Origin: a virus
IMG/VR virus record: IMGVR_UViG_3300034044_000040
Coordinates: 21,341 to 85,340 of that record
Reading direction: 5' to 3' (one strand)
Length of the DNA: 64,000 nucleotides
The notes under the pieces were generated by a model. The model did no database searches and was not told the origin of the DNA. It was given only the letters and a program-made list of their open reading frames with translations. This document shows positions 1 to 64,000 of the stretch, piece after piece. The translations under genes and the position numbers were made by a program. How positions within the stretch are numbered: the stretch's first letter is position 1; every line of letters starts with the position of its first letter.

Positions 1-396
1 CTGTCCCTTCTGTCGTGGGGTGGCAACACAGATATGTTTGCGGAAAGCTGGAGCTTTGACGCCGCCAATGATCTGCAACCTCGTTTGGATGTGAACGCCC
101 GCCAAGGCTATCGTGGCACTCGCATTTCTGACCGGGCTGCAACCGGTGGGTTCACACCCGAAGCACAGCTTGAGGCGGATGCCGAATTCTGGAAGGATTA
201 TCTTGCAGGCACCTCGAAGACCTTCACCACTCGTGTTGGTACCGAGCGTGGCAACATGGTCGTGCTTTTCGCACCCAACGCGCAAACCACAGAGCAGCCG
301 TATTCTGATCGGAATGGCCTTCGCACGCTTGACAAATCAGTTTCCTTCAAACGCGGCCTGAACGGGGATGACGAAATCATCTTCGTATTCTGCTAA
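1..396 (+). CDS. Tail tube (major tail) protein, C-terminal part; truncated by window start
   Basis: ORF ends at 396, just upstream of the chaperone and tape measure genes; beta-rich tube-like sequence. Confidence 0.6.
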   Translation: MSLLSWGGNTDMFAESWSFDAANDLQPRLDVNARQGYRGTRISDRAATGGFTPEAQLEADAEFWKDYLAGTSKTFTTRVGTERGNMVVLFAPNAQTTEQPYSDRNGLRTLDKSVSFKRGLNGDDEIIFVFC

Positions 397-417
397 TTGC
401 AACTGGTTGCACAAAAC

Positions 418-612
418 ATGTCCTCACCCCGCGCCATCAAGAAAAAGGTCCAGATTAAAACTTACGTGGTTTTGCTCCGGAACAACATGGCGCGGGATGG
501 GGAACCAAACAGCAGCATCATCGCTGTAAAACTGACGCGGGCCGCAGCCGAACTGGTGGCGAACAGCATCGCAGGCACTTGGATCGAGCGTCACGTAGCA
601 ACAAAAAACTGA
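418..612 (+). CDS. Small hypothetical protein
   Basis: ORF between tail tube and chaperone; ATG at 418. Confidence 0.5.
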   Translation: MSSPRAIKKKVQIKTYVVLLRNNMARDGEPNSSIIAVKLTRAAAELVANSIAGTWIERHVATKN

Positions 613-656
613 TCCACCCACCCTACAAGCCAACTGGCAGCCAAGGAGTATATAAA

Positions 657-1073
657 ATGGCAATCAAGGCACTGAACCTTCACGACGTGAAGACCGTCAC
701 CCACCCGGATGACAAGAACGACCCCACGAAATGGGAGATTGCGGTGATCGACAGCCGCGTGCTTGGTATGATCCAAGACAAGGCGACCAAACTCACGGTT
801 GATGCGGACGATCCTGACGCAGACACCGGCGTGGAGGTCAGCCAGAATGAGGTGAACTTCCTGATTGTCCAATTCGGTCTCAAGGGGTGGTCGCATTTCA
901 TCGGTGAAAACGGCGATATCGTCTATGAGACAGAGGACAAGGTGCTGGGGTCGAAAAAATACAGCATCGCCAAATCTGACATTCTTTCGTCTATTCCGCA
1001 GGATGTGCTGCAATGGCTGGCCTCTGAGATCATGAAATTGAACACCTTGTCGGTCAAAGAGGGAAAGAAATAA
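657..1073 (+). CDS. Tail assembly chaperone (gpG-like)
   Basis: AAGGAG RBS before ATG 657; located before the tape measure gene; ends in a G GGA AAG slippery site. Confidence 0.8.
   Translation: MAIKALNLHDVKTVTHPDDKNDPTKWEIAVIDSRVLGMIQDKATKLTVDADDPDADTGVEVSQNEVNFLIVQFGLKGWSHFIGENGDIVYETEDKVLGSKKYSIAKSDILSSIPQDVLQWLASEIMKLNTLSVKEGKK
1061..1067 (+). other. Programmed -1 ribosomal frameshift site GGGAAAG
   Basis: In-phase G GGA AAG just before the stop at 1071-1073; the -1 frame is open to 1480. Confidence 0.85.
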
Positions 1074-1480
1074 GGCAGGCTGTTCTGGCGCTTCGCCTGC
1101 TGCCCGACCGCGACTGCGCGACCTGCACACAGAGGCAAAAAACGGAATGGGGCTGTCATGAAGATAGTCCCATTCCAATTCTGTTTGATGATGAGGAGAC
1201 CACCCGGTGCCCTCGTTTGCCATTACATCCGGATCGTGGCGAATTGACTGGCCTTAGCGATTTGTTCTGGTATTATGGGCGCTATAAGAACAATTTACTG
1301 CCGGAAAGCGGTGGTCTGTTGGATCAGCCGGGGAAGCTCATGGAGCAGATACGGGTAATCGAGGCAGCCAACGCACACTGTGAAGACCTTGATCGTAGGA
1401 AGCGGGATGCTGAAGCCCGCAAGAACGCAAGGGGCGCGGGCACTGGCGGAAGACCGAAACCACAACCACGGCGCAGGTGA
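1061..1480 (+). CDS. Frameshift extension of the tail chaperone (gpGT-like; full product 657-1480)
   Basis: -1 frame reads GKEIRQAVLALRLLPDRDCATC... and runs into ORF 1217..1480 without a stop. Confidence 0.75.
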   Translation, partial: GKEIRQAVLALRLLPDRDCATCTQRQKTEWGCHEDSPIPILFDDEETTRCPRLPLHPDRGELTGLSDLFWYYGRYKNNLLPESGGLLDQPGKLMEQIRVIEAANAHCEDLDRRKRDAEARKNARGAGTGGRPKPQPRRR

Positions 1481-1486
1481 TCCGTT

Positions 1487-4400
1487 ATGGCTACAAATCG
1501 TGAAATCATGTTCCTGTTCAAAGCTAGAGACGCCGCCCGCGCGGTGATCAAAGGCATGGGCACCAACTTCAAGCAAGTCGGGAAGGAAACGCAGAAGACC
1601 ACGAAAACCACGGTTGAATTGGAGAGCAAACACAAGCGGCTCCGGGCCGAGATCAGCAAGCTCAAAAAATCGCAGGCACAAATCCGCAAGGCCCGCGATG
1701 AAATGAACAAATTCAAGAAATCAATCGACGGGGCCAGAAATGCGAGCCGTGGGCTTAGCTCCATCAAATTGGGTGGTCTGGTAGGTGCTGTGAGTGTGGG
1801 CCTTGTCGTGCGGGACGCGCTGAGCACATATGCCGGGTTCGAACAACAGCTTGCCGCCGTGGGAGCGGTGTCAAACGCTACAGATGCGGAACTCAAAGCA
1901 CTCACCGAGACTGCAAAAGAGCTTGGTGCCACGACGGAATTCACCGGGAAGCAGGCGGGCGAAGGTCTGGAATTTCTGGTACGTGCAGGCTTCAGCGCCA
2001 AGCAGGCGATCACCGCGCTCCCCGCCACCCTTGACCTTGCGACCGCAGCCGCGATTGACTTGGGCCGATCATCCGACATCGTGTCGAATATCATGGCGAC
2101 CTTCCAAATCCCGATTGATCAGACGAGCCGGGCCACGGACATCCTCGCCACCGTGAACAGCTCTGCCAACACAAATGTGTTGCAACTCGCTGAAGCCATG
2201 AAATTTGCAGGCCCCATCGCTTCCGGCTTCGGGGTCAATATCAATGAGACAGCCGCAGCCATCGGTGTTCTCGGAGACAGCGGCTTGCAGGGATCACTGG
2301 CTGGTACCGGTATCAGAATGGCACTGATTGACGCCAAGATGCTGGCAGCTGGAACCAACACCAGACGGGCACAGGAGGCGTTTGATAAGCTGGGTATTCC
2401 CAAGGATAAAATTGATCCCGAGAAAAATGGATTGAACGGGATGATCAAATCACTTCGGGATGCAGGTGCCACCACGGAAGACCTCGTTACCATCTTCGGC
2501 GCGCGGGCAGCCCCAGCCGTCCTGACCCTGATCCGGGGGTACGACAAGCTGAACAGCCTCACACAGAAGACCATCGACAACGTGGGTGAGAGCGCACGCC
2601 AAGCCGCCGCCATGCGTGACACTTTGCTGGGGGACTGGCGTGCACTGCGGTCCGCCATAGAGGGTGCATTCATCAAGATCGGTGAGCTTATCGGCCCTGC
2701 ACTGCGCGGGACCGTGCAGGCCGTGACCGCTATCGTGCAGGCGTTGCAGGGCGCGGAGGTGAGTTTCAAGAGATTTGAGGTCGTGGCACAAGCAACCGCA
2801 AAAGCGCTGAAGCTGGCGTTCAATTTCGTGGCACTCGTGGCCGCAGTGAAAGTTGCGTCTCTTGCGCTCAAGGGATTGAGTGTGACCATGGGTGTGGTGA
2901 CCGGAGGCGCAACCGGGGCAGCAGGGGCCTTGCGTCTTATCCCCGGTGCCCTGCGGCTCATTGGAGTAGCAATTCGCGCGGTTCCTATTCTGGGGTGGAT
3001 AGTGATCGCCGTGGAAGGCATTCAGCAGCTGATGAAGACCACCTTCAAGTGGAAGGACACGACCATCAGTGTGAGGGACGTTATGAAGACCATCTGGAGC
3101 AAGATGACTTCCTTCATCACGGGGTTTACTGACGCAGCGAAGAAACGGTTCGGAGAATTTGTGCAGGGGGTTAAGGACGCGGCTGCAAAAATAAGTGGCG
3201 CGCTTGAGCCAATCAGAACCGCATTCACTTCTGTCTTGGGGTTTGTGAAAACCACCATAAACACGCTGGTAGGAGGGGTGTTCGGTTTGGTTGAGGCGAT
3301 CCGCGTCATCCTCAGCAACCTTCCCGCCGTATTCAAGGGAGCGTTCCAGCTGGCTTTGAACGGAGCCGTGCAACTCATGGAGGACGGTCTCAATAAAATT
3401 CTGAACGGATTGAAATCCTTCCTTGGTGCGATTGACGCCGCCGTTCAGTTTGTGGGTGGTTCTTCTGATCTGGCGAGCAAGATCGGGTCTGTCGAACTGG
3501 GGAAACTCAAAGTAGAAATATCAGATGACGCGAAAGCCCTCCCCGGAAAGATCAAGCAGGCTTTCGTGGATAGTCAGCAGGATTATGTTGGGCAGATCGG
3601 AGATATCACAAAGAACGCGGTATCCAATGCAAAGGATGCGGCGCTGGGTGTCCTAACCCCGGTGCTTGATGAGACCGCCGCCCGTATCAGGGAAGCGGGG
3701 CAGTCCAAGCAAGACGACGCCAGAGCGCGGCGCACAGGTGCCACCAGCGACGTATTAACTGCACCGGTCACCCCACCCAAAGACCCGAACAATACCGGCG
3801 GAGGTGGAGGATCGTCCTCAGACAAAGCCAGCAAGCTGAAGGATATTGTCGGCGATATTGTCAACAAAAACAAAGAGACCGTGCAGCTGGCGCGGTTCTG
3901 GGGTCGTGAGCTTGACCTGCAAAAGGTGCAGCTGGAGGCGATAAACGCAGCCAAAGCCCAAGGCACCGTGCTTTCCAAGGAAGAACTTGCGACGATCCGC
4001 GAAACCACGAATGCAGCGCTGAACGCGCAGCAGGCACGCGAGATCATCAACGGATATGGTGGCCTGTTCAAGGACACATTCTCAAACGGTCTGAAATCGG
4101 CGCTGGATGAGGGCAAGCTGAATTTCAAATCATTCCTGTCCACGTTTGGGCAGCAGCTTCGCAACATGGCCATTGACAATTTCGTGAACATCATCAGCAA
4201 CAGTCTGAGCAGCCTAGGTGGCGCTGGGGGGGCCAGTGCAGGTGGAGGCGGCGGTTTTTTCGGTTCCATAATCGGGGGCCTCGGGAGCTTCTTTGGCGGA
4301 GGCGGAGGCGGAGGCGGATTTGCTTTCAAGGACGGTGGCATCATGTCATCGGCGGGTCGCATTCCCATCAACACATATTCGAAGGGTGGCATCGCCAATT

Positions 4401-4624
4401 CACCACAGCTGTCCATCTTCGGAGAGGGATCGGTACCAGAAGCATATGTCCCCGTTCCCTCCGGGCGCATCCCTGTTGAAATGAAGGGTGGTCAGGGGGG
4501 TGGAAACACGACTATACAGATGAACATCACCACCCCGGACGCCAACAGCTTCAGAAAATCGCAGCCGCAGATCATGGCTGATTTGCAACGAGAATTAAAC
4601 CGCCAAGGTAGGCGTAACAACTAA
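1487..4624 (+). CDS. Tail tape measure protein (TP901-like core)
   Basis: 1045 aa, Ala/Gly-rich helical; AKELGATTEFT and GLQGSLAGT motifs; C-terminal ITTPDANSFRKSQPQI resembles GTA-type tape measure ends. Confidence 0.93.
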   Translation: MATNREIMFLFKARDAARAVIKGMGTNFKQVGKETQKTTKTTVELESKHKRLRAEISKLKKSQAQIRKARDEMNKFKKSIDGARNASRGLSSIKLGGLVGAVSVGLVVRDALSTYAGFEQQLAAVGAVSNATDAELKALTETAKELGATTEFTGKQAGEGLEFLVRAGFSAKQAITALPATLDLATAAAIDLGRSSDIVSNIMATFQIPIDQTSRATDILATVNSSANTNVLQLAEAMKFAGPIASGFGVNINETAAAIGVLGDSGLQGSLAGTGIRMALIDAKMLAAGTNTRRAQEAFDKLGIPKDKIDPEKNGLNGMIKSLRDAGATTEDLVTIFGARAAPAVLTLIRGYDKLNSLTQKTIDNVGESARQAAAMRDTLLGDWRALRSAIEGAFIKIGELIGPALRGTVQAVTAIVQALQGAEVSFKRFEVVAQATAKALKLAFNFVALVAAVKVASLALKGLSVTMGVVTGGATGAAGALRLIPGALRLIGVAIRAVPILGWIVIAVEGIQQLMKTTFKWKDTTISVRDVMKTIWSKMTSFITGFTDAAKKRFGEFVQGVKDAAAKISGALEPIRTAFTSVLGFVKTTINTLVGGVFGLVEAIRVILSNLPAVFKGAFQLALNGAVQLMEDGLNKILNGLKSFLGAIDAAVQFVGGSSDLASKIGSVELGKLKVEISDDAKALPGKIKQAFVDSQQDYVGQIGDITKNAVSNAKDAALGVLTPVLDETAARIREAGQSKQDDARARRTGATSDVLTAPVTPPKDPNNTGGGGGSSSDKASKLKDIVGDIVNKNKETVQLARFWGRELDLQKVQLEAINAAKAQGTVLSKEELATIRETTNAALNAQQAREIINGYGGLFKDTFSNGLKSALDEGKLNFKSFLSTFGQQLRNMAIDNFVNIISNSLSSLGGAGGASAGGGGGFFGSIIGGLGSFFGGGGGGGGFAFKDGGIMSSAGRIPINTYSKGGIANSPQLSIFGEGSVPEAYVPVPSGRIPVEMKGGQGGGNTTIQMNITTPDANSFRKSQPQIMADLQRELNRQGRRNN

Positions 4625-4634
4625 GGAGATCACC

Positions 4635-5651
4635 ATGGCTTTGCTTTGGTTCGACGGATTTGATGAACTTCCTGACAGCGGGCAGGGCACATACCTGACA
4701 TCCGCCGGGTATTTGTTCGCCCTCGGTGTCAGCCACACCGTGGGTCGGGGTAACAAGGGACGTTGCGTTGACCTCACCGGGAACACGTCGCAGTTGCAGC
4801 GCTATGTCGGAAGCACCTCGGAGATATTCACAGGCTTCGGCTTCAAATACGACGGGTCGCTGGTCGTGGACAATGTGGTATCCTTCGCGCGGGATACGGG
4901 GCAGGCCATAGAGGTGGGGCTGAAGGTGCAGCGCACTTTATCCAACGGGCTTCAGCTGACCAATGAGGACGGAAGCGTCATTCACGGGCAAACTGTCGGC
5001 AATATCATCCAGCAAAATGTGTGGGCCTACCTTGAGCATCATATCGTGTTCAACGGGGTGGCATCAAAATGGGTGTGCCGCGTCAACAACCAACAGGTGG
5101 CTGACATCACGTTTGACGGTACCGGCCTCACGATGGATCGGGTGGCATTTGACAAGCAGGCGTCGGGGTCGCATTTCATTGACGACCTTTACATACTGGA
5201 CACCTCCGGGACCACGAACATTGATTTTCTCGGGGACGTATTCGTGGAAAACATTCCTCTGGCTTCGGACGCCTCGCCCATACAATTCACCCCGGTGGGA
5301 TCGGTGGTGAATTTTTCAGCGATCAATGAGACTGGGCCATCTGATGACAACAAATATACCGTTTCATCTGCGGTGGGGGCGCGGGACATGTTCAATGTTG
5401 CGGGCCTTAACATTCTCGTGGATCAGGTATTCGCAGTCATGGTTGGTATCCGGCACAGGAAGATCGGCTCCGGTGCGGTCACCGTGCGGGCGGTTCTAAA
5501 CGACGGTACTGTGGATACGCTGGGGGCTGAATTCGCACCTGATACCGATTTCAGGACCGACTTTTTGTCATTCTCTGAAACCCCGAGTGGCAGCCCGTGG
5601 ACCATCAATGATTTCAACAACATAACCGTCGGTTATGAGATCGCGAGCTAA
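4635..5651 (+). CDS. Virion structural protein (beta-sandwich, LamG-like)
   Basis: AAGGAG RBS; MALLWFDGFD start; IDDLYILD motif; C-terminal PWT..ITVG; in tail module. Confidence 0.6.
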   Translation: MALLWFDGFDELPDSGQGTYLTSAGYLFALGVSHTVGRGNKGRCVDLTGNTSQLQRYVGSTSEIFTGFGFKYDGSLVVDNVVSFARDTGQAIEVGLKVQRTLSNGLQLTNEDGSVIHGQTVGNIIQQNVWAYLEHHIVFNGVASKWVCRVNNQQVADITFDGTGLTMDRVAFDKQASGSHFIDDLYILDTSGTTNIDFLGDVFVENIPLASDASPIQFTPVGSVVNFSAINETGPSDDNKYTVSSAVGARDMFNVAGLNILVDQVFAVMVGIRHRKIGSGAVTVRAVLNDGTVDTLGAEFAPDTDFRTDFLSFSETPSGSPWTINDFNNITVGYEIAS

Positions 5652-5654
5652 CAG

Positions 5655-6875
5655 GTGGCGGAAGAGACAAGAATATTTAACGTATGGCCGAAAATACTGG
5701 GGCTTACCCGCAAATATGCGGTCGTGAGCCACCTTGTGGTCAGGACCATGCGGAAAAAATGGCCGGGCCAAATCAGCAACACGCAGCTGGCTATGACCCA
5801 GATACACGTCCGCGCGATCCGCAAGGTCAAGCAGACGTACAACAACCACCAAGAGATTGACGTGTCCGGGCTTACGGTTCGGGTTATCAGACCAAATCTC
5901 ATCGACTTCACATGGCTGGATGATATCATGTTTATGGAAAACACAGTGTTCCCCCACAATATTTCTTACAATTCTGATGGCGCGGAACTTTTTTCGACAG
6001 ACGTAAACGGGTCCGACAGTGGGCATGAGCAGCGGTTCTCAAGATGGGAAGAACCGCTCATGGAGTACAATGTGGCATATGGTGTCCGCACCATGGAGCA
6101 GCTTCACGAATTGAAACGGTTGTTCCGGGCAGTGCAGGGCCAGCGCATCGGGTTCAGGTTTCGTGATCCCATAGATTACACGTCCAGCTTCGCGATAGCT
6201 GAGGAGGCCCGTGAACCAGAAGACATCACGCCGTATGATCAGGTGATCGGCACCGGGGATGCGGTGACCAAAGACTTCCAACTTGTGAAGTCCTACGAAT
6301 ACAACGGCCAGCCTGCCATGCGCACCATCCGGAAGCCGGAGCAAGGCACCGTGGTGATCGCCGCAAACGGCGTGCAGTATCCGGACGGCACGTACACGGT
6401 CGATCATTCCACAGGCGTTGTGACCCTCGGTGCCCGCCAGACGAAAACCGTAGGGGGGACGGTCACGATGACCCGCGTGGACACGACCACGCGCACCATC
6501 ACATGGGATGACACGTCGGTGCTCGCAGGACTTATCGTAGGGGATTACGTGCAGATTTCAGGTTTCGATGACGTGCTGAACCGGGTGCCAGAGAGCGATC
6601 CTTGGGTTGTGCAGAGCATCAATGACACTACGAAGACCATAAAATTCGGCGTGGCTACCGGGAGTGACACGTCTCTTGGCGTCAACGAGGCAAAAATTGG
6701 TATGATCACGATCACCACCCTAGAAGCGCCGCCTCCGGGGTGGGTTGTGACCGCAGGTTATTTCTTCCATATACCAGTGCGTTTCACGACAGACCGGCTG
6801 CCCATCCAGCTTGAGACATATGGCGTAGGCTCCGCGAATGAAGTGAAGCTGCGCGAGATCAGAGGTGACGGGTGA
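5655..6875 (+). CDS. DUF2460 / RcGTA g12-like distal tail protein with extensions
   Basis: VFPHNISY, SGHEQRFSRW, GFRFRDPIDY, FQLVKSY, IRKP, TAGYFFHIPVRF motifs. Confidence 0.85.
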   Translation: MAEETRIFNVWPKILGLTRKYAVVSHLVVRTMRKKWPGQISNTQLAMTQIHVRAIRKVKQTYNNHQEIDVSGLTVRVIRPNLIDFTWLDDIMFMENTVFPHNISYNSDGAELFSTDVNGSDSGHEQRFSRWEEPLMEYNVAYGVRTMEQLHELKRLFRAVQGQRIGFRFRDPIDYTSSFAIAEEAREPEDITPYDQVIGTGDAVTKDFQLVKSYEYNGQPAMRTIRKPEQGTVVIAANGVQYPDGTYTVDHSTGVVTLGARQTKTVGGTVTMTRVDTTTRTITWDDTSVLAGLIVGDYVQISGFDDVLNRVPESDPWVVQSINDTTKTIKFGVATGSDTSLGVNEAKIGMITITTLEAPPPGWVVTAGYFFHIPVRFTTDRLPIQLETYGVGSANEVKLREIRGDG

Positions 6876-7723
6876 TGGCAACGACGGATGAATTTTTTAA
6901 CGCGCTGCGCAGGCCACACGCAGGCGTCTGCATGTGCTGGGAGGTCATACCCACGGGGGGTGGCACTACCTTGCGGTTCACCAACCATGACAAGCCGGTC
7001 ACGGTGAGTGGCAACACGTTTACACCCTCAAGCTCATTCTCTGGATCGGCGGTGACAGGGCGCGAGGGCCTGAGCGTGGATAACCTCACCATCGCGGCCC
7101 TGACCTCAGAAGACATGACGGAGGAAGACCTGCTCGCAGGCGTATGGGATGACGCAGAGATTTTCGTGTATCTCGCACATTGGGATCACCCGGAGTACGG
7201 GCTTCATATCCTGAAGCGCGGATGGCTTGGTGAGGTGAAGACTACGGGGACCGCATTTGAAACGGAAGTGCGGGGACTGGCGGAGCGCCTTCAGAGGGTG
7301 CTTGGCAAGACGTACACTATAGAATGCGGTGCACAGCTGGGAGACGCCCGGTGCAAGGTGGACCTCACGCCGTTCACACATGACGCCAATGTGGTTGGGG
7401 TGGTTGACGCCAGAGTATTCAAGACGGACATCCCGCAACCGGATCGCTATTTTCAATATGGAACTGCACAATTTTTGACCGGCAACAACGCGGGCCGTAA
7501 GGTGGAAATTCTCGGGCATCAGAACCGGTTCGATGGCAACTGGATCACGCTGTTGGAAAAAATGCCGTTCCCTATTTCCCGCGACGATACGGTTCGGTTG
7601 GTGCGTGGTTGTGATAAACTGTTTTCCACCTGCCGGGATGATTACAACAACGTGCTCAACTTCAGGGGTTTCAAAGACATGCCAACGGAAGCGGAAGCAC
7701 TCGAAACTCCAATTGCGAGATAA
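6872..7723 (+). CDS. DUF2163 / RcGTA g13-like baseplate hub
   Basis: FTNHD, GLSVDN, CGAQLGDARCKVDL, GCDKLFSTC, NFRGF motifs. Confidence 0.9.
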   Translation: MMATTDEFFNALRRPHAGVCMCWEVIPTGGGTTLRFTNHDKPVTVSGNTFTPSSSFSGSAVTGREGLSVDNLTIAALTSEDMTEEDLLAGVWDDAEIFVYLAHWDHPEYGLHILKRGWLGEVKTTGTAFETEVRGLAERLQRVLGKTYTIECGAQLGDARCKVDLTPFTHDANVVGVVDARVFKTDIPQPDRYFQYGTAQFLTGNNAGRKVEILGHQNRFDGNWITLLEKMPFPISRDDTVRLVRGCDKLFSTCRDDYNNVLNFRGFKDMPTEAEALETPIAR

Positions 7724-7729
7724 CGGGAT

Positions 7730-8275
7730 ATGACACACCATCCGCTGACACAATTGCCCAAGGCGATACTGCACGCGACGGACAAAACCGCGACAGGTTT
7801 GGAGGTGGTGGAGTGTGCCCGCACCTATATAGGGACGCCCTATGGGGATTATGGCCGCAAGAAAGGGTTCACCATGGATTGCATAGGGTTGCCCCTGACG
7901 GTTGGGCATGAGCTTGGCATATTTCACGGTGACTTTGACAGATATTCTCCGACCCCGAAACAGAGATACGCCATGGATGTGGCGGATGGGCACATGGGCG
8001 ATGTTATCTGGACCCGGCCAGGATGGCCTGATAAGCCGGACTGGTATGCAGACTTGCAACCCGTTGCAACGCAGGCTGGCGATGTGGGCCTTTTTTGGTT
8101 TTCAAACCGCGCGGAGCCACAGCATTTTGCGATATTCGGGGTACATCCCCTCACCGGTGGGCCAACGATGATACATGCGCATTCTCGGTATAAAAAATGC
8201 GTAGAGGCCACGATGGATGAATTTTGGGCACGGCGGTTGGTGCGCACTTACAGGTTACCAAACGTGAAAGGATGA
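7730..8275 (+). CDS. NlpC/P60 tail peptidase (RcGTA g14-like)
   Basis: ARTYIGTPY, DCIGL catalytic Cys, HFAI, MIHA. Confidence 0.9.
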   Translation: MTHHPLTQLPKAILHATDKTATGLEVVECARTYIGTPYGDYGRKKGFTMDCIGLPLTVGHELGIFHGDFDRYSPTPKQRYAMDVADGHMGDVIWTRPGWPDKPDWYADLQPVATQAGDVGLFWFSNRAEPQHFAIFGVHPLTGGPTMIHAHSRYKKCVEATMDEFWARRLVRTYRLPNVKG

Positions 8276-8279
8276 CGAT

Positions 8280-10763
8280 ATGGCAACGCTCGCACTAAAT
8301 CTCGCGGTTGGTATCGCTGGGCAAATCCTGTTTTCCTATCTGGCACCGAAACCGCCAGATCAGGAAGGCCCTCGGCTTGCCGACCTCAACATCCCGGCGG
8401 TCAGCCCCGGCAACCCAGTGAACCGGGTGTGGGGCAAAATGAAGGTGCCCGCTCAGCTGATATGGGCACCCGGCCTTGAGGAGACCAAGCACACCAAAAA
8501 GGTAAAAGGTGGCAAGGGCGGCAAGAAATCACAGAAGCAGATCACATACACCTATTCGGCGTCCCTAGCGGCGGCGGTGGGGGAGGGCGAACTCACCATC
8601 ACCGCCATCTTCGGCAATGAGAAAATCATCTGGAGCGGTGACGTTGATCTGGACGATTTCAATGCGTCTCGGGATGCTTACCGCGCCGAGCGGCTGGCGC
8701 ATTGGACCTCCTATTATACCGCCCAGACCTTCGGGGAGAACGAGGATCGCACTCACTCCCCGGAGACCGTCACCCGTTTGGCAACCAACCGGACAAATCA
8801 GGACGTGGCGAACTGGGAAAAACAGAATGACCCGACACGTGACTGGCCCGCGTATGACCAACTCACACGGTACTCCGGGTCAGAAACCCAGAACCCCGAC
8901 CCCACTATGGAAAGTTATCTCGGCGTGGGGGAGGTGCCTGCATATAGGGGAACCTGTTATTTCGTCATAGACAATCTTCAGCTTGCGGATTTTGGCAACA
9001 GCATCCCGCAATTTCGCGTAGAGGTGAAGGATCGTGACGGTAAAGTATCCATGAAGGATATCGTGGTTGATCTGTGCACGGAAGCAGGGCTGGTGGAGGG
9101 AGACACTTTTGAGGTTGCCCCGGACCTTACCACCATGCAGATCGAGGGGTTCACGTTGTCCAGACTGACTTCACCCCGTGAAGCGATTGATATGTTGGTC
9201 AATGTGTTCCCGTTCAACGCATCTGAGGCGGGCAACTCCATCCTGTTCAGGGGGCAGGACCGCTTGCCGCTGGCAGCCATAGACTGGAATGATCTTCGCG
9301 CCTATGGGGACGGGGACAGCCCCGGCAATAAACTGGAACGGCTGCGCACGGATGACCTTCAGCTTCCGAGAGAAATAAAACTTTCATATCAGGACGTTAA
9401 TCGTAATTTTTCGAAAAACACTGCGGTGTCATCCCGGCAGGTATCTCAATCAAACTCGGTGCAGACCAGCGACCTTCCCGTTGCCACTGAACCTTGCATC
9501 ATGAAGAAGGCAGCTGAGACTGCCATGGCCACGGTGATATCGGAGCGCAACAGCTATGCGTGCACGGTACCTGCAAAATATCTGCGCCTGAAAGCTGGCG
9601 ACGTGGTTCACCTTCCCGTGTCGGCCACGGAATACAAGGTTGCGCGGATCATCCAGCTTGACGTCGGGAAGAATTTGCTCCTCGAAATGAAACTGTCGGA
9701 TCACGTCATGTCGCGCTCCGATATCGTGTCAATTGCGGATGACAGTGTGGCTGGCGCGCAACAGGTCATACCATTTGCTGACACCGCAGGGTATGTCATG
9801 GATGTGCCAAGTCTGGATGACACCCTGCAAGACACAGGGGTATATGTGGCCTTTTCCCCCAACACCACGAACTGGAGCGGCGGGGGGTTGTTCCGCGACA
9901 CCAATTCAGGCTCAGAAACCCCACTATTTGGGCAGAACCTCGGCACCACATCGGGCACCTCATGGGAATTGGAGGTCAGCACGACGAACGACACTCATGC
10001 AGGAAATGCGGTATCCGCGCTGCCAAGTGCATCCCCTTATCTCGTGGATCGGGAAAACAAATTGGAGGTGGTATTCACATCACCTGATCCTCAGTTTACG
10101 GGACAGACCTTCGAGCAGGCGGTTTCCGGAACCGACAATGTGTTTCTTGTCGGTGACGAGATAGTGCAGGCGCTCAGCGTGGAGCAAGTGGACGATAATT
10201 TTTTCATCTTCAGTGACCTCATACGGGGCCTTCGTGGTACGGAATGGGCGGCGCATTTTCATGTGGAGGATGAGCGGGTCGTGCATCTTGTCAACTCCGC
10301 ACTTGAGCGCTGGATACTGCCGACCACGCTGTTGGAAAAAGATGTGGATTATCGCGTCGTTTCCGATGGCATGGACGTGCTGGCGCAAGGCACTGAAACA
10401 CTCACGTTTGCCGCAGCCAGTGATCGCGCATTTGCTCCGGCCATTATTGATGTGCAGCGCACCATCACAGGAGACCTCACGGTATCGCTCGATCCCCGCC
10501 CCCGATACAATTCCGGGTGGTTGAATGGAGAAGGCACAGCAACCATTGATGACGACAATTACACGGTGGAGATATACGACGCCCCGGCCTATGGGGCAGC
10601 AAATCTCATACGCACAACGACACTTGTAGGGAGCAGAATTTTTACCTATACTGCAACCGACCAAATTGCAGATTTCGGTACCGCGCAGAGCATGATAAAT
10701 CTGAAGATCACTCAGCAGGGCAAAGACGCGCGCTCCGGTTTCCCAAATTATTCCATCGTGTAA
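8280..10763 (+). CDS. RcGTA g15-like tail tip / host-specificity protein
   Basis: EGPRLADL, PAYRGTCY, LADFGNSIPQ, LIRGLRGTE motifs; follows the g12-g14 homologues. Confidence 0.85.
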   Translation: MATLALNLAVGIAGQILFSYLAPKPPDQEGPRLADLNIPAVSPGNPVNRVWGKMKVPAQLIWAPGLEETKHTKKVKGGKGGKKSQKQITYTYSASLAAAVGEGELTITAIFGNEKIIWSGDVDLDDFNASRDAYRAERLAHWTSYYTAQTFGENEDRTHSPETVTRLATNRTNQDVANWEKQNDPTRDWPAYDQLTRYSGSETQNPDPTMESYLGVGEVPAYRGTCYFVIDNLQLADFGNSIPQFRVEVKDRDGKVSMKDIVVDLCTEAGLVEGDTFEVAPDLTTMQIEGFTLSRLTSPREAIDMLVNVFPFNASEAGNSILFRGQDRLPLAAIDWNDLRAYGDGDSPGNKLERLRTDDLQLPREIKLSYQDVNRNFSKNTAVSSRQVSQSNSVQTSDLPVATEPCIMKKAAETAMATVISERNSYACTVPAKYLRLKAGDVVHLPVSATEYKVARIIQLDVGKNLLLEMKLSDHVMSRSDIVSIADDSVAGAQQVIPFADTAGYVMDVPSLDDTLQDTGVYVAFSPNTTNWSGGGLFRDTNSGSETPLFGQNLGTTSGTSWELEVSTTNDTHAGNAVSALPSASPYLVDRENKLEVVFTSPDPQFTGQTFEQAVSGTDNVFLVGDEIVQALSVEQVDDNFFIFSDLIRGLRGTEWAAHFHVEDERVVHLVNSALERWILPTTLLEKDVDYRVVSDGMDVLAQGTETLTFAAASDRAFAPAIIDVQRTITGDLTVSLDPRPRYNSGWLNGEGTATIDDDNYTVEIYDAPAYGAANLIRTTTLVGSRIFTYTATDQIADFGTAQSMINLKITQQGKDARSGFPNYSIV

Positions 10764-10775
10764 CGGAGCCTGATC

Positions 10776-12209
10776 ATGTCAACCACCGCCCGCCTCGGCC
10801 TCGCACTTATGGCCACGTCAACGCTATCGAAAGAGACGGTGTTCAATGAGGCGGTGGCCACGCTGGACGCCCTCGTGCACCCGAAAGCGCTATCCGCGAC
10901 CATCGCATCCCCTCCGGGCACGCCGTCGCTGGGTGACGTCTATATCATACCTGTCGGAGCCACCGGGGCATGGGCGGGACATGACAACAAGATCGCGGTG
11001 TATACCACGGGGTGGAAATACCTTGATCCCATTTCCGGGTTTTTTATATGGGTGGCGGACACGGCGAAAACCTACAGATATGATGAAGTCACATTGGCGT
11101 GGGTCGAAAACGTGCTCACGGTATCCAATCTGACAGACCTCACGGATGTGGATGCTGGTGATCTTAGCACCGGGGCCTTACTGAGATATGATGCGACGGC
11201 GGGTAAGTATGCATTGCAACTGGTTGCACTCGACGACCTCAGCAACGTGTCAGCCGCTGCCCCCAATGACGGGCAGGTGCTGGCATGGGTCAGCGCGAAC
11301 GCCGCGTGGGAGGTATCTGATGTGCCCCCGATGACTGGTGCCGCTATCAAGGCAGCCTATGAGGGGGAAGCGAACACGAACGCCTTCACCGATGCTGAAA
11401 AGACGAAGCTGGCGGGGCTTGATGGATCGAAATACTTGGGCACCTATGTGAGCCTGACCGCCCTCAACGCTGCACAACCTGCACCGGCGATAGGGTCGTA
11501 TGCCCATGTTGATGCTGGAGCAGGCTCAGATGTGCAGCTGTATATCTGGGATAATGACGACGCCAAATTCGTTGTGTCAGCAGGTGGCGGCGGAACCATG
11601 ACAGGGGCTGCCATCAAAGTGGCCTATGAAGGGGAACCTGACACAAACGCCTTCACGGACGCAGAGAAAGCGAAGCTGGCAGGCGTGGAGGCGGGGGCCA
11701 CGGCGGACCAGACAGATCAGGAGATCGTGACCGCCTACAATGCAGTGGTGGCGCAGGTAACCGGCCCCGAGATTACGGCTGGCACGGCAACCACGGTGCG
11801 CAGGTTCAGCCCGAAAGATGTAACGGATATGGTGCTTGCACACGCGCCAGCAGGAGGCACACCCCCTCCGGCCCCCTATGACGTCAGGTTAGGGTTCACC
11901 GCCACACCAACCGCAGGGCAGGTGATTGATACGATAATGGTGGTTCGCGATATCAATTTTCCCGCAGATTTCTCAGGGTCACTTGGCACAATTGGTACGC
12001 TGCCCACGGCAAACATGATCCTGACGTTAAAGGCGGACGGTGTGGCCGTAGGCACCACCACAATAGACACGGCGGGGGTGTTCACGTTCGCGACGACGGG
12101 GGGAACAACACAGACTATCGCTACCGGAGCGATCCTCACGCTGGAAGCACCAGCCACCGCTGATGCGACAGCTGCGAATGCTGCGTTTACCCTCATGGGG
12201 ACAGTATAA
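10776..12209 (+). CDS. DUF2793-domain tail fibre / receptor-binding protein
   Basis: N-terminal NEAVATLDAL..PP..P..GDVYIIP.GATGAWAGHD..GW signature; internal repeats. Confidence 0.8.
   Translation: MSTTARLGLALMATSTLSKETVFNEAVATLDALVHPKALSATIASPPGTPSLGDVYIIPVGATGAWAGHDNKIAVYTTGWKYLDPISGFFIWVADTAKTYRYDEVTLAWVENVLTVSNLTDLTDVDAGDLSTGALLRYDATAGKYALQLVALDDLSNVSAAAPNDGQVLAWVSANAAWEVSDVPPMTGAAIKAAYEGEANTNAFTDAEKTKLAGLDGSKYLGTYVSLTALNAAQPAPAIGSYAHVDAGAGSDVQLYIWDNDDAKFVVSAGGGGTMTGAAIKVAYEGEPDTNAFTDAEKAKLAGVEAGATADQTDQEIVTAYNAVVAQVTGPEITAGTATTVRRFSPKDVTDMVLAHAPAGGTPPPAPYDVRLGFTATPTAGQVIDTIMVVRDINFPADFSGSLGTIGTLPTANMILTLKADGVAVGTTTIDTAGVFTFATTGGTTQTIATGAILTLEAPATADATAANAAFTLMGTV
11331..11684 (+). repeat. 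Two copies of a 29-aa fibre repeat MTGAAIKxAYEGExxTNAFTDAEKxKLAG (11331-11417, 11598-11684)
   Basis: Visible in translation; DNA copies diverged mainly at synonymous sites. Confidence 0.85.
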
Positions 12210-13159
12210 TGCTACTGTCGATCCCCGGATATATCGGTTCCTACAGCCCCCCACCAGCATCAGGAGGTCCGTTGAAGCAGTATTGGCGCTTCGAGTTTTC
12301 CACAGGGTATTCGAGTGAATTCACTTCAATACAAGAGCTTGAAATATACTCAGACGAAACCACCAACATCGCCGCCAGTGCAACGGTGACCACGCCTTCC
12401 ACGTTGCAGCCAAGCTCGTCCATACAAGGACTTGTGGATGGTAACCTGACCAACGAGGCCCCCGGTGGGGTAGTATATAACAGTGGTACCATAAGAAGGC
12501 TGGCTGATTTCGCGTTTCCCGGACCTGTAAATCTGCACCATATCCGCCGGTATGACCGGGCTGATACGAACAGCACGTATGCGATATCGCACACCACTGC
12601 GATGGTGAAGGTGTCACACTCTGATGATGGAGTAAATTACACGCCGTATTTTGTGGGGTTCGATCCAGCCACCAAACCCGCGTCATGGCACACGTTCAAC
12701 GCCCCTTATGTTGACGGAATTACCGCAAACACGCCGAACAGCCATTGTGGTATTGAGATCACAACTTCACAAAGCGGGAACCGGTGGAGCGGGATGCGGG
12801 TGAACTCGTACTACGCGGGCGGTGTGGAACAAGTCGGTCCAACAGCTGGCGCAGTAGCGTCTTATGAAACATCAACTCACACTGGCAGCGCCAGCTTCAA
12901 GGCGTCAAGACTGCTGGTGAATGACACAAATCGCTGGGTGTCAATGGATGCCACAGGATTGGCGTTACAGGGGGTATTTTTTGAAATGGCTACCCCGGCG
13001 GTGATAGACAGGGTGGATATTACCTCCACTCAGTACAACAACAACATGCCGAAGGACTTCTCTTTGTTGGTGGGAAATGGTAAGACTTTCGTGTCCGCCC
13101 TTGACAGGGTTGGCGAACCAGCGTGGGGTACAGGGGAACTCAGGCAATATAATGTGTAG
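12209..13159 (+). CDS. Tail-associated protein with two discoidin/F5-8C-like carbohydrate-binding modules
   Basis: YWRF..IQELEIY, VSHSDDGVNYT, MPKDFSL..W.TGELRQY; stop/start overlap with the fibre gene. Confidence 0.55.
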   Translation: MLLSIPGYIGSYSPPPASGGPLKQYWRFEFSTGYSSEFTSIQELEIYSDETTNIAASATVTTPSTLQPSSSIQGLVDGNLTNEAPGGVVYNSGTIRRLADFAFPGPVNLHHIRRYDRADTNSTYAISHTTAMVKVSHSDDGVNYTPYFVGFDPATKPASWHTFNAPYVDGITANTPNSHCGIEITTSQSGNRWSGMRVNSYYAGGVEQVGPTAGAVASYETSTHTGSASFKASRLLVNDTNRWVSMDATGLALQGVFFEMATPAVIDRVDITSTQYNNNMPKDFSLLVGNGKTFVSALDRVGEPAWGTGELRQYNV

Positions 13160-13253
13160 GCACGACGCATGAGCAAACTGCTCTGGATGGTTTTAATAAT
13201 TAACACCTGCCATATTTTGAAATATGCCGGGCTAATCACGAAGGAACGCAAAA

Positions 13254-14309
13254 ATGTCAAATATTCTATTCGCAGGCAATGATCTGAGTGCCTATGCTGG
13301 CCAAGGTGCAGTCACTTTTGACACGACAACCGTTCTGCATGATCCAAAGTACGCAGACGGGGAAATCGTGATCAGTGCTAAAGACAAGGCATTTGGTTTT
13401 TTTAGGGAACCTGTGATACTCGGTGGCAGTTGCTGGGTACACTTCAGGGTACACTGGGGTACCGTTGTTTCATTCTTGCGGTATGTCAGGAACTCATATG
13501 CCACTACCGACATCGTTGGCTTGTATGACCAGTCAAATCCTTCGGCGCGCCCTCTTGGTGTACGGTTTAATATGACATCTGGTGATCAGCCGGTCGGGTT
13601 ACAGGCGTTTTCCGGCACTGATCTCGCCGGTGCAGACCAGCTGGTGGGTAACGTGCACCTGACCGGGCAAGATAAGACGTTCACCGTGGACGTCAATGCC
13701 ACCCTTGATCCCATATTTGGTAAAATTCTCATGTATTTTGATGGGGTGTTGGTGCTGTCATATTATGGTGACACGACGCTATCTGGCCAAATTACTGAAT
13801 GGAACGCATTCTATCACCAGTCACCCGCAGTGCAGACCAACGTAACAGGTAAACTATGGATAAGTGAGGGGTTGGCGTCCAAGGTTTCAACCATTGGGCA
13901 GCGGGTTGCTTCCTTGCGCCCCATTGCAGATGGTGATCGGGCGGAATGGACTGGCAACTTTGACAACGTGAACGATCTTATCCCAGACGATGGCACCACC
14001 CTATCATCTAATACGCCGGAGGCGGTACATTTGATGCAACTCAGTGCCTTGGACGCCACGTTGCCGCTGGACCTGTCTGTCACCTCGCTCGTAACTTCGG
14101 TACGGGGATCGGACAATGGGACAGGAGCAGTAACCGGAATTGAGCACGCCGTGAAATCCGGTGGGGTTGAAGCCTTCGGCACGACCCATAGTATTGCGAC
14201 CGTCGTTCAGACTGATCAGGAAATGTGGGACGTGAACCCGGTCACCGGGCTGCCGTGGACGAAAGCGGAAATCGACGCGATACAGGTCGGTGTGAAAGCA
14301 AAAGCATAA
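13254..14309 (+). CDS. Virion structural protein, probable distant paralogue of 4635-5651
   Basis: C-terminal NPVTGLPWTKAEIDAIQVG resembles TPSGSPWTINDFNNITVG. Confidence 0.55.
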   Translation: MSNILFAGNDLSAYAGQGAVTFDTTTVLHDPKYADGEIVISAKDKAFGFFREPVILGGSCWVHFRVHWGTVVSFLRYVRNSYATTDIVGLYDQSNPSARPLGVRFNMTSGDQPVGLQAFSGTDLAGADQLVGNVHLTGQDKTFTVDVNATLDPIFGKILMYFDGVLVLSYYGDTTLSGQITEWNAFYHQSPAVQTNVTGKLWISEGLASKVSTIGQRVASLRPIADGDRAEWTGNFDNVNDLIPDDGTTLSSNTPEAVHLMQLSALDATLPLDLSVTSLVTSVRGSDNGTGAVTGIEHAVKSGGVEAFGTTHSIATVVQTDQEMWDVNPVTGLPWTKAEIDAIQVGVKAKA

Positions 14310-14318
14310 GGCGGTGTC

Positions 14319-15155
14319 ATGACTATATCTGTCACAAACGTCAGCACGGTAGCCATCCTCGGAGGTCAGCCGAGCGTGAACCGCGCCGAGGTATACGCCA
14401 TCTTGTCGCGTCCATTCGATGGGTTGGGGGTGTCTGCCACATCCACGTTAGCTGTACTTGCCAGTGGCACCGGGGTGGGTGTGTCATCATATGTGGGTAA
14501 CGTGGTTCTTTCCCTTCCCGTTGTACCTGATCCTGTGCCGACGGACATCCGGTTTTTCGGAGGCCCTGAGAGTGATGAGCTTCACGTGATACCAGCGAAT
14601 GTGACAGAGGTAGAATTCAGGCTATGGGGAGCAACGGGGGGCGCTGGGCACGGTTTCTCACCCGCCAGCACCCTCACCACGGCAGGCGGCGGTTACGTGG
14701 CTGGCAAAGTGGCTGTGGTGGCAGGGGACACGATCACGATACGCACCGGAAGGAAGGGTACAGGAGGTAGCGCAGTATCCAAGATATTGGGCACTGGCGG
14801 GTGGCCAGACGGGAAAGACGGGGAGTATGATCTGGCGCACGATTGCTATGGCGGCGGACAGGGCGGATCGACGCAGATATTGCTTAACGGAACCCTGATC
14901 GGACAGGCCGGAGGTTCACCCGGTACAGGCGGCTGGCCATTGGGCGGATCGAACGTGCCCCCGCAAACTGGTTTCCTCGACCCCATTGTGACAGATCAGA
15001 TTATCGAGGCCCCCATAAACAACATCATGGGAGGGTCAAACAATTTCCTTGACGGTGACCCGGTGGGAGGCTTCGGCGTGTTGAACACACATCCGGATGA
15101 CCCAACCATAAACGACGGGCAGGACGGGGTGGCGTGGCTTCGGTATTTCGAATAA
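14319..15155 (+). CDS. Glycine-rich virion protein
   Basis: LWGATGGAG, AGGGYVAG, GGGQGGST glycine-rich domain; end of tail module. Confidence 0.55.
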   Translation: MTISVTNVSTVAILGGQPSVNRAEVYAILSRPFDGLGVSATSTLAVLASGTGVGVSSYVGNVVLSLPVVPDPVPTDIRFFGGPESDELHVIPANVTEVEFRLWGATGGAGHGFSPASTLTTAGGGYVAGKVAVVAGDTITIRTGRKGTGGSAVSKILGTGGWPDGKDGEYDLAHDCYGGGQGGSTQILLNGTLIGQAGGSPGTGGWPLGGSNVPPQTGFLDPIVTDQIIEAPINNIMGGSNNFLDGDPVGGFGVLNTHPDDPTINDGQDGVAWLRYFE

Positions 15156-15234
15156 CCCACGGTCAAAGCGCCCGGAATATTGACTTTCACACGTGTAGGT
15201 GGATAGAACAGACGACAGAGCTAGGAGACCTCGG

Positions 15235-15528
15235 ATGAGTATTAGTGATCACCCAGACGCAATGTTTGAAATAACACGCCGTGATCTTGATGACATCATC
15301 GAGACCGCCGCCGAAAGAGGTGCGAAAAAGGCCCTTAATGCGATTGGTTTGGATGACGAGGCGGCGGTGAAGGACGTTGCCGAGCTTCGTGGGTTGATGC
15401 AGGTTTGGCGTGATGCGCGCAAGACGGCCCTCATGACGGTCGTGAAAACGATCACCACGGCATTACTGGGTGTCCTCGCTCTGGGGGTGGCAATCCAGCT
15501 TGGTGTCATCGGGGTAGGTAGGAAATAA
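15235..15528 (+). CDS. DUF6127-like small membrane protein
   Basis: AGGAG RBS; AAERGAKKAL..IGLDD..A..DVAELRGL..WR.ARKT plus a C-terminal TM helix. Confidence 0.7.
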   Translation: MSISDHPDAMFEITRRDLDDIIETAAERGAKKALNAIGLDDEAAVKDVAELRGLMQVWRDARKTALMTVVKTITTALLGVLALGVAIQLGVIGVGRK

Positions 15529-15641
15529 TTTGCAACCCGTTGCAACCCGCTGCACGGTATTTTAATACGGAAATTGATTATGCCCCGCCAAACGTGTAGG
15601 GTATCGACATAAACGAGGACCACCCACCGGAGGACCGCAAT

Positions 15642-16394
15642 ATGATGCACGAAGACGACCAAGAAGCAGAAAACCCGGTTACAGGTAGGCCGGTGCACGT
15701 GATCGCGCTGATAGGGCCTGCTGGCGCAGGGAAAACCACGGTCGCCACGGAATTGCAAACTTCCTATCGCATGACCAGATTTAGGTTCGCTGACACCCTG
15801 AAAAACATGATCGAATTGTTGGGGTGCACGCGCGAGCACATTGATGGGAGCCTCAAAGAAAAACCCCTGTCCCTGCTATGTGGTGCTACCACTCGACACG
15901 CCATGCAGACGCTGGGCACGGAATGGCGTGATATGCTGGGGCCACAGGGAAAGTATCTATGGGCCATCCAAACCACAGAGGCCATAAGAAAAGAGGCGGA
16001 CAGCGCGGCTGGAGAAACAGAGCCGCTGCCTGTCGTGGTGGATGACGCCCGTTTTCCCCACGAGATAGAGACGCTTCGCGCCGCCGGTTTCAAAGTGCGG
16101 GTGGTGCTGGTATGGGACAGCCGGAGGCGCTATCCTTTTTTTCGCATGTGGCTTGCCCGGAGGTGGTGGGGCCGCGCCCTCATGAAGTTGGTGCCGTACA
16201 TGTATCTGCATGAGAGTGAGGCACACTGGCCCGTCATGCGTGAAGATGACGAGATCGACAATTCAGGCACCGTGGATGATCTTCGCAGGAAGGTGCATTC
16301 ACTTGCAAAGCGCCAACAACAGGAACACTTTTTTGAGATCGGTGCACAATCCAGAGTGACCCTCACGAAAAAGAAACAACCACAGCAAGGATAA
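15642..16394 (+). CDS. Deoxynucleoside monophosphate kinase
   Basis: GPAGAGKTT P-loop, FADTLK, TRHAMQTLGTEW, DDARFPHE, HESE. Confidence 0.9.
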   Translation: MMHEDDQEAENPVTGRPVHVIALIGPAGAGKTTVATELQTSYRMTRFRFADTLKNMIELLGCTREHIDGSLKEKPLSLLCGATTRHAMQTLGTEWRDMLGPQGKYLWAIQTTEAIRKEADSAAGETEPLPVVVDDARFPHEIETLRAAGFKVRVVLVWDSRRRYPFFRMWLARRWWGRALMKLVPYMYLHESEAHWPVMREDDEIDNSGTVDDLRRKVHSLAKRQQQEHFFEIGAQSRVTLTKKKQPQQG

Positions 16395-16398
16395 TCCG

Positions 16399-17094
16399 AT
16401 GGATATGAAATCTGTACAGACACAGCTTCGCGCGAAAGGGTATCGCGTTGGCAAGGTAGACGGCATCGGTGGACCCGCCACGGCGCGTGCGGTGCAGGAA
16501 ATGCTGAAGGATCAGGGCTTTGACTTCGCCGTATCCGCCACGCCAAAAAAGATCACGGCGGTAACGCCGGTGGGTGGGCAGAAAAAATCCAAGAAACAGA
16601 AGGTGTCGGCTCCTGCACTTGTGGGGTTCACAAAAAGAGAAGCGCTGGAACTCGCGCCGGTGCATCCAGACCTGATCAAAGTTATCACGCGGGCGAAGGA
16701 GACCTGCCCGGAGAAGTTTGGTGTGTTCGATGGCATCCGCACGGCGCAGGATCAGAACGCCCTTTTCCGGAGAAAAGCATCACAGAAAGATGGGTACAGG
16801 AACAAATCAACGCACCAGATGCAAGCCACCGGATACAGCCACGCGGCTGATCTTGTGCCTTTGGTCAATGGTGAATGGGATTGGGATTGGGATATCCTGT
16901 ATGTGATCGCGGAGCATATGCATGACGCCGCAGTGGAACTGGACGTACAGATCAGGTGGGGCGGATGCTGGAAGCATATCAACCCGCTCAAGGGATCGCC
17001 GGAAAACTGGGTAGCGGAATACGTGAAGCGCAAGCTGGCTGCCAACAAGCGGGCATTCAACGACGGCCCCCATTATGAACTGTATGGATATTGA
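16399..17094 (+). CDS. Endolysin: peptidoglycan-binding domain plus M15-family peptidase
   Basis: VQTQL..GY..GKVDGIGGPAT; VHPDL, GIRT..Q, STH..SHAADL, RWGG.W, DGPHYEL. Confidence 0.88.
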   Translation: MDMKSVQTQLRAKGYRVGKVDGIGGPATARAVQEMLKDQGFDFAVSATPKKITAVTPVGGQKKSKKQKVSAPALVGFTKREALELAPVHPDLIKVITRAKETCPEKFGVFDGIRTAQDQNALFRRKASQKDGYRNKSTHQMQATGYSHAADLVPLVNGEWDWDWDILYVIAEHMHDAAVELDVQIRWGGCWKHINPLKGSPENWVAEYVKRKLAANKRAFNDGPHYELYGY

Positions 17095-17095
17095 C

Positions 17096-17338
17096 ATGTT
17101 ACAGCACCTCGTAAAGTGGTTGATCGGCGGACAGTCCGGATCACGTGAGTTTGCCACGCTGGCGTGGTTCCTGTGGTTGGCGCTGACCGTGTATCTCTTG
17201 TCGCAGGGGAACGAAGTCACGATATCCTCCATGACATACACGGTGTGGATCACGGTCACCCCGCTCGCGTGGGGCTGGATGGGTGTCGCATTTTTCGGGA
17301 AAAAAGTGCTGGATAAATTCAGGCCGGAGGAAGATTGA
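17096..17338 (+). CDS. Putative holin
   Basis: Two TM helices, charged C-terminus, between endolysin and spanins; start uncertain. Confidence 0.6.
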   Translation: MLQHLVKWLIGGQSGSREFATLAWFLWLALTVYLLSQGNEVTISSMTYTVWITVTPLAWGWMGVAFFGKKVLDKFRPEED

Positions 17339-17694
17339 TGGGGGCGATCATTCTGAGATTGGCGACAAGCCGCGTCGGCATCGTGGTGATTATCGTGGCG
17401 GCTTTGTTCACATGGCACAAAATTGACAAGGGCAGTGCGGTGCGCAAGGCGATCATCGGATATGTCGCGGATGTGGAGCTTTCAGCCGAACGTGCAGAGA
17501 ATGAAAGACTTGCCAGCATATTGGCGCGAGAGCGCAGCGCGAATACCAAACTTCAACAGCAGATCGACGCCGCAGAGACGACGGCGGCGTCTGCCCGTGA
17601 ACGGATCAGAAACTATGAAGAAGAAAATCCCTCGCCTGTCGGGTGCCGTGCTGATGCTGCTTTTATTGAGCGCTTGCGCGGGGTTAAAAAATAG
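17335..17694 (+). CDS. Putative i-spanin (Rz-like)
   Basis: N-terminal TM helix, coiled coil, C-terminal Cys. Confidence 0.65.
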   Translation: MMGAIILRLATSRVGIVVIIVAALFTWHKIDKGSAVRKAIIGYVADVELSAERAENERLASILARERSANTKLQQQIDAAETTAASARERIRNYEEENPSPVGCRADAAFIERLRGVKK

Positions 17695-17902
17695 AGCAGC
17701 GGAGGCGGGTGCCACGATTGGCAGTGCCCGCGTGACCTATGCACCCACGTTCCCCCGGTATTGCCGCGAGCATACATACGTGGACGCCAGACCGGGTGAC
17801 CGGCATGATGTGCTGGTTCTGAAATATGATGACGCCTTGGTCGCGGAACACGGTCGCACGACTTTTTGCGCGCAGTGGTATGATGAGAATTACCCATCCT
17901 GA
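17615..17902 (+). CDS. Putative o-spanin lipoprotein (Rz1-like)
   Basis: MKKKIPRLSGAVLMLLLLSAC lipobox; overlaps the 3' end of the i-spanin. Confidence 0.7.
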   Translation: MKKKIPRLSGAVLMLLLLSACAGLKNRAAEAGATIGSARVTYAPTFPRYCREHTYVDARPGDRHDVLVLKYDDALVAEHGRTTFCAQWYDENYPS

Positions 17903-17996
17903 TTTTTTTGTTGCAACCCGTTGCACAAGGTGGTAGGTATTAGGGGACATCATGTTCATATTTGCCGTTTTGCATGATGCTGGTTGAACACTCTAT

Positions 17997-18035
17997 ACGC
18001 CTCGCAGGGTTCGCGCCCGCGAGGCGTCACTTTTT
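17997..18035 (+). terminator. Rho-independent terminator ending the late operon
   Basis: ACGCCTCGC/GCGAGGCGT stem followed by cacttttt. Confidence 0.7.
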
Positions 18036-18075
18036 ACAGACCAAGTGTTCACTGAATAATCATTCATTTTTTCTC

Positions 18076-18103
18076 TTGCAAATAATCGTGGTTGTGGTAT
18101 TGT
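18076..18103 (+). promoter_or_regulatory. Conserved phage promoter, copy 1
   Basis: TTGCAA-ataatcgtggttgtgg-TATTGT. Confidence 0.8.
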
Positions 18104-18144
18104 GATCTTGTCGAAAGGTTAATTACACACATAGAGAGGGTACC

Positions 18145-19872
18145 ATGACTAACATTCCAACGACTACTACCATGACGCAAGAGCAAGCGGAGCAGCGTAA
18201 CGCTGATGCGTTCAACGAAAAGCTCCGCGTGCTTGACGCCGCAGCGTGTGGCGTCATCCTTTGCCGCACACGTGAACCACATCGCGCCATCGAGGCCGTT
18301 CGCAACTATGCGTTTTCCCGTGAAGGTATGGGATTTTCAAACTGGACGCCACTTTACGGATGGGAAACCTATGATCGGGCTGATCCACTGAAAGACCCGG
18401 ACACGGACGGTGAGCAGAACCCAGTGCCCGCCTTGCACAAAATCGGCGGCATCGGGTCGGGGCAGGGTATGCCCAACGGTTTCTATACCGTATTTTTCCC
18501 GCATTTCTGGCTCAAGGATAATGTGGGCGCACGGGTGCCAATCATCTATACGCTGAAAGAATACGTGCGCCTGTTCTCTGAGACAAAGCGCCGCCTCGTG
18601 CTGATCGCACCGGTCGGGTACACATTGCCCACAGAGATCGCGGAAGATGTCGTGGTTCTAGATTTCGATACACCCAGCTTTGCAGAATTGCGGGCCAGTC
18701 TCGATTTCCTTCTGGACACGCTGGCAAACAATCCGAACATCGGCGACGATAGCAAGCGCCGCGTCGTGGCCAAGGGTATCTCGAACATAAGCGACGAGGA
18801 CAAGCGCCGTATCGTGGCTGCGGGCATGGGCATGAGCCAGCAGGAATTCGAGACCGCAGTGAGCCGCGCCCTTGTCACATATCGCAGGCAGCTCCCTGCC
18901 CTTCCGATTGACGGCATCGTTGACGAGGTTATGTCGGTGAAAACCGAGGTGGTCAAACGCTCCGAGGTTCTTGAGGTCATGCCAACCACGGGCATGGATC
19001 AGGTCGGCGGGCTGGATAACCTGAAGGAATGGGTTGTGAAGCGCAGGGCGTGTTTCTCTACCGAGGCGAAAGAATTCGGCATTGAGGCACCGAAAGGGGC
19101 TGGTCTGTTCGGACCTCCGGGGACCGGCAAAAGCCTCAGCGCCAAGGCCATCGCGTCCTCACTCGGGCTGCCCCTGATCAAGTTTGACGTGGGCCGCGTG
19201 TTCCAGTCCCTTGTCGGGCAATCTGAGGAGCGTGTCAGGGCATCCCTGAAGATGCTCGACAGTCTCGCGCCCTGCGTCGTTTTGCTGGACGAGATTGACA
19301 AAGCCTTCCAAACCAACTCAGGCGGCGATAGCGGGGTATCCCAGCGCGTGCTCGGGGCCATCTTGACCCACATGCAGGAAAGTAGCTCCCCTATCTTCTG
19401 GGTGTTCTCAGCCAACCGTGTTGACCGGCTTCCACCTGAATTGCTGCGCAGGGGTCGCTTGGATGAAATATTCGCGGTCACGGTTCCGGACGAGGACGAG
19501 CGGCTGGAAATCCTGAAAATCCATCTGAACAAGCGCAAGCAAAAGGCGGATGATATTCCGGAACTCGACGCCGCCGTCGCAGCATCAGAAGGGTACGTGC
19601 CTGCGGAAATTGAACAGGCGGTCAAGGATGCGCTGATCGAGGCGTTCACCAACGGTGGAGCTATCACTGGACCACTGATCGCGGAGCAGCTGGCGAACAT
19701 GAAACCATTGTCTGAGGCGTTCGCGGAAGATTTCAACGCCATGCAGCAATGGGCGGAAAACAATGCACGCCCTGCGTCGGCGCGGATCAAGCGGGCCTTA
19801 CCGCTGGTTCGGGATCGCGCAAGCCGCCCCTCCTCAGCAGGTGGCGGGCGTGCGGTACAGATTGGGGCATAG
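18145..19872 (+). CDS. Ycf46-like AAA+ ATPase
   Basis: Degenerate N-terminal AAA-like domain (TREPHR), VGGLDNLKEW, Walker A GPPGTGKS, Walker B LLDEIDK, LPPELLRRGRLDEIF. Confidence 0.85.
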   Translation: MTNIPTTTTMTQEQAEQRNADAFNEKLRVLDAAACGVILCRTREPHRAIEAVRNYAFSREGMGFSNWTPLYGWETYDRADPLKDPDTDGEQNPVPALHKIGGIGSGQGMPNGFYTVFFPHFWLKDNVGARVPIIYTLKEYVRLFSETKRRLVLIAPVGYTLPTEIAEDVVVLDFDTPSFAELRASLDFLLDTLANNPNIGDDSKRRVVAKGISNISDEDKRRIVAAGMGMSQQEFETAVSRALVTYRRQLPALPIDGIVDEVMSVKTEVVKRSEVLEVMPTTGMDQVGGLDNLKEWVVKRRACFSTEAKEFGIEAPKGAGLFGPPGTGKSLSAKAIASSLGLPLIKFDVGRVFQSLVGQSEERVRASLKMLDSLAPCVVLLDEIDKAFQTNSGGDSGVSQRVLGAILTHMQESSSPIFWVFSANRVDRLPPELLRRGRLDEIFAVTVPDEDERLEILKIHLNKRKQKADDIPELDAAVAASEGYVPAEIEQAVKDALIEAFTNGGAITGPLIAEQLANMKPLSEAFAEDFNAMQQWAENNARPASARIKRALPLVRDRASRPSSAGGGRAVQIGA

Positions 19873-19880
19873 GTACCCTC

Positions 19881-19964
19881 ACGCGCCTGTCCCTTTCGAT
19901 GAATGGCAGGCGCGTGCGCCCCAATACCCGGTGGGAGCTAACCCCTCCCACCGGGGCCTTATTT
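19881..19964 (+). terminator. Two tandem GC-rich hairpins
   Basis: ACGCGCCTG/CAGGCGCGT stem and CCCGGTGGGAG/CTCCCACCGGG stem followed by gccttattt. Confidence 0.55.
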
Positions 19965-19985
19965 CCGATGTTATAGGAGGCCAAT

Positions 19986-20645
19986 ATGCTATTACACACG
20001 ACAACCGGGTCTGAGACCTTCGACACAGGGTCATGCAAGTACCAAGTCGTGGTCATGCCCACGAGAAATCTGAGGTTACCAAAAGAGGTGTTCATTTCCA
20101 TGGCTGCACGGTCACCGGGTAATGAATGTAATATACGGACCGCGAGGATGCAGAAGATAGCGGTGGTAGCGGGGTCCATGGTCGATTTCGGGACTTGGTG
20201 GCAGTCGGTATATGAGGTACCAGACGGCCTGATACTCAAGGTGTTCGGACAGCGAACCATGCGTGCAAGCTCATATGGTGCGCGTGGTGGTAACCTCACG
20301 CAAACGGGCGCGCTGTTAATCAAAACAAGAGCGGATGCAGCCCTGAGAAGTATTCAATGTCAGACGACCGGGAACACGCGCGCCACGTTCAGCGATGTCA
20401 GGATCGAGGGACGATTTGACGTATTGTCGCTCAGGGATGCGGTGCAACAAGGGGTGATCATAAACATGTCCTATGCAAAACAGTTCGTTGCACATCAGGA
20501 TATTGCTGCCCTGTTCAGGGAAACCCTGATGGATGCGGAGATCGCTGCCCCGGCACAGGCTGCAACGGTGACGGTTCGCAATGATGAAGGTAATGAGGTG
20601 CAGATAACGACAAGAAAACGACGCCGCGCCATAAATTTCGATTAA
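19986..20645 (+). CDS. Hypothetical protein
   Basis: AGGAGG RBS; 219 aa. Confidence 0.75.
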   Translation: MLLHTTTGSETFDTGSCKYQVVVMPTRNLRLPKEVFISMAARSPGNECNIRTARMQKIAVVAGSMVDFGTWWQSVYEVPDGLILKVFGQRTMRASSYGARGGNLTQTGALLIKTRADAALRSIQCQTTGNTRATFSDVRIEGRFDVLSLRDAVQQGVIINMSYAKQFVAHQDIAALFRETLMDAEIAAPAQAATVTVRNDEGNEVQITTRKRRRAINFD

Positions 20646-20653
20646 AATATGTC

Positions 20654-20681
20654 TTGCAAATAATCGTGGCCGTGGTATTAT
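20654..20681 (+). promoter_or_regulatory. Conserved phage promoter, copy 2
   Basis: TTGCAA-ataatcgtggccgtgg-TATTAT. Confidence 0.8.
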
Positions 20682-20713
20682 AAAGTATAGATCAGAGAGA
20701 AAGGAAAACATCT

Positions 20714-21181
20714 ATGTCACACACAACAACTCTTCGCGGGGTTCAGATCACGAACCCAACAGCCATTCAGCGTGCAGTCGCAGACCTTGTTAGTCAAGGC
20801 ATCCAGATCGAGCTTCTGGAAAACGCGACACCGCGCATGTATTACAAGCGCCAAGAAAACGAAATTGGCAAATGCGACTACGTGCTCAAAATCGCAAACT
20901 CACGCTATGACGTGGGGCTGAAGTGGAACGCCAAGGAAAAGCAGTACGACGCAATCATGGACACATGGGCCGGTGAGGTGGCTGGTCAAATTGGCGCGAC
21001 CTGCCCTGCACCCCGTGATGCGGGCAAACAAGGTGAGCACGCCATCGGAAAATTCACCCAGCGTTACCTCCTGCACGCCGCGAAGATTTCGGCGATGAAT
21101 GAGGGGTATTCCGTTATCGGTGAAAACATCGGTGATGATGGTGCCATCCAGCTGGAACTCGCAGTGGACAATTACGCATAG
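20714..21181 (+). CDS. DUF1257 (Ycf35-like) protein
   Basis: MSHTT..QI....IQRAVADL start; YDVGLKW..YDAIMDTW; QRY..A..EGYSV...DDGAIQL. Confidence 0.7.
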   Translation: MSHTTTLRGVQITNPTAIQRAVADLVSQGIQIELLENATPRMYYKRQENEIGKCDYVLKIANSRYDVGLKWNAKEKQYDAIMDTWAGEVAGQIGATCPAPRDAGKQGEHAIGKFTQRYLLHAAKISAMNEGYSVIGENIGDDGAIQLELAVDNYA

Positions 21182-21231
21182 TCAAAACTGACCGTGCGGA
21201 CAAATCGTAGATTAGAAAGAAGGATAACGAC

Positions 21232-21435
21232 ATGAAAACGATCACAGTGACAATTCCACAGTATGGATCACCAAAGGTGGAGGCCAATGGTTTTGACGGT
21301 GAGGGTTGTGCAGCCGCCACCAAGCCGATTGAACAGGCCCTGTCCGGAAACATCAAAGCTGATGTGGAATACAAGCCGGAATGGTCAAACCCGGAAACCC
21401 ACTCAGAGCATGAGGAGGAAACCCTGAAATGGTAA
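21232..21435 (+). CDS. DUF2997-like small protein
   Basis: ITVTI...G..KVEANGFDGEGC..AT..IEQAL..KPEW pattern; follows DUF1257. Confidence 0.75.
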   Translation: MKTITVTIPQYGSPKVEANGFDGEGCAAATKPIEQALSGNIKADVEYKPEWSNPETHSEHEEETLKW

Positions 21436-21776
21436 CGCAGGTGATCACGATCACTCGGGACGGGGTTCTGTCGGGTTTGCAAGTCAAACCCGGCAAGGGC
21501 TTGGACCTTCGCCAATTCGGAAAGGCAGATATAGTCCGCGCATCTGAAATCGCGTGGGATGGTGAAGTACAAGCGTGGTTCGTTGACGTCATACAGGAGG
21601 CCGGTCGGGGTAAACTCACAGTCGCCAAGTGGCGCAAGGCTGGATTGCAGGGTGATCCTGCTCACGCGAATAGCACTGAAGCTGATGATGAGGTATACAT
21701 GTTCGACGGTTACGACGACGCCGTGGCAGCAGAAATCGAGTATCTCAACGCGCTCCGGTGGCAGGGTATCTACTGA
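21429..21776 (+). CDS. Hypothetical protein coupled to DUF2997
   Basis: Overlapping start; LDL..G...IVRASEI.W..W.VD...AVAAEIEYL. Confidence 0.65.
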   Translation: MVTQVITITRDGVLSGLQVKPGKGLDLRQFGKADIVRASEIAWDGEVQAWFVDVIQEAGRGKLTVAKWRKAGLQGDPAHANSTEADDEVYMFDGYDDAVAAEIEYLNALRWQGIY

Positions 21777-22118
21777 TCCCGAAAACTTTTCGTTGCAACC
21801 CGTTGCATAATTCAAGACAGCCAAAGGGCACGACGGAAATGTACACAAGCTATGGGGAGTGCTGATAATGTGCTCCCCACATATGGTGTAAAGGGGAAAA
21901 TCTGATAAAATTTATACCGCTCACAAAATGATTGACGTATACCAAATTGTTGCACATAGTGGGCGACACCTGCCAGACATCCCGAACCGATACAGGGCAA
22001 AATAATTGGCAGGTATTCAACCTTAACAGAGCTGGGCGCGAACCCGTTCTGTAGCTAAAACGGCAGGATCACCCTGCATATGTATGAAGCACGGCCTTTC
22101 GCGGGCCATTGATAACGT

Positions 22119-23627
22119 ATGGGCACACCGATAATGAATAACACAGAGAGCGTCGTAATCAATTTTGATCCGATAGGGCCAACACGTGTTGGGGACAAAT
22201 TTGAAAGAGGGCTGTCGGGTGACAAGATAACACCCCTTGATCGCCAGAGCGTTGTGCAACATTTGAGCCGGGTGTGGAGAGCGCACCTCACACCCACAGA
22301 GGGATGGGTGATGTTGTATATCCTAGACAGATCAGTTGATTGGGGTAAACCCACATTTAAGGCGAGCCATGGCAACGTGATAAATGGTGCACCCGGATAT
22401 GCAGGCGTCGGCATGGGTAGATCAGCTTACCTCAGCGTGTTATCCTCTTTGGAGAAAAAAGGGGCCATTATCCGGAAGCCTTTGGCAAAATGCACAGAGA
22501 TCGGCATAAATTTTAAGTGGAACCCGGAGGATAAAACCATGTTGCTGCCCGTTCCAAAGCGCAAGCAGTCCGGAAAACAGGACGCCTCACCCGTCCGGAA
22601 AACCGGACTATACCCGTCCGGAAAACCGGACACAGAAGAAAGAGAGTTAAAGAAAGAAAGTACCCTTACCGGATCGCCTTCGGCTCACCGGGGTGGTTTT
22701 GAAAATTCTCTTTCCGGAAAAGACAAAAAACCAGAAATTTTGCCGGACGAAAATTGCAACCCGTTGCAGCGGGGCAAAGAGGCCACAGACACCATCCGGG
22801 ATCGGCTGACTACCATGCAATCTTCGATGACACGCAAAACAGTTGTGGCTGCGGAAGTCTCGAAAACAAAAAAGAAACCGAACGCCGCCGACATGGAGCG
22901 CGTGTTCGTGCTCGCAATGAAAGAAACTTTTCCAGACATCAACCACGTGCGGTGGGGCAAGGTTCAGAAGGCTAAGGTGAAACGTGCGATGGCTGCATAT
23001 TCTTTTGACAACACGATCACGCTTCCCGCTCTGATCGACTGGGGCGTCAGAAACTGGAAACCTCTGCTATCCGGACCCTTCAGTTTCATGACAAACGCCT
23101 GTGACGTGCCCTCGATAAATTATCTGCTGTCGGAGGGCGTGACCCGGCTTTTGGCCAGTGCATACGCGAGCAAATCCCTAAAGGCCCTCGCGAACGATTT
23201 TGAGGTGGACGAATTGACCCGCCTGAAGGCACGCGGCATGACTGAGGAAGAGGCCCTCGCACATATCGGCGAGGCCCGCGCGGCGCGCAGGATGCGTGAG
23301 GAGAACGAGAAAATAAAGCGGGATGCTGCAAATAAGCTGGCACAGGCTGCGGATAGAGAAGATCGCGCGGCGCGTCTTGAGGGTATCGGGGAAAAACTTC
23401 TGGAGGCTGGGGTGCCCGTCACTCCGGTTGCCGCGAAAAAACCGGGGCAGGTGTGGGGTGGTCAGGCCATACCGCATCCCGATAGTCCAGCGATGCGAGA
23501 AAAACGCAGACTTGCCCGTGCCTACACAGAGAGGGTTGAAACACCTGCACAAACAAGGACACCTCGCAAGTGGGAAGATGTGGTCGCATTGAGAAATGCT
23601 GCTCGGGGTACAAATCAAGATGACTGA
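22119..23627 (+). CDS. Putative replication initiator (N-terminal winged HTH, internal iterons)
   Basis: GMGRSAYLSVLSSLEKKGAI wHTH; internal direct repeats; upstream of loader and helicase. Confidence 0.6.
   Translation: MGTPIMNNTESVVINFDPIGPTRVGDKFERGLSGDKITPLDRQSVVQHLSRVWRAHLTPTEGWVMLYILDRSVDWGKPTFKASHGNVINGAPGYAGVGMGRSAYLSVLSSLEKKGAIIRKPLAKCTEIGINFKWNPEDKTMLLPVPKRKQSGKQDASPVRKTGLYPSGKPDTEERELKKESTLTGSPSAHRGGFENSLSGKDKKPEILPDENCNPLQRGKEATDTIRDRLTTMQSSMTRKTVVAAEVSKTKKKPNAADMERVFVLAMKETFPDINHVRWGKVQKAKVKRAMAAYSFDNTITLPALIDWGVRNWKPLLSGPFSFMTNACDVPSINYLLSEGVTRLLASAYASKSLKALANDFEVDELTRLKARGMTEEEALAHIGEARAARRMREENEKIKRDAANKLAQAADREDRAARLEGIGEKLLEAGVPVTPVAAKKPGQVWGGQAIPHPDSPAMREKRRLARAYTERVETPAQTRTPRKWEDVVALRNAARGTNQDD
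22568..22631 (+). repeat. Iteron-like direct repeats, candidate replication origin
   Basis: GTCCGGAAAACAGGAC (22568), ACCCGTCCGGAAAACCGGAC (22589 and 22612), followed by an A-rich tract. Confidence 0.65.
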
Positions 23628-24153
23628 GCTTGAAACCCATCATAGAAAATCGCTGACGGATGCCGGGATCGGGGCCGTGTATCACGATCAGGGGTTGTCC
23701 GATGCTGGCACGCAGGGCGAAACCCTGAAGAAATTTTTGATCAGCGGCGGCGGTGACGAAATGAAGTATCAGGGGGGCAGCCTCATGCTGCACGGGTATT
23801 CCCGCAATGCAGTCACACTTCTGGCACGGGCGCTTCACCTACACGGGTGTGGTGTTCGCATGGTCAGCCTATCAAAACTGGTCACGCTGCGCCGCCGCAA
23901 TAACGAGGCGTGGGAGGACATCGTGGATTGCAGGGCACTGTTCATCATTCCGGCGCAAACCAACCGTGACAATCCGCTATCCCCTTGGCAGGCAGACGAG
24001 ACGGAAGATTTCCTGCTCACCCGTGCACAGGGACAAAAATCCGTCGTCATGTGTTTCGATGACGCACTTCCAGAAAAACCTTGGTGGTCTGATGACTTCC
24101 TGAAATCACTTGCAAAATATGCAACCGTGATGAACGCCGGAGACAAAAAATGA
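23620..24153 (+). CDS. Degenerate DnaC/IstB-like helicase loader (putative)
   Basis: Between initiator and DnaB; AGIG start and SLMLHG strand, but no GKT/S. Confidence 0.45.
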   Translation: MTELETHHRKSLTDAGIGAVYHDQGLSDAGTQGETLKKFLISGGGDEMKYQGGSLMLHGYSRNAVTLLARALHLHGCGVRMVSLSKLVTLRRRNNEAWEDIVDCRALFIIPAQTNRDNPLSPWQADETEDFLLTRAQGQKSVVMCFDDALPEKPWWSDDFLKSLAKYATVMNAGDKK

Positions 24154-25439
24154 GTGCAGGTCTACAAACATTATCGGCCCTGATCACGACGCAAAGTCGC
24201 GACCTTTATCGGTCGATGACCACCAATTTTTTCGTTGAAGATGAGGTTCCAGCGTGGAATTTTTTCACGCAATATACGGATCGGTACGGGGCCTTCCCTT
24301 CCCTGCAAGTGATGCAGGAAAACGGGTTTCCTCTACCAGAACCCTCCGGCACCGCTCAGTATCATCGTGATCAGCTGCAAGATCGTTTCGCCTATAATCA
24401 TTGGATGCAACACAGCGAGGAATTTTTCCAGAGGGTGCAGGGTGGTTACATGTCAGAGGCCCGTGACATTCTAGAGGATATTCTGTTCGGATGGCGCGGC
24501 ATGGATACGGTGCGTGATACCTTCACCTTGCAGGATGCCATTTCCATGGTCGTCGAAGATTACCAGATAGCACGCGATCTACACGGGCAGCTGCGTGGTA
24601 TCACATATGGTTGGTCTGAACTGGATGACCGCACCGGCGGGTGCAGGGATGGGGACGTGGCCACCATTGTTGCGAGACCCGGCGCGGGGAAGACGTTCAC
24701 GATCCTCAAGATGGCAGCCCACGCATGGGAGCAGGGAAATCCCGTGGTTGTGGTATCCATGGAGATGAACGCAATAGAGATGGCACGCCGCATACTTTCC
24801 ATGGGATCGGGCGTGTCCGCAGACTTCATCCAACGCGGCACGCTGTCAGAGTGGGGTGAGGAGGTGATGATGGCCAGCGTCGAGCGTGTTGCAAACATGC
24901 CACCTTTTCACCTTTTGGTTGGTAACCTGACGAAATCGGTGCGCGACGTGGACATGCTGATCCAAGAGCACAGCCCACGGGCAGTGTATGTCGATGCAGG
25001 GTACCTGTTGAACCCGGCGGGGAAGAAGCCGGGTGCGAGGCGGTTTGAACTCGCAGCTGAGACCATACGCGAACTCAAAGACCTCGCGATGCGCCGCAGC
25101 AAGCCGATCATCCAGACCGTGCAATTCAATCGACAACAGAAACAAGATGAGGATATGAGCCTAGACAACATCGGGCAAACCGATGAGATCGGGCAAATAA
25201 GCTCACTCGTTCTGGGGATGAAAAAAGGGGCCGCGCCAAATGAGAGCACAAGGCGCAGATACACTGTCGTAAAAAACAGGCATGGTGAAGATTACTGGGG
25301 GTTTGAAACCAATTTCCAGCATTCCCCTTTCAACATGGATTTTATTGACGAAGGTGACGGTGGGGACAACGATCCTGACGGCGAGTATGACGGAACGCAG
25401 GGCGATCAGCCGGTCACAAATGAATGGAGCCGCGTATGA
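24150..25439 (+). CDS. dnaB: DnaB-like replicative helicase
   Basis: ARPGAGKT, SMEM, VYVD, QFNR, KNRHG. Confidence 0.9.
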   Translation: MSAGLQTLSALITTQSRDLYRSMTTNFFVEDEVPAWNFFTQYTDRYGAFPSLQVMQENGFPLPEPSGTAQYHRDQLQDRFAYNHWMQHSEEFFQRVQGGYMSEARDILEDILFGWRGMDTVRDTFTLQDAISMVVEDYQIARDLHGQLRGITYGWSELDDRTGGCRDGDVATIVARPGAGKTFTILKMAAHAWEQGNPVVVVSMEMNAIEMARRILSMGSGVSADFIQRGTLSEWGEEVMMASVERVANMPPFHLLVGNLTKSVRDVDMLIQEHSPRAVYVDAGYLLNPAGKKPGARRFELAAETIRELKDLAMRRSKPIIQTVQFNRQQKQDEDMSLDNIGQTDEIGQISSLVLGMKKGAAPNESTRRRYTVVKNRHGEDYWGFETNFQHSPFNMDFIDEGDGGDNDPDGEYDGTQGDQPVTNEWSRV

Positions 25440-28321
25440 CTATTTCAACAACCATAGCAACCCCACTTTTCGGGGGTGACGCGCATGACCGCGAGATTGA
25501 GCAAGTCCAAAAAGAATGGGGACATCCACAGCGTGGCAACGCAGATGCACCAATTTTGGTTCTTTGTGATGCACCCAGCATAGTGGCTGCACGCCAGTCA
25601 CTCCCGATGGAAATGCCGCTCCACAAGATGTGGGCACAGATGGCACTTGAGCACGGGTTCCAACAGGAGGATTTCTATTTCATCGGGCTGTGCCCACCAA
25701 TTCCTAAGTCAGTTGGAAAATCCAAAAAGAAGGAATGGGATTTTATCAAGCCCTACGCGCGTGAGGTGCGAAGGATAATTGATCACATGAACCCCAAACT
25801 CATCATCGCCACGGGGAACAATGCGCTGCGTGCCCTCGCCGGTAAATCCATGGCAATCACGAAAAGTCGCGGCATGTTTCACGACCTGTCTGATGCCCAC
25901 CTTTACAAACTAGGTGCTGACGGCGAGATCATGTCACCTCGGGAAGTGGATATACCGGGCGTTTCCGCCCCCGTGTTCCCGATGCTGTCACCCAAACTGG
26001 TTTCCATACAACCGGATTACCGCCCGATCATGGATGCAGACTTAGGCACCCTGAGCCGGGTCAAACGAGGTGATTGGGATGTGGCAACCCTTGCCGATAT
26101 CCCCACGGATTATCGGTGGGTAACAGACTTGCAATTTCTGCTCGATAACCCGCCGACGGCGATTGCATGGGACACAGAGACAACAGGTCTCAATCCCCTA
26201 GCGGAGGATTTCCGGGTCATCACGGTTCAGCTTACGGTGAAAAGCGGGCAGACATTCCTGTGCCGTGTGTGTGCAGATTATTTTCCTGAGAAATTTCCAG
26301 ATCAAACAGAAGCGGATATCCTGCGCCTGCGTGGCCAGCTGAAACAGCTCATGGAAAACCCGTTCATAAAGAAAATAGGGCAGGGTGCGAAATACGATTT
26401 CAAGGTCATGCGCTCCATGGGGATAGAAGTTTGCGGCTGGGAATGGGACACCGAGTTGATGGCCCGGTTCGTGAATGAAAATTTCATGACCTACAGTCTG
26501 GACGATCTGATCCGGATATACGTGCCCGCGATGGCAGGATATGCGGATCACTTCAATGAAACCGTGGATAAATCGAACATGATGGCCGTCCCTCCGGAAA
26601 CGGAATACGACGCCAGCGGAAGGATCGTCAGGGCCGGAATGCGGGAATATGCTGGTGGAGATAGTGACGCTACCTTCAGGCTGGCACAGGCGCTGAAGCC
26701 GATGCTCATGAAGGACAAGGGAAACCTTCACGTCATGCGTAAGGTTCACATGCGCGGGCTGCTCGCCTTCACGAAAGTGACGGAGACCTACGGGTTCACT
26801 TTCGACACAGCCGCACTTCAGATTTTCCGCGCAGACTTGGAGGAATTCGTTGCCACGGAGACACGCGCGCTTGTCCGCATGGTGCCAGCAAAAGTCCGCA
26901 GGAAGTATCTCGGGGACAAACAAGGTTTCAAGTTTTCAAGAGCGGATTGTGTTATAGACACCCTGTTCGGATACTGGGATGAAAATGACAAATTCCATAA
27001 GGGGGACGGCTTTGGCCTGAAGCCGAAAGTGTTCACGGACGGAACCGCAGATGAGCCGCGCCGCTGCGACAGAATTCCGTCAACCTCCTCAAAAACGCAT
27101 CTGCCCTATTTCCTGACTGAAAAGGGACCGGGTGGCAGGTTCGTGGAGAGGTACATCGAACTCGCAAAAGCCACGAAAATGCTGGACACTTACGCCAAGG
27201 GGTTTGAAAAAGTCATAAAAAAAGGTGAGCAGGGTGCGCTGGACCCGGAGCCAAGGAACGTGATCCTTCCGCAGTACAATTTCAAGACGAACACCAAGAG
27301 AACCCAGTCTATTGATCCGAACGGACAGAATTTTCCGAAGCGTGGTAAATTTGCGAAAGCCTTCCGGAGACTGATAATTGCACCACCGGGTAAAATGCTG
27401 ATCGCCTCGGACCTCAGCCAAGCGGAATTGCGTATCGCCGCGTGGATGGCAAACGAACCGACCATGCTGCAAATCTATCGGGACGGTCTTGATATTCACG
27501 TTGCCACGGCAGCACTCGTGTTGCGCATGACCATTGAGCAATTCATGGGGCAGGACAGGGCATTTTTCAAAAAACATCGCCAGAACGCCAAGCCAACGAA
27601 TTTCGGATACATCTACGGGGCCATGGCACCCACTTTCGTGCAGGTCGCAAAAACGGAGTATGGTGTGGACTTCACGCTTGCGGAAGCAGAAGAGATCAGG
27701 GACGTCTTTTTCTCAACGTATAGCGGTTTGGAGGAATGGCACCGGGCAACGAAAGAATTCGTTCACGCCAACGGTTACGTGAAATCACTCCACGGGTTGA
27801 CCCGCCACCTCCCATCCATATGGTCTGAAGATTGGAAGGTCATGTCAGGCGCAGAACGCAACGCGATAAACAGCCCGGTGCAGAATTTTGGCTCAGACTT
27901 GGGGGTCATGGCACTGACGCGACTGGCAGCACAGGCAGACCCAAATCTGATCCGGCCCGTAGGGTTTATCCATGACCAGCTGATCGCAGAGGTTGATGAG
28001 AACTATTACATCGAAGGCATGGGGTGGTTGAAATGGATAATGGAAAATCCGCCGCTTGAAGAATTTTTCGGTCTCACTCCACCATTGCCGATTATCTCTG
28101 ATCCTGAGTGGGGCAGAAACTTGGCAGACAGCACGGAACTCGGGGACGCTGAACAATCCATGAAGGACGCAGTTGCAGAACACGTCGCACGCCCGCCGTG
28201 GTGGGATCGTGATGAAGAAGCGGTATGGGATCGGTTCATGGCCAACAACGACGTTCCGGACTATACGGTTCGCGATGTAACTGGGGCCATGCGGCGTCAA
28301 CACCTCGTGCTCACATCGTAA
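25436..28321 (+). CDS. polA: Family A DNA polymerase with N-terminal UDG-like and 3'-5' exonuclease domains
   Basis: WDTETTGL exonuclease; DLSQAELR (motif A), RQNAKPTNFGYIYG (B), IHD (C); N-terminal GNADAPILVLCDAPS. Confidence 0.92.
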   Translation: MTISTTIATPLFGGDAHDREIEQVQKEWGHPQRGNADAPILVLCDAPSIVAARQSLPMEMPLHKMWAQMALEHGFQQEDFYFIGLCPPIPKSVGKSKKKEWDFIKPYAREVRRIIDHMNPKLIIATGNNALRALAGKSMAITKSRGMFHDLSDAHLYKLGADGEIMSPREVDIPGVSAPVFPMLSPKLVSIQPDYRPIMDADLGTLSRVKRGDWDVATLADIPTDYRWVTDLQFLLDNPPTAIAWDTETTGLNPLAEDFRVITVQLTVKSGQTFLCRVCADYFPEKFPDQTEADILRLRGQLKQLMENPFIKKIGQGAKYDFKVMRSMGIEVCGWEWDTELMARFVNENFMTYSLDDLIRIYVPAMAGYADHFNETVDKSNMMAVPPETEYDASGRIVRAGMREYAGGDSDATFRLAQALKPMLMKDKGNLHVMRKVHMRGLLAFTKVTETYGFTFDTAALQIFRADLEEFVATETRALVRMVPAKVRRKYLGDKQGFKFSRADCVIDTLFGYWDENDKFHKGDGFGLKPKVFTDGTADEPRRCDRIPSTSSKTHLPYFLTEKGPGGRFVERYIELAKATKMLDTYAKGFEKVIKKGEQGALDPEPRNVILPQYNFKTNTKRTQSIDPNGQNFPKRGKFAKAFRRLIIAPPGKMLIASDLSQAELRIAAWMANEPTMLQIYRDGLDIHVATAALVLRMTIEQFMGQDRAFFKKHRQNAKPTNFGYIYGAMAPTFVQVAKTEYGVDFTLAEAEEIRDVFFSTYSGLEEWHRATKEFVHANGYVKSLHGLTRHLPSIWSEDWKVMSGAERNAINSPVQNFGSDLGVMALTRLAAQADPNLIRPVGFIHDQLIAEVDENYYIEGMGWLKWIMENPPLEEFFGLTPPLPIISDPEWGRNLADSTELGDAEQSMKDAVAEHVARPPWWDRDEEAVWDRFMANNDVPDYTVRDVTGAMRRQHLVLTS

Positions 28322-28359
28322 TTCACCTCATAATTACCGTATAAAATGGAAAATATGTG

Positions 28360-28387
28360 TTGACAATAATCGTGGGTGTGGTATCTT
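28360..28387 (+). promoter_or_regulatory. Conserved phage promoter, copy 3
   Basis: TTGACA-ataatcgtgggtgtgg-TATCTT. Confidence 0.8.
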
Positions 28388-28421
28388 GTAGTAGTCAGAT
28401 ATAACAGAGAAAGGATTTATC

Positions 28422-28871
28422 ATGACGAGAGTACCACAGGCCAGCGTCACAGTACGGTCCCGCACTCCACGCGCGATAAACGTCGCCGAGGAAGTGCCCG
28501 TTGCCACGACCGTTGACATCGCCCGCGAATTGATCGCAGATATTGTACGCGCAAACGCGGAGAAGAACCGGCAGGGACGTATTGAAGCTGCGAAGAAAAA
28601 AGAGCTTCACAGCCTGATGGCCAAGCATGGCATCGAAAACATTCGCCACGAAGTGGATAATGAATTGATCGAAGCTGTCATCGCCGCAGGCGAGAAGACT
28701 ACGATTGATGTTGCTGCACTGTATAATGCCGTCGAGCTTCCGGTTTTCCTGTCCACCGTATCGGCCACACAAGGCGCGGTGAAAGAAAAATGTGGATCAA
28801 ACGTGCTGGCGATGGTATCAACGGCGAAAGCAACTGATCCCGTGCTCAGCGTGAAAAAGGTTAAAGCCTGA
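28422..28871 (+). CDS. Hypothetical protein
   Basis: AAAGGA RBS, own promoter and downstream hairpin. Confidence 0.75.
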   Translation: MTRVPQASVTVRSRTPRAINVAEEVPVATTVDIARELIADIVRANAEKNRQGRIEAAKKKELHSLMAKHGIENIRHEVDNELIEAVIAAGEKTTIDVAALYNAVELPVFLSTVSATQGAVKEKCGSNVLAMVSTAKATDPVLSVKKVKA

Positions 28872-28937
28872 GCACCTTCATACTTGACGAGTTCGCTGGC
28901 CACCTTTCTCGTCTGACATAGTAGAACTGGCCAGCGC

Positions 28938-28976
28938 GGGGCGTCTCTGTTTCTGTCCGGAGACGCCCCATTATTT
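28938..28976 (+). terminator. Terminator-like hairpin
   Basis: GGGGCGTCTC/GAGACGCCCC stem followed by attattt. Confidence 0.6.
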
Positions 28977-28993
28977 GCAACGGGTTGCACGTA

Positions 28994-30070
28994 ATGAAAG
29001 AAAACGATCTTCGCCTCATCCTGAAACGCCTGAACATTGAAATGGGCACGCCGAACCATTCAGGGTGGGGGCACACATCCTGCCCATTTGCCCCTTGGAA
29101 GCACAAAGGTGGCGTTGACCGTTCGCAGGGGTTCGCCGTGAAGGTAGAGGATGGGGGGCTGTCAGCATTCACTTGCCCCGCCTGTAAATCACACGGTCGC
29201 ATAGACACCCTCGCAAAAGAGCTTGGGCGGCTGCGGCAGGTGGATTACACACCAGTCATAAACGACATCAATAAGATCGAAATGCTGCGCATGACAATGC
29301 TGCCACCATGGGAGCAGCGCGCCATTCAATGCAGCGTGGAAACGCTACCGGAGCCTCTGGACCCAGACGTGTACGATCCCCTTGATATCTTCGATGACAT
29401 ATCAGCACACAGCGAAGCCGTAGAATTTATGGAGCAGCGGCGTGTCAGCCAAGAGGCAGCCGACCGGGCGTGCATCCGTTTTGATCCAGACAAACGGCGC
29501 ATCGTATTTCCCGTCCGGGATCGTGAGGGGCGGCTCTATGGGTTTACCGGGAGGACCGTAATTCCAGATCACAAACCGAAGGTGCTCGATTACGCAAATC
29601 TGCCGAAACGCATGTTGATTTTGGGTGAACACACATGGAAAGCGGATAGGCAGACCCTTATTGTCGAGGGCCTGTTCGCCTATGCAAGATTTCTGACCGA
29701 GGGTGCGGATGCGATATACAATGTCGGGGCGTTGCTGGGGTCAGAGGTGACACCCGGAAAGGCAGCCATACTCCGCAAATGGGCGCGGCCCACCCACCTG
29801 ATATTGGACCCTGACCCGGCGGGTGATGCCGGTATATTCGGCAAAATGAAAAAGACAGGCAGGGTGCTATCGAACGGGGAAGAGGAAGTCCGGAGGGACG
29901 TTGAGAGCGGAGCCTTATGGATGCTGGCGGAACACATGCCCGTGTATGTGCCTGAGTATCCCGAGGGGGTTACCGATCCGGATGATCTCACCATGGAGCA
30001 GATCGTGACCATGACGACGGGGCAGTTTCCCGTGCCGAAGCCGAAGAAATTATTTTCACGTAGTACCTAG
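28994..30070 (+). CDS. DNA primase (Zn finger plus TOPRIM)
   Basis: CPFAPWKH...CPAC, IVFPVRD..G...GFTGR, IVEG, LDPDPAG, DPDD. Confidence 0.88.
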   Translation: MKENDLRLILKRLNIEMGTPNHSGWGHTSCPFAPWKHKGGVDRSQGFAVKVEDGGLSAFTCPACKSHGRIDTLAKELGRLRQVDYTPVINDINKIEMLRMTMLPPWEQRAIQCSVETLPEPLDPDVYDPLDIFDDISAHSEAVEFMEQRRVSQEAADRACIRFDPDKRRIVFPVRDREGRLYGFTGRTVIPDHKPKVLDYANLPKRMLILGEHTWKADRQTLIVEGLFAYARFLTEGADAIYNVGALLGSEVTPGKAAILRKWARPTHLILDPDPAGDAGIFGKMKKTGRVLSNGEEEVRRDVESGALWMLAEHMPVYVPEYPEGVTDPDDLTMEQIVTMTTGQFPVPKPKKLFSRST

Positions 30071-30105
30071 TATACGATTGACAAACAAACTGTGACGTAG
30101 TAGAG

Positions 30106-30444
30106 GTGGTATGTCACATCGTGCAACAGGGGATTGCATACGAAATGCTGCCAGATACATCATCAGTCGTGAAAGAAATAGCTTCCCGCCTCATGCGGGA
30201 TGGTTGCGTCACCACAATGACGAGCACCGGCAGACGCCTGTTTCTGATATCCTCACGCACTTTGAAAATGGATGAACCGGGCATATTGGTTTCCCTCGAA
30301 AAAGGGGGCTGCCATTTCTGGGATGGCAAGGAACAAATAAACCAATTTAAGCTGATATCCTCTGGCTTTGACACTGAAACCTCTGCTATATTGGCAGGTG
30401 TTCTACACGCAGTGAACGAAGAAATAGGCCACGCAGGCCGATAA
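30106..30444 (+). CDS. Hypothetical protein
   Basis: ORF filling the gap; start uncertain. Confidence 0.45.
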   Translation: MVCHIVQQGIAYEMLPDTSSVVKEIASRLMRDGCVTTMTSTGRRLFLISSRTLKMDEPGILVSLEKGGCHFWDGKEQINQFKLISSGFDTETSAILAGVLHAVNEEIGHAGR

Positions 30445-30508
30445 TATCAAAACAGGGCCATACACGCCCATCAGGACCAAAAAGTCCACGAACCTCGGAG
30501 TAATAAAA

Positions 30509-31690
30509 ATGACTATACAACCACCTCGTGCCCCACTCGGGGGAGCATCTGTTCCACAGGGTACCCGCCCTCAGCGTGACCTTTCATGGGTTAAGACAGG
30601 TCAAGCGGCACGCACCACAGGTCAAGCCGTGCAGCATGACAATGAAATTCGCCGCGAGCAGCGGCAAAAAGAATACAAATGGCCAAACAGGTTCTTTCTG
30701 AAATCCGCCCCGGATCAGAACGGTGCCGGTCACATCGGTGATATCATCATCTTGGACGCGGAACCCGGCCCTCATTATTTTGAACACATGATGCCGAACG
30801 ACAAGGGGTGGAAACAAATCCCCGTGCCTTGCGCCAAAGAGTTTGACAACTGCCCATTATGTCCGCCAAACGGCACGGATGAAAGTGCCTATGTCATGTT
30901 GTTGACGGTACTGAACCTTCAGGGGTACTGGTCAAAAAAGGAAAACCGCCAAATCCATCCGACGCGCGAATTGTTGGTGGTTAAAGTCGGTCAGCACAAT
31001 GATTTCTATCAACTCAAAGAAATGTTTGGCACCCTTCGCGGCCTTCAACTTCGCATGTTCCGGAACGGGCAGCGCTCACCCCGGATCGGCGCGATTGACG
31101 GGCTTTCTCAGATACTGGACGGCACTTTCAAACCTCAGCAGCACACGGATGAAGCCATCGTTGGTTACCTGACCCAGATGAACAAGATGGGGCCTGATAC
31201 CTATGTGAACCAACAGCGAAAAACCATCGAAAAATACCCTGCCGGTCACATGGCGCAGCCCTTTGAGTATGCAGAGTTTCTTGAGCGCCCTGATGTGGAA
31301 GCCATGCGTCAGCGGTGGGGCGGATCACCCCCGCTCGGGGCCTATGCGGGTGATGACAGCAGCCAATGGGGCAACAACGCGCCGCCAGTGGCCCAGCCAC
31401 CCGCAGGATACCCGCCTGTTGGAGCACACCCCCCAGCTGGAGCATCTGCCCCCATCCCCACGACCGTTGCCCCCACGACCATTGGGGCCTTTGCGCCTAC
31501 GCAGTCAGGAAGTATCCAGCCCACATCCGGCATACAGCCCACTACGATCCAGCCCGGTGCTCAGCCACAACAACCCGGCATACCACCCATGACAATGGCA
31601 GCGCCGGTGAGAGACCGCACACCACCGCAGACTGAGAACCCACCTGCCGTCGCATCCGCAACAATTGATGATGACGAAATACCGTTCTAG
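30509..31690 (+). CDS. Single-stranded DNA-binding protein (gp32-like, putative)
   Basis: H..C..CPLC Zn site, Pro/Gln-rich linker, acidic tail DDDEIPF. Confidence 0.7.
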   Translation: MTIQPPRAPLGGASVPQGTRPQRDLSWVKTGQAARTTGQAVQHDNEIRREQRQKEYKWPNRFFLKSAPDQNGAGHIGDIIILDAEPGPHYFEHMMPNDKGWKQIPVPCAKEFDNCPLCPPNGTDESAYVMLLTVLNLQGYWSKKENRQIHPTRELLVVKVGQHNDFYQLKEMFGTLRGLQLRMFRNGQRSPRIGAIDGLSQILDGTFKPQQHTDEAIVGYLTQMNKMGPDTYVNQQRKTIEKYPAGHMAQPFEYAEFLERPDVEAMRQRWGGSPPLGAYAGDDSSQWGNNAPPVAQPPAGYPPVGAHPPAGASAPIPTTVAPTTIGAFAPTQSGSIQPTSGIQPTTIQPGAQPQQPGIPPMTMAAPVRDRTPPQTENPPAVASATIDDDEIPF

Positions 31691-31851
31691 GGGGTAGCTC
31701 AAAGGCTGGATGACTTTTCTGTTTTCAAGACGGCCTCTAAATGTCAACGAAACCAGTGGAGGGGAGGGCGCGACACATATTTGGCATGATCAGATATACG
31801 TCACGTCCCCCCACTCCTACAGATACACCGTATTTTGCAACGGGTTGCACA

Positions 31852-33300
31852 ATGAACCAATTGATCCCACCTCACGTAGACGCCGCCACCCTTTCAGGGT
31901 GGTTTTACGTGCCGTATTCAGCACTTGGAGGTGAGCGTGGCGTGCGGGAGGAAAAGGGACTGCTCACGATAAAATCGCCATATGCTGAGGACATTGACGA
32001 ACCCATTCGCATGTACAAGGACATCCCCTCGCGCGCCCTGCTCGGTATACCCCGCGCCTATGCCTTAGAGCGGTTCCCTTGGCTGTCCTACACAGACAAG
32101 AGGACATTTGGCGAAGATATATTACCCACACCAAAACGACCTGATCCAAATCATCCAGCGGTCAAGGAACCTGAACGGCAAAAGAAATTTATACTCGCCC
32201 TGCACGACGCCGCCAGAGCACATGGAAGTTTCATGGCACAGGCCGCGACGGGTTCCGGAAAAACAGTATGCGCCCTTGACGCCGCCGCAGAAATGGGACG
32301 GAAGACACTTGTTTTGGTGCATCTTGAGCGGTTGCGGGACCAATGGCTTGACGAAATCAAGGACAAGCTCGGGGTTCCGGAGGCTCGCATCGGTATAGTG
32401 CAGGGTCCAACCTGTGAATATATCGGAAAGGATTTCGTTGTCGGGTTGATGCCTAGCCTGTCACAGCGGAAAGATTATCCACGTGACTTCTATCAGTCGT
32501 TCGGCACCGTCATTGTGGACGAGGTGCATCGCGTTGGCACTCCACTCCTCAGCAAATGCGTACCACTTTTTCCGGCATATTATCGGTGGGGTTTTTCTGC
32601 CACGATCAAGCGGCGGGATGGTATGGATAAGGTGGCGTTCAACCACATCGGACCCCTGCGGGTGACGTCAAAGGCGACCGCGCTGGCATGTTCGGTGTAC
32701 GTGAAGCGATACAAAACGCAGAGAAAACTATGGGGCAACAGCCCGATCCAGAGAGCCAAATGCCTCGCATCGGACCCTGATCGCAACGCCATGCTGGTGG
32801 ACCTTATACGCAGGAATTACGCTGTCGGAAGGAACATGCTGATCATCGGAAAATATGTGGACCACCTGCAAGACCTGATGGAGGAATGCATCAGACAAGG
32901 GGTACCACAAACAGCTTGCGGCCAATTTACCGGGGAGAAACTGCAACGGCAGTGGACCAATACGAATAACGGCTGGCGGCTGGTCACAACGAAGCGTATC
33001 AAGGTGAAGAAAGAGGAGTTTGATCACATAAAAAAACACAGTCAGCTGATCTTCGCAACCTATGGCATGTTCAAAGAAGGGATCGACGTCCCTCGTCTCG
33101 ATTGTGGAATTGACGTGTTGCCACAGAGCGAAGCCACACAGGTTATAGGCCGTATCCGCCGCCCCCTTGAGGGAAAACCGCAACCGTACTGGATCACCCC
33201 GCTGGACGTTAGCTGTCCGATTTCACGCCGCATGTTTGATAAACGGAGGGTAGATTATCACACAACCGGGTGTAGGATAGTCGAGAGCCAGAAAATTTAA
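31852..33300 (+). CDS. SF2 DEAH-box helicase (UvsW-like)
   Basis: ATGSGKT, DEVH, SAT, EGIDVPRLD, QVIGRIRR. Confidence 0.9.
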   Translation: MNQLIPPHVDAATLSGWFYVPYSALGGERGVREEKGLLTIKSPYAEDIDEPIRMYKDIPSRALLGIPRAYALERFPWLSYTDKRTFGEDILPTPKRPDPNHPAVKEPERQKKFILALHDAARAHGSFMAQAATGSGKTVCALDAAAEMGRKTLVLVHLERLRDQWLDEIKDKLGVPEARIGIVQGPTCEYIGKDFVVGLMPSLSQRKDYPRDFYQSFGTVIVDEVHRVGTPLLSKCVPLFPAYYRWGFSATIKRRDGMDKVAFNHIGPLRVTSKATALACSVYVKRYKTQRKLWGNSPIQRAKCLASDPDRNAMLVDLIRRNYAVGRNMLIIGKYVDHLQDLMEECIRQGVPQTACGQFTGEKLQRQWTNTNNGWRLVTTKRIKVKKEEFDHIKKHSQLIFATYGMFKEGIDVPRLDCGIDVLPQSEATQVIGRIRRPLEGKPQPYWITPLDVSCPISRRMFDKRRVDYHTTGCRIVESQKI

Positions 33301-33316
33301 AATATGAGAGAACACC

Positions 33317-33874
33317 ATGACCCAGAAAGATGACCGCAATAATCGCCGTGCAGACCGGTACGAAACGGATGAAATATATCGCAACAAGGCGCAGAACAGG
33401 TCGCGAGCCTCGTACCGCCAGAAAACCGGCATGTCCCTGCGCGATCCACGCGAGAACCTGAGCCATCTTGATGACTTTGGAAAGACGCGCATGACACACC
33501 TTCCGGGCGGGGACGCTTACCGGTGGGTTTTCACAAAGATGGAAGTCGCTGAGGTATTCGGCAGAACCCCGAAGATGTTCTACCGGTGGGTTAATGACGG
33601 GCGTTTCCCTGCCCCGGTGGTGACCGCGATAGACTATCCAATCACACGGGATTATAAGAACCAGATGGGTGTCAAGGTTCCTCAGACCGTGGAGGTCTAT
33701 ACCGCAGAAGAGGTTAAGGCTGCACTCCTCGTGCTGGGCCAGCATCTTTCGGAGGTCGCATACTATCGAAATGATCACGAAACGCAGCGCCGCAATCTCT
33801 ACGCTGTCATGCAGACCGCACGAAAAAGCATCGGCCTTCCTGAATTTGCCGATACGAAAGGGGGCAAAAAATGA
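33317..33874 (+). CDS. MerR/Xis-like HTH DNA-binding protein
   Basis: FTKMEVAEVFGRTPKMFYRWVNDGRFPAP...YTAEEV. Confidence 0.65.
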   Translation: MTQKDDRNNRRADRYETDEIYRNKAQNRSRASYRQKTGMSLRDPRENLSHLDDFGKTRMTHLPGGDAYRWVFTKMEVAEVFGRTPKMFYRWVNDGRFPAPVVTAIDYPITRDYKNQMGVKVPQTVEVYTAEEVKAALLVLGQHLSEVAYYRNDHETQRRNLYAVMQTARKSIGLPEFADTKGGKK

Positions 33875-34236
33875 GCGCACAAATCCGAGACAGAACCCCA
33901 CGGGCGGTGGATATCACACCATCTGAAGATGATCAGCCACTCACCGGGGTGATTGGGTACGCCATAGCCAGACGCACAGCATACGGCAATGAAGCGGAGA
34001 CCCTTGAGGAAATCAGGGTGCCGATATTTCACACCGCCCCGGCGCGGGTCCGCGTATCCGGATCAGTCACACAGAATTTGGGTGATTACAATTCAGCCCG
34101 CGTGGAGGTGTCGGTGGAAATGCCGTGCCTACCGGAAGCCACAGAGGTCCAGCGCGTGTATCACATGCTATCAGCCCAAGTGGATGAAATGTGCCGTCGT
34201 GAACTGGCGGTCGCAACCGGCCAACAAGTCTCTTGA
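33871..34236 (+). CDS. Hypothetical protein
   Basis: ATGA overlap; TQNLGDYNSARVEV motif. Confidence 0.7.
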   Translation: MSAQIRDRTPRAVDITPSEDDQPLTGVIGYAIARRTAYGNEAETLEEIRVPIFHTAPARVRVSGSVTQNLGDYNSARVEVSVEMPCLPEATEVQRVYHMLSAQVDEMCRRELAVATGQQVS

Positions 34237-34250
34237 GAAAGAAAATGAAT

Positions 34251-35381
34251 ATGACACGTGATCGCAAACCCCCGAGCGCCAGTGAAGCAACACCTGCGGA
34301 GAACTTGGTTGATGCCAGTCAGGCGTTTCTAGAGCGGGGGGAACTCGGTGCCCTCATGGGGCAGGTATCAAAGATACACGGCCCGAACGTAATCCGGGCA
34401 GCAGAATTGCGGCCCCGTTTCAAGCACATACCCACGAACGTGTTTTCCCTTGACCTCGCGCTGCACGGTGGGTTCCCGGAAGGTGCCGTATCACTGGTAT
34501 ACGGGCGGGCCGGATCGGGCAAAACCACCATTTGTATGCGGACGCTGGCTTCAGCGCAAAAGAAATATCCTGACATGGCCACGGTATTTGTCGATATTGA
34601 GGGCACCTACCAGCCCGAATGGGGGGAACGTCACGGTATCGACAACAGCCGCCTCGCCTTGATCCAGCCTGACAGCGGGGAGCAAGCGCTCGATCTTGCA
34701 GCCGCAGCAGTATCTGCAAATGAAGTGTCGTGCATAGTGGTTGACAGTCTGGCAGCCCTTACCCCCATGAAAGAACTGAACAAGTCTATGGAAGACCTGA
34801 CAGTTGGGGAGCAGGGGAAGCTGATCGCAAGATTTTGCAGGGTCACCTGCGCAAAGCTGAATTCAGAGCGTCGGCGCGGACACAGACCGGCGTTGTTGTG
34901 GATTAATCAATGGCGGCAGAAAATCGGCGTGATGTTCGGTGATCCCCGCGTCCTACCCGGTGGTGAGGCGCAGCACTATACCGCATCCACAAAAGTTGAA
35001 ATGAAAAACAAAGAGCAAATGGGCAAGGATGCTGAGGGCAATCACATCGTTGATTACAACGAACATGCCTTCAAGGTGGACAAATCGAAGATCGGCGTCG
35101 GTATCCGCGAGGGTGAATTCACCATGATACGAAACCCGGATAATCCTCTGGGCATGGGGTTCATAGATGAGGCCCGCACCGTGATAAACTGGGCACGAAA
35201 GCACGACCTGATCACTGGCGGCGGGTCATCGTGGCGGGTGAACGACGTCGATACAAAATTTGGTAGGCTTCAGGAAATCGCGGATTATTTTTATTCCGAT
35301 GATGAATTCTACGACGCTTTCAAGCAACAGCTGATCCGGGCGTATCGGGTAAAATGTGATCTGAAAGAGGAGTATCTGTGA
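34251..35381 (+). CDS. recA: RecA/UvsX-like recombinase
   Basis: SLDLALHGGFP, GRAGSGKTT, VVDSLAAL, INQWRQKIGVMFGDP..PGG. Confidence 0.9.
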   Translation: MTRDRKPPSASEATPAENLVDASQAFLERGELGALMGQVSKIHGPNVIRAAELRPRFKHIPTNVFSLDLALHGGFPEGAVSLVYGRAGSGKTTICMRTLASAQKKYPDMATVFVDIEGTYQPEWGERHGIDNSRLALIQPDSGEQALDLAAAAVSANEVSCIVVDSLAALTPMKELNKSMEDLTVGEQGKLIARFCRVTCAKLNSERRRGHRPALLWINQWRQKIGVMFGDPRVLPGGEAQHYTASTKVEMKNKEQMGKDAEGNHIVDYNEHAFKVDKSKIGVGIREGEFTMIRNPDNPLGMGFIDEARTVINWARKHDLITGGGSSWRVNDVDTKFGRLQEIADYFYSDDEFYDAFKQQLIRAYRVKCDLKEEYL

Positions 35382-35776
35382 CCTTACCAACACCAAAACG
35401 ATTGGGCGGTGGTAACCGGCAGCACGCCAGTGTCAGGCGCTCCAAAGAGCAGGAGGCCAGCACCGCTTTACGGATGGGCGGTCGGGTCACGAAGCAATCT
35501 GGGGGTGGAATTTTCGAAAAAGGTGACGTTCGGGTAAAATCGGTGGTACGGGTTGAAAGCAAGACAACGAAAAATAAATCTTTTTCGGTGACCGCGCAGA
35601 TCATTGACAAGATCGAAACACAGGCGCTGGCCTCCGGGGAGGTACCAGTCGTGGACGTGGAGATAGACAACGCGGGAACACCACGCAGCGTGTATGTTGT
35701 GCCTCAGTGGGCGCTTGATGGCATTATTCAGGAATTACAGGAATTACGAGGTAGGGATAGGGATGGGACTTCTTAA
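35378..35776 (+). CDS. PD-(D/E)xK nuclease, Hjc-like resolvase
   Basis: QE..A...GG....SGG...KGDV......VESK. Confidence 0.7.
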   Translation: MTLPTPKRLGGGNRQHASVRRSKEQEASTALRMGGRVTKQSGGGIFEKGDVRVKSVVRVESKTTKNKSFSVTAQIIDKIETQALASGEVPVVDVEIDNAGTPRSVYVVPQWALDGIIQELQELRGRDRDGTS

Positions 35777-36722
35777 AGGATTGATTGGCGCGGCGCGGGG
35801 TGAGGCTCATGTTGAAAACATTCCAGCGTCAAATGACGGTGCCTCCATCCTAAACCCTCACACCGAGGAGCCGGGACTGGTGGAGAATTATGTTCTGGGA
35901 TTTCTTGACCGGTACGACACCAGACCAGAGCGCTCACGAGACGCCGGGACAGACGGGTATATGCACGTGTCGTCCCTGATAAATATGTCCTGCCAGCGGC
36001 GCTCGGTCCTGATGCAGATACATGGTACTGAGCACTGGGAAAATGTATCAGGTGGGCACAGAATAATGTGGGCACAGGGGCGCGCCACGGAGGATCATAT
36101 TCGTAAGGGCGTCATAGCCAGCCGGGAGGGCAAGGGAATTTACGGATCATGGAAGTGCAAGTGCGGACATGCTGAGCATCTGGGGGATATGCCAAACAAA
36201 AAACACGTATGTGCGAAATGTGAACACCCGCTCACGGTGTACCATGAACCGGTGCTATTTGATGATGATTACATGCTCACGGGATCGCCTGATCTTACCC
36301 TCATACTTCCGCAAGATTATCTTCTGGTCAATGAAATCAAGTCCATGACACCTGACATGTTCGACGATCTCACGCAGCCGGTACCTGATCACGTGGCGCA
36401 GGTGCTGATGTATCGTGAAATGTTGCGCAGGAAGGGGTTCAAGGTGCACACCCACGCGGTCATTATCTATGGCAGAAAGCAATTCAAGTGGGGCGGCGCG
36501 TTCAACAAGAACAAGAATAATCGGGTGTATAAGGAATACCATGTTGACGCCACCACTCCGGCGAGCCAAGCCACGGTCGCAGCGTGCTATGCCACCGCAG
36601 AGACGATAAAACGGCACACCGCAGCCCGCGCGGTGCCCCCACGCGAACGCTGTATTTCAAGTGATAGCACGCTCGCGAAGAAGTGCCCCGTAGCACATAT
36701 TTGTTTCAATTTGAGGGAATAA
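35763..36722 (+). CDS. Cas4-like PD-(D/E)xK exonuclease
   Basis: HVSSL..CQR, GSPD, EIKS, QVLMY, C-terminal C..CP..C; internal Zn ribbon. Confidence 0.75.
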   Translation: MGLLKGLIGAARGEAHVENIPASNDGASILNPHTEEPGLVENYVLGFLDRYDTRPERSRDAGTDGYMHVSSLINMSCQRRSVLMQIHGTEHWENVSGGHRIMWAQGRATEDHIRKGVIASREGKGIYGSWKCKCGHAEHLGDMPNKKHVCAKCEHPLTVYHEPVLFDDDYMLTGSPDLTLILPQDYLLVNEIKSMTPDMFDDLTQPVPDHVAQVLMYREMLRRKGFKVHTHAVIIYGRKQFKWGGAFNKNKNNRVYKEYHVDATTPASQATVAACYATAETIKRHTAARAVPPRERCISSDSTLAKKCPVAHICFNLRE

Positions 36723-36724
36723 CC

Positions 36725-37315
36725 ATGCAGATCAGAGATAGAGCCTCCCCGGCCCGCGCCATTTTTTTGGAGGGTGCAACCCGTTGCACGCATGTCACCA
36801 ATCCGCATCCCGTGTTAGGTATAGACGCTTCCGCCAGCAAAATAGGTTTTGCCGTTGCATGGGATGGGTACATCAAAACATGGCTGTACAAGCCGAAAGG
36901 AACTGGCGTGGTCAGAATTGATGAGCACTACAGGAACATCAAGGAAGTGGTTGATCTTTATGACATCCGCACGGCAGCGATAGAGGGATATTCCTTCGGG
37001 TCGCGCGCCAGTCAGGCGCACACCACGGGTGAATGTGGTGGGGCCGTGAAACTCGGCTTGCGGCACAAAGGGGTGCAGCTGATTTTGGTATCACCAAACA
37101 CCTTGAAAATGTATGTCACATCGAAGGGAAACAGCCCGAAGAACGCGATACCCCTTGGCCTCTATAAATTATGGGGGCTTGACATCACGCAGGAAGATGA
37201 GGCTGACGCCGCCGGGATCGCCATGCTCGGGGCCGCGTATTATCACGCTGACGCATTCACCCTTTTGAAATATCAGCAAAAAGCCATGAAAGGGGTCAAT
37301 CCGGTGAACGACTAG
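36725..37315 (+). CDS. RuvC-like Holliday junction resolvase
   Basis: LGIDAS, AIEGYSF, PNTLK.YVT.KGN..K, DEADA. Confidence 0.8.
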   Translation: MQIRDRASPARAIFLEGATRCTHVTNPHPVLGIDASASKIGFAVAWDGYIKTWLYKPKGTGVVRIDEHYRNIKEVVDLYDIRTAAIEGYSFGSRASQAHTTGECGGAVKLGLRHKGVQLILVSPNTLKMYVTSKGNSPKNAIPLGLYKLWGLDITQEDEADAAGIAMLGAAYYHADAFTLLKYQQKAMKGVNPVND

Positions 37316-37357
37316 CGAGGATATACAGTGCAGCGTGCAACCCGTTGCAATTTTCTC

Positions 37358-37385
37358 TTGCATATAATCGTGGTTGTGGTATTGT
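37358..37385 (+). promoter_or_regulatory. Conserved phage promoter, copy 4
   Basis: TTGCAT-ataatcgtggttgtgg-TATTGT. Confidence 0.8.
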
Positions 37386-37456
37386 ATGCATAGTGCAGGG
37401 GGGCATGAGCGCCATCGTGTACATCATCAACAATGTAAAGTCAGGAGACACACACA

Positions 37457-38797
37457 ATGACATCTAACACGCAGAACATCAAAGTCGGAATGATCGCCAC
37501 GTTCGGTGGATATTCCGATCTGGAGGAAGGAATGGAAGCCATCCTTCCAGAGGGGCAGCGTATCGTCATCGCGGACATCAAACCAAACGGTGCCGGGTAC
37601 ACGGTCGTCGCCATCAACGAAGAGGGCCAGCGGCTGAACGCCGATGGTGAGGTATGGAAAGAGGGCGATGCTGTGCTTGGGGACACCCTTTTCCCCTCAG
37701 AAATTCTTGACATCGAAGACCCCACACCTACCCCGGCTGAAGCAGACACAACGGAAGCTGCCCCGGAAACTGAAGCCGCCGCACCTGCGGAAGTCTTCGA
37801 AGATGATTTCACCGCAGCCGCAGTCAAAAAAATGACCGGGCCTCAACTCGTGGACATCGCGAGCCGATATGGCGTTGCAGTCCCCGATGGGTTTGCAAAA
37901 ATGCTGGTCAAAAACAAGCGCGACGTGATCCTTGCATGGCTGGCGGAACAGGAAGCCAAAGAAGACGCAGACGAAACCGCCACCGATGAAGCGGAAACAC
38001 CTGAAACTGAAGCCCCAGATACTGAGGTGGTTTCTACCATGCCCGATATGGTGCCAGCCACCGCACCTGTCACCGCCGTGTCTGATATGGATCGGGTCAA
38101 CGAACTGACTGCGGAAAAGGATGCAGTGCAGGCCGTGAAAGACCTGATTTCTCAGGAAAACCGCATCCTCTATGATCAGGGGTGCTTGCTGACCTATATC
38201 AACGAAACCGGCATGTACAAATCATACGGCTTCGAAGGCAAGAAAGGGTTCGAAGATTTCTGCGAGAAATATCTCGACATCAAATATCGCAAGGCGCGGT
38301 ACCTGATCGACATTTTCCAGACGTTCAAACAGATCGGCATCAACGTGGCCAGTCTGGATGCAATCGGCTGGTCGAAAGCGGCTGTTTTGGCCCGTATCCC
38401 GGTTGATCAGCTGGAGGCAAACATCGAAAGCCTGCTGGCGCTGGCCCAGTCAGAAACCCGTGATGCGCTGATCGAGCACGTCAAGGAAAACTACGAGATT
38501 GCCACCCGCGCCGATACCGTGAAGGCTACCACCTTCCGGTTCAAGGTGTTGGAAGCTGATGCGGACGTGGTTACCGCTGCCCTCGATCACGCCAAGACCT
38601 TGGTGGAAGACGGCGACCTGAACAAAGCGTTTGTGCACATGTGCGGGGACTGGATGAACAACGCGGAGGGTACCGATCTTGATATGGATACCTTCTTTGA
38701 TCTGGCCATCGCTCGGTTCGGCGCGGACGCCCTCATGGTCAAACTGGACGCGCTTTCGGCGGAGCCTGCGGAAGAAACTCAGGCAGAGGCCGGATGA
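37457..38797 (+). CDS. Acidic multidomain protein with a DUF3102-like helical DNA-binding region
   Basis: G.LL..I...YKSYGF..FEDFCEKYLDIKYRKARYLI..F...IGWSKA..L; acidic linkers. Confidence 0.55.
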   Translation: MTSNTQNIKVGMIATFGGYSDLEEGMEAILPEGQRIVIADIKPNGAGYTVVAINEEGQRLNADGEVWKEGDAVLGDTLFPSEILDIEDPTPTPAEADTTEAAPETEAAAPAEVFEDDFTAAAVKKMTGPQLVDIASRYGVAVPDGFAKMLVKNKRDVILAWLAEQEAKEDADETATDEAETPETEAPDTEVVSTMPDMVPATAPVTAVSDMDRVNELTAEKDAVQAVKDLISQENRILYDQGCLLTYINETGMYKSYGFEGKKGFEDFCEKYLDIKYRKARYLIDIFQTFKQIGINVASLDAIGWSKAAVLARIPVDQLEANIESLLALAQSETRDALIEHVKENYEIATRADTVKATTFRFKVLEADADVVTAALDHAKTLVEDGDLNKAFVHMCGDWMNNAEGTDLDMDTFFDLAIARFGADALMVKLDALSAEPAEETQAEAG

Positions 38798-38801
38798 TAT
38801 A

Positions 38802-38878
38802 GGGTCGGGAGGGAGACCTCCTGACCTCCCTTCCGATCCAAGGCCCCATGTGCGCGAGTGTGTGGGGTCATTTTTTTC
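38802..38878 (+). terminator. Hairpin pair ending in a T-tract
   Basis: GGTCGGGAGGGAG/CTCCCTTCCGATC stem, then GGCCCCA/TGGGGTC stem plus attttttt. Confidence 0.6.
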
Positions 38879-38890
38879 AAACACATGGAC

Positions 38891-38980
38891 TTTTTTTCAA
38901 AAACATGAACTTTTTTCTTGCAAACAATCGTGGGTGTGGTATTCTATATATGTCAGATAGAGAAACTTAGGAGACAGACC
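38891..38980 (+). repeat. 90-bp exact direct repeat A (promoter copy 5, leader and RBS)
   Basis: Identical to 49749-49838; promoter TTGCAA-acaatcgtgggtgtgg-TATTCT at 38918-38945. Confidence 0.9.
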
Positions 38981-38981
38981 A

Positions 38982-39167
38982 ATGAAATATTTATCACAAC
39001 TCGCGCAGATCGACATGCAGATCACGGAAGCACAGAAGATCATCGCATACGGCATGATGGATATGCACCAACTGGATCGCCTGCGGGGCCAGCTGGAGCA
39101 CCTGAAAAGGACCAAGCGCAGACTTCAGAAGCAGATCAAGCGCCAGTATCGGGGGGCATTCTCATGA
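38982..39167 (+). CDS. Hypothetical protein
   Basis: AGGAG RBS after the promoter. Confidence 0.7.
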   Translation: MKYLSQLAQIDMQITEAQKIIAYGMMDMHQLDRLRGQLEHLKRTKRRLQKQIKRQYRGAFS

Positions 39168-39430
39168 ACCCGCTACAAGCCGCAAAACTGATCGCCGAAC
39201 AGGTCGATAGTAATGACCACACAGGGGCAGTTATCACACTGGCGAAGGCAACCTTGCACAGTCAGACTGAGCTTCAGGCCCTGAGCCGCATTCAAGCGCA
39301 ACACGAGCGCCTTGGCTACCTGCCAGAGCACGCAATCCACGAGCGCAACCAGATACAATCCCGGTTGCTGGAGCGCATCGGGCGGCAGCTGATCCGCAAG
39401 GATTACGAAATGATAAGGATGGCCTTCTGA
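39164..39430 (+). CDS. Hypothetical protein
   Basis: ATGA overlap with the previous gene. Confidence 0.65.
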   Translation: MNPLQAAKLIAEQVDSNDHTGAVITLAKATLHSQTELQALSRIQAQHERLGYLPEHAIHERNQIQSRLLERIGRQLIRKDYEMIRMAF

Positions 39431-40125
39431 TGAAACCTAGAATTATCACAGAGCATGTGTGCCCTCCGGGGCCACTTCGCTCATTTGACTGGAGCGCGTG
39501 GTGGAACGGCGATGATAACTCATCCTTAGAAGGCCACGGTGTCACCGAGGAGGGGGCCGTGATTGACCTCCTCATCATGTCCGCCGCCAATGAGCATGAC
39601 ATCGAGCAAGAGGTGCTGGTGGAAATGGCATTTGAACAATGGAAGGCTGAGAACGAGAAGACCGAGAAATCCGATCTTGCGGCAGTCGTCAAGCCGATGG
39701 AGTGGGTCGAAGACCTTAAAGGGCTTTATTGCGTGACCGACGTTGGACGGTATGATGTATTCAAATGCTCTGGAGGTAAGTGGCGCTGGCACGTGGGGTA
39801 TGATAGCAACAGAACCGGGCTGGAAGATACTGAAACACTGGCTAAGGCGGCAGCACAGGCGGATTTCGATAAGCGCTATCTTGAAAAAATCACCATCCGC
39901 CCCGCACATGAGGTAGCAGCCGAGGCCAGAGAGGCGGCGCTGCGGGAAGCGTTCGATAAACTATCTGAAATAATCGCAAACGAGGATAGCGACGGGATCA
40001 GCGCCGAAGGCAATTATTCAGAATCAGTCATGGAGAACCAGAGAAAATTTCTTGATGGCATCAGCCGGGCAAGGCTTGCGGTTTACGCCCTATTCACACC
40101 CACAAAGGAGCCGACCGATGACTAA
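39430..40125 (+). CDS. Hypothetical protein (mosaic-looking)
   Basis: TGATG coupling; P.R.FDWSA and VKPMEW...AKAAAQADF segments common in small phage genes. Confidence 0.65.
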   Translation: MKPRIITEHVCPPGPLRSFDWSAWWNGDDNSSLEGHGVTEEGAVIDLLIMSAANEHDIEQEVLVEMAFEQWKAENEKTEKSDLAAVVKPMEWVEDLKGLYCVTDVGRYDVFKCSGGKWRWHVGYDSNRTGLEDTETLAKAAAQADFDKRYLEKITIRPAHEVAAEAREAALREAFDKLSEIIANEDSDGISAEGNYSESVMENQRKFLDGISRARLAVYALFTPTKEPTDD

Positions 40126-40396
40126 ACCAGATGGGCAGAACGATGAAATGAGCGGGGCTTTAAATGCGCTTATGGATTACGAGCAAGCTGACGCGGATGG
40201 CGTAATGGTACTCGTCTCAAGGCAGGCCATTCATGAAGTTGTTGCCGAATACAAGGTTCTCACCTCCAAGTTGGATGACCTGCGACCTCTGCTGGCGGTT
40301 GCCACTGAAGTCTCATTGTACGGTGCAAACGTAGCACGACTACGGAAACTCGATGAACTGATATCTGGGTTGTATAAGGGGAAGTCAAATGGCTGA
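40118..40396 (+). CDS. Hypothetical protein
   Basis: AAGGAG RBS; overlapping start. Confidence 0.65.
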   Translation: MTKPDGQNDEMSGALNALMDYEQADADGVMVLVSRQAIHEVVAEYKVLTSKLDDLRPLLAVATEVSLYGANVARLRKLDELISGLYKGKSNG

Positions 40397-40670
40397 TAAA
40401 TTACCTGACCGCATGTACATTTCGCCACATAATTCAGGGGCTGTCGGTGGAAATTGGCACAACGCCAGCACGATACCGATCCGGGGGCTGGTGAAGTACA
40501 TCCGGGCTTCCATGATGCTCGTCTTAGACAGTGACGAAATCACCGCTCTGCGTGCCGAGAATGAACGGCTGCGGAAGGCGTTGGACGAAATAGCGTGCAA
40601 CCATCACTCGCGCAATTTGCTATGGTGGCAGATGGCCGCCCGCGCCGCCCTATCGGAGACAGAAACATGA
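40389..40670 (+). CDS. Hypothetical protein
   Basis: EITALRAENERLRKAL...ARAAL coiled coil. Confidence 0.65.
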   Translation: MADKLPDRMYISPHNSGAVGGNWHNASTIPIRGLVKYIRASMMLVLDSDEITALRAENERLRKALDEIACNHHSRNLLWWQMAARAALSETET

Positions 40671-40927
40671 ACAGAGAAACAAAACCCTCGCGCCCAGAAT
40701 GCGCATGGGGGATAAAAATGAAATATTACAACTGCGACGAATGGTTTCTGTGGGCAAGAGTGTTCACGTACCGGCGAGACGCTATAGATTATTATAACCG
40801 ATTCCAAGGCGACCCGAATGCATACCGACGTGAGAGAAGGCGCGGAATTGTGAAGGCAGTGCGCGTGACGATTTCGGAGACAGAAACCACCCCGGCCAAT
40901 AACGGCCAAACCAAAGAAGGAAACTGA
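40667..40927 (+). CDS. Hypothetical protein
   Basis: GGAG RBS; ATGA overlap. Confidence 0.6.
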   Translation: MNRETKPSRPECAWGIKMKYYNCDEWFLWARVFTYRRDAIDYYNRFQGDPNAYRRERRRGIVKAVRVTISETETTPANNGQTKEGN

Positions 40928-40928
40928 A

Positions 40929-41675
40929 ATGAAATTCATCAAAAAATATATCGTCTATATCGTGGCGGCGCTTTCCGCCCTTGTGGCTCTTGCCATTTAC
41001 ACGGGATCGGCCAAGGCGGGTAGCATCACCACGACTATCCTAGACTCCGTGGTGATTGCACCACAAAAATCCGATCCATGGACAGGCCCCCTGATCGGCG
41101 CGGGCGCAGGCGTCCTGCACTCGACACAGAAAATCAGGACACCGACGGTGACTGATCTGCCTCCGGGTGATTATGACCTGCCACCAGAACTCGTGGGTAA
41201 TCCTGATTTGAACACCCTACCAAGCTGTCGCGGCTTTTCACGGGACTGTGCTTCCCGGCGTAACGGTGCCGGTGATATCACCCAGACATGGCTTACCGAT
41301 GGGATGGCGCTGCAAACTGGCACGCACACCACGAAGCGGAGCCGCACGGATGCTGCGGGCACGGCATACCTCGGATACCGGCACAATTTCTACCCCGTGG
41401 TGATCGGTGCCGTGGGATCGGCGACTTACAACTTTGGAAATGATGCGTGGCTGTTCAATGCAGAAGCACAGGCTGGCGTTGGCTACGGGAAAACACTGAT
41501 CTATGCCCTCGCGGGGCCGAGCAGCTACGACAAGAAACGTGGATACGTCGCGGGTCTTGGCGTTGACAGGATGATCACCACCAAAATGGGCGTGAGCGCG
41601 AAATATTACCACGGTGAATATGGTCACGGTAAATCACTTGACTATGGCCTGCTATCGGTGTTCTTTAATCTCTGA
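40929..41675 (+). CDS. Outer-membrane beta-barrel protein (Omp25/RopB-like) with signal peptide
   Basis: Signal ending SAKA; DPWTGPLIGAGAG; amphipathic strands AYLGYRH, QAGVGYG, YVAGLGVD, VSAKYYH; aromatic C-terminus VFFNL. Confidence 0.7.
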   Translation: MKFIKKYIVYIVAALSALVALAIYTGSAKAGSITTTILDSVVIAPQKSDPWTGPLIGAGAGVLHSTQKIRTPTVTDLPPGDYDLPPELVGNPDLNTLPSCRGFSRDCASRRNGAGDITQTWLTDGMALQTGTHTTKRSRTDAAGTAYLGYRHNFYPVVIGAVGSATYNFGNDAWLFNAEAQAGVGYGKTLIYALAGPSSYDKKRGYVAGLGVDRMITTKMGVSAKYYHGEYGHGKSLDYGLLSVFFNL

Positions 41676-41703
41676 CATCCTCGTCACATAGTTGCCTCCA
41701 ACT

Positions 41704-41740
41704 GCCCGTCACCCTTCTGTTCCGGTGACGGGCTTTTTTT
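41704..41740 (+). terminator. Rho-independent terminator
   Basis: GCCCGTCACC/GGTGACGGGC stem plus T7. Confidence 0.88.
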
Positions 41741-41772
41741 GTAAATTATTTGCAACCCGTTGCATTTTTTCC

Positions 41773-41800
41773 TTGCAAACAATCGTGGGTGTGGTATTCT
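41773..41800 (+). promoter_or_regulatory. Conserved phage promoter, copy 6
   Basis: TTGCAA-acaatcgtgggtgtgg-TATTCT. Confidence 0.82.
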
Positions 41801-41831
41801 ATAGAGGTCAGATAGAGAAAGGAACGGACCC

Positions 41832-42257
41832 ATGAAATACCGCATTTACCAAATATGCCTGAGCACAGCAGACGCCGCACTGATCAACGACAAGGGCTGG
41901 TGTGGTTCAGAGCTTGCACATTCATACGCCAAGGTAACCATGCTCATGAGCGACGAGGCCATGGAGAAGGTGGAAGAGCACATCAGCACATTGTGTGACC
42001 TCGGCAAATACGCGCACGTCGCAGATATCGAAGCGGAGACGCTGGACGACGTGTTCCACATCGGGAACATCGGAAATTGCGACCATTGCAACATCACCAA
42101 GCACGCACCCATGCAGAGCATATCTGTTGGCAACGTGATCATCGACGCTGAGGATCGGGCGCACCTGTGCTGCCCACTCGGATGGCTTGATCTCGATGAG
42201 CGTACACGCAACGCAGTGCTGGCATCCGCCATACTGCTCCAAGACAATGTAGAATGA
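41832..42257 (+). CDS. YodL-like domain protein (putative)
   Basis: YRIYQI...Y.HV....LDDVFHIGN...MQSISVGNVI...C...GW. Confidence 0.5.
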   Translation: MKYRIYQICLSTADAALINDKGWCGSELAHSYAKVTMLMSDEAMEKVEEHISTLCDLGKYAHVADIEAETLDDVFHIGNIGNCDHCNITKHAPMQSISVGNVIIDAEDRAHLCCPLGWLDLDERTRNAVLASAILLQDNVE

Positions 42258-42270
42258 GGAGGGACTGAAA

Positions 42271-42519
42271 ATGGCTACTACAAACCCATTTATCGGATAC
42301 GACACACTGCGGCTGGAAGTGCAGGCGGGGGTATATTACGCGGATATCACGCACCCATCCTGCAACATGCGCCTGATCCTCGGGGACGCGGATGCAGTTG
42401 CGAGCGTATTTGACGCCAATAAAGTGCAGCACTTCACATACGGTGACGACCTCGTGCTGAACTCCGGGAAATTCGACGAACTGATGGTCGCTTTCCGCAA
42501 GAGGAGTGTCCTAGTATGA
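42271..42519 (+). CDS. Hypothetical protein
   Basis: GGAGG RBS. Confidence 0.65.
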   Translation: MATTNPFIGYDTLRLEVQAGVYYADITHPSCNMRLILGDADAVASVFDANKVQHFTYGDDLVLNSGKFDELMVAFRKRSVLV

Positions 42520-42698
42520 TACGCACATGGATGGATCACCTGAAGCCGGGGGAACGCCCCCTCGGTGAGGGGCGGCTTGCATGGTGTGCCTCACGATCAA
42601 GTGGGGGACACGTCGTCAAGATTGTCACGGGCAAGAGCACGCGCGAAGCAGCAATTTTAGCAGTAGGAGGAACCCCAGATGACCACAGCGAAGCATAA
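42516..42698 (+). CDS. Hypothetical protein
   Basis: ATGA overlap. Confidence 0.5.
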   Translation: MIRTWMDHLKPGERPLGEGRLAWCASRSSGGHVVKIVTGKSTREAAILAVGGTPDDHSEA

Positions 42699-42960
42699 AT
42701 TCAAAGTGGGTGACAAGGTGATCTACACCAACGACTTCGGTGTGGTATGGCTGAAGACCATATCGGCATTGTACACCCTGAACGGTGAGCCGAGATATCA
42801 GTATGAGGATACGGACACCCCGTGGTGCTCGATACCGGAAGGCAATTTTTGCCGGGCTGATGCTCATGATATCTCTGCTCATGAAAGAGGTGACGAGGCG
42901 TTCCTGCAAGGAAAATACGGGTTCACGCCCACGCCGGAGCAGCTGGGTGGGTGCTATTGA
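42679..42960 (+). CDS. Small SH3-like hypothetical protein
   Basis: AGGAGG RBS; KFKVGDKVIY. Confidence 0.6.
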   Translation: MTTAKHKFKVGDKVIYTNDFGVVWLKTISALYTLNGEPRYQYEDTDTPWCSIPEGNFCRADAHDISAHERGDEAFLQGKYGFTPTPEQLGGCY

Positions 42961-43017
42961 CAGCACCCACCCACGGCTTCCACCACATCCACGCCACATC
43001 GAAGAGGGAGAATTGGA

Positions 43018-43185
43018 ATGTCTGAGAGCATGATAGATAAAGCGATCCAAGCGCTGATCGCCGAGCGGGTGAAGGAAGCAGAAAATCGCCTGTTCATCCG
43101 GCTGTGCGAATTTGCAGAGCAGCAGGATCATAGCGTCGGCAGGAAGTTATGGAACAACAAATACAACATTCTGGGGAGGCACTGA
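43018..43185 (+). CDS. 55-aa hypothetical protein (not in ORF track)
   Basis: GGAG RBS; MSESMIDKAIQALIAERV...ILGRH, translated by hand. Confidence 0.55.
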   Translation: MSESMIDKAIQALIAERVKEAENRLFIRLCEFAEQQDHSVGRKLWNNKYNILGRH

Positions 43186-43186
43186 C

Positions 43187-43381
43187 ATGGGTGATGTTAT
43201 CCTTGGTATCCTTGTGCTGGGTTGGCTCGCCCCCAAGATGATGGCAGATATCGCAGTCAGGATAGAGTACCACATGATCGCATCGCGTAAAAAGTTACAT
43301 GATGCACTTCATGCCAAAGAGGTGCGGCGTAGAGCCAAAAATATTCGCAGGATCAGGAACACAAAATTCAAGGATGTTTGA
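43187..43381 (+). CDS. Small membrane protein
   Basis: GGAGG RBS; N-terminal hydrophobic helix; basic tail. Confidence 0.55.
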   Translation: MGDVILGILVLGWLAPKMMADIAVRIEYHMIASRKKLHDALHAKEVRRRAKNIRRIRNTKFKDV

Positions 43382-43474
43382 AATGGGTATTCAAATCAGT
43401 CACGAAAATATGGCAACATCATCATCTGACGAGCGTGCACTAATAGGACGGGAAGTGGCGCTGGAGGCACTGAT

Positions 43475-43852
43475 ATGACCCCGCTGATGTGTCTTGCCTT
43501 GGCCATTTATTTTGAAGCCAGATCGGAGCCAGTGGATGGGCAGGGGGCCGTGGCAGATGTGATAATGAACCGGGTTGCCGATGATAGGTACCCGGACAAC
43601 GTGTGCGATGTCGTGTATGAGCACGGGGCATTTTCATGGACATCTGATGGCAAACCGGACGTACCTGCCGCTGGGGAAGCGTGGACCCTCGCGACGGATA
43701 TCGCGGCAAGCTCACTGACCTCAGAGACCCGGTGGGTCCAAGCCACTCACTATCACGCAACATATGTAAACCCTGCATGGGCGAATGATTATGTGTTTGA
43801 AATTCAGGTCGGGGATCATCTGTTTTTCGTCAACGACACACCGTTCAAATGA
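43475..43852 (+). CDS. Cell wall hydrolase (SleB/Hydrolase_2 family)
   Basis: CLALAIYFEARSEP..GQ.AVA.VIMNRV, FSW, ATHYHATYVNP.W, GDHLFF. Confidence 0.9.
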   Translation: MTPLMCLALAIYFEARSEPVDGQGAVADVIMNRVADDRYPDNVCDVVYEHGAFSWTSDGKPDVPAAGEAWTLATDIAASSLTSETRWVQATHYHATYVNPAWANDYVFEIQVGDHLFFVNDTPFK

Positions 43853-43864
43853 TGAAAATAGTGC

Positions 43865-43892
43865 TTGCATACAATCGTGGTTGTGGTATTCT
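43865..43892 (+). promoter_or_regulatory. Conserved phage promoter, copy 7
   Basis: TTGCAT-acaatcgtggttgtgg-TATTCT. Confidence 0.82.
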
Positions 43893-43928
43893 ATAGATGT
43901 CAGATGCGACAAAGAAAGGAACCTCGAC

Positions 43929-44270
43929 ATGACAGCCACGATTGAACCAGTATTCGCCCCCAACATTGACGTAACGCCTGAGCATCGGCGCGCCCAAGGG
44001 GTCAAGGATTACAAAAAAGCGTTCATGGATGAGGCAGAAAAGCAATCACTCATCACTGGCCCCTACGACATGTGGGAGCACTACGCCACCGTCGGTTATC
44101 GCGAAGACGCATATGGTCGCGATCACGTATCGGATGAGGGTCGCGAGTTTTGTCGCGTGATGATGGCCCGCGCCAAAGAGGCAGACAAACGCCGCCTGCC
44201 CATGGCTGATCCCATTGATCCCCGCACTGGGCTGCCCCGCGTGGGGACAGCAAGCCATGCAGGGTTGTGA
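43929..44270 (+). CDS. Hypothetical protein
   Basis: AAAGGA RBS after the promoter. Confidence 0.7.
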   Translation: MTATIEPVFAPNIDVTPEHRRAQGVKDYKKAFMDEAEKQSLITGPYDMWEHYATVGYREDAYGRDHVSDEGREFCRVMMARAKEADKRRLPMADPIDPRTGLPRVGTASHAGL

Positions 44271-44373
44271 TGAATTGGTGTAATCGCTACAAAAGAAAAG
44301 CTGCCACCGTAAATCGTTGTGGTCATATGGCAGTGTAAAAGGCACCACGACCCCATGAAAAAAGGATTATGCA

Positions 44374-45015
44374 ATGAGCGACACACAGAAAGATGACGAG
44401 GCACCATCTAAAAACAACGCCGAAACACCGCAAAACGAAGCCACGGAAAGCAAGGATGTGGCAGACGATCAAAGCACACCGGACGAAGTGCAACCCGTTG
44501 CAACGCAGGCTGGCGAAAAAGCTGGAAAATCCAAGGGCAAAGGCGGGCGCAAGACGAAGAAGTCAGCGAAAAAAGCGGATGCCGCCAACGATCCCATTGT
44601 CCTGTTGTTTGCAGGCCATGGGGCCAGTGATCTTGAGCGCATTGAAGATCGGGAATTCACTACACTGCGCGTCGGTCGCAAGTGGTATGACACCCTCATG
44701 GAAGCGAAAGCGTCAGGTGTGGGACCACTGATCATCAACGCGCATCGGACAGATGATGACCCTGACAAGCCAGATGCACCCAGCAAGGCCGGGGAACATG
44801 TCGGCGCTTTCGAAGTCATCGGTGTTGACCTCGTTCCTTACTACAGTCAGGCACTGGCAGTGTCGGCCTTCACGGAACACCTTTGCCTACTCGGGTCTTC
44901 CCGGTCGAAACTTGATGAGGTCATCACGGCCTTGTACACCACCGAGAAGATCGCCGCAGTCTCGGGTGATCCAGACGACGGCTTCACCATCATCAGCCTG
45001 AAACGGGTGGCCTAA
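44374..45015 (+). CDS. Hypothetical protein with disordered N-terminus, possibly ASCH/PUA-like
   Basis: AAGGA RBS; FTTLRVG motif. Confidence 0.55.
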   Translation: MSDTQKDDEAPSKNNAETPQNEATESKDVADDQSTPDEVQPVATQAGEKAGKSKGKGGRKTKKSAKKADAANDPIVLLFAGHGASDLERIEDREFTTLRVGRKWYDTLMEAKASGVGPLIINAHRTDDDPDKPDAPSKAGEHVGAFEVIGVDLVPYYSQALAVSAFTEHLCLLGSSRSKLDEVITALYTTEKIAAVSGDPDDGFTIISLKRVA

Positions 45016-45092
45016 AATACCGGCGACCGCCGTAAAAAGGTGACAGCCCGGAGAGGACGGGCACATCATTCACAGTAAAAGAGGGGATTAAC

Positions 45093-45473
45093 ATGGCAAA
45101 GGCAACATATCAGACCAAGGCGGCTGCTACCCGCGCTGCCAACACGTTTGAGAGAGACTTGATGTCAGCATTGCGCGAGATCGACGATCTGAGGCAGCAA
45201 AATGCGAAGCTCCAGCAAGAGATCGAAATGAAGACACGTCTGGCCACGCGCCTGAACGAAACCGCAGAGGAGCGATATCGCCAGTTGGCGGATATCAAAT
45301 CATCCACCACCTTCCATCAGGAAGAAGTGCGACGTCTCAAGAGCATCAAGAGTGACCTTGAAACGTCCCTCGCGCGAGCAGATAATGAAATAATGTCTCT
45401 GAAAGGTCAGCTTGGCGGCATGGAGCGGGCAATCGTGGCACTCGTGCACCCCAGCACCGGGGGGCGCACATGA
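45093..45473 (+). CDS. Coiled-coil hypothetical protein
   Basis: GAGG RBS; heptad pattern. Confidence 0.65.
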   Translation: MAKATYQTKAAATRAANTFERDLMSALREIDDLRQQNAKLQQEIEMKTRLATRLNETAEERYRQLADIKSSTTFHQEEVRRLKSIKSDLETSLARADNEIMSLKGQLGGMERAIVALVHPSTGGRT

Positions 45474-45724
45474 TACAGAGCATCAGATATCGCATAAACA
45501 ACGTCAGATCGTCTCTGAGTGTAACTCTGATGATACTGGCCACCCGTATCTCACCGGATGATTATACCACGCTATGGGGCTGCCGTGGCCTGAAGATGGC
45601 GCAGCGATGCATGGAGTTGGAAAAGGAAACACAAAAATGCCTAACGAGCGTTTCCTATAAATTCGAACCTCATCATGTGCCGATACCGAAAAAGACACGC
45701 CGCCGGGAGGTGACGCCCCTTTGA
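45470..45724 (+). CDS. Hypothetical protein
   Basis: ATGA overlap. Confidence 0.5.
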   Translation: MIQSIRYRINNVRSSLSVTLMILATRISPDDYTTLWGCRGLKMAQRCMELEKETQKCLTSVSYKFEPHHVPIPKKTRRREVTPL

Positions 45725-45748
45725 CATGAAAATAAGGTGTAGTATGCT
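45721..45748 (+). promoter_or_regulatory. Sigma70-like promoter
   Basis: TTGACA-16 bp-TATGCT. Confidence 0.6.
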
Positions 45749-45788
45749 ATAAAAACGCCACAGATTGTTTGCTTACCGGGATATAACC

Positions 45789-46079
45789 ATGGAGAAAACC
45801 AACATGATCACCGCAGACGACATGCGCAGAACCAGCGCAGATGATTTCGATATTGATGACATGAAAAACATGCGCAGGCAGTTCATCATGGCGTCAGCGT
45901 CGGAGAGACCACAGCCCATCACACGCCAGTGCATGGCAAGGATGCTGGTGCAGTTTGGGATGCCGGAGTGGGAGCACGGCAAGAAATACGCGCTTTCTCA
46001 CGCTGGAGAAATGCTGAACCGTATGACGAAAATGGGCCTGCTGGTGAAGACTTCCAGCGGGAAATGGGTGGTCGCATGA
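45789..46079 (+). CDS. Possible winged-helix protein
   Basis: LNRMTKMGLLVKTSSGKWVV wing-like C-terminus. Confidence 0.5.
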   Translation: MEKTNMITADDMRRTSADDFDIDDMKNMRRQFIMASASERPQPITRQCMARMLVQFGMPEWEHGKKYALSHAGEMLNRMTKMGLLVKTSSGKWVVA

Positions 46080-46273
46080 GATCGGATATCGCAGACGTGG
46101 AATGCATCCTGCACCACATGACGGACAAAGCGATCAAGGTGTCAGAGTATGAGGGCGCGGAGGAGGTATGGCTGCCCCTCAGCCTGATCGAGTACACCCG
46201 CGATACGCAGAACCCACGCATCGTGACCGTGACAGCGCCACAGTGCCTGCTCGAAGAAAAAGGATTGCTGTGA
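46076..46273 (+). CDS. Small hypothetical phage protein
   Basis: TDKAIKV...VWLPLSLIE...LLEEKGLL pattern. Confidence 0.6.
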   Translation: MRSDIADVECILHHMTDKAIKVSEYEGAEEVWLPLSLIEYTRDTQNPRIVTVTAPQCLLEEKGLL

Positions 46274-46695
46274 TGCTCGTGGTATTTGATCTTGATGGCA
46301 CGTTGTCAGACCCTACCCACAGGGAGCACCACGCGAAGGCCCGCGAATGGGATAAATTTCATGCCGCGTGCGGTGGGGATGCGCCGAAGAGTGAGATCAT
46401 GGAAATCCTGTACGGGATGCGCGCCATGGGACATCGCGTGGAGATATGGACGGGCAGATGGGAGAGCGCGCGTGAGACCACTCTGGATTGGTTGTACACC
46501 TACGGGCTTCAGTTGCCGTCAGATCAGCTGCTCATGCGCGAAGACAATGACTTCCGGCCAGATACCGTGCTAAAAGGCGAGTGGATTGTGAACCGTGGTA
46601 GACCTCGCCTTGTATTCGAGGATCGCGACAGCATGGTCAAATATTATCGAGGGTTGGGCATCACCTGCGTCCAAGTGGCACCGGGTGATTTCTGA
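46273..46695 (+). CDS. HAD-family phosphatase (PNKP phosphatase-like)
   Basis: FDLDGTL, WTGR, LLMR..DFRPD..LK, FEDR, QVAPGDF. Confidence 0.88.
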   Translation: MLVVFDLDGTLSDPTHREHHAKAREWDKFHAACGGDAPKSEIMEILYGMRAMGHRVEIWTGRWESARETTLDWLYTYGLQLPSDQLLMREDNDFRPDTVLKGEWIVNRGRPRLVFEDRDSMVKYYRGLGITCVQVAPGDF

Positions 46696-46696
46696 T

Positions 46697-47080
46697 ATGA
46701 AACAGCTGAACAGACGAGGATTTCTTACAGCGGTCGCAGCGACGGCGACGTCCACCCTTCTGCCTGCCATACCTTCCCACGTGCGCGCAAGAAAGCCTGC
46801 CAGAGCAATGATATTGCCAATGGAAGTTGAATACGACATCAGGGCGCAGGTATATAAATTAACACGTCACATCGTGTTTCCCGCGTTTACTCGTGATGCA
46901 CGCACCGGGAGGCCAGATATAGCGTACATGGTGGCACACATCACCGTGGGTAAACAGGACTTGCCAGCCTCGGGCGGGGAACCTGACTACGACCATTTCA
47001 GCAGTTTATTTCTTGAAGATATACTGCCCGTTCTGAATGACGATTTTGATATTCCTGAAACGCTAGTGAGCATCATATAG
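46697..47080 (+). CDS. Protein with twin-arginine (Tat)-like signal
   Basis: MKQLNRRGFLTAVAATATSTLLPA. Confidence 0.6.
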   Translation: MKQLNRRGFLTAVAATATSTLLPAIPSHVRARKPARAMILPMEVEYDIRAQVYKLTRHIVFPAFTRDARTGRPDIAYMVAHITVGKQDLPASGGEPDYDHFSSLFLEDILPVLNDDFDIPETLVSII

Positions 47081-47093
47081 AGGAGATTTCAGC

Positions 47094-47246
47094 ATGGGTA
47101 GTGTATTCTGGAGCATCGTAATCATCATTTTTCTGATATGTGCCTATCCAATCATCGGCATGATCATGGAACACCTGATAAGACGGAACGCCTTCAAGGG
47201 CGGGGCGCGCGAGCTTCTGAAATCCAGCAAGCGCAGGGACAAATAG
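47094..47246 (+). CDS. 50-aa single-pass membrane peptide (not in ORF track)
   Basis: GAGGAG RBS; MGSVFWSIVIIIFLICAYPIIGMIMEHLIRR...KRRDK. Confidence 0.6.
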   Translation: MGSVFWSIVIIIFLICAYPIIGMIMEHLIRRNAFKGGARELLKSSKRRDK

Positions 47247-47247
47247 C

Positions 47248-47559
47248 ATGACCCCGTTAACCCCTCTGGTCGTGAACAAGGTGTGGGGAACCCTCCGCGA
47301 AACCCATCCTTCACGGTTCAGGAGAGCAGATTTGATCGCTTGCTTCTGCACACACCTCCCAAACTGCAACACCGATCCAGACCTCATGGAAGATGTGCGG
47401 TGCAAATCTATAACCCTTCTGCGCGGTGCGAAGAAACGCCAGTATATAAGGTTTGACGAGGCGATAAGAAAATGGGAATGGGTGCCCTCATCGGAGCAGA
47501 GCAAGACGTTATTGGACCTGATGAATGATCCTGATTACGAAAATATTAGAACGCCTTGA
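47248..47559 (+). CDS. Hypothetical protein
   Basis: ORF directly after the membrane peptide. Confidence 0.55.
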   Translation: MTPLTPLVVNKVWGTLRETHPSRFRRADLIACFCTHLPNCNTDPDLMEDVRCKSITLLRGAKKRQYIRFDEAIRKWEWVPSSEQSKTLLDLMNDPDYENIRTP

Positions 47560-47656
47560 TAAATAATAGAATATCTTTACACGCCGAGGAGGAGACTATG
47601 TGGTTGGCACGCCAAATACGTGCGATATAATGCAAGTGAAAAGAGGAGATCACTTG

Positions 47657-48421
47657 ATGGCTAAACGACAGGCTTCCAAACGGCAGAAACGCGATAATGC
47701 ACGGGATCGTGAAGACAGCTCCTACCGGCGAAAAAACCCAGCGCAGATCAGGCTACCAGCCTTGGAAGCCCAGACAGCCACCCAGAAAAAAATGATAAGC
47801 ATGATCACGACGAACTCGCAGACATTTGCTGTGGGGCCAGCTGGTACGGGAAAAACCTATATTGCTGCACGTAAGGCCGCAGACTTGTACGACCAAAAGC
47901 AGGTGCGTAAAATTGTGATATCACGCCCGAATACGCCCACCGGTCGCAGCTTGGGATTTTTCCCCGGCACTCTGGAAGAGAAAATCGCACCTTGGGCGGT
48001 CCCTGTCATTGAGGTGCTGGAAGCCTCGCTTGGAAAATCGCATGTTGAACACCTCTTGAAGACTGGCAAGATAGAGGTGGCACCCTTCGAGACCATGCGC
48101 GGGCGCACCTTTGATGACGCCTTCATCATATTGGATGAGGCCCAGAACACCACGCCGCATGAAATGAAAATGTTTCTCACCCGTGTAGGTGCCCGCAGCA
48201 CCTTGATCGTCAGCGGCGACGTGTCACAGTCCGACTTACAAGGCAACAGCCTTGATGGATTGACAATGGCATTGCAACTGGTTGCAAAATTTGACCTGCC
48301 CGTCGGCGTGGTGGAATTCACCACGGAGGATGTCGTGCGCTCAGACATATCCGCGCAGTGGGTTGTGGCGTTTTACAGGCATGAGGCAGCCAATGGGAGA
48401 GGGCTTGATCGGGTGGCATGA
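47657..48421 (+). CDS. phoH: PhoH-family ATPase
   Basis: GPAGTGKTY, ISRP, LGFFPG, MRGRTF, LDEAQN, GDVSQSDL, DVVRS. Confidence 0.95.
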   Translation: MAKRQASKRQKRDNARDREDSSYRRKNPAQIRLPALEAQTATQKKMISMITTNSQTFAVGPAGTGKTYIAARKAADLYDQKQVRKIVISRPNTPTGRSLGFFPGTLEEKIAPWAVPVIEVLEASLGKSHVEHLLKTGKIEVAPFETMRGRTFDDAFIILDEAQNTTPHEMKMFLTRVGARSTLIVSGDVSQSDLQGNSLDGLTMALQLVAKFDLPVGVVEFTTEDVVRSDISAQWVVAFYRHEAANGRGLDRVA

Positions 48422-48457
48422 TCCTGTCATGAGCAGATAATCCTTCTCATTTTTTTC

Positions 48458-48485
48458 TTGCATATAATCGTGGTTGTGGTATGCT
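48458..48485 (+). promoter_or_regulatory. Conserved phage promoter, copy 8
   Basis: TTGCAT-ataatcgtggttgtgg-TATGCT. Confidence 0.8.
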
Positions 48486-48517
48486 GTACATGTCAGAAAA
48501 GAGAAAGGATGATCACA

Positions 48518-49189
48518 ATGGCTTATGCAGCACAAAGAGCACAGCGTCAGGTGGACTTGGACCACATATCCGATCTACCACAATCCGCCATCGCGAAGGA
48601 ACTTGAGGCGCTTACCTCAAAGCTGAGCGAACGCAGCCGTGAGTTTGCACTGTCCCTGTTGTCCCAGTACGGCAAGCGAGGACTTACATCCAAACAGGAC
48701 TATTGGATGCGCAAACTGTACCGGCAGGCCGTGGAGGGCGAGAAGCCTCTGGCGCAGGTATCAGTTGGCGACCTCACAGGGGTCGAAAATCTTCTGAACA
48801 CCGCTAAAAGCAACGGGCTGAAATACCCACGCATCACCATGGAGACCTCGGAAGGTAACCCGGTCCAGATATCAATGGCGGGGAGCAGATCGAAGGCACC
48901 CGGCAGTCTGAACATCACGGACGGCGGGCGCTACGGGTCGAACACGTGGTACGGTCGCGTGATTGACGGTAGGATGACAATATCGCCACGTGCATTGGAA
49001 GCGCATCCTGATGAGACGAAAGATGTGTGCCTTCTGTTGTCTAGGTTGGCAAGCACCCCGAAGGAAACGATCACTGAATATGGCCGGATGTCAGGATACT
49101 GCGCGTGCTGCGGTCGCAAACTCACTGATCCCGCATCCATGAAGTTGGGTATGGGGCCTGTATGCGCAAGCCGTTTCGGCTTAGTATGA
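48518..49189 (+). CDS. DUF6011 zinc-finger protein
   Basis: C-terminal CACCGRKLTDPASMKLGMGPVC. Confidence 0.75.
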   Translation: MAYAAQRAQRQVDLDHISDLPQSAIAKELEALTSKLSERSREFALSLLSQYGKRGLTSKQDYWMRKLYRQAVEGEKPLAQVSVGDLTGVENLLNTAKSNGLKYPRITMETSEGNPVQISMAGSRSKAPGSLNITDGGRYGSNTWYGRVIDGRMTISPRALEAHPDETKDVCLLLSRLASTPKETITEYGRMSGYCACCGRKLTDPASMKLGMGPVCASRFGLV

Positions 49190-49204
49190 AATTTTGAGGA
49201 GGAT

Positions 49205-49726
49205 ATGATCATGGCATTACCGGAATGGGCAGAAGCCGACGGAATATATACACTTTTTTATAAGGGGTATCACGCCCTCACGAAGCAACCGGTGGAAATC
49301 GTCAGCGCGGTCATCACGGCAATGGGCGTCCAGAATTATGGCCCGTTGAAGGGGCACATCCTGTACAAGCTGACCCTGTATTACGAACTGAAAAAAGGGA
49401 CACGCGCCTATGAGCGCCGCGTCACCAACGGTATATCCAAACCGGGTCCGGACGGGCGGCACTATAGGAAGGTGGAACGAGGTGGTCTATCCCTCAGTGA
49501 GGCACAGCTTCTGGCCTGCGTGCATCTGCCTTGTGATGAGGGCGAACTTGATCGTGAGGCCAGTGAGCAGGGGTGGGGGCATCGTGAGTACACGGATACG
49601 GTCGAACACGCTGAGCGCCAGCAGGAACTCGAAATTGCAGCCCATCAGTTTCGCGATTTTCACAAGGCCCAGAAGATAATGGCAGACCTCAATCAATTCA
49701 TGAGGAAAGGTGGTGGTTTGTCCTGA
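49205..49726 (+). CDS. Hypothetical protein
   Basis: GGAGG RBS. Confidence 0.65.
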   Translation: MIMALPEWAEADGIYTLFYKGYHALTKQPVEIVSAVITAMGVQNYGPLKGHILYKLTLYYELKKGTRAYERRVTNGISKPGPDGRHYRKVERGGLSLSEAQLLACVHLPCDEGELDREASEQGWGHREYTDTVEHAERQQELEIAAHQFRDFHKAQKIMADLNQFMRKGGGLS

Positions 49727-49748
49727 TATGGGACGCTAGGGATAGGCA

Positions 49749-49838
49749 TTTTTTTCAAAAACATGAACTTTTTTCTTGCAAACAATCGTGGGTGTGGTAT
49801 TCTATATATGTCAGATAGAGAAACTTAGGAGACAGACC
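49749..49838 (+). repeat. 90-bp exact direct repeat B (promoter copy 9, leader and RBS)
   Basis: Identical to 38891-38980; promoter at 49776-49803. Confidence 0.9.
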
Positions 49839-49839
49839 C

Positions 49840-50256
49840 ATGACACGTACAGCCAAAACCACAAAAGTCACCCTCGCGAAGATCAAATCAGCGCAGAAGC
49901 GCCACGCGCGCCAGCTGGCCAAGATCGAGGCTGGTCTGATCGAAGCAGGCACCGTGTATGTAAAGAACGCGATCCAATACAAAGTCCGCAAGGATGGAGT
50001 GCATGAGCGTATGCCGACACGTGATCACCCGGTAACGCGGGAAGAGGTGGTGTTCATGCTGACCAATGTTAGAGCACTGGAACAGGAAGACGTGCTGCAT
50101 TTCATCGGTAAAGGGGCCATGGATTTTATGCTTCAGCATGACCTGTTGCGCAAGTTGGAAGATGGCTTGCTCTGGATCACCACCAACGCGCAACGTAAAT
50201 ACGGTCTCCAAAATCCCATGCTTCCATCAGGTGTCAGGGCACGATACGTGAAGTAA
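49840..50256 (+). CDS. Hypothetical protein
   Basis: AGGAG RBS; between promoter and terminator. Confidence 0.7.
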   Translation: MTRTAKTTKVTLAKIKSAQKRHARQLAKIEAGLIEAGTVYVKNAIQYKVRKDGVHERMPTRDHPVTREEVVFMLTNVRALEQEDVLHFIGKGAMDFMLQHDLLRKLEDGLLWITTNAQRKYGLQNPMLPSGVRARYVK

Positions 50257-50272
50257 TAAATGTTAAACGGCA

Positions 50273-50306
50273 GAAAGACCGATGGGGTGTGCTCATCGGT
50301 CTTTTC
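50273..50306 (+). terminator. Rho-independent terminator
   Basis: AAAGACCGATG/CATCGGTCTTT stem. Confidence 0.75.
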
Positions 50307-50446
50307 GTGTCACTAACGTGCAACCCGTTGCAGTCGTTTTGTATGGACCTTCCCCTGCGCATGTGCTTGTATAGAAAAGCTGTTTCAACCAGCACTGGCG
50401 AATACACTTTCCCCTAATGAGCACAATTAACCTTTGGAGCCTCCAC

Positions 50447-53179
50447 ATGTTTGATACTGTCACTACGCAGTTTATTGCCCCTGAAACCTCACGCCCGCTG
50501 CATCCCACCATGGGGCAGGGTGTGGCTGAAAGGACGTATTTACGTCGCGTTTTTACGGACCCACAAAAAGCAAGCATCGGCAATGACGGCCTGCATCTGA
50601 ACCCGAGCGATCCAGATTTTCAAAAGTGGTATGTTGCCGCTCTGAATTCGAATGTGCCGGTGGCAGTGTGCGATGACGCAACACATGTAGGCCATGCCCC
50701 TGATACCAGATGGGAAGAATGGCACGAAGTCGCACACCGGGTTGCACTTGGAAATGTTTCATTGCTGCGAACGCTGGCGGACAACACCCCGCATGAAGAA
50801 GGGCTGAATTATATCCGAGACACTCGCAGGAAACTTGCCGATACCACCGCAGTCCCGGAGCATACAATGATGGCGAACGCAATCGCGAACGGGTCACTGC
50901 TGATGTCCGGGCGGCACCTACAGCAGGGTGATGCGAACCAAGCCAACAGGAATATGGAGGTGTTCACGAACTGCGCGACAGCTTCCACCAGCTTCGCCCT
51001 GTTCATGCTGCTACTCAATGGATCAGGAGTAGGCCGGGATTACTCTGACGCGATGATGGCGGTAGACTGGGCAAAGGATATGCCCATGATCGTCCCGGTG
51101 CTGAAGGAAGATCATCCAGATTTCATATGGGGCAGGCATGTATCGGTGAGGGACGCAAAGCACCTCTACAAAACGGGGAAAGACATATACTGGCATGAGG
51201 TCGAGGACAGCCGGGAGGGGTGGGGCAAAGCGATAGAGGCTCTTGAACTGACAACCTACCGCAATGGGCGCAATCGGAAGAAGATAAAACGGGACGTTCG
51301 GGTGAATGTGCTCGTGCTGGATTTCTCAAAAGTGCGGGAAGAAGGGAAACCTATTATGGGGATGCAGGGCCGACCGTCATCCGGCCCTGCCCCCCTGATG
51401 GATGCAATCGAGAAGATCGCGCGGATCAGGGGCACCGGCCTGAAGCCGTGGCTTGCCACCCTGTACATGGATCATTACCTTGCGGAGCCGGTCCTTGTGG
51501 GTGGGGCACGACGATCTGCCCGCATGTCCACGAAGAACTGGAGGGACGAGGACATCCTCGAATTCATCGGGGTGAAACGCCCCATTGAATATGAGGGTAT
51601 GACCATGGAAGACGTGCAGGAACATCAGAAAAATCTGGTAGCCTCCGGTAGGACACTTCCCATGTCTTTCCTGTGGTCATCCAACAATTCAGTGGCCGTG
51701 GACGCGGATTTTTGGGCGCGGGTGAAAGGGCCGATCACCTCAGACCAGATGACTATCAAGGCCAAGATGGTGTACGAATATGCTTGCCAATGTGCCTACG
51801 GCGACGGGACCGGAGAGCCGGGATTTGTGAACGTGGATCGGCTGACCACGAAAGACGAGGGGCTTGGTCTCGGGGAAGAGGAACCCGCCACCGCATTCCG
51901 CGACGGCGAATATATCGGGTCACTGCGGTATCAGGTCAGTGGTAGCACGAAGGAACTGATGCGTGACCTGCATGACCGGTTCAAGGATATGCCGTACCAC
52001 TATATCGTGAACCCTTGTGGAGAAATTGTGTTATGCATTCTCGGGGGGTTCTGCGTCATCGCGGACGTGGTGCCTTTCCATGCTTCATCCATAATCGAAG
52101 CCACGGAAGTCGCGAAGACAGCAGCTCGCGCACTGATACGTGTCAACACCATGGACAGTATATACAATGCTGAGGTGCACCGCACAAACCGCATCGGCGT
52201 CGGAGTGACGGGGATACACGAAGCCGCTTGGAAATTTTTCAGGTGCGGGTTCCGCGACTTGCTGGCACCCGACTTTCAGAAATATGCAGCCTTGTATCCT
52301 TCCTTTGACGAAATGGTGCCGGACAGCGACGATCTGATTGAATTCTTTTCCCAGCACGAAAACCCTGCAATTCGTGCCGCCGCCTTCTGGGATTGGTTGG
52401 GTGATATGGCACGTGCTGTGGAGAAAGAGGCGACACGATACGCGAAGGCACTCGGGGTCAACGTGCCGCACACGTTCCTGACTGTGAAGCCGTCCGGGTC
52501 AGTTTCTAAACTGTTTGGCCTGTCGGAGGGCTGGCACCTACCCGCCATGCGCCATTATATCAGGTGGGTGCAGTATCATAAAAACAGCCCCATGCTGGAT
52601 GAGTACCGGGCCGCAGGCTATCCAGTCCGCGAACTGCAATCCTACCGTGACCACTTCATCGTAGGGTTCCCCACTGAACCTGCGATGTGCGGACTTGATG
52701 GGGTGAATGATCACCTCGTGACGGCGGGCGAGGCCACCATGGCTGAGCAATTCACATGGCTGCGGATGGGCGAATTTTTCCTGATGGAAGGGGGGTCAGC
52801 AAAGGATTGGCTGGATCACGAAGGGAACATGGATAGCTTCCTGTCTGGCAAGCGGGATCGGGGCGTCGAACCCATAGGGAACCAGATCAGTTACACCATG
52901 AAATACGTTCCTGAAGAGACCAGCTTTGAGCATTTCAAATCCGCCATCCTCAACTATCAACCCTACGTCCGGTGTGTCAGCGTGATGCCGCAATCCATGA
53001 CTGCTGCCTACGAATATCTACCGGAGGAACAGGTCAGCATCGTGGACTATCAGAAATTGCTGGCAGACGTGCGCCGGGAAAACAGCACACCCTCTGAGGA
53101 TGTGGGGATCGAGCACCTTGATTGCTCCACTGGGGCGTGCCCCATCGCATTCACGGATGCCAACAAGGAAGACTTGTAG
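50447..53179 (+). CDS. nrdJ: Class II (B12-dependent) ribonucleotide reductase
   Basis: SGRHL, TNC, GSGVG, GGARRSA, GEPG, NPCGEI, RIGVG, TVKPSG; C-terminal CSTGACP; no beta-subunit gene in the window. Confidence 0.88.
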   Translation: MFDTVTTQFIAPETSRPLHPTMGQGVAERTYLRRVFTDPQKASIGNDGLHLNPSDPDFQKWYVAALNSNVPVAVCDDATHVGHAPDTRWEEWHEVAHRVALGNVSLLRTLADNTPHEEGLNYIRDTRRKLADTTAVPEHTMMANAIANGSLLMSGRHLQQGDANQANRNMEVFTNCATASTSFALFMLLLNGSGVGRDYSDAMMAVDWAKDMPMIVPVLKEDHPDFIWGRHVSVRDAKHLYKTGKDIYWHEVEDSREGWGKAIEALELTTYRNGRNRKKIKRDVRVNVLVLDFSKVREEGKPIMGMQGRPSSGPAPLMDAIEKIARIRGTGLKPWLATLYMDHYLAEPVLVGGARRSARMSTKNWRDEDILEFIGVKRPIEYEGMTMEDVQEHQKNLVASGRTLPMSFLWSSNNSVAVDADFWARVKGPITSDQMTIKAKMVYEYACQCAYGDGTGEPGFVNVDRLTTKDEGLGLGEEEPATAFRDGEYIGSLRYQVSGSTKELMRDLHDRFKDMPYHYIVNPCGEIVLCILGGFCVIADVVPFHASSIIEATEVAKTAARALIRVNTMDSIYNAEVHRTNRIGVGVTGIHEAAWKFFRCGFRDLLAPDFQKYAALYPSFDEMVPDSDDLIEFFSQHENPAIRAAAFWDWLGDMARAVEKEATRYAKALGVNVPHTFLTVKPSGSVSKLFGLSEGWHLPAMRHYIRWVQYHKNSPMLDEYRAAGYPVRELQSYRDHFIVGFPTEPAMCGLDGVNDHLVTAGEATMAEQFTWLRMGEFFLMEGGSAKDWLDHEGNMDSFLSGKRDRGVEPIGNQISYTMKYVPEETSFEHFKSAILNYQPYVRCVSVMPQSMTAAYEYLPEEQVSIVDYQKLLADVRRENSTPSEDVGIEHLDCSTGACPIAFTDANKEDL

Positions 53180-53307
53180 CACGTGGTTGCTGGCGCACGG
53201 ATCATCACGTGACAGAACATAGTGCCCCGGCTGGATCAGTGCCGGGGCATATCTATTGCAACCCGGATCAGCTATGGTAATCTGGATCAAACAGTTGGAG
53301 GTATGCC

Positions 53308-53538
53308 ATGCACACAAGCGACGATATGGGCAATGGTACGGAAGAGAGAACCAGAGACAATCTGATATCATTTGCAGCGATGAACATTGACGTCATGATG
53401 ATGCACATGGGATACCCGGCCCCGCAACGCTCGGAGCACATCGGGGAGCGGGTAAAGAAGATGCGCACCATGACCACGACGCAGATTGCCACGCGGCTGT
53501 TGATCGAGCTTCCCGCATCGGCATTTCATAAGGTGTGA
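53308..53538 (+). CDS. Hypothetical protein
   Basis: GGAGGT RBS. Confidence 0.6.
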   Translation: MHTSDDMGNGTEERTRDNLISFAAMNIDVMMMHMGYPAPQRSEHIGERVKKMRTMTTTQIATRLLIELPASAFHKV

Positions 53539-53542
53539 TAAA

Positions 53543-54148
53543 ATGAAAAAACCAATGATCACAGTGCCGCATGTCATTGACGAGACGGGCACTGAATTCC
53601 GACTGTACCCAAAAATATCCAAGCCGTTCATGAAAGCCATGGGATACCTGTACCCAGCGTTCGCCTCCTATGACAAGGCTGAGCGGGGATATAGTGCGTT
53701 CCACAATGGGAAATTCGTTGGATGTTTCGGAGGTCTCACGTTGCAGTCAGTACGGCGCAACCCTCTCCTAGTGGAGGACGGTTCTCAGCTGTTCATGCGA
53801 GCATTACTGGGAGGTCTTTCCATAGATGGGTACGCGCATCACTCATCCGTATGCGATCCGAGGAACTATGGCACCCTCAGATTGTGGAAGAAGCTCGGGC
53901 TTGGAGCAAAGCTGGACGGCAGGGGGAAGGCGCGATCTGCATTCGCTGATTTGGAAGGTGCGTCGGTACTTGACATGCTCATACAGGCAATAAATCGTGA
54001 TGAATATGATGAACATCGTGTCATCGCTTCCCGGAGGCTTGCACACCTCACGCCTGAAGACTTCATCCCCACGGAAGATGATTTTTCGAGCAGCTGCGCG
54101 GGGGTTTGTGTAAATTTGAACGTGATACTGCTTGACGAACAAACATAG
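53543..54148 (+). CDS. Hypothetical protein, possible GNAT fold
   Basis: GKFVGC strand and N..TLRLWKKLG motif resemble GNAT elements. Confidence 0.4.
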   Translation: MKKPMITVPHVIDETGTEFRLYPKISKPFMKAMGYLYPAFASYDKAERGYSAFHNGKFVGCFGGLTLQSVRRNPLLVEDGSQLFMRALLGGLSIDGYAHHSSVCDPRNYGTLRLWKKLGLGAKLDGRGKARSAFADLEGASVLDMLIQAINRDEYDEHRVIASRRLAHLTPEDFIPTEDDFSSSCAGVCVNLNVILLDEQT

Positions 54149-54189
54149 GTGTGGTACCGTAAGAGGTAGAAAACGCAGGGGATGCATTT

Positions 54190-54714
54190 ATGAATGATAT
54201 GTTTGGTATGCCAGTGTGGCACTGGGATGCAGAAGGCTGGAATGATCGGGCCGTAGAATTTGAAGTGGTAACAGCGGTCAACAAAGGTTTGATCAAGCCT
54301 CGTGTCTGGTCTTGGCCTGTGCTGAAGGCGTACAATGGATCAAGTGGCGAAGAACGTATACGCGGGTGGCAAAAAACGTGGGCTGGTATCCACCTGAAAT
54401 TGATCCCCCCTCCCCGTACCTGCTCCATTTGCGGGTCAAGACGGGCGGTCCAGTATCATAACGAGGATTATCTCCGGCCTATGAACGCAAAACCTGTATG
54501 CTCAACGTGTCATAAGGTGTTACATAAACGGTTCTCGAATGAGGGTACGTGGCTGCGGTTGGTCAGAGATTGCGAGTACGATGGATGTTGGTTTTCTGAT
54601 CTGATATTGGGAAGAGAGAGGAGCATCGAGGAGGCGGAGGTGCAGCGTAGCAAATTACAGAAATGGAACATCGACGTTCCTGCCCCTCTATCTCGGGGCC
54701 TCACTGCCCTATAA
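54190..54714 (+). CDS. HNH-like zinc-binding protein
   Basis: CSICG...YHNEDY.RP...VCSTCH..LH. Confidence 0.55.
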   Translation: MNDMFGMPVWHWDAEGWNDRAVEFEVVTAVNKGLIKPRVWSWPVLKAYNGSSGEERIRGWQKTWAGIHLKLIPPPRTCSICGSRRAVQYHNEDYLRPMNAKPVCSTCHKVLHKRFSNEGTWLRLVRDCEYDGCWFSDLILGRERSIEEAEVQRSKLQKWNIDVPAPLSRGLTAL

Positions 54715-54819
54715 GGATGATACACGCCTGCCCGGCATATTTTCACGCAGTACACTATGGACATTGCAACCCGTTGCAATTATGGTTCAGTAACAAGTGA
54801 AGCAACAGGCAGGCATCTC

Positions 54820-55458
54820 ATGCATATTGAGCTAGAGAAGCGGGCATTGGACGCGATTACTCCATACGCCCAAAACTCCAAACACCACGGCGAGGAAGAC
54901 GTCGCGCTGATCATGGCATCAATCGAACGGTTCGGGTTCAATGACCCAATAGCAGTCGATGAGGATGGGGTGATAATTGAGGGCCACGGTCGCTATGAAG
55001 CGGCCACAAACCTATCACTCGAACATGTCCCCGTTATAGTGTTGAGCGGTCTCACCGATGAGCAGAAGCGGATGTACCGCATAGCACACAACAAGATCGC
55101 ATTATCATCCACCTTCGATTTTGCAAAGTTGGCAGAAGCTCTAGGGCAGATCGCTGGCGACGACATAACGTACAACCACCTAGGGTTTTCCGACGCAGTT
55201 GCAGATAATTTGGTGAATGTGGTGTTCGGGGATGGCAGCCTGAAGGAACCATCCTTATCATCTGTTGAGCCGTTTGACGTAATTTGGGATACCAAGGAGC
55301 AACGGGACCGATGGCAGGGGTTCATGAAGCGGGTGCACGCAAATTTCCCAAATATGTCTGACGCGGAAGCACTCATCGAATTCATAGAGGAAAGCGGCAT
55401 ACTGAGCGGCATCCGGAACCTGTCCAATGAGGTAGAGGAGGTGACCCATGAGCAGTGA
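54820..55458 (+). CDS. ParB/Srx N-terminal domain protein 1
   Basis: PYAQNSKHH, SIERFGFNDPI, IIEGHGRYEAA, YRIAHNK. Confidence 0.85.
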   Translation: MHIELEKRALDAITPYAQNSKHHGEEDVALIMASIERFGFNDPIAVDEDGVIIEGHGRYEAATNLSLEHVPVIVLSGLTDEQKRMYRIAHNKIALSSTFDFAKLAEALGQIAGDDITYNHLGFSDAVADNLVNVVFGDGSLKEPSLSSVEPFDVIWDTKEQRDRWQGFMKRVHANFPNMSDAEALIEFIEESGILSGIRNLSNEVEEVTHEQ

Positions 55459-56092
55459 CACTCTTGAGGTGACAACCAGAAAAGTGGCGGACCTCATCAG
55501 GGACGAGGAAAACCTCAAGGTACATCCCGTGCTCCAAATTGATCAGCTTGTCGCATCAATCGAACGGTTCGGGTTCAATGATCCTGTGGGTATCGACGAG
55601 CAAAATAATGTGCTGGAAGGTCACGGTCGCCTCCTAGCGGCTGATAAGATTGGCCTCGATGAAGTGCCTGTCGTGGTTATATCCGGGTTGACCGAAGCAG
55701 AGAAGCGAGGGTACCGGATCGCGCACAATCAGACCACCATGAATACGGGGATGAACCGTGACGCGGTTCGGAATGAGTTTCAGGCACTGAACCTGAGCAG
55801 CGATGACTATATGAGCGTAGGTTACGCACAGGATGACGTACTGTTCCTATCGGATATGTTCGATGGGGACGCGAATTCAGACATGGATCATAACGGTCAC
55901 GAGCGTGATAATGTGAGTTCGTTCCTACCTCCGGTGGTGAGGACGTCTATCACGTTTGACAATGACGCGCAGTTTGACAAGTTTCAGGATTTCCAGATGG
56001 CGCTGAGATCGCGGTACCCGGAGGGTGCCACCATAGCGGATCGGTTAATGCTGTTTGTCGATGAATATGAGGGACAGCTGGATGGCCACTAA
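55448..56092 (+). CDS. ParB/Srx N-terminal domain protein 2 (tandem paralogue)
   Basis: SIERFGFNDPV, LEGHGRLLAA, GLTEAEKRGYRIAHNQ. Confidence 0.85.
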   Translation: MSSDTLEVTTRKVADLIRDEENLKVHPVLQIDQLVASIERFGFNDPVGIDEQNNVLEGHGRLLAADKIGLDEVPVVVISGLTEAEKRGYRIAHNQTTMNTGMNRDAVRNEFQALNLSSDDYMSVGYAQDDVLFLSDMFDGDANSDMDHNGHERDNVSSFLPPVVRTSITFDNDAQFDKFQDFQMALRSRYPEGATIADRLMLFVDEYEGQLDGH

Positions 56093-57254
56093 GGAAAATG
56101 TAGAATTTTTGGGCGTGAACGTCTATGAAGAGGCGAAACGGCGCATAAAATATTGCTACGCAAACTGGGATCACGTGTGGTTAAGTTTCAGCGGAGGCAA
56201 GGATAGCCTGTGCGTTCTATGGCTGATGCGCGAGGTGCTGGATGATATGGGATTGTCCCACGTCAAGGTTAATGCTTTTTTTCGTGACGAGGAAGTCATT
56301 CCAGACGATGTGATATCCTTCGTTCAAGGTTTCATAGAAAACCCTGATCTTTCATCGCGGTTCAACGTCGCGTATTTCGCGGTACCAATGGCCAGCCACA
56401 TATTCATGATGGGGGAACACTGGCCATATGTTCAGTGGGATAAATCGCGGGAGTGGTTGAGGGAGCCTCCGGAGTACGCCATACGCAAGCTGCATCCTGA
56501 AGATAAGCCCATGGATCAGCACGAAATGAACGGGCTGACCGCCGAGGTGTTGGGATTGAAGGGAAAAATTGCCATACTGAACGGCTTGCGTGCGGACGAA
56601 AGTTTGAACCGGTACCGATCCTGTGTGGCCAAGAAGGGACGATACAACTGGGTCATGGGGTCACCGGGGAAAGGTGAGAAAAATATCGCGTTCTGCAAGC
56701 CTATTTTCGACTGGGCGACTGGCGACTTGTTCAAGTATTTCAAAGAGAAAAACATCACGTATCCCTCAATATACGACACGCAGCTTTATTCCGGAGAGAG
56801 CCTGCGAGTGTCCACCCCCTTGCATGATCGCGCGTATCAATCGCTGGTTAAATTGCGCGTCACTCATCCTAAGTTCTATGAACAAATACTGCACATCTGG
56901 CCTGAAGTTGCCACGCATGAACGGTACTATTGTGCTGTGGATCGCTACGGGATCATTGATCGGTATCCGAAGTCGTGGGAGGGCATCATCCAATATATCG
57001 AGGATAATATTGACAGCCCCACGAACAAAGCAAGAGCCATGGAAGTGCTAAAAAATTGCAAGACCATGAAAGACAAGAACCGCAGACTGGGGCGATATGC
57101 TGATAAGGCGTTCGGCTTTCCATTGTTGCATGTGTTCAAGCAAATAGTGGCGGGGAGCTACATGAAGGGCATATCCACGGAACCTTTCCCTCCCCCGAGC
57201 TACATGGCGTATGAAGAAGCAGCTGAAAACCTTCGCGACGGCGGAAGAGATTAA
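56082..57254 (+). CDS. IbrA-like PAPS-reductase-family (PP-loop) protein
   Basis: NVYEEA..RI, SFSGGKDS, DEE, GLRADESLNR, PIFDW, IYD, RVS. Confidence 0.85.
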   Translation: MATKENVEFLGVNVYEEAKRRIKYCYANWDHVWLSFSGGKDSLCVLWLMREVLDDMGLSHVKVNAFFRDEEVIPDDVISFVQGFIENPDLSSRFNVAYFAVPMASHIFMMGEHWPYVQWDKSREWLREPPEYAIRKLHPEDKPMDQHEMNGLTAEVLGLKGKIAILNGLRADESLNRYRSCVAKKGRYNWVMGSPGKGEKNIAFCKPIFDWATGDLFKYFKEKNITYPSIYDTQLYSGESLRVSTPLHDRAYQSLVKLRVTHPKFYEQILHIWPEVATHERYYCAVDRYGIIDRYPKSWEGIIQYIEDNIDSPTNKARAMEVLKNCKTMKDKNRRLGRYADKAFGFPLLHVFKQIVAGSYMKGISTEPFPPPSYMAYEEAAENLRDGGRD

Positions 57255-57264
57255 GGAATACCAC

Positions 57265-57795
57265 ATGTTCACAGATTTTGATAAACAGCCGATCAACCGG
57301 GTACAGTGGGTGCCAGTTGATCAGCTGAATGCCAATGACTACAATCCTAATCACGTTTTGGCGCAGGAAATGCGTCTTCTGAAGCATTCGATGCTGGAGC
57401 AGGGGTGGATACAGCCGGTGCTGGTCTCAAAAGCTGACGACGAGGATACCTACACCATCATCGACGGGTTTCATCGCGCCACCTTGGTGAAGACTGACAA
57501 GCACGTCTTTAATATGACGAACGGGTTCGTGCCTTGCGTGATCATGGACATGACAGTGCCTGAACGTAAAATGCTCACCGTCCGCATCAATCGGGCGAAA
57601 GGCTCACATAGCGCTGTGCGTATGCATGAGATCGTTGCCGGTCTGGTATCCGAACATGGCCTTCCTGTAGACGCGATCATGCGCGGAATTGGGGCCACGA
57701 GACATGAGGTCGATACTCTTCTGACGGAGAATTTGTTCAAAAAATTCGATGTGGACAACACACCGTACTCGGAAGCGTGGAAACCGAAGGACTAA
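57265..57795 (+). CDS. IbrB-like ParB-domain protein
   Basis: VQWVP...ANDYNPNHV..EM.LL..S, IIDGFHR, TVRINRAKGSH, YSEAW; AAGGA RBS. Confidence 0.85.
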   Translation: MFTDFDKQPINRVQWVPVDQLNANDYNPNHVLAQEMRLLKHSMLEQGWIQPVLVSKADDEDTYTIIDGFHRATLVKTDKHVFNMTNGFVPCVIMDMTVPERKMLTVRINRAKGSHSAVRMHEIVAGLVSEHGLPVDAIMRGIGATRHEVDTLLTENLFKKFDVDNTPYSEAWKPKD

Positions 57796-57833
57796 CTACC
57801 ATCTTGCAGGTGGCGCATTCACGTGATTGGAAT

Positions 57834-57858
57834 AAACCTCACTTAGGTGGGGTTTTTT
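57834..57858 (+). terminator. Rho-independent terminator
   Basis: AAACCTCAC-ttag-GTGGGGTTT followed by Ts. Confidence 0.75.
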
Positions 57859-57868
57859 CATTTTTTCC

Positions 57869-57896
57869 TTGCAAACAATCGTGGTTGTGTTATTCT
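57869..57896 (+). promoter_or_regulatory. Conserved phage promoter, copy 10
   Basis: TTGCAA-acaatcgtggttgtgt-TATTCT. Confidence 0.78.
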
Positions 57897-57979
57897 GATA
57901 AGGTAAGAAAGGGCGCACGACGAATTGCAACCAGTTGCAACTAGATGTGGGTATACTATGTCAGAAGAGGGGTAACAGC

Positions 57980-58162
57980 ATGACACAACGACAAAAAGCA
58001 CACCGCACGCACACCATAGGCGTCAGCAATTTTGAGGCCATGGTGCACGACAGGATCATCCGGGAGCAGCGGCTCGCAGAAGACCCTGTGATGATCTTTC
58101 TCGACGACGAATGGGACGACGTATATGAGGATGTGCTCCGGGAGGCACGCGATGACGAGTAA
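57980..58162 (+). CDS. Small acidic hypothetical protein
   Basis: GAGG RBS; acidic C-terminus. Confidence 0.55.
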   Translation: MTQRQKAHRTHTIGVSNFEAMVHDRIIREQRLAEDPVMIFLDDEWDDVYEDVLREARDDE

Positions 58163-58667
58163 GTTGCGCCCCGCCGCCACCCCAGAGCAACACCTCGGGT
58201 ACTACGGGAATAAACCCATAAAAAGCGATGTTGGTTTCGGTGGTTTCATCCGCACCAAGGATCACATGAAGCCACCTGCGAAGATACCGTGCAGGGAATG
58301 CCCGCTACGGAGAGACGCGGCACCGGGTTTTTTGGGAGGATATACCCCCGAAATGTACATTGCCGTGCTCCACAGCCCAGCCAGCCTCGCCTGTCACTGT
58401 TCCAAAGGGTTTCACACCGGGGAAATCGGCAAACAACGCCATTGCACCGGTGTCGCAGGGTACCGCGCCAACGTGGGCATCCTGCGTGGAGCAGCTGCGG
58501 ATACAGCAACTCGGGCGATGGAAAATTATCCCCGAGACCTCACAGAAGATTTCTTCTCAAGCCCGGAGGAATTTTACGCGCACCACAAACCGGGACAGAC
58601 CACTTCGCGCCAAGACGGCAATCCATATCCGCTGGACTGGGGCCACGACCAAGACGACGAACTGTAA
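58152..58667 (+). CDS. Cys/His zinc-binding hypothetical protein (DUF6283-like)
   Basis: PCRECPLRRD..PG, ACH, CTG. Confidence 0.55.
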   Translation: MTSKLRPAATPEQHLGYYGNKPIKSDVGFGGFIRTKDHMKPPAKIPCRECPLRRDAAPGFLGGYTPEMYIAVLHSPASLACHCSKGFHTGEIGKQRHCTGVAGYRANVGILRGAAADTATRAMENYPRDLTEDFFSSPEEFYAHHKPGQTTSRQDGNPYPLDWGHDQDDEL

Positions 58668-58690
58668 CAGGAAAAGAAAGGAAAACCGAA

Positions 58691-59035
58691 ATGGCACATG
58701 AATTCAATATCGGGGTAGTCGCAGAGCAAGATGTGGTGACCTCCCTGCCGGATAATGCATCCCGTATGACCGATGAAGAGGTGCAGGAATGCAACGAAAG
58801 TTTCTCGCATCTGGGGCCGATCAAGATGCAATGCGATATGAGCGGTACTTCTGTGCTGGCGTACAACAGGGACCGGACATACACGCAAATATTTGCCGGT
58901 GAAGCCGCACAGCATCTGATCTCACACACGGGCCTGACCCCGATGGGCAAAGGGTATTTCACACCTTCGCTGATACCGGGTGACGCCTATGTGACGTGGA
59001 CAGAGGTATATCAGGAGAATGGCTTTGACTTCTGA
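58691..59035 (+). CDS. Hypothetical protein
   Basis: AAAGGA RBS. Confidence 0.6.
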   Translation: MAHEFNIGVVAEQDVVTSLPDNASRMTDEEVQECNESFSHLGPIKMQCDMSGTSVLAYNRDRTYTQIFAGEAAQHLISHTGLTPMGKGYFTPSLIPGDAYVTWTEVYQENGFDF

Positions 59036-59324
59036 TCGCGAAATACCACCGTCTTGGCGAAAGGCGCTGGTTTCAAATGATGACTTGAACGAGATTACGC
59101 AAAGGTTGCGTGCCACGACGCTCACAACTTCGGCGTCTTTCGAGACCGCATCACGGGAGCTACTTGCGATGTCCAGAATACTGAACGCCTCCGAGGTACT
59201 GGATATCCTAAGTTGGTCTCGCGAGGACGTGCAGCCCGCCCCGGAAAGGGAAGAGGAGCAGGAGGAACACGTCACAAGCACCCGGCCCCGGCCTTCTGGC
59301 ACCCGTGACGTTGATCTGACGTGA
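59019..59324 (+). CDS. Hypothetical protein
   Basis: AGGAG RBS; overlapping start. Confidence 0.6.
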   Translation: MALTSDREIPPSWRKALVSNDDLNEITQRLRATTLTTSASFETASRELLAMSRILNASEVLDILSWSREDVQPAPEREEEQEEHVTSTRPRPSGTRDVDLT

Positions 59325-59412
59325 TCCGCGCCGCCAGCCTATAAATTTGCAACCCGTTGCAACTACACCACCCGCCCTCGTGGCACCGTAAGCAGCCATC
59401 CCGGAGTAGATA

Positions 59413-59844
59413 ATGGAGTTCACAGATACCACCCCGCCGCAAACAGACCCGATTGAAAAATATTGGTGGACCGGCAAGGGACATATCACCTTCTACGTGA
59501 TCCAGAATGTGCCGGGCGCTTTCGAGATAAACGTGGAGGATTACAGCGGTTGCGCAATCGGGATGGAAGAAATCATCGGCATAGAGTGGTGGATCGCGTC
59601 ACACACAGGGGAAGATGGCCGCGTGGCCCTGCTCAATCCCCCATTGCGTGAGGGCTGCCACTACACAATCACCAGCATAACCAGCAAGCACACACGCGGC
59701 GACGGATATACAACTGAAGACGAGATAGATTGGCGTTGGAAGAGTGTCAGCGAGACATGGTATTTGTGGGAGCGTGTCAGGCAGAAAATCAGCAACTGGT
59801 GGTGGCGCGGCGTCACGCAGTATATAACCCCCTCGCGCAGCTGA
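59413..59844 (+). CDS. Hypothetical protein
   Basis: GGAG RBS. Confidence 0.6.
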   Translation: MEFTDTTPPQTDPIEKYWWTGKGHITFYVIQNVPGAFEINVEDYSGCAIGMEEIIGIEWWIASHTGEDGRVALLNPPLREGCHYTITSITSKHTRGDGYTTEDEIDWRWKSVSETWYLWERVRQKISNWWWRGVTQYITPSRS

Positions 59845-59881
59845 AGCAGATCGGCGCGCCATACATCGTGAGGAGAGAACA

Positions 59882-60088
59882 ATGAAAAGCAAATATGTCA
59901 CAGAGATCGACGGAAGGCTGTACGAGGCAACAGCGCTCCACGGTAATCCCGCCATACGAAAGCTCAACAAGAATGGGGGCACGGCAAGATGGGTGCGGGT
60001 GCTGTCACCCTTGGGTGTAAAGGTGATGCAGCAATTGGGTATCGAACCTGCCATGGCACCTGCGATAGGGCGGGAGAAAGACAAATGA
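59882..60088 (+). CDS. Hypothetical protein
   Basis: GAGGAG RBS. Confidence 0.55.
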   Translation: MKSKYVTEIDGRLYEATALHGNPAIRKLNKNGGTARWVRVLSPLGVKVMQQLGIEPAMAPAIGREKDK

Positions 60089-60234
60089 CCTTTCCGGAAA
60101 TCCTGCTTACGCTGATCTGGGTATTCATCATTGTGCTGGTCTGCATTCCCCCGAGATATGACCCGGCAATCAGGTGGCGCGAAAAACATGAGTGCGAAAA
60201 ACAAGACCAACAGACACGTGGCAGACACAGGTAA
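60085..60234 (+). CDS. Small membrane protein
   Basis: GGAG RBS; ATGA overlap; one TM helix. Confidence 0.5.
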   Translation: MTFPEILLTLIWVFIIVLVCIPPRYDPAIRWREKHECEKQDQQTRGRHR

Positions 60235-60407
60235 CAGAACGGGGTGCATTTCATCCTGATCCCGGCAGGTTGTCATAATTCGTCATTTAACAAACATGCC
60301 CCATGGGCCTGCAACGGGTTGCAAACTAAAGCGTGTCCGACTAATATGCTACACGAGTGGCCCCGTACCAAGACACGGTGGCTGTGCAATTTTAGTAGAG
60401 CAGCAGC

Positions 60408-61307
60408 ATGGGGGCACCTCGGATGTCCGATCCTAGCGGCAGCACGCCCCCGAACCAGCGGGGAGGGCAGCCAGAAATTTCACAGGTGGTGGCTGAAAGG
60501 TTGGACCGCATCATTGCGGACCCAGACGGCGTGGTCAATCTAAACGAGGTTTACGACGGCCCAGCGGGGGCACTTCCACAGGAGGTGGCTGATCGCGTAA
60601 GATCAATCAACACATATAGCTCGGGGTACACGTGGCCTTTCATCAAGCAGGCCCTTCGATACATGGTGTTCTCTGGGGTACCACATGATCAGATAGCAAA
60701 AAAATTCAATGTGACGTGGCGCACCTGCCACCGTTGGATCACCCGGATGCAGAAGGAATGGGATGGGGACGTCCTGAACTTCAGCCCCCGTGCTCAGTTC
60801 GCCAAAAGTCTGCAACTCAAACAAATGGTAATCGAGCAGCTTCTACAGCAGGCGGCGGCACCCGGAAACACGGTCAGAGATAAGGTCCATGTTCTGACGC
60901 AGGTATCCCGCATCGACAATGACATCGCTGTGCTCATCAACATGGCCGGGGGATGGGCGGATCAGCCTCTATGCCAGCAGCAGTTACAATCCGCGAAAAC
61001 ACGGGACACCATCGAAGAAAGGTCAGAGGTTGAAACCATCGGGGACATGATGAAGAGTTTCATGCGGGGCGGCATGGAGGATGCTGAGATCATCGACGAT
61101 CCGGAAGACGAGAGAGGGGATCAAGAAACCCAAGCAGATGACCCAGAACCTGCCAGTCCAGAACCTGCTCGCGCAGTTGACCACACGTCAGAGAAAGCAC
61201 CTGAAGTTAGGGAACGTCGCGCCCCGACTGACATGATCCGAAACAGAGTGCGCCGGGTGACGAGCAGACCGGATGCATCATCCACAGACGACACGGATAA
61301 TCACTGA
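60408..61307 (+). CDS. Putative terminase small subunit (HTH)
   Basis: GVPHDQIAKKFNVTWRTCHRWI HTH; coupled to the terminase large subunit gene. Confidence 0.65.
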   Translation: MGAPRMSDPSGSTPPNQRGGQPEISQVVAERLDRIIADPDGVVNLNEVYDGPAGALPQEVADRVRSINTYSSGYTWPFIKQALRYMVFSGVPHDQIAKKFNVTWRTCHRWITRMQKEWDGDVLNFSPRAQFAKSLQLKQMVIEQLLQQAAAPGNTVRDKVHVLTQVSRIDNDIAVLINMAGGWADQPLCQQQLQSAKTRDTIEERSEVETIGDMMKSFMRGGMEDAEIIDDPEDERGDQETQADDPEPASPEPARAVDHTSEKAPEVRERRAPTDMIRNRVRRVTSRPDASSTDDTDNH

Positions 61308-63313
61308 TGTACACGCCCCCACAGGATACCTTGGAGGAACAGCGCACCGCTCGGGATCGCGATATATGGCTCAGCGAGCAGAAGCAGCGTATGGAGCACA
61401 TCTACGCCAGCGCCCTTGCACGGGGGCACAAACGGGAAGGTGAGATATTTCGGTATGCAACGGAGCAGCTGATCCTGCACGACAACCAAATACCGTATGA
61501 AATGTTGTCCCGCATGAACAAGCAGCCGGTGACCATTGACGAGTTTGTGCAAAGCGACGAATTTCTCGGAGACTTAATGGATGTCTGGCCAATGCTGATG
61601 CGTGACCTGCGGCTGATGAACCCGGATGTGTTCGTGGGTGAACCCCCTTGTCATGAGGCATTGTTGGGTGGCGCGACGGGTACGGGTAAAACACACCTCA
61701 GTCAGATCACGAACATGTTCCAGCTGTATGGGTTCACCTGCTTCAACGAGGTACAGCGGATGTACCGGCTGGCAGCCAAGACCCCCATCGTATTCATGCT
61801 TCAATCCGTCAGCCCGACCATCACGAAGCGGGTTATATACAAGCCATTGCGCGACACCTTCACGGCAATGCCATATTTCCAGAAGAACATCACCTATGAC
61901 AGGTACAATGAGAGCACCCTGCTCATAGAGGGTGGCCTTGTGGTTGCTCCTATGGCGGCGAGCGTGCAATCTCTGGTAGGTCAGGCCATCCCCGGTGGCA
62001 TCCTCGACGAGGTGAACTTCATGTCAGTCGTGGAAAACTCCAAACAGGTGGCAGGGCCGCAGGGACTTGGTGGGTATTACAATCAGGCGGAAGTGGTATA
62101 CACGAACATTTCTCGCAGGCGTAAGCGCTCATTCCTGACGCGGGGATACAGCTTAGGTACCCTGTGCGTGGTGTCATCCACCAGATATAATGGTGACTTT
62201 CTCGACAAGCGCATTTCTGAGGTGGATGAGTTTGGGGAGAAAAACATCGTCACCCTGCGCAGGAAACAGTATGAGGTGGCACCGCAGGAACGGTATTCCG
62301 GTGATACCTTCACCTATATGATCTCATCCCCAGACACCCCCGGCAGGGTGATTGAGGCCGACGAGGTGGCAGGGGTGCATTACCCTGAAGGTGCCCGCCT
62401 TGAACAGGTTCCAATCGAACTGATAAATGACTTCAGGCGTGACCCGGAGGCAGCACAGCGCGACTATATGGGCATCGCAACTGATGCGATCACCCCCTTC
62501 ATCAGAAAGCGCCAGAAGATCAATGATGCTGTGAGCAGGGGAGCCGCCCGTGATCTGTTGCCCCTCATAGAGAGCGATCAGGTGGATTTGGCAGAAGACG
62601 GAATGCCAACATTCATACCGGAGAACTTCCCGAGAACGCGGGCACGCAGGAACAAGAGCCGGTGGGTGCATATCGACTTGAGCAGAGTGAATGACAGATG
62701 TGGCATCGCCATGCTGGCATTGGAGGGGTTCGTCAACAAAGCGATGGATGGCCCGGACGGTCTCACTGAAATACTGCCAAAATTCACCGTGGAGCTTGCG
62801 GTCGGCATCAAACCGTCAGTCGTGCGCGAGATCAACATCGCCGAGGTGCGGGCATGGGTGCTCCAGCTGGCAAGGGATTACGGCCTCAATATCGAGGGCA
62901 TCAGCTTTGATGGGTTTGACAGCCGAGAAACCATACAGGTGCTCAGGAACTCAGGTATGCGCGCCGGGACAGTGAGTATGGATCGGGACGTCACGCCGTA
63001 CCACACGCTCAGGGATGCATTGTACGAGGATCGTCTTGACATTCAGCCAGATATTGATCTTCTACTCACAGAGTTGAGAACCATCGAATACTACAAGGAG
63101 AAGAACAAAATTGACCACCCGCCCAACGGTACAAAGGACGTATCTGACTGCGTTGCCGGGGCCATAGCATCTGCCATGAAATCACGGGTGGTCAGAAACG
63201 GCATGGAGATCGTAAGTGGTGATCATCCTGAAGATGGAAGCACACAGCCTCCACGTTTCCGGGTTCGGAGAGAGCGCCACCGTATAGAGAGAAATCGGGA
63301 GAGACCCAGATGA
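61307..63313 (+). CDS. terL: Terminase large subunit
   Basis: GGATGTGKT, ILDEVNF, VSS, HIDLS...D, SFDGF, KIDHP..GTKDVSD nuclease motifs. Confidence 0.88.
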   Translation: MYTPPQDTLEEQRTARDRDIWLSEQKQRMEHIYASALARGHKREGEIFRYATEQLILHDNQIPYEMLSRMNKQPVTIDEFVQSDEFLGDLMDVWPMLMRDLRLMNPDVFVGEPPCHEALLGGATGTGKTHLSQITNMFQLYGFTCFNEVQRMYRLAAKTPIVFMLQSVSPTITKRVIYKPLRDTFTAMPYFQKNITYDRYNESTLLIEGGLVVAPMAASVQSLVGQAIPGGILDEVNFMSVVENSKQVAGPQGLGGYYNQAEVVYTNISRRRKRSFLTRGYSLGTLCVVSSTRYNGDFLDKRISEVDEFGEKNIVTLRRKQYEVAPQERYSGDTFTYMISSPDTPGRVIEADEVAGVHYPEGARLEQVPIELINDFRRDPEAAQRDYMGIATDAITPFIRKRQKINDAVSRGAARDLLPLIESDQVDLAEDGMPTFIPENFPRTRARRNKSRWVHIDLSRVNDRCGIAMLALEGFVNKAMDGPDGLTEILPKFTVELAVGIKPSVVREINIAEVRAWVLQLARDYGLNIEGISFDGFDSRETIQVLRNSGMRAGTVSMDRDVTPYHTLRDALYEDRLDIQPDIDLLLTELRTIEYYKEKNKIDHPPNGTKDVSDCVAGAIASAMKSRVVRNGMEIVSGDHPEDGSTQPPRFRVRRERHRIERNRERPR

Positions 63314-63918
63314 ACGTATTGCCGAACTTTATCAGAGCACCCGCCAGACGCATCAGACAGCGTATACTTCGAGCTTGGTATTCGGTGCAGAAATGGTGGT
63401 CATGTTTCATCGGGCTGCACTGCATAGAAGTCACTGAGGGTCGCGGGTTCACCCATATCAAATGCACGCGGTGTGATGCCTCAATCATGGCCACATGGGA
63501 CGTCCACACAGAAAGTGGCCCCACACCCGAGACAGTCTCTGGAAGTGACACGGTAGCGGATGCGGGTGGTAAACCATTGCAACTGGTTGCAAATGATCCT
63601 GCTTTGGATGCAGAGGGGCATCTGTTGTTGCCCGAAGATGTGACCGGGTTCACGGTGGTGTGCATGTTTTTCTACACCCCAACTGAGCAACTCAATCACG
63701 CGCTGGTGTATGCCCCTGCATATGACGCAGAACACGCGCGTATGGCAGCAGAGCAGACCCTCATGAGTTACATGGGTACGATTGGTTATGAGGTGCAGCA
63801 TCTTGATGTATGGGCCATCACCATATTCGAGGGCGAAGTGGACCCGGTGTGGGATGCAGGGCAGGAGGGATCAGAAGATCAACCATCCGCTGAAAATTCA
63901 GACGATCCCGACGCATAA
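63310..63918 (+). CDS. Hypothetical protein
   Basis: ATGA overlap with terL. Confidence 0.55.
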   Translation: MNVLPNFIRAPARRIRQRILRAWYSVQKWWSCFIGLHCIEVTEGRGFTHIKCTRCDASIMATWDVHTESGPTPETVSGSDTVADAGGKPLQLVANDPALDAEGHLLLPEDVTGFTVVCMFFYTPTEQLNHALVYAPAYDAEHARMAAEQTLMSYMGTIGYEVQHLDVWAITIFEGEVDPVWDAGQEGSEDQPSAENSDDPDA

Positions 63919-63923
63919 AGTTG

Positions 63924-63952
63924 TTGACGATCACACACGTGTAGCATATTCT
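63924..63952 (+). promoter_or_regulatory. Sigma70-like promoter, probably for the downstream head operon
   Basis: TTGACG-17 bp-TATTCT. Confidence 0.45.
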
Positions 63953-64000
63953 ACCATTGTCCCCCCCCCGGATAGAGCGGGTTTTCCTTTCGTTTTCACG

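Follow-up and report, generated by a model that had tools for sequence, protein, structure and literature searches.

The question raised by this locus is what role is played by a short palindrome, TGCAAC-NN-GTTGCA, that recurs along the genome of an uncultured tailed phage whose genes all lie on one strand, so that every copy is transcribed. In the window, meaning the whole 64,000-nt stretch of DNA that was analysed, TGCAACNNGTTGCA has exactly 20 matches, and their starts are identical to those of the 20 perfect-arm copies listed in an earlier note on this DNA; by comparison, 100 dinucleotide-preserving shuffles yielded none (mean 0.00). The full-length 85-kb phage record holds 29 copies, approximately one per 3 kb, as single sites throughout except for one overlapping pair outside the window, and the gaps between window sites range from 561 to 7657 bases. 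The arms are invariant in sequence and show no covariation, while the plus-strand centres of the 20 window sites are CC (12), GG (3), TG (4), and CA (1), in line with the restriction to CC/GG or CA/TG proposed earlier. A suggested extension of the 14-bp box towards 16 bp is frequent, with T before the box in 19 of the 29 whole-genome sites and A after it in 18, but it is not fixed. No paper describing this palindrome was found in the literature.

Fourteen other phage-like genomes that were examined each carry the box or a close variant, sharing the core TGCAA-N4-TTGCA, in 9–48 exact copies. Four IMG/VR records with GC contents of 50–62% carry 48, 28, 23, and 37 copies, and these have only 0.4–17 kb at ~68–72% nucleotide similarity to the source phage. 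Rhizobium phage L338C has 47 copies and Aeromonas phage HJ05 has 16, and variants that differ in the inner bases occur in JP1 (33), RcDurkin (29), SM1 (30), DLP5 (31), RHph_Y1_11 (15), and RcZahn (9 exact and 17 one-mismatch copies). In the Vibrio phages SIO-2 and VHS1, most copies have one mismatch, with 26 and 13 sites at no more than one mismatch against ~4 and ~2 in shuffled sequence. The array is thus the signature of a wide phage clade, infecting Rhizobium, Agrobacterium, Rhodobacter, Aeromonas, Pseudomonas, Stenotrophomonas, and Vibrio, in which the core is conserved and the inner bases are lineage-specific. One alternative reading is that the phages recruit a conserved host protein of the Proteobacteria, such as a nucleoid protein or a global regulator. 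The clade's known hosts are all Proteobacteria, the half-site TTGCAA is like a −35 hexamer, and the JP1 form of the box presumably resembles LacI/PurR-type operators. Such recruitment nevertheless appears very unlikely, as the sixth position differs between phages of closely related hosts (TGCAAC in Rhizobium phage L338C, TGCAAA in Agrobacterium phage JP1), the same box form occurs in phages of very different hosts, and 79 of the 80 bacterial genome matches listed are single copies, the other being double. Because the core is common to phages of many hosts and nearly all of the bacterial matches listed are single copies, the earlier failure to recognise a host regulator box is supported by inference: the box is probably not one.

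By crude longest-ORF gene calls, seven window sites lie outside ORFs, seven fall within the opening ~100 nt of a long ORF or inside an ORF of 46–71 aa and are probably upstream of the true start, and six are clearly internal, which differs slightly from the 13 intergenic and seven in-gene sites counted previously; overall, about two thirds of box sites are intergenic or at gene starts, and the boxes are thus enriched between genes. Several sites closely follow the end of an ORF, namely those at 398–411 (centre TG; 2 nt past a stop at 396, with an ATG at 418), 15531–15544 (CC; 3 nt past 15528 and 98 nt before ORF 15642), 17912–17925 (CC; 10 nt past 17902, with a T run immediately 5′), 21794–21807 (CC; 18 nt past 21776), 50319–50332 (CC; 63 nt past 50256, with ribonucleotide reductase encoded from 50417, 85 nt beyond the box), and 59348–59361 (CC; 24 nt past 59324 and 52 nt before ORF 59413). 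Others precede in-frame start codons: the site at 28976–28989 (GG) follows a G+C-rich inverted repeat and ATTATT and is succeeded by an ATG at 28994 in a primase-like ORF, that at 31836–31849 (GG) lies between an ORF end at 31690 and an ATG at 31852 in the helicase ORF, and that at 36775–36788 (CC) lies between the end of an exonuclease-family ORF at 36722 and a GTG at 36812 in the RuvC ORF, the longest form of which matches Pfam RuvC only from residue 45.

Five of the six internal sites are read in one frame, as [LV]Q[PL]VA. These are 8055–8068 (CC; ORF 7730–8275, LQPVA), 11215–11228 (TG; ORF 10776–12209, LQLVA), 44489–44502 (CC; ORF 44374–45015, VQPVA, with 28 nt of identity to the 8055 box), 48273–48286 (TG; ORF 47600–48421, LQLVA, where orthologues differ), and 63578–63591 (TG; ORF 63310–63918, LQLVA). 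The sixth, at 22755–22768 (CC; ORF 22119–23627), is read in another frame as CNPLQ, in a stretch that is unalignable among orthologues. Of the three reading frames that had been reported, two are therefore borne out, while the third (ATRC) occurs only at 54765–54778 (CC), at the very start of the longest ORF for ParB_N protein A (54757–55458), and is probably untranslated. The in-gene boxes fall within variable, non-conserved protein stretches, and orthologues have boxes elsewhere or none, so the earlier suggestion that selection acts on the DNA and not on the protein is supported by inference.

In 7 of 10 genomes, the coefficient of variation of the gaps between sites is 0.53–0.72 compared to ~0.95–1.0 for random placement, and this excess evenness (P ≤ 0.023 in those seven) persists when the null retains the division into intergenic and in-gene sites. 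Outside genes, the centres show no orientation bias (CC 38, GG 26; p = 0.17). At 28 G/A-type sites of Pseudomonas phage SM1, the half-sites are hetero G/A in 21, G/G in 7, and A/A in none, and the hetero sites occur in both orientations (10 and 11). The boxes could in principle act in RNA, as small hairpins in polycistronic transcripts that signal processing, stability, or translation, after the model of the start-associated sequences of Cluster K mycobacteriophages; transcription of every box from one-strand genes would suit such a role, and several boxes lie 2–25 nt before start codons or ribosome-binding sites. A hairpin would not tolerate the unequal SM1 half-sites found in either orientation, which disfavours this reading, and the transcript would carry an A-C mismatch at 11 of the 28 G/A-type sites. 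The predicted hairpin is also weak (−4.1 kcal/mol for the box alone, z 0.31; 122 of 200 shuffled sequences fold equally well), its arms do not covary, boxes occur within genes and 5′ of promoters as well, and no Rfam family matches the box. A function in RNA is accordingly regarded as extremely improbable. The invariant arms, the lack of intergenic orientation bias, and the SM1 half-sites instead support by inference, as had been proposed, that the box acts as double-stranded DNA recognised symmetrically by a dimer.

Where boxes and promoters co-occur, their arrangement is highly regular. With promoters read by sigma-70 consensus hexamers, a strict match was found downstream of 47 of 321 boxes and on the mirror side of only 4 of 321, under a rule built on an E. 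coli consensus. Among 36 looser matches, 25 have a gap of 7–12 nt between the box and the −35 hexamer, and in one conserved promoter class of L338C, 14 of 28 members have a box at this distance, the other half having none. In the window, the box at 37336–37349 (CC) ends 8 nt 5′ of the −35 hexamer of a sigma-70-like plus-strand promoter at 37358–37385 (TTGCAT, 16-nt spacer, TATTGT) that serves a gene for a 446-aa protein, and the box at 41751–41764 (CC) ends 8 nt 5′ of a second promoter of this type at 41773–41800 (plus strand; TTGCAA, 16-nt spacer, TATTCT). By eye, the right half of a box plus the following A can itself be read as TTGCAA at 15531 (17 nt, then TAATAC), at 57926–57939 (CA; 16 nt, then TATGTC), and at 60310–60323 (GG; 17 nt, then TAATAT); the last of these ends 85 nt before ORF 60408, which has a weak HTH_23 match and precedes the large terminase gene. 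A fixed box position just 5′ of sigma-70-type promoters, wherever both co-occur, is thus shown. Since a recognisable promoter adjoins only ~15% of boxes and half of the L338C promoter class is boxless, transcription control cannot explain most sites.

Which protein binds the box was addressed through the genes that accompany it. The earlier note had linked the boxes to three ParB-domain genes, and the window indeed encodes a plus-strand cluster (54757–57795) of three ParB_N proteins (54757–55458, 55448–56092, and 57211–57795) and a PAPS-reductase-like protein (56055–57254), which may represent rival binders or a DNA-modification module. Modelled on KorB of plasmid RK2, the boxes would be parS/OB-like loading sites from which a CTP-dependent sliding clamp spreads, silencing promoters and/or partitioning an episomal prophage. 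ParB-C aligns to Noc (residues 30–164, E 0.0013), a box lies between 275 nt upstream of and 8 nt past the start of the ParB-A gene in 7 of 10 genomes, and the 2–3 kb spacing would suit the KorB sliding range, reported to be ~1.5 kb (PMC11790492). The authors of work on DLP5 and DLP3 credit ParB-domain proteins for phagemid maintenance (PMC5834331; PMC7326821). The link does not hold up well, however, as the matches of all three proteins to ParB/Noc profiles are confined to the N-terminal part and lie far below NCBIfam cut-offs, the C-terminal halves of ParB-A and ParB-B are not conserved among genomes with an identical box, no ParA (AAA_31) was found in any of five genomes searched, and ParB_N was not detected in SIO-2 and VHS1, which bear arrays. 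Clamp loading at the boxes is therefore considered unlikely.

The company kept by these domains points towards DNA modification: ParB_N is fused to a methyltransferase-like region (weak match) in a 536-aa protein of one relative (G004), whose 542-aa homologue in another (G001) matches ParB_N only, and is paired with a PAPS-reductase-like enzyme in G000. Such enzymes could mark the boxes by site-specific modification or nicks, and of 36 restriction enzymes only 4 cut DLP5 DNA (PMC5834331). The enzyme sets vary among genomes with the same box and are absent from SIO-2 and VHS1, and nicking each strand of a palindrome would amount to a double-strand break. A 14-bp palindrome is also an unusually long target for a modification enzyme, and this role appears highly improbable.

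The leading candidate, put forward tentatively and at somewhat less than an even chance, is the 446-aa protein encoded at 37457–38797 on the plus strand, in which an acidic linker joins a small N-terminal domain to a conserved C-terminal domain of ~245 aa; in the latter, our own alignment suggests a helix-turn-helix-like stretch (GFxxF...YRKARYLIxIF...IGWSKA). The family has no match in Pfam, NCBIfam, or PDB sequences, and individual homologues carry SAP, histone-H1-like, or AT-hook matches. The gene had been named among the earlier candidates, and no other gene is preceded by a box, within 150 nt of its start, in 9 out of 9 genomes; a box is likewise upstream in DLP5, RcZahn (gap 8), and plasmid p7 of Rhizobium bangladeshense, while SIO-2 and VHS1 have none there. 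Thirteen protein families are common to all 14 genomes with the replication region, and among these the 446-aa family alone falls outside the enzymes and structural proteins; the remaining unannotated family is SSB-like. At least three sites occur in 28 of 43 new viral loci, each 10 kb or longer, that were selected solely for encoding this family (2.45 sites per 10 kb), compared to 2 of 29 control loci (0.55 per 10 kb), and the family is present in 4 of 5 positive and 0 of 4 control viral records. The whole conserved replication/recombination module co-occurs with arrays in a way that cannot be told apart from this, and some family loci (L350–L355, L379) have no array. Loci with different boxes (TGCAAC, TGCAAT, TGAAAT, TGCAGA) have an almost unchanged YRKA-YLI helix, and conversely the helix is divergent in JP1, RcDurkin, and SM1, in which the TGCAA core is the same.

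The setting of this gene could also indicate that the boxes are sites for an origin-binding initiator, providing many places along the genome for initiation, priming, or entry into recombination. An exonuclease–RuvC–446-aa gene order is found in the window, plasmid p7, and five further annotated phage records (SIO-2, VHS1, DLP5, RcZahn, and RHph_Y1_11), the phage encodes DnaB, primase, polymerase, an SSB-like protein, and RecA with no recognised initiator, and even spacing and orientation independence would be suitable. Known origins, by contrast, have box clusters beside an AT-rich stretch, which are absent here, a fixed distance to −35 hexamers is unexpected for origins, and no phage with ~30 evenly spaced origins is known to us. 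A replicative role is thus judged to be decidedly unlikely.

On the sequence evidence, the reading of the boxes as a genome-wide, operator-like array for a phage-encoded dimeric dsDNA-binding protein is given an even chance of being correct. A symmetric dimer made by the phage would dock on double-stranded box DNA, with promoter-linked boxes ending 7–12 bp before the −35 hexamer and centred near −50, and would modulate how host RNA polymerase initiates, most likely through repression or temporal shut-off, its own gene being among those controlled. Boxes within genes or distant from promoters would keep the protein spread every 2–3 kb, and these sites could be roadblocks, bridging sites, or anchors by which the phage chromosome is silenced or organised. 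Replication as a phagemid is documented for DLP5 (PMC5834331), plasmid p7 combines 42 boxes with a large terminase gene and a 446-aa family gene, and no integrase was found in five genomes searched. Silencing and organisation by the proposed array may operate in an episomal carrier state, as in these relatives.

A pattern search of the window with TGCAACNNGTTGCA returns exactly 20 matches, at the same 20 starts that the earlier note had listed, and the box count in 100 dinucleotide-preserving shuffles of the window is 0. The arms form a perfect palindrome in a 6-2-6 layout (TGCAAC-NN-GTTGCA, hereafter the box), and the claim that its centre is limited to CC/GG or CA/TG holds, with CC at 12, GG at 3, TG at 4 and CA at 1 of the sites on the + strand. 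The window covers bases 21341-85340 of the 85,340-bp record, which as a whole carries 29 boxes, and since a T precedes 19/29 and an A follows 18/29 of them, the motif is often 16 bp. The sole box cluster of the genome lies outside the window, at record positions 2593-2616, where two boxes overlap by 4 nt to give three half-sites in a row, with an extra TGCAAC half-site 7 nt downstream.

The genome is that of a siphovirus-type phage that encodes a module of its own for replication and recombination. Its gene content, as assigned with PHROGs, Pfam and NCBIfam, includes tape-measure and tail proteins, a Cdc48-like AAA+ ATPase, DnaB, a family-A DNA polymerase, a primase-like protein and an SF2 helicase, together with RecA, RuvC, ribonucleotide reductase, three ParB_N proteins and a PAPS-reductase-like protein. 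The 668-aa product of 61307-63313 has no PHROG match and is assigned as the large terminase from its clustering with the annotated one of Rhizobium phage L338C. Long ORFs lie nearly all on the + strand. In IMG/VR, the record belongs to the class with direct terminal repeats; a 31-bp exact repeat was found, and CheckV completeness is 78. Judged by how similar their polymerases are, its closest cultured relatives are Rhizobium phages L338C, RHph_I4 and P11VFA (43%) and Aeromonas phage HJ05 (39%), followed by Agrobacterium phage JP1 (37%), the Rhodobacter RcF-cluster (35%) and Pseudomonas Samunavirus (35%).

The box is a conserved signature of this clade, real and strongly non-random. In IMG/VR, the CC form is found in several large contigs with multiple matches, and four records (GC 50-62%) hold 48, 28, 23 and 37 boxes while sharing with this phage only 0.4-17 kb at ~68-72% nucleotide similarity. 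The exact C..G box occurs 47 times in L338C, which also has 12 boxes with a 1-nt centre, and 16 times in HJ05, with none in the cultured phages RcDurkin, JP1 and SM1. A de novo count of all palindromes with 6-nt arms reveals variants in these three: TGCAAA-NN-TTTGCA in JP1 (33 copies), TGCAAT-CG-ATTGCA in RcDurkin (23 copies, or 29 by the general core TGCAA-N4-TTGCA) and TGCAA(G/A)-CG-(C/T)TTGCA in SM1 (30 copies). The same core is found 31 times in DLP5, 15 times in RHph_Y1_11 and, in RcZahn, at 9 exact and 17 one-mismatch sites. It is mostly asymmetric in the Vibrio phages SIO-2 (3 exact, 23 one-mismatch) and VHS1 (0 exact, 13 one-mismatch), against 2-4 one-mismatch sites in shuffles. There are 42 boxes in p7, a circular replicon of 109,431 bp from Rhizobium bangladeshense PLR8-1a (NZ_CP071625.1). 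Deposited as a non-mobilizable plasmid, p7 has genes for the large terminase of the clade, for RuvC and ribonucleotide reductase, and for a member of the 446-aa protein family discussed below; it is an episomal phage of this clade. Bacterial genomes carry the CC form in at least 120 stretches, and among the matches listed it is single in 79/80 stretches and present twice in 1/80, on which ground a host regulon was rejected; the earlier note, too, had not recognized the box as that of a known alphaproteobacterial regulator.

With respect to genes, 7 of the 20 window boxes lie outside ORFs of at least 45 aa, 7 fall within the opening ~100 nt of a longest-ORF call or inside an ORF of 46-71 aa, and 6 are clearly internal. 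The in-gene copies that the earlier note described are thus present, while its split of 13 intergenic and 7 in-gene copies becomes 14/20 intergenic or at gene starts and 6/20 internal. Judged against its RefSeq gene table, L338C has about two thirds of its 47 boxes between annotated genes, many of them 1-10 nt past a stop codon. The internal boxes of the window encode [LV]Q[PL]VA in 5/6 cases and CNPLQ in 1/6. Orthologues exist for the genes of two internal boxes; in both cases, the box sits within a non-conserved stretch, and the orthologues have boxes elsewhere or lack them, which argues, as had been proposed, for selection on the DNA rather than on the protein. Two in-gene boxes, at 8055-8082 and 44489-44516, share a 28-nt identical stretch encoding QPVATQAG in otherwise unrelated proteins of 181 and 213 aa; this identity could be due to chance or to gene conversion between boxes.

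The spacing of the sites was assessed by the coefficient of variation (CV) of the inter-site gaps, which is 0.53-0.72 in 7/10 genomes, against ~0.95 for random placement (P<=0.02). Evenness is again found in 7/10 genomes (P<=0.023) under a null that fixes the numbers of intergenic and in-gene sites in each genome, and gap spacing in the relative's record G003, HJ05 and RcDurkin does not differ from random. With gap CVs below random in 7/10 genomes, the "lattice" is a real but loose regularity with no period.

Several features of the sites speak for a double-stranded DNA target that is recognized symmetrically. The arms are invariant in sequence and show no covariation. Of the 28 G/A-type sites of SM1, 21 have unequal half-sites (G/G 7, A/A 0), and on the coding strand these hetero sites are found either way round (10 vs 11), so that an RNA hairpin would have an A-C mismatch in 11 sites. 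The centres of intergenic sites are unbiased, with a coding-strand CC:GG ratio of 38:26 (p=0.17); the excess of CC is confined to in-gene sites (33:13, p=0.0045), where CCC/CCG encodes proline. Folded as RNA without its flanks, the box stem gives -4.1 kcal/mol (z 0.31), four sites with 10-nt flanks fold at -4.1 to -9.4 kcal/mol (z 0.31 to -2.57), and the better folding in 2/4 of these comes only through flank pairing. Rfam gives 0 matches in the window. An RNA hairpin, terminator or structured RNA was rejected on the basis of the SM1 mismatches, the weak fold and the lack of an Rfam match.

A subset of the boxes stands in fixed relation to sigma-70-type promoters. Under a strict rule, built on an E. 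coli-type consensus, a promoter-like match lies within ~70 nt downstream on the coding strand for 47/321 boxes in ten genomes, compared with 4/321 on the mirror side. A looser rule gives 36 boxes with a match, and the distance from box end to -35 hexamer is 7-12 nt in 25/36 (mode 8-9), which places the box centre near -50. Within the window, the boxes at 37336 and 41751 lie 8 nt before promoters of the form TTGCAT/TTGCAA-N16-TATTGT/TATTCT, and, beyond the window, the box at genome position 143 has a third promoter of that type behind it. The spacer AATCGTGG(T/G)TGTG(G/T)TATT is near-identical between window positions 37364-37385 and HJ05 near 52659, the polymerases of the two phages being 39% identical. 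By eye, a -10 hexamer can be placed 16-18 nt after a TTGCAA half-site at 15531, 57926 and 60310. In L338C, one conserved promoter class (TTGMCA-AAGGA...) comprises 28 promoters, every one of them on the + strand; for 14 of them the gap to a box is 7-12 nt, and the other 14 lack one. The spacer of this class is itself conserved (TTGMCA AAGGATYG...), which suggests a second recognition element in these promoters. Recognizable promoters are absent from most boxes. The 227 pooled sites from seven genomes carry no information beyond positions -1 to +14 and no conserved flank at a fixed distance, so the box as part of one fixed promoter was rejected. Since the geometry is fixed when the two are adjacent, yet many of each stand alone, promoters and boxes are separate modules.

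Candidates for the protein that binds the boxes were sought by clustering ORF products over ten genomes, to which five were added; 14 of these hold the replication region, and 13 families are present in all 14. These are the portal, protease, major capsid, large terminase, AAA+ ATPase, DnaB, polymerase, primase, helicase, RecA, exonuclease, a 393-aa protein and a 446-aa protein, the last being the unannotated product of 37457-38797 (+). The AAA+ protein was rejected as box binder because it is Cdc48/VCP-like, and the 393-aa protein because it is SSB-like, leaving the 446-aa protein as the sole universal family that is neither enzyme nor structural. The 393-aa protein (30509-31690), kept in all relatives with the replication region and named by no library, has a Cys-rich motif (C-x6-8-CPLC) and an acidic C-terminal tip, DD(D/N)IPF, like the bacterial SSB tail; from these features, it is probably the phage single-strand DNA-binding protein.

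The 446-aa gene is also singled out by its position. In gene-position counts, which leave out DLP5, it is the only gene with a box at most 150 nt upstream of its start in 9/9 genomes, each box being followed by a sigma-70-like promoter. DLP5 and RcZahn have the same arrangement at this gene, with a gap of 8 nt; a one-mismatch box lies upstream of it in RHph_Y1_11 and a box at 108 nt in p7, and no box was found upstream of the family's gene in SIO-2 and VHS1. The protein consists of a small N-terminal domain, an acidic linker and a conserved C-terminal domain of ~245 aa, in which our reading of the alignment suggests a putative helix-turn-helix. The linker region has Lys/Ala/Pro-rich tails in HJ05, RcDurkin and SM1, and these tails are histone-H1-like; the HJ05 homologue has three copies of the small N-terminal domain. 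In a complete relative, the search for the family reports one in-frame TGA within the match (G002:C1:57214-57963, - strand). Apart from scattered single ones, there is no Pfam match at E<=10 (8 members) or E<=0.1 (42 members), lone members matching SAP, HC2 or AT-hook; NCBIfam gives no match, and neither phmmer nor two profiles find a PDB sequence. A relationship between the C-terminal domain and ParB-C, one of the three ParB_N proteins, was rejected (hhalign probability 0.1), and the ESM Atlas offers for this domain only sub-0.9 leads that are too weak to count (DUF3102, DUF1016/ParB HTH, Plasmid_parti_N; TM<=0.51).

The family is large, with 2,466 cluster representatives at E<=0.001, and permitted a blind test on 57 viral loci picked solely for encoding it. 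Counting the core within one mismatch, at least 3 sites are present in 28/43 new loci of at least 10 kb (2.45 per 10 kb), as opposed to 2/29 controls (0.55 per 10 kb). Other family loci have variant palindromes, namely TGAAAT-NN-ATTTCA (up to 7 copies), TGCAGA (4), TCCAAT (3) and TGACAT (3), and in a few no palindrome array was found. Conversely, the family is absent from 4/4 control viral records and present in 4/5 positives, the fifth being a fragment without the replication region. The earlier note had proposed the co-occurrence of box and candidate genes as a check; for the 446-aa gene, the association is not separable from that of the whole replication module. Comparison of the putative recognition helix with the box variant across the family gives no clear correspondence. 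On these grounds, we tentatively propose the 446-aa protein as the leading candidate binder, at a probability somewhat short of even.

The earlier note had also connected the boxes with ParB-domain genes, and three such genes are indeed present as the ParB_N proteins of a cluster at 54757-57795 (+), which PHROGs labels ParB-like. PF02195 scores 30.1 bits for the protein of 57211-57795 (+) and 22.7 bits, below the cut-off of 26.3, for ParB-A (54757-55458, +). That the boxes are loading or operator sites of one of these proteins would fit the presence of a box somewhere between 275 nt before and 8 nt after the start of the ParB-A gene in 7/10 genomes, and ParB-C, alone of the three, aligns to Noc beyond the N-domain (chain residues about 29-158, E 0.0013). 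The NCBIfam ParB/Noc matches, however, are N-terminal only, ending at profile positions 82-99 of 186-255 and far under the curated cut-offs, and the C-terminal halves of ParB-A and ParB-B are not conserved among genomes with an identical box. The one ParA model searched, PF13614, has 0 matches in 5/5 genomes (this phage, relatives G001 and G002, p7 and DLP5), whereas controls matched in 14/14. SIO-2 and VHS1, moreover, carry arrays (26 and 13 sites, allowing up to one mismatch), but no ParB_N was found in them by BLASTP with all family members or by PF02195. The proposed link to the ParB-domain genes is weakened by these results, and we consider a ParB_N protein an improbable owner of the boxes. 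In this phage, G002, G003 and L338C, ParB_N is accompanied by the PAPS-reductase-like protein, which in this cluster has a faint DndC-like match, and in G004 it is part of a 536-aa protein with a weak methyltransferase match, the 542-aa homologue in G001 having ParB_N only. The DNA of DLP5 is reported to be heavily modified, and the cluster may be a DNA-modification module instead of a partition system.

No phage paper describing the box motif was found among main texts, although supplementary genome maps might mark repeats. The text of the RcF-cluster paper (PMC8601537) mentions neither palindromes, motifs nor inverted repeats, and the DLP3 paper (PMC7326821) does not mention palindromes. The nearest described phenomenon is the 17-bp dyad TGTTCGG-N3-CCGAACA of Cluster O mycobacteriophages, present in more than 30 copies in a siphovirus genome, with many copies intergenic, about one third in genes and no meaning to orientation, for which the authors suggest a dimeric regulator, the function being unknown (Cresawn et al., 2015, PMC4351075). 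The array described here is likewise a dispersed palindrome, with 29 copies in this phage and 6/20 window copies internal. Unlike the Cluster O dyad (7-3-7, Actinobacteria hosts), the box has a 6-2-6 layout and another sequence, a likeness of kind and not of family. Cluster O repeats are limited to one cluster of closely related phages, whereas the box core is kept across divergent phages with GC of 45-62% and two proteobacterial host classes, and box spacing is measurably even, with a fixed geometry to sigma-70-type promoters.

The best mechanistic analogy is KorB and its OB sites on IncP plasmid RK2. KorB works with KorA and IncC. It is a ParB-family CTPase with a helix-turn-helix that acts in long-range silencing (McLean et al., 2025, PMC11790492). 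Like OB, the box is a short palindrome dispersed on a mobile replicon, in some cases promoter-adjacent and in others distant, and relatives live as plasmids; by analogy, a long-range silencing logic as for KorB is plausible. In contrast to the KorB system, no ParA was found, the ParB_N proteins have no detected ParB-type DNA-binding domain, and arrays occur in phages without ParB_N. The stoperators of Cluster A phages such as L5 offer a second comparison: two to three dozen short sites in short intergenic gaps, at which one phage protein silences transcription. They are asymmetric, aligned with transcription and the target of the immunity repressor of a temperate phage that integrates, whereas the boxes are palindromic, free of orientation (38:26 at intergenic sites, p=0.17) and about a third in genes. 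The plasmid-prophage N15 has four scattered inverted-repeat SopB sites and a canonical SopA/SopB pair with roles in partition and gene control, as against 29 sites here and no ParA-type ATPase found. LacI/GalR-type operators are 14-bp palindromes with a central CG; the centre is CG in the JP1, RcDurkin and SM1 forms and CC/GG/CA/TG in this phage.

The lifestyle of relatives bears on what such an array could do. DLP5, in which there are 31 boxes, is a temperate phage replicating as a phagemid, and its DNA resists 32/36 restriction enzymes (PMC5834331). The authors of the DLP3 paper ascribe lysogeny to ParB-domain proteins (PMC7326821). A tyrosine integrase was found in none of 5/5 genomes searched. 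The DLP5 phagemid, p7 and the lack of integrases together show that clade members can persist as episomes, a state that would call for genome-wide silencing and stable inheritance. The best reading of the boxes, to which we give even chances, is that they are an array of operators for a dimeric DNA-binding protein that the phage itself encodes. It is rather unlikely, at clearly longer reach, that the lattice is the DNA half of an undescribed phage system for silencing or organizing the chromosome, in which a dimer of a novel family sits on evenly spaced palindromes. In such a system, a dimer of the 446-aa family on the boxes would keep an 80-110 kb genome quiet or compartmentalized as an episome, with neither integrase nor ParA; it would be akin in function to KorB or the stoperators and evolutionarily unrelated to both.

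For practical purposes, the box is a cheap sequence marker for clade members in metagenomes and among the "plasmids" of bacterial assemblies. The hosts of the clade include Rhizobium, Agrobacterium, Rhodobacter, Aeromonas, Pseudomonas, Stenotrophomonas and Vibrio; several of its phages are being studied as candidates for biocontrol or therapy, and some persist as plasmids. If this view of the boxes holds, L338C, DLP5 and HJ05 with their hosts would provide a tractable cultured model for dispersed phage palindromes, whose function has been open since the Cluster O repeats, and one short DNA word together with one unannotated protein family would explain whole-genome control or organization in a large and widespread clade of 80-110 kb siphoviruses.

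Follow-up and report, generated by a model that had tools for sequence, protein, structure and literature searches.

Phages of a clade related to Rhizobium phage L338C, comprising siphophages of 80-110 kb with Alpha- and Gammaproteobacterial hosts, carry a two-part, portable, Arg-rich short linear motif on a definable group of proteins that are otherwise unrelated. This tag lies in disordered N- or C-termini and is selected at the peptide level, and it doubles as the signature of the tail in a Cdc48/p97-like AAA ATPase module. We give a probability of roughly 0.4 to the reading that it is a docking tag for one common partner, for which the phage's own ATPase module would be the likeliest candidate reader. 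The window analysed here is a stretch of 64,000 nucleotides from an 85-kb phage (G000, 121 called proteins), and it was compared with the relatives G001, G002 and L338C and the more distant HJ05 and RcTiptonus. Part A of the tag is [VI]-R-x-R-x-[R/K/P]; part B is R-x-[VIL]-[D/N/E]-hydrophobic and frequently forms the final residues of the protein (Table 1).

A sequence-only reading of the window had listed 11 peptides, and all 11 are present in the translations: seven 'full' copies, all on the + strand, which were recovered with a loose regular expression, and the four 'partial' copies VRDRTPP, TRDRKPP, PARAVDH and VRERRAP. The expression's matches end at 19863, 20639 and 59318 in the ATPase, 219-aa and 101-aa copies; the other four coincide with the positions in Table 1. 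The shared peptide is real, but its formula as first written, [VI]R[DS]R..R[AD][VI]x[ILVF], was too narrow, with two matches only (the 28422 and 33871 proteins); the tag has two separable halves, and the other copies match only when the spacing between them may vary. The Arg codons under the copies (CGA, AGA, CGG, CGC) and the DNA throughout differ; as the earlier reading had said, the tag is not a DNA repeat, and selection acts on the peptide. Tags are also found on the portal, on a protein encoded close to the capsid gene, on numerous small proteins whose function is unknown and, in G002 and RcTiptonus, on the polymerase; the earlier list of tagged proteins missed the portal and five other proteins encoded upstream of the window. 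No description of such a tag was found in the literature searched.

Table 1. Tag copies and candidate reader module in the window (positions are those of the window)
Feature	Position	Strand	Remarks
Candidate reader module, five genes	18145..21776	+	families and synteny
AAA ATPase	18145-19872	+	PF00004, E=1.6e-31
219-aa protein	19986-20645	+	second gene of module
DUF1257	20714-21181	+	E=2.8e-7
DUF2997	21232-21435	+	E=4e-8
115-aa protein	21429-21776	+	fifth gene of module
ATPase tail tag	19807..19869	+	C-terminal; gene 18145-19872 (Cdc48/p97-like AAA ATPase); part A VRDRASRP (19807-19830), part B RAVQI (19849-19863), two residues before end
219-aa protein tag TRKRRRAINFD	20610..20642	+	extreme C-terminal; gene 19986-20645, adjoins ATPase
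149-aa protein tag VRSRTPRAINV	28452..28484	+	N-terminal, residues 11-21; gene 28422-28871
SSB-like protein, part A VRDRTPP	31607..31627	+	C-terminal linker, 20 residues before end; gene 30509-31690
SSB-like protein, acidic tip DDDEIPF	31667-31687	+	end of protein
121-aa protein tag IRDRTPRAVDI	33883..33915	+	N-terminal, residues 5-15; gene 33871-34236
RecA, part A TRDRKPP	34254..34274	+	residues 4-10; ATG at 34245
RuvC-like resolvase tag IRDRASPARAIFL	36731..36769	+	N-terminal, residues 3-15; ATG at 36725
Doubtful copy VRARKPARAMIL	46781..46816	+	residues 29-40 of 127-aa protein; ATG at 46697
101-aa protein tag TRPRPSGTRDVDLT	59280..59321	+	extreme C-terminal; gene 59019-59324
PARAVDH and VRERRAP	61164..61226	+	partial; C-terminal tail of 60408 protein; weak candidate
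PRFRVRRE	63251..63274	+	Arg-rich C-terminal tail of 668-aa protein, gene 61307-63313; candidate further copy

In the ATPase family, a basic triplet follows the conserved W..NARPAS end in 81 of 119 parsed tails. The orthologues terminate in PVRTRPGMGRSLEMGG (G001), VRARSRTAP..KRAGMSLDS (L338C), KRVRRRRSVGE (G002) and TRNRRAIRTQG (HJ05), and residues 545-575 of the AlphaFold2 model have a pLDDT of about 60. The 219-aa protein, for which searches of Pfam, PHROG and PDB sequences gave no match, has a basic cluster and then aliphatic residues at its end in all six database homologues (one being the window's own protein) and in four phage orthologues (L338C, G002, HJ05, RcTiptonus); the tag is thus present in 10/10 members, of which 9 may be distinct, as a phage orthologue may duplicate one database entry. 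The ending in closer relatives is R-x-aliphatic-x-aliphatic. At the N-terminus of the 149-aa protein, the tag region reads PVRERAPRPRAVELD in G001, MPRTARAVNL in L338C, PVRKRTRLIEGG in G002 and MTTPTRTRRRVIP in HJ05. Of the 22 aligned homologues of the 121-aa protein, 21 keep R-x-[VILM]-[DENQ]-[LIVM] after a stretch rich in Arg. AlphaFold2 models residues 1-25 of this protein with a pLDDT of 45-61 and its core above 80. That a real motif is shared by unrelated proteins at or near their termini, as the sequence-only reading held, is borne out by its conservation in orthologues, and AlphaFold2 leaves these ends disordered.

Several copies are weaker or untypical. No orthologue of the 101-aa protein was found in G001 or G002. 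The 60408 protein, previously called a small terminase, is encoded upstream of the large ORF 61307-63313; it has only a weak HTH_23 match, below the Pfam cut-off, and no G001 orthologue at E<=1e-5. The 668-aa product of that large ORF, without a match in the PHROG search, is the large terminase by synteny with L338C, and PRFRVRRE is identical at all eight residues in the tail of its G001 orthologue. The 46697 copy is doubtful as a tag: it starts at residue 29 and is not terminal, it lies behind a putative Tat-like signal, NRRGFL plus a hydrophobic stretch, and no orthologue of the protein was found in G001 or G002. Two L338C proteins, gp012 and gp178, each have three tandem VRTRxRP units.

Part A was counted as [VI]R.R.[RKP] or [VI]R.R..P and compared with 300 shuffles within 25-residue blocks, which keep local composition. 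The enrichment over shuffled controls was clear in G000, with 13 matches against a shuffle mean of 3.66 (reached in 0/300), and the three relatives behaved alike: 15 vs 5.91 in G001 (1/300), 13 vs 3.23 in G002 (0/300) and 19 vs 6.12 in L338C (0/300). Near an end were 10/13, 10/15, 12/13 and 12/19 of these matches, respectively; those in G000 lie at most 40 residues from an end, a zone with 34% of residues (P=0.0018), and because gene calls were crude longest ORFs the N-terminal distances are approximate. The control Rhizobium phage 16-3, GC-richer and Arg-richer (GC 0.59, Arg 8.5%), had 2 matches vs 3.5 in shuffles, a count reached in 264/300. Part B, counted over the last 9 residues as R.[VIL][DENQ][LIVMF] with 1000 shuffles, was found in 6/121 G000 proteins, the 101-aa protein among them, vs 0.51 expected, and in 5/175 L338C proteins vs 0.54 expected (0/1000 shuffles in each); this pattern was derived from G000 and shows no enrichment in the G001 and G002 proteins.

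These counts bear on the possibility that the tails have no function, being Arg/Pro/Ala-rich disordered products of GC-rich codons that were caught by a loose pattern chosen post hoc. The tag pattern was indeed widened after the data had been inspected, the first-written motif matching two sites only. Off-frame translations of the same genes are comparably rich in part A (+2 frame 12, -2 frame 9, in frame 13), and counting exact four-residue patterns blindly at G000 termini gives nothing significant (top pattern in 5 segments; null mean 4.6, maximum 6). We nevertheless regard this explanation as highly improbable, since local-composition shuffles give 3- to 4-fold fewer matches in four genomes, the control phage shows no excess, and blind counts recover RKR.R (8 segments) and VR.R.R (7 segments; null maximum 7) in G002 and R.V.L.D (11 segments; null maximum 7) in L338C. 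It is largely refuted by the conservation tests, which include the near-complete retention in the 121-aa and 219-aa families as well as three independent, significant orthologue comparisons. The tag is kept although flanks diverge: in 8/10 tagged vs 3/38 untagged orthologue pairs with G001 (P=1.7e-5), 5/6 vs 1/13 with G002 (P=0.003) and 4/8 vs 2/31 with L338C (P=0.011).

The tag moves between termini, is sometimes multiplied in tandem, and is tuned genome by genome. RuvC (Pfam E=6e-7; PHROG 159) is tagged at its N-terminus in G000 and G001 (MEVRTRPPRETDRLNALL) and at its C-terminus in G002 (PVRRRSRKAL) and HJ05 (SRPRQRRLQPVAKR); neither part was present at either end of the L338C protein, and no tag was seen in that of RcTiptonus. 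Independent acquisition, proposed earlier as convergence, is supported by this distribution. Between its two arginines stands a residue that is acidic in 9/24 G000 copies (Asp in 6), basic in 15/21 G002 copies and Ser/Thr in 15/44 L338C copies (chi-square P=6e-9), while GC content is equal in G000 and G002 (0.54). In HJ05 and RcTiptonus, tags fade into generic Arg/Lys-rich ends, and together with G002 these genomes have strongly basic tags such as VRKRRRVIE and PRRRRAP. Part B has a neutral or acidic net charge, as in L338C R-x-V-R-L-D-D (charge about 0) and G000 RDVDLT.

Such flavours fit a single co-evolving reader. They also bear on whether a host machine might read the tags and so set when phage complexes are turned over or taken apart; this could be an AAA+ unfoldase/protease such as ClpX, to which the tags would be degrons or marks for remodelling, or another host hub. 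The extreme disordered termini and the basic-plus-aliphatic make-up resemble ClpX degrons, among whose examples PMC8138137 gives the C-terminal RRKKAI of MuA and the N-terminal TNTAKILNFGR of lambda O, and the endings RRRAINFD, RRAVKL or RRRVIE of the 219-aa family count in the same direction. The Agrobacterium VirB/D4 type IV secretion system is likewise described in PMC10025392 as reading Arg-rich C-terminal signals. Sharply different flavours at equal GC, however, would be rather unexpected from a slowly evolving host reader, the clade's hosts span two proteobacterial classes, a phage would pay dearly for keeping degrons on replication proteins that it needs, and N-terminal copies fall outside C-terminal degron classes; a host reader is thus improbable.

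It is also unlikely that the tags work irrespective of sequence as nucleic-acid tethers or 'molecular sleds', short basic peptides that would hold cargo on DNA or let it slide there, so that DNA enzymes find one another in one dimension. The net positive charge of part A, the action on DNA of those tagged proteins whose function is known, and the basic tags of G002, HJ05 and RcTiptonus would suit this role; in PMC4740752, heterologous cargo is described as sliding along DNA on an adenovirus peptide of 11 residues that contains a basic cluster. Electrostatic binding, however, needs neither a fixed order nor genome-specific flavours, and it does not account for the conserved acidic and aliphatic residues of part B, the G000 preference for Asp between arginines, or the failure of composition-keeping local shuffles to reproduce the pattern.

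A reader within the phage could be its SSB-like protein, so labelled because of its acidic tip and because the syntenic RcTiptonus gene is annotated 'T4 gp32-like ssDNA binding protein'; the family search returned only PHROG 17226 (unknown function), with no match in Pfam. The basic tags, like the 'LAST' motif of T4 gp32, which according to PMC12893549 binds an acidic region on the adjacent gp32, would then bind an acidic surface or the DDDEIPF tip, and replication and recombination enzymes would gather on ssDNA coated with the protein. VRSRTPR and, in L338C, VRTRTRP match LAST in their (Lys/Arg)3(Ser/Thr)2 composition, and the known-function tagged proteins mostly handle DNA: polymerase, RuvC, RecA (Pfam E=1.3e-47; orthologue N-termini MNEQVRRRGSPPP in G001, MTEVRSRSRPAAAP in L338C and MAEAPRRRRAP in HJ05) and the SSB-like protein itself (AVRSRGAPP in G001, GVRRRLRK and PVRRRKRQ in G002, QRRVNLDD in L338C). 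The acidic tip is present in G000, G001, L338C and G002, and G002 combines the most basic tags with the most acidic tip, an anecdote from three genomes only. Against this, the protein that occupies the SSB position in HJ05 ends GGITGGGFSR without an acidic tip and the tags persist there; Asp between the arginines in G000 and a neutral or acidic part B are a poor fit to acidic-tail binding; one would not expect an SSB to partner the portal, the ATPase or many of the small proteins; and the SSB identity lacks family-search support. We consider this reader doubtful.

The module that we favour as candidate reader matches in all five genes in G001 and G002 (tblastn). In HJ05 and RcTiptonus, the ORFs after the ATPase match it by order and size rather than by search, with N-termini visibly similar to module genes in HJ05. 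The ATPase is a D1-D2 relative of Cdc48/p97/VAT (Foldseek E=4e-20; profile vs PDB VAT 5e-106), and residues 18-541 of its model align to p97 207-763, D1 plus D2 (468 residues aligned, Z 25.6, rmsd 8.0 A). As PMC5389986 describes, cofactors are brought to p97 by Arg-rich linear motifs (VBM, VIM), and its disordered C-tail also serves for docking; VBM and VIM are read by the p97 N domain, whereas the phage ATPase has no N domain. In the AlphaFold2 monomer, the ATPase's own tail is undocked on the body, and charge covariation between the tail x residue and 242 body columns reached a minimum r of -0.22, compared with a mean minimum of -0.38 in permutations (52 sequences). The undocked tail, the null covariation and the missing N domain count against the docking-tag reading with this module as reader, as do the off-frame, blind and part-B counts above and the fading of tags to generic Arg/Lys ends in distant relatives, which an electrostatic role predicts. 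The tagged set is also wider than a single function would lead one to expect: it is not obvious that the portal, the capsid-near protein or the many small proteins would be clients of an unfoldase.

The neutral or acidic part B with its two aliphatic anchors suggests a strand that lies in a hydrophobic groove and whose arginine meets a single acidic contact. The reader would be either the ATPase itself or one of the four small proteins that accompany it (219-aa, DUF1257, DUF2997, 115-aa). Because the ATPase tail and the neighbouring protein are tagged in every relative examined, a two-sided, tag-binding adaptor could tether tagged clients, which may include RecA, RuvC, the SSB-like protein, the polymerase, the portal and small proteins, to the unfoldase, which would remodel them or turn them over.

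Comparison across genomes resolved the shared motif into two halves. Part A reads [VI]-R-x-R-x-[R/K/P] and part B reads R-x-[VIL]-[D/N/E]-hydrophobic, the latter often forming the final five to seven residues of a protein; the halves are found singly, or together as A then B with 0-20 residues between them, and about half of the copies of this two-part tag are N-terminal. The sequence-only reading had described seven full and four partial copies of a single pattern, [VI]R[DS]R..R[AD][VI]x[ILVF]. A loose pattern search recovered the seven full copies in the genes to which they had been assigned, all on the + strand, and the four partial copies were likewise found in the translations; a shared motif is present, but the pattern as first written was too narrow and matches exactly at two sites only. 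Also upheld was the claim that this is not a DNA repeat: the DNA under the seven copies varies, Arg codons included, and a DNA repeat or regulatory site translated as peptide was rejected on that ground and on the varied codons of L338C copies. Family searches bore out the AAA ATPase (PF00004, E=1.6e-31), RecA (E=1.3e-47) and RuvC (E=6e-7), but no family confirmed the protein that had been called SSB, here termed the SSB-like protein; it ends in DDDEIPF, and the syntenic gene of phage RcTiptonus is annotated 'T4 gp32-like ssDNA binding protein'. Copies beyond those first listed occur elsewhere in the whole record, G000, and are included in the table.

Coordinates of tagged and neighbouring genes, with the copies that they carry
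Feature	Sequence numbered	Position	Strand	Tag or terminal copy
ATPase module (in order: AAA ATPase, tagged 219-aa protein, DUF1257, DUF2997, 115-aa protein)	window	18145-21776	+	
Family A DNA polymerase (PF00476, 3'-5' exonuclease domain)	window	25424-28321		
149-aa protein	window	28422-28871	+	N-terminal
SSB-like protein	window	30509-31690		
121-aa protein	window	33871-34236	+	N-terminal
127-aa protein	window	46697-47080	+	
668-aa protein (large terminase by synteny)	window	61307-63313		Arg-rich C-terminal PRFRVRRE
Protein of uncultured relative G001	G001	38891-40984		Identical C-terminal PRFRVRRE
Portal (PHROG 12), beyond first list	G000			C-terminal end VRERKRVPH
Protein, beyond first list	G000	4965-5828		C-terminal end RKLDLS
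Protein, beyond first list	G000	8358-8777		N-terminal IRTRTPRG
Protein, beyond first list	G000	9482-9802		C-terminal end RKLDLQ
Protein, beyond first list	G000	9830-11809		C-terminal end RTVNLF
Protein, beyond first list	G000	18196-18549		C-terminal PRDRTAAP
gp012 of Rhizobium phage L338C	locus L010	8587-9192		Three tandem VRTRxRP units at start
gp178 of Rhizobium phage L338C	locus L012	7231-7842		Three tandem VRTRxRP units at end

G000 is 85,340 bp long with direct terminal repeats, and the window is its bases 21341-85340; GC content is 0.53-0.56, with the great majority of larger ORFs on the + strand. Megablast against the phage collection gave no near DNA match to the window, and the sole match when viral contigs were scanned with RecA had 27% identity. 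By amino-acid identity of the ATPase, the nearest cultured phage is Rhizobium phage vB_RleS_L338C (57.7%), followed by Aeromonas phage HJ05 (45.5%) and by Agrobacterium, Pseudomonas and Rhodobacter phages (34-36%). Two uncultured relatives were added: G001 (96,368 bp; ATPase identity 68%), one protein of which is an NCBI entry from Paracoccus sp. MKU1, and G002 (87,985 bp with terminal repeats; 46-48%). Genes in all genomes were longest-ORF calls, and N-terminal distances are therefore approximate.

Enrichment of part A was measured against 300 shuffles per genome within 25-residue blocks, which keep local composition. Observed counts were 13 in G000 (shuffle mean 3.66), 15 in G001 (5.91), 13 in G002 (3.23) and 19 in L338C (6.12), and the observed number was reached by none of the 300 shuffles except in G001, where one did so. 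Matches within 40 residues of a protein end numbered 10 of 13, 10 of 15, 12 of 13 and 12 of 19, respectively, although such end zones hold just 29-39% of all residues. For part B, 6 of 121 proteins in G000 had the pattern within their final nine residues, where 0.51 were expected, as did 5 of 175 in L338C, where 0.54 were expected; in each genome 0 of 1000 shuffles reached the count. The same pattern was not enriched in G001 (2) or G002 (1). Rhizobium phage 16-3, a control with high Arg content (first 50 kb, GC 0.59, Arg 8.5%), had two part-A matches where 3.5 were expected, neither of them terminal, and an artefact of composition was rejected from this control together with the local shuffles. 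Other frames of the same genes, however, were as rich in part A as the coding frame, which counts against the reading. Twenty other viral loci gave one match in 109,884 residues, a poorly matched control because 17 of the 20 have a GC content of about 0.40.

When exact four-residue patterns were counted blind in terminal segments, nothing significant emerged in G000, a further result against the reading, nor for VR.R.P in G001. In G002, RKR.R occurred in 8 and VR.R.R in 7 terminal segments (null maximum 7), and in L338C, R.V.L.D occurred in 11 (null maximum 7). This count was led in part by QPVA (8 segments) and VQ.VA (7) in G001 and by VQ.VA (8) in L338C, the two proteomes being taken as loci L005-L012. 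L338C has the terminal peptide R-x-V-[R/N]-L-D-D in about 13-16 copies, many at residues 2-9 of small proteins and with varied synonymous codons; across the 16 copies of R-x-V-x-L-x-D, Arg and Leu are each written with five different codons, and GAC and GAT stand at 8:8. The tandem units of gp012 and gp178 are separated by Pro/Ala-rich spacers and resemble multivalent forms of the tag.

Orthologous termini keep the tag while their flanks diverge. The ATPase ends in VRDRASRP..RAVQIGA in G000, VRTRPGMGRSLEMGG in G001, VRARSRTAP..KRAGMSLDS in L338C and KRVRRRRSVGE in G002; the N-terminus of the 149-aa protein carries, in the same order, VRSRTPRAINV, VRERAPRPRAVEL, PRTARAVNL and VRKRTRLIE; and that of RecA, compared in three genomes, carries TRDRKPP (G000), VRRRGSPPP (G001) and VRSRSRP (L338C). 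When G000 proteins with and without a terminal [VIT]R.R were scored for a tagged partner, such a partner was found in G001 for 8/10 tagged and 3/38 untagged proteins (P=1.7e-5), in G002 for 5/6 and 1/13 (P=0.003) and in L338C for 4/8 and 2/31 (P=0.011). In all six database homologues of the 219-aa protein, one of which is the window's own, and in all four phage orthologues, the C-terminal end has a basic cluster and then aliphatic residues.

The tag also moves between termini. It is N-terminal on RuvC of G000 and G001 but C-terminal on RuvC of G002 (ending PVRRRSRKAL) and HJ05; neither half is at either end of RuvC in L338C, and none was seen in RcTiptonus. Only three database homologues of RuvC were found, of which P0002 starts with MTKILARPRTQQSVL, a possible weak copy, and P0003 with MTSVRNQVVARVRVPQD. 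The DNA polymerase is tagged, at its C-terminus, in G002 and RcTiptonus only; the window's polymerase has an N-terminal domain of the uracil-DNA-glycosylase superfamily (PF03167, residues 35-191, E=4e-8). The 668-aa protein had no PHROG match at E<=0.001.

An N-terminal tag is present in 21 of 22 database homologues of the 121-aa protein, and more distant homologues (loci L016-L021) have basic or plain N-termini and neighbours that lack the tag by the first patterns. AlphaFold2 gives this protein a confident four-strand-plus-helix core, with no Foldseek match in the PDB at E<=0.001, and disordered first 25 residues (pLDDT 45-61). The family has an invariant NLGDYNSA core, and in every relative examined its gene has the helicase-side genes on one side and RecA on the other.

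Among terminal copies, the residue that separates the two arginines varies by genome (chi-square P=6e-9). It is acidic in 9 of 24 copies in G000 (Asp in 6), basic in 15 of 21 in G002, which gives the flavour VR[KR]R.R, and Ser/Thr in 15 of 44 in L338C. Mutation bias fails to explain the difference between G000 and G002, since their GC contents are equal (0.54). Co-evolution with one reader, that is, a protein partner recognizing the tag, would predict that unlinked, non-homologous copies drift jointly within a genome, the pattern seen in these sequences.

The tag is a selected, portable, terminal and disordered peptide common to unrelated proteins and tuned per genome, and we infer that it docks its proteins on one partner. 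Because part B is net neutral or acidic and has two aliphatic anchors, a protein groove fits better than DNA. The ATPase module is our favoured reader, tentatively and at a little less than even odds. The AlphaFold2 model of the ATPase has a mean pLDDT of 93.6, falling to about 60 in tail residues 545-575, and residues 18-541 align to p97 residues 207-763, a span that covers D1 and D2 but not the N domain (VIA Z 25.6, rmsd 8.0 A, 468 aligned; Foldseek E=4e-20; profile against VAT/Cdc48/p97 chains E=5e-106). There is no room for an N domain, as only 17 residues precede the aligned region. Residues 18-270 superpose on p97 D1, but Pfam finds no AAA domain there and detects a single one at residues 321-445, so that D1 looks degenerate and is probably a non-hydrolysing ring. 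Docking of the tail in cis was not seen in the monomer model, and covariation of charge between body and tail gave no signal in a low-power comparison of 52 sequences and 242 columns.

Among 150 family representatives, 119 ATPase tails could be parsed, with a median of 30 residues past a conserved W..NARPAS. A basic triplet was present in 81 of the 119, [VI]R.R in 26 and an aliphatic-Asp-(Gly/Ser) end in 15, and the tag is therefore an old signature of the ATPase tail. Matches to the ATPase at E<=1e-30 comprise about 4,200 protein-cluster representatives, a threshold that may admit non-orthologous AAA proteins. By tblastn, all five module genes are matched in both G001 and G002; the ORFs that follow the ATPase of HJ05 and RcTiptonus agree in order and size by inspection, and in HJ05 their N-termini are also visibly similar. 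Sequence searches of the PDB returned nothing below E=0.29 for DUF1257 and nothing for the 219-aa protein.

A more far-reaching reading, to which we give a probability of about 0.2, is that this siphophage clade runs its own Cdc48/p97-like unfoldase with a proteome-wide label. A small two-sided adaptor of the module, which might bind the tag of the ATPase tail and that of the client alike, would pass clients on to the motor to be disassembled or removed in a timed way, and tag and reader would co-evolve in each phage. The clients would number a dozen or more, among them RecA, RuvC, the SSB-like protein, the polymerase, the portal and early small proteins.

Known systems offer partial likenesses. 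Cofactors are recruited to p97 through the Arg-rich linear motifs VBM (EhRRRRLxhh) and VIM, which as helices bind a hydrophobic cleft in the N domain, and PUB and PUL domains are described as docking on the disordered C-tail of p97 (PMC5389986). As set out in that account, short motifs join many unrelated proteins to one Cdc48-type AAA machine; Arg-rich stretches on unrelated proteins are likewise found as part A in four genomes, the phage ATPase is by its model a D1-D2 structural relative, and the VBM core is resembled by the G002 flavour VRKRRRVIE and the HJ05 flavour TRTRRRVIP. Unlike p97, the modelled phage ATPase has no N domain for a motif to bind, and it bears the tag itself. Pro and beta-branched residues are also common in the tag, which includes a distinct R-x-aliphatic-D-aliphatic half; in AlphaFold2 monomers, models of the unbound state, the tag is coil of low pLDDT, and the many Pro, Val, Ile and Thr residues would favour an extended form.

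The sliding-clamp-binding motif QL[SD]LF, found at the N- or C-termini of bacterial replication and repair enzymes, docks as an extended strand and is similarly a short terminal peptide by which many unrelated DNA enzymes reach one hub. The copies listed here, however, have no Gln and no Leu-Phe (or Leu-x-Leu) pair, and are anchored by Arg. Tat signals have consecutive arginines followed by a hydrophobic h-region at the N-terminus, and the tags are R-x-R with no subsequent hydrophobic stretch. Only the 127-aa protein has a separate Tat-like start, MKQLNRRGFL followed by an Ala/Thr-rich hydrophobic stretch, and by its sequence may be an exported phage protein. The C-terminal Arg motif read by the coupling protein in VirB/D4 type IV secretion, as described in PMC10025392, may be compared with C-terminal phage copies, which have alternating arginines; about half of the copies are at N-termini, which that class disallows.

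A host unfoldase such as ClpX could instead read the tags, as it does MuA RRKKAI (PMC8138137). The degrons treated there, C-terminal in MuA and N-terminal in lambda O (TNTAKILNFGR), are unstructured terminal peptides of phage replication and transposition proteins read by an AAA+ unfoldase, and basic then aliphatic residues stand at the extreme C-terminus of all ten members of the 219-aa family and of 6 of 121 G000 proteins, with ends such as RRRAINFD and RRRVIE; recognition of these by ClpX would be by analogy. N-terminal tag copies fall outside the MuA-type C-terminal class, and the tags, unlike the degrons, occur on at least a dozen proteins in a single phage, with a flavour that shifts between phages.

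Another rival makes the SSB-like protein the hub, with tags acting like the LAST motif of T4 gp32, a pentapeptide that reads Lys-Arg-Lys-Ser-Thr and binds an acidic protein surface (PMC12893549). LAST is basic, contains Ser/Thr and lies on a disordered end of its DNA protein, and its residue make-up is shared by VRSRTPR and by L338C VRTRTRP, though by some tag copies only; in HJ05 and RcTiptonus the protein syntenic with the SSB-like protein has an N-terminal basic stretch. The passages on LAST in that paper, however, describe it inside one protein, gp32, and not proteome-wide, and the phage tag alternates R-x-R-x-R and then adds part B. LAST is (Lys/Arg)3(Ser/Thr)2 in the N-terminal domain of the SSB, whereas VRDRTPP of the G000 SSB-like protein is in a C-terminal linker, 20 residues from the C-terminus.

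The tags might also be DNA tethers or 'molecular sleds', after the short adenovirus peptide pVIc, which slides cargo along DNA with no sequence preference (PMC4740752). As that source presents it, a basic cluster with flanking hydrophobic residues confers shared behaviour on any cargo. Tags fade into generic basic ends in HJ05 and RcTiptonus, which keeps such electrostatic rivals alive. In the phage tag, unlike pVIc, acidic residues are conserved, the order is fixed and the flavour is specific to each genome, features that favour a protein as the reader.

Hub-and-tag wiring is a basic organizer of DNA transactions, as in clamp-binding motifs, SSB tails, p97 cofactor motifs and AAA+ degrons. 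The present tag is kin to these motif-and-hub systems; what is new is a tag that extends across a phage proteome, co-evolves and is linked to a Cdc48-like module. Among open-access papers we found no description of the tag, of the phage module or of proteome-wide hub-and-tag wiring in a phage. The phages studied here seem to mark a particular set of their proteins with a single portable peptide, shifted between termini and retuned in each genome. The system is tractable, as the cultured relative L338C grows on R. leguminosarum, and a tag of 6-12 residues is suited to pull-downs and complex prediction. If the unfoldase reading is true, the p97 cofactor-motif network would have its first counterpart in a virus, and its first in the bacterial world. 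Knowing the reader would give a function to the widespread, unstudied Cdc48-like ATPase/DUF1257/DUF2997 module, and perhaps a new portable targeting tag usable in bacteria.
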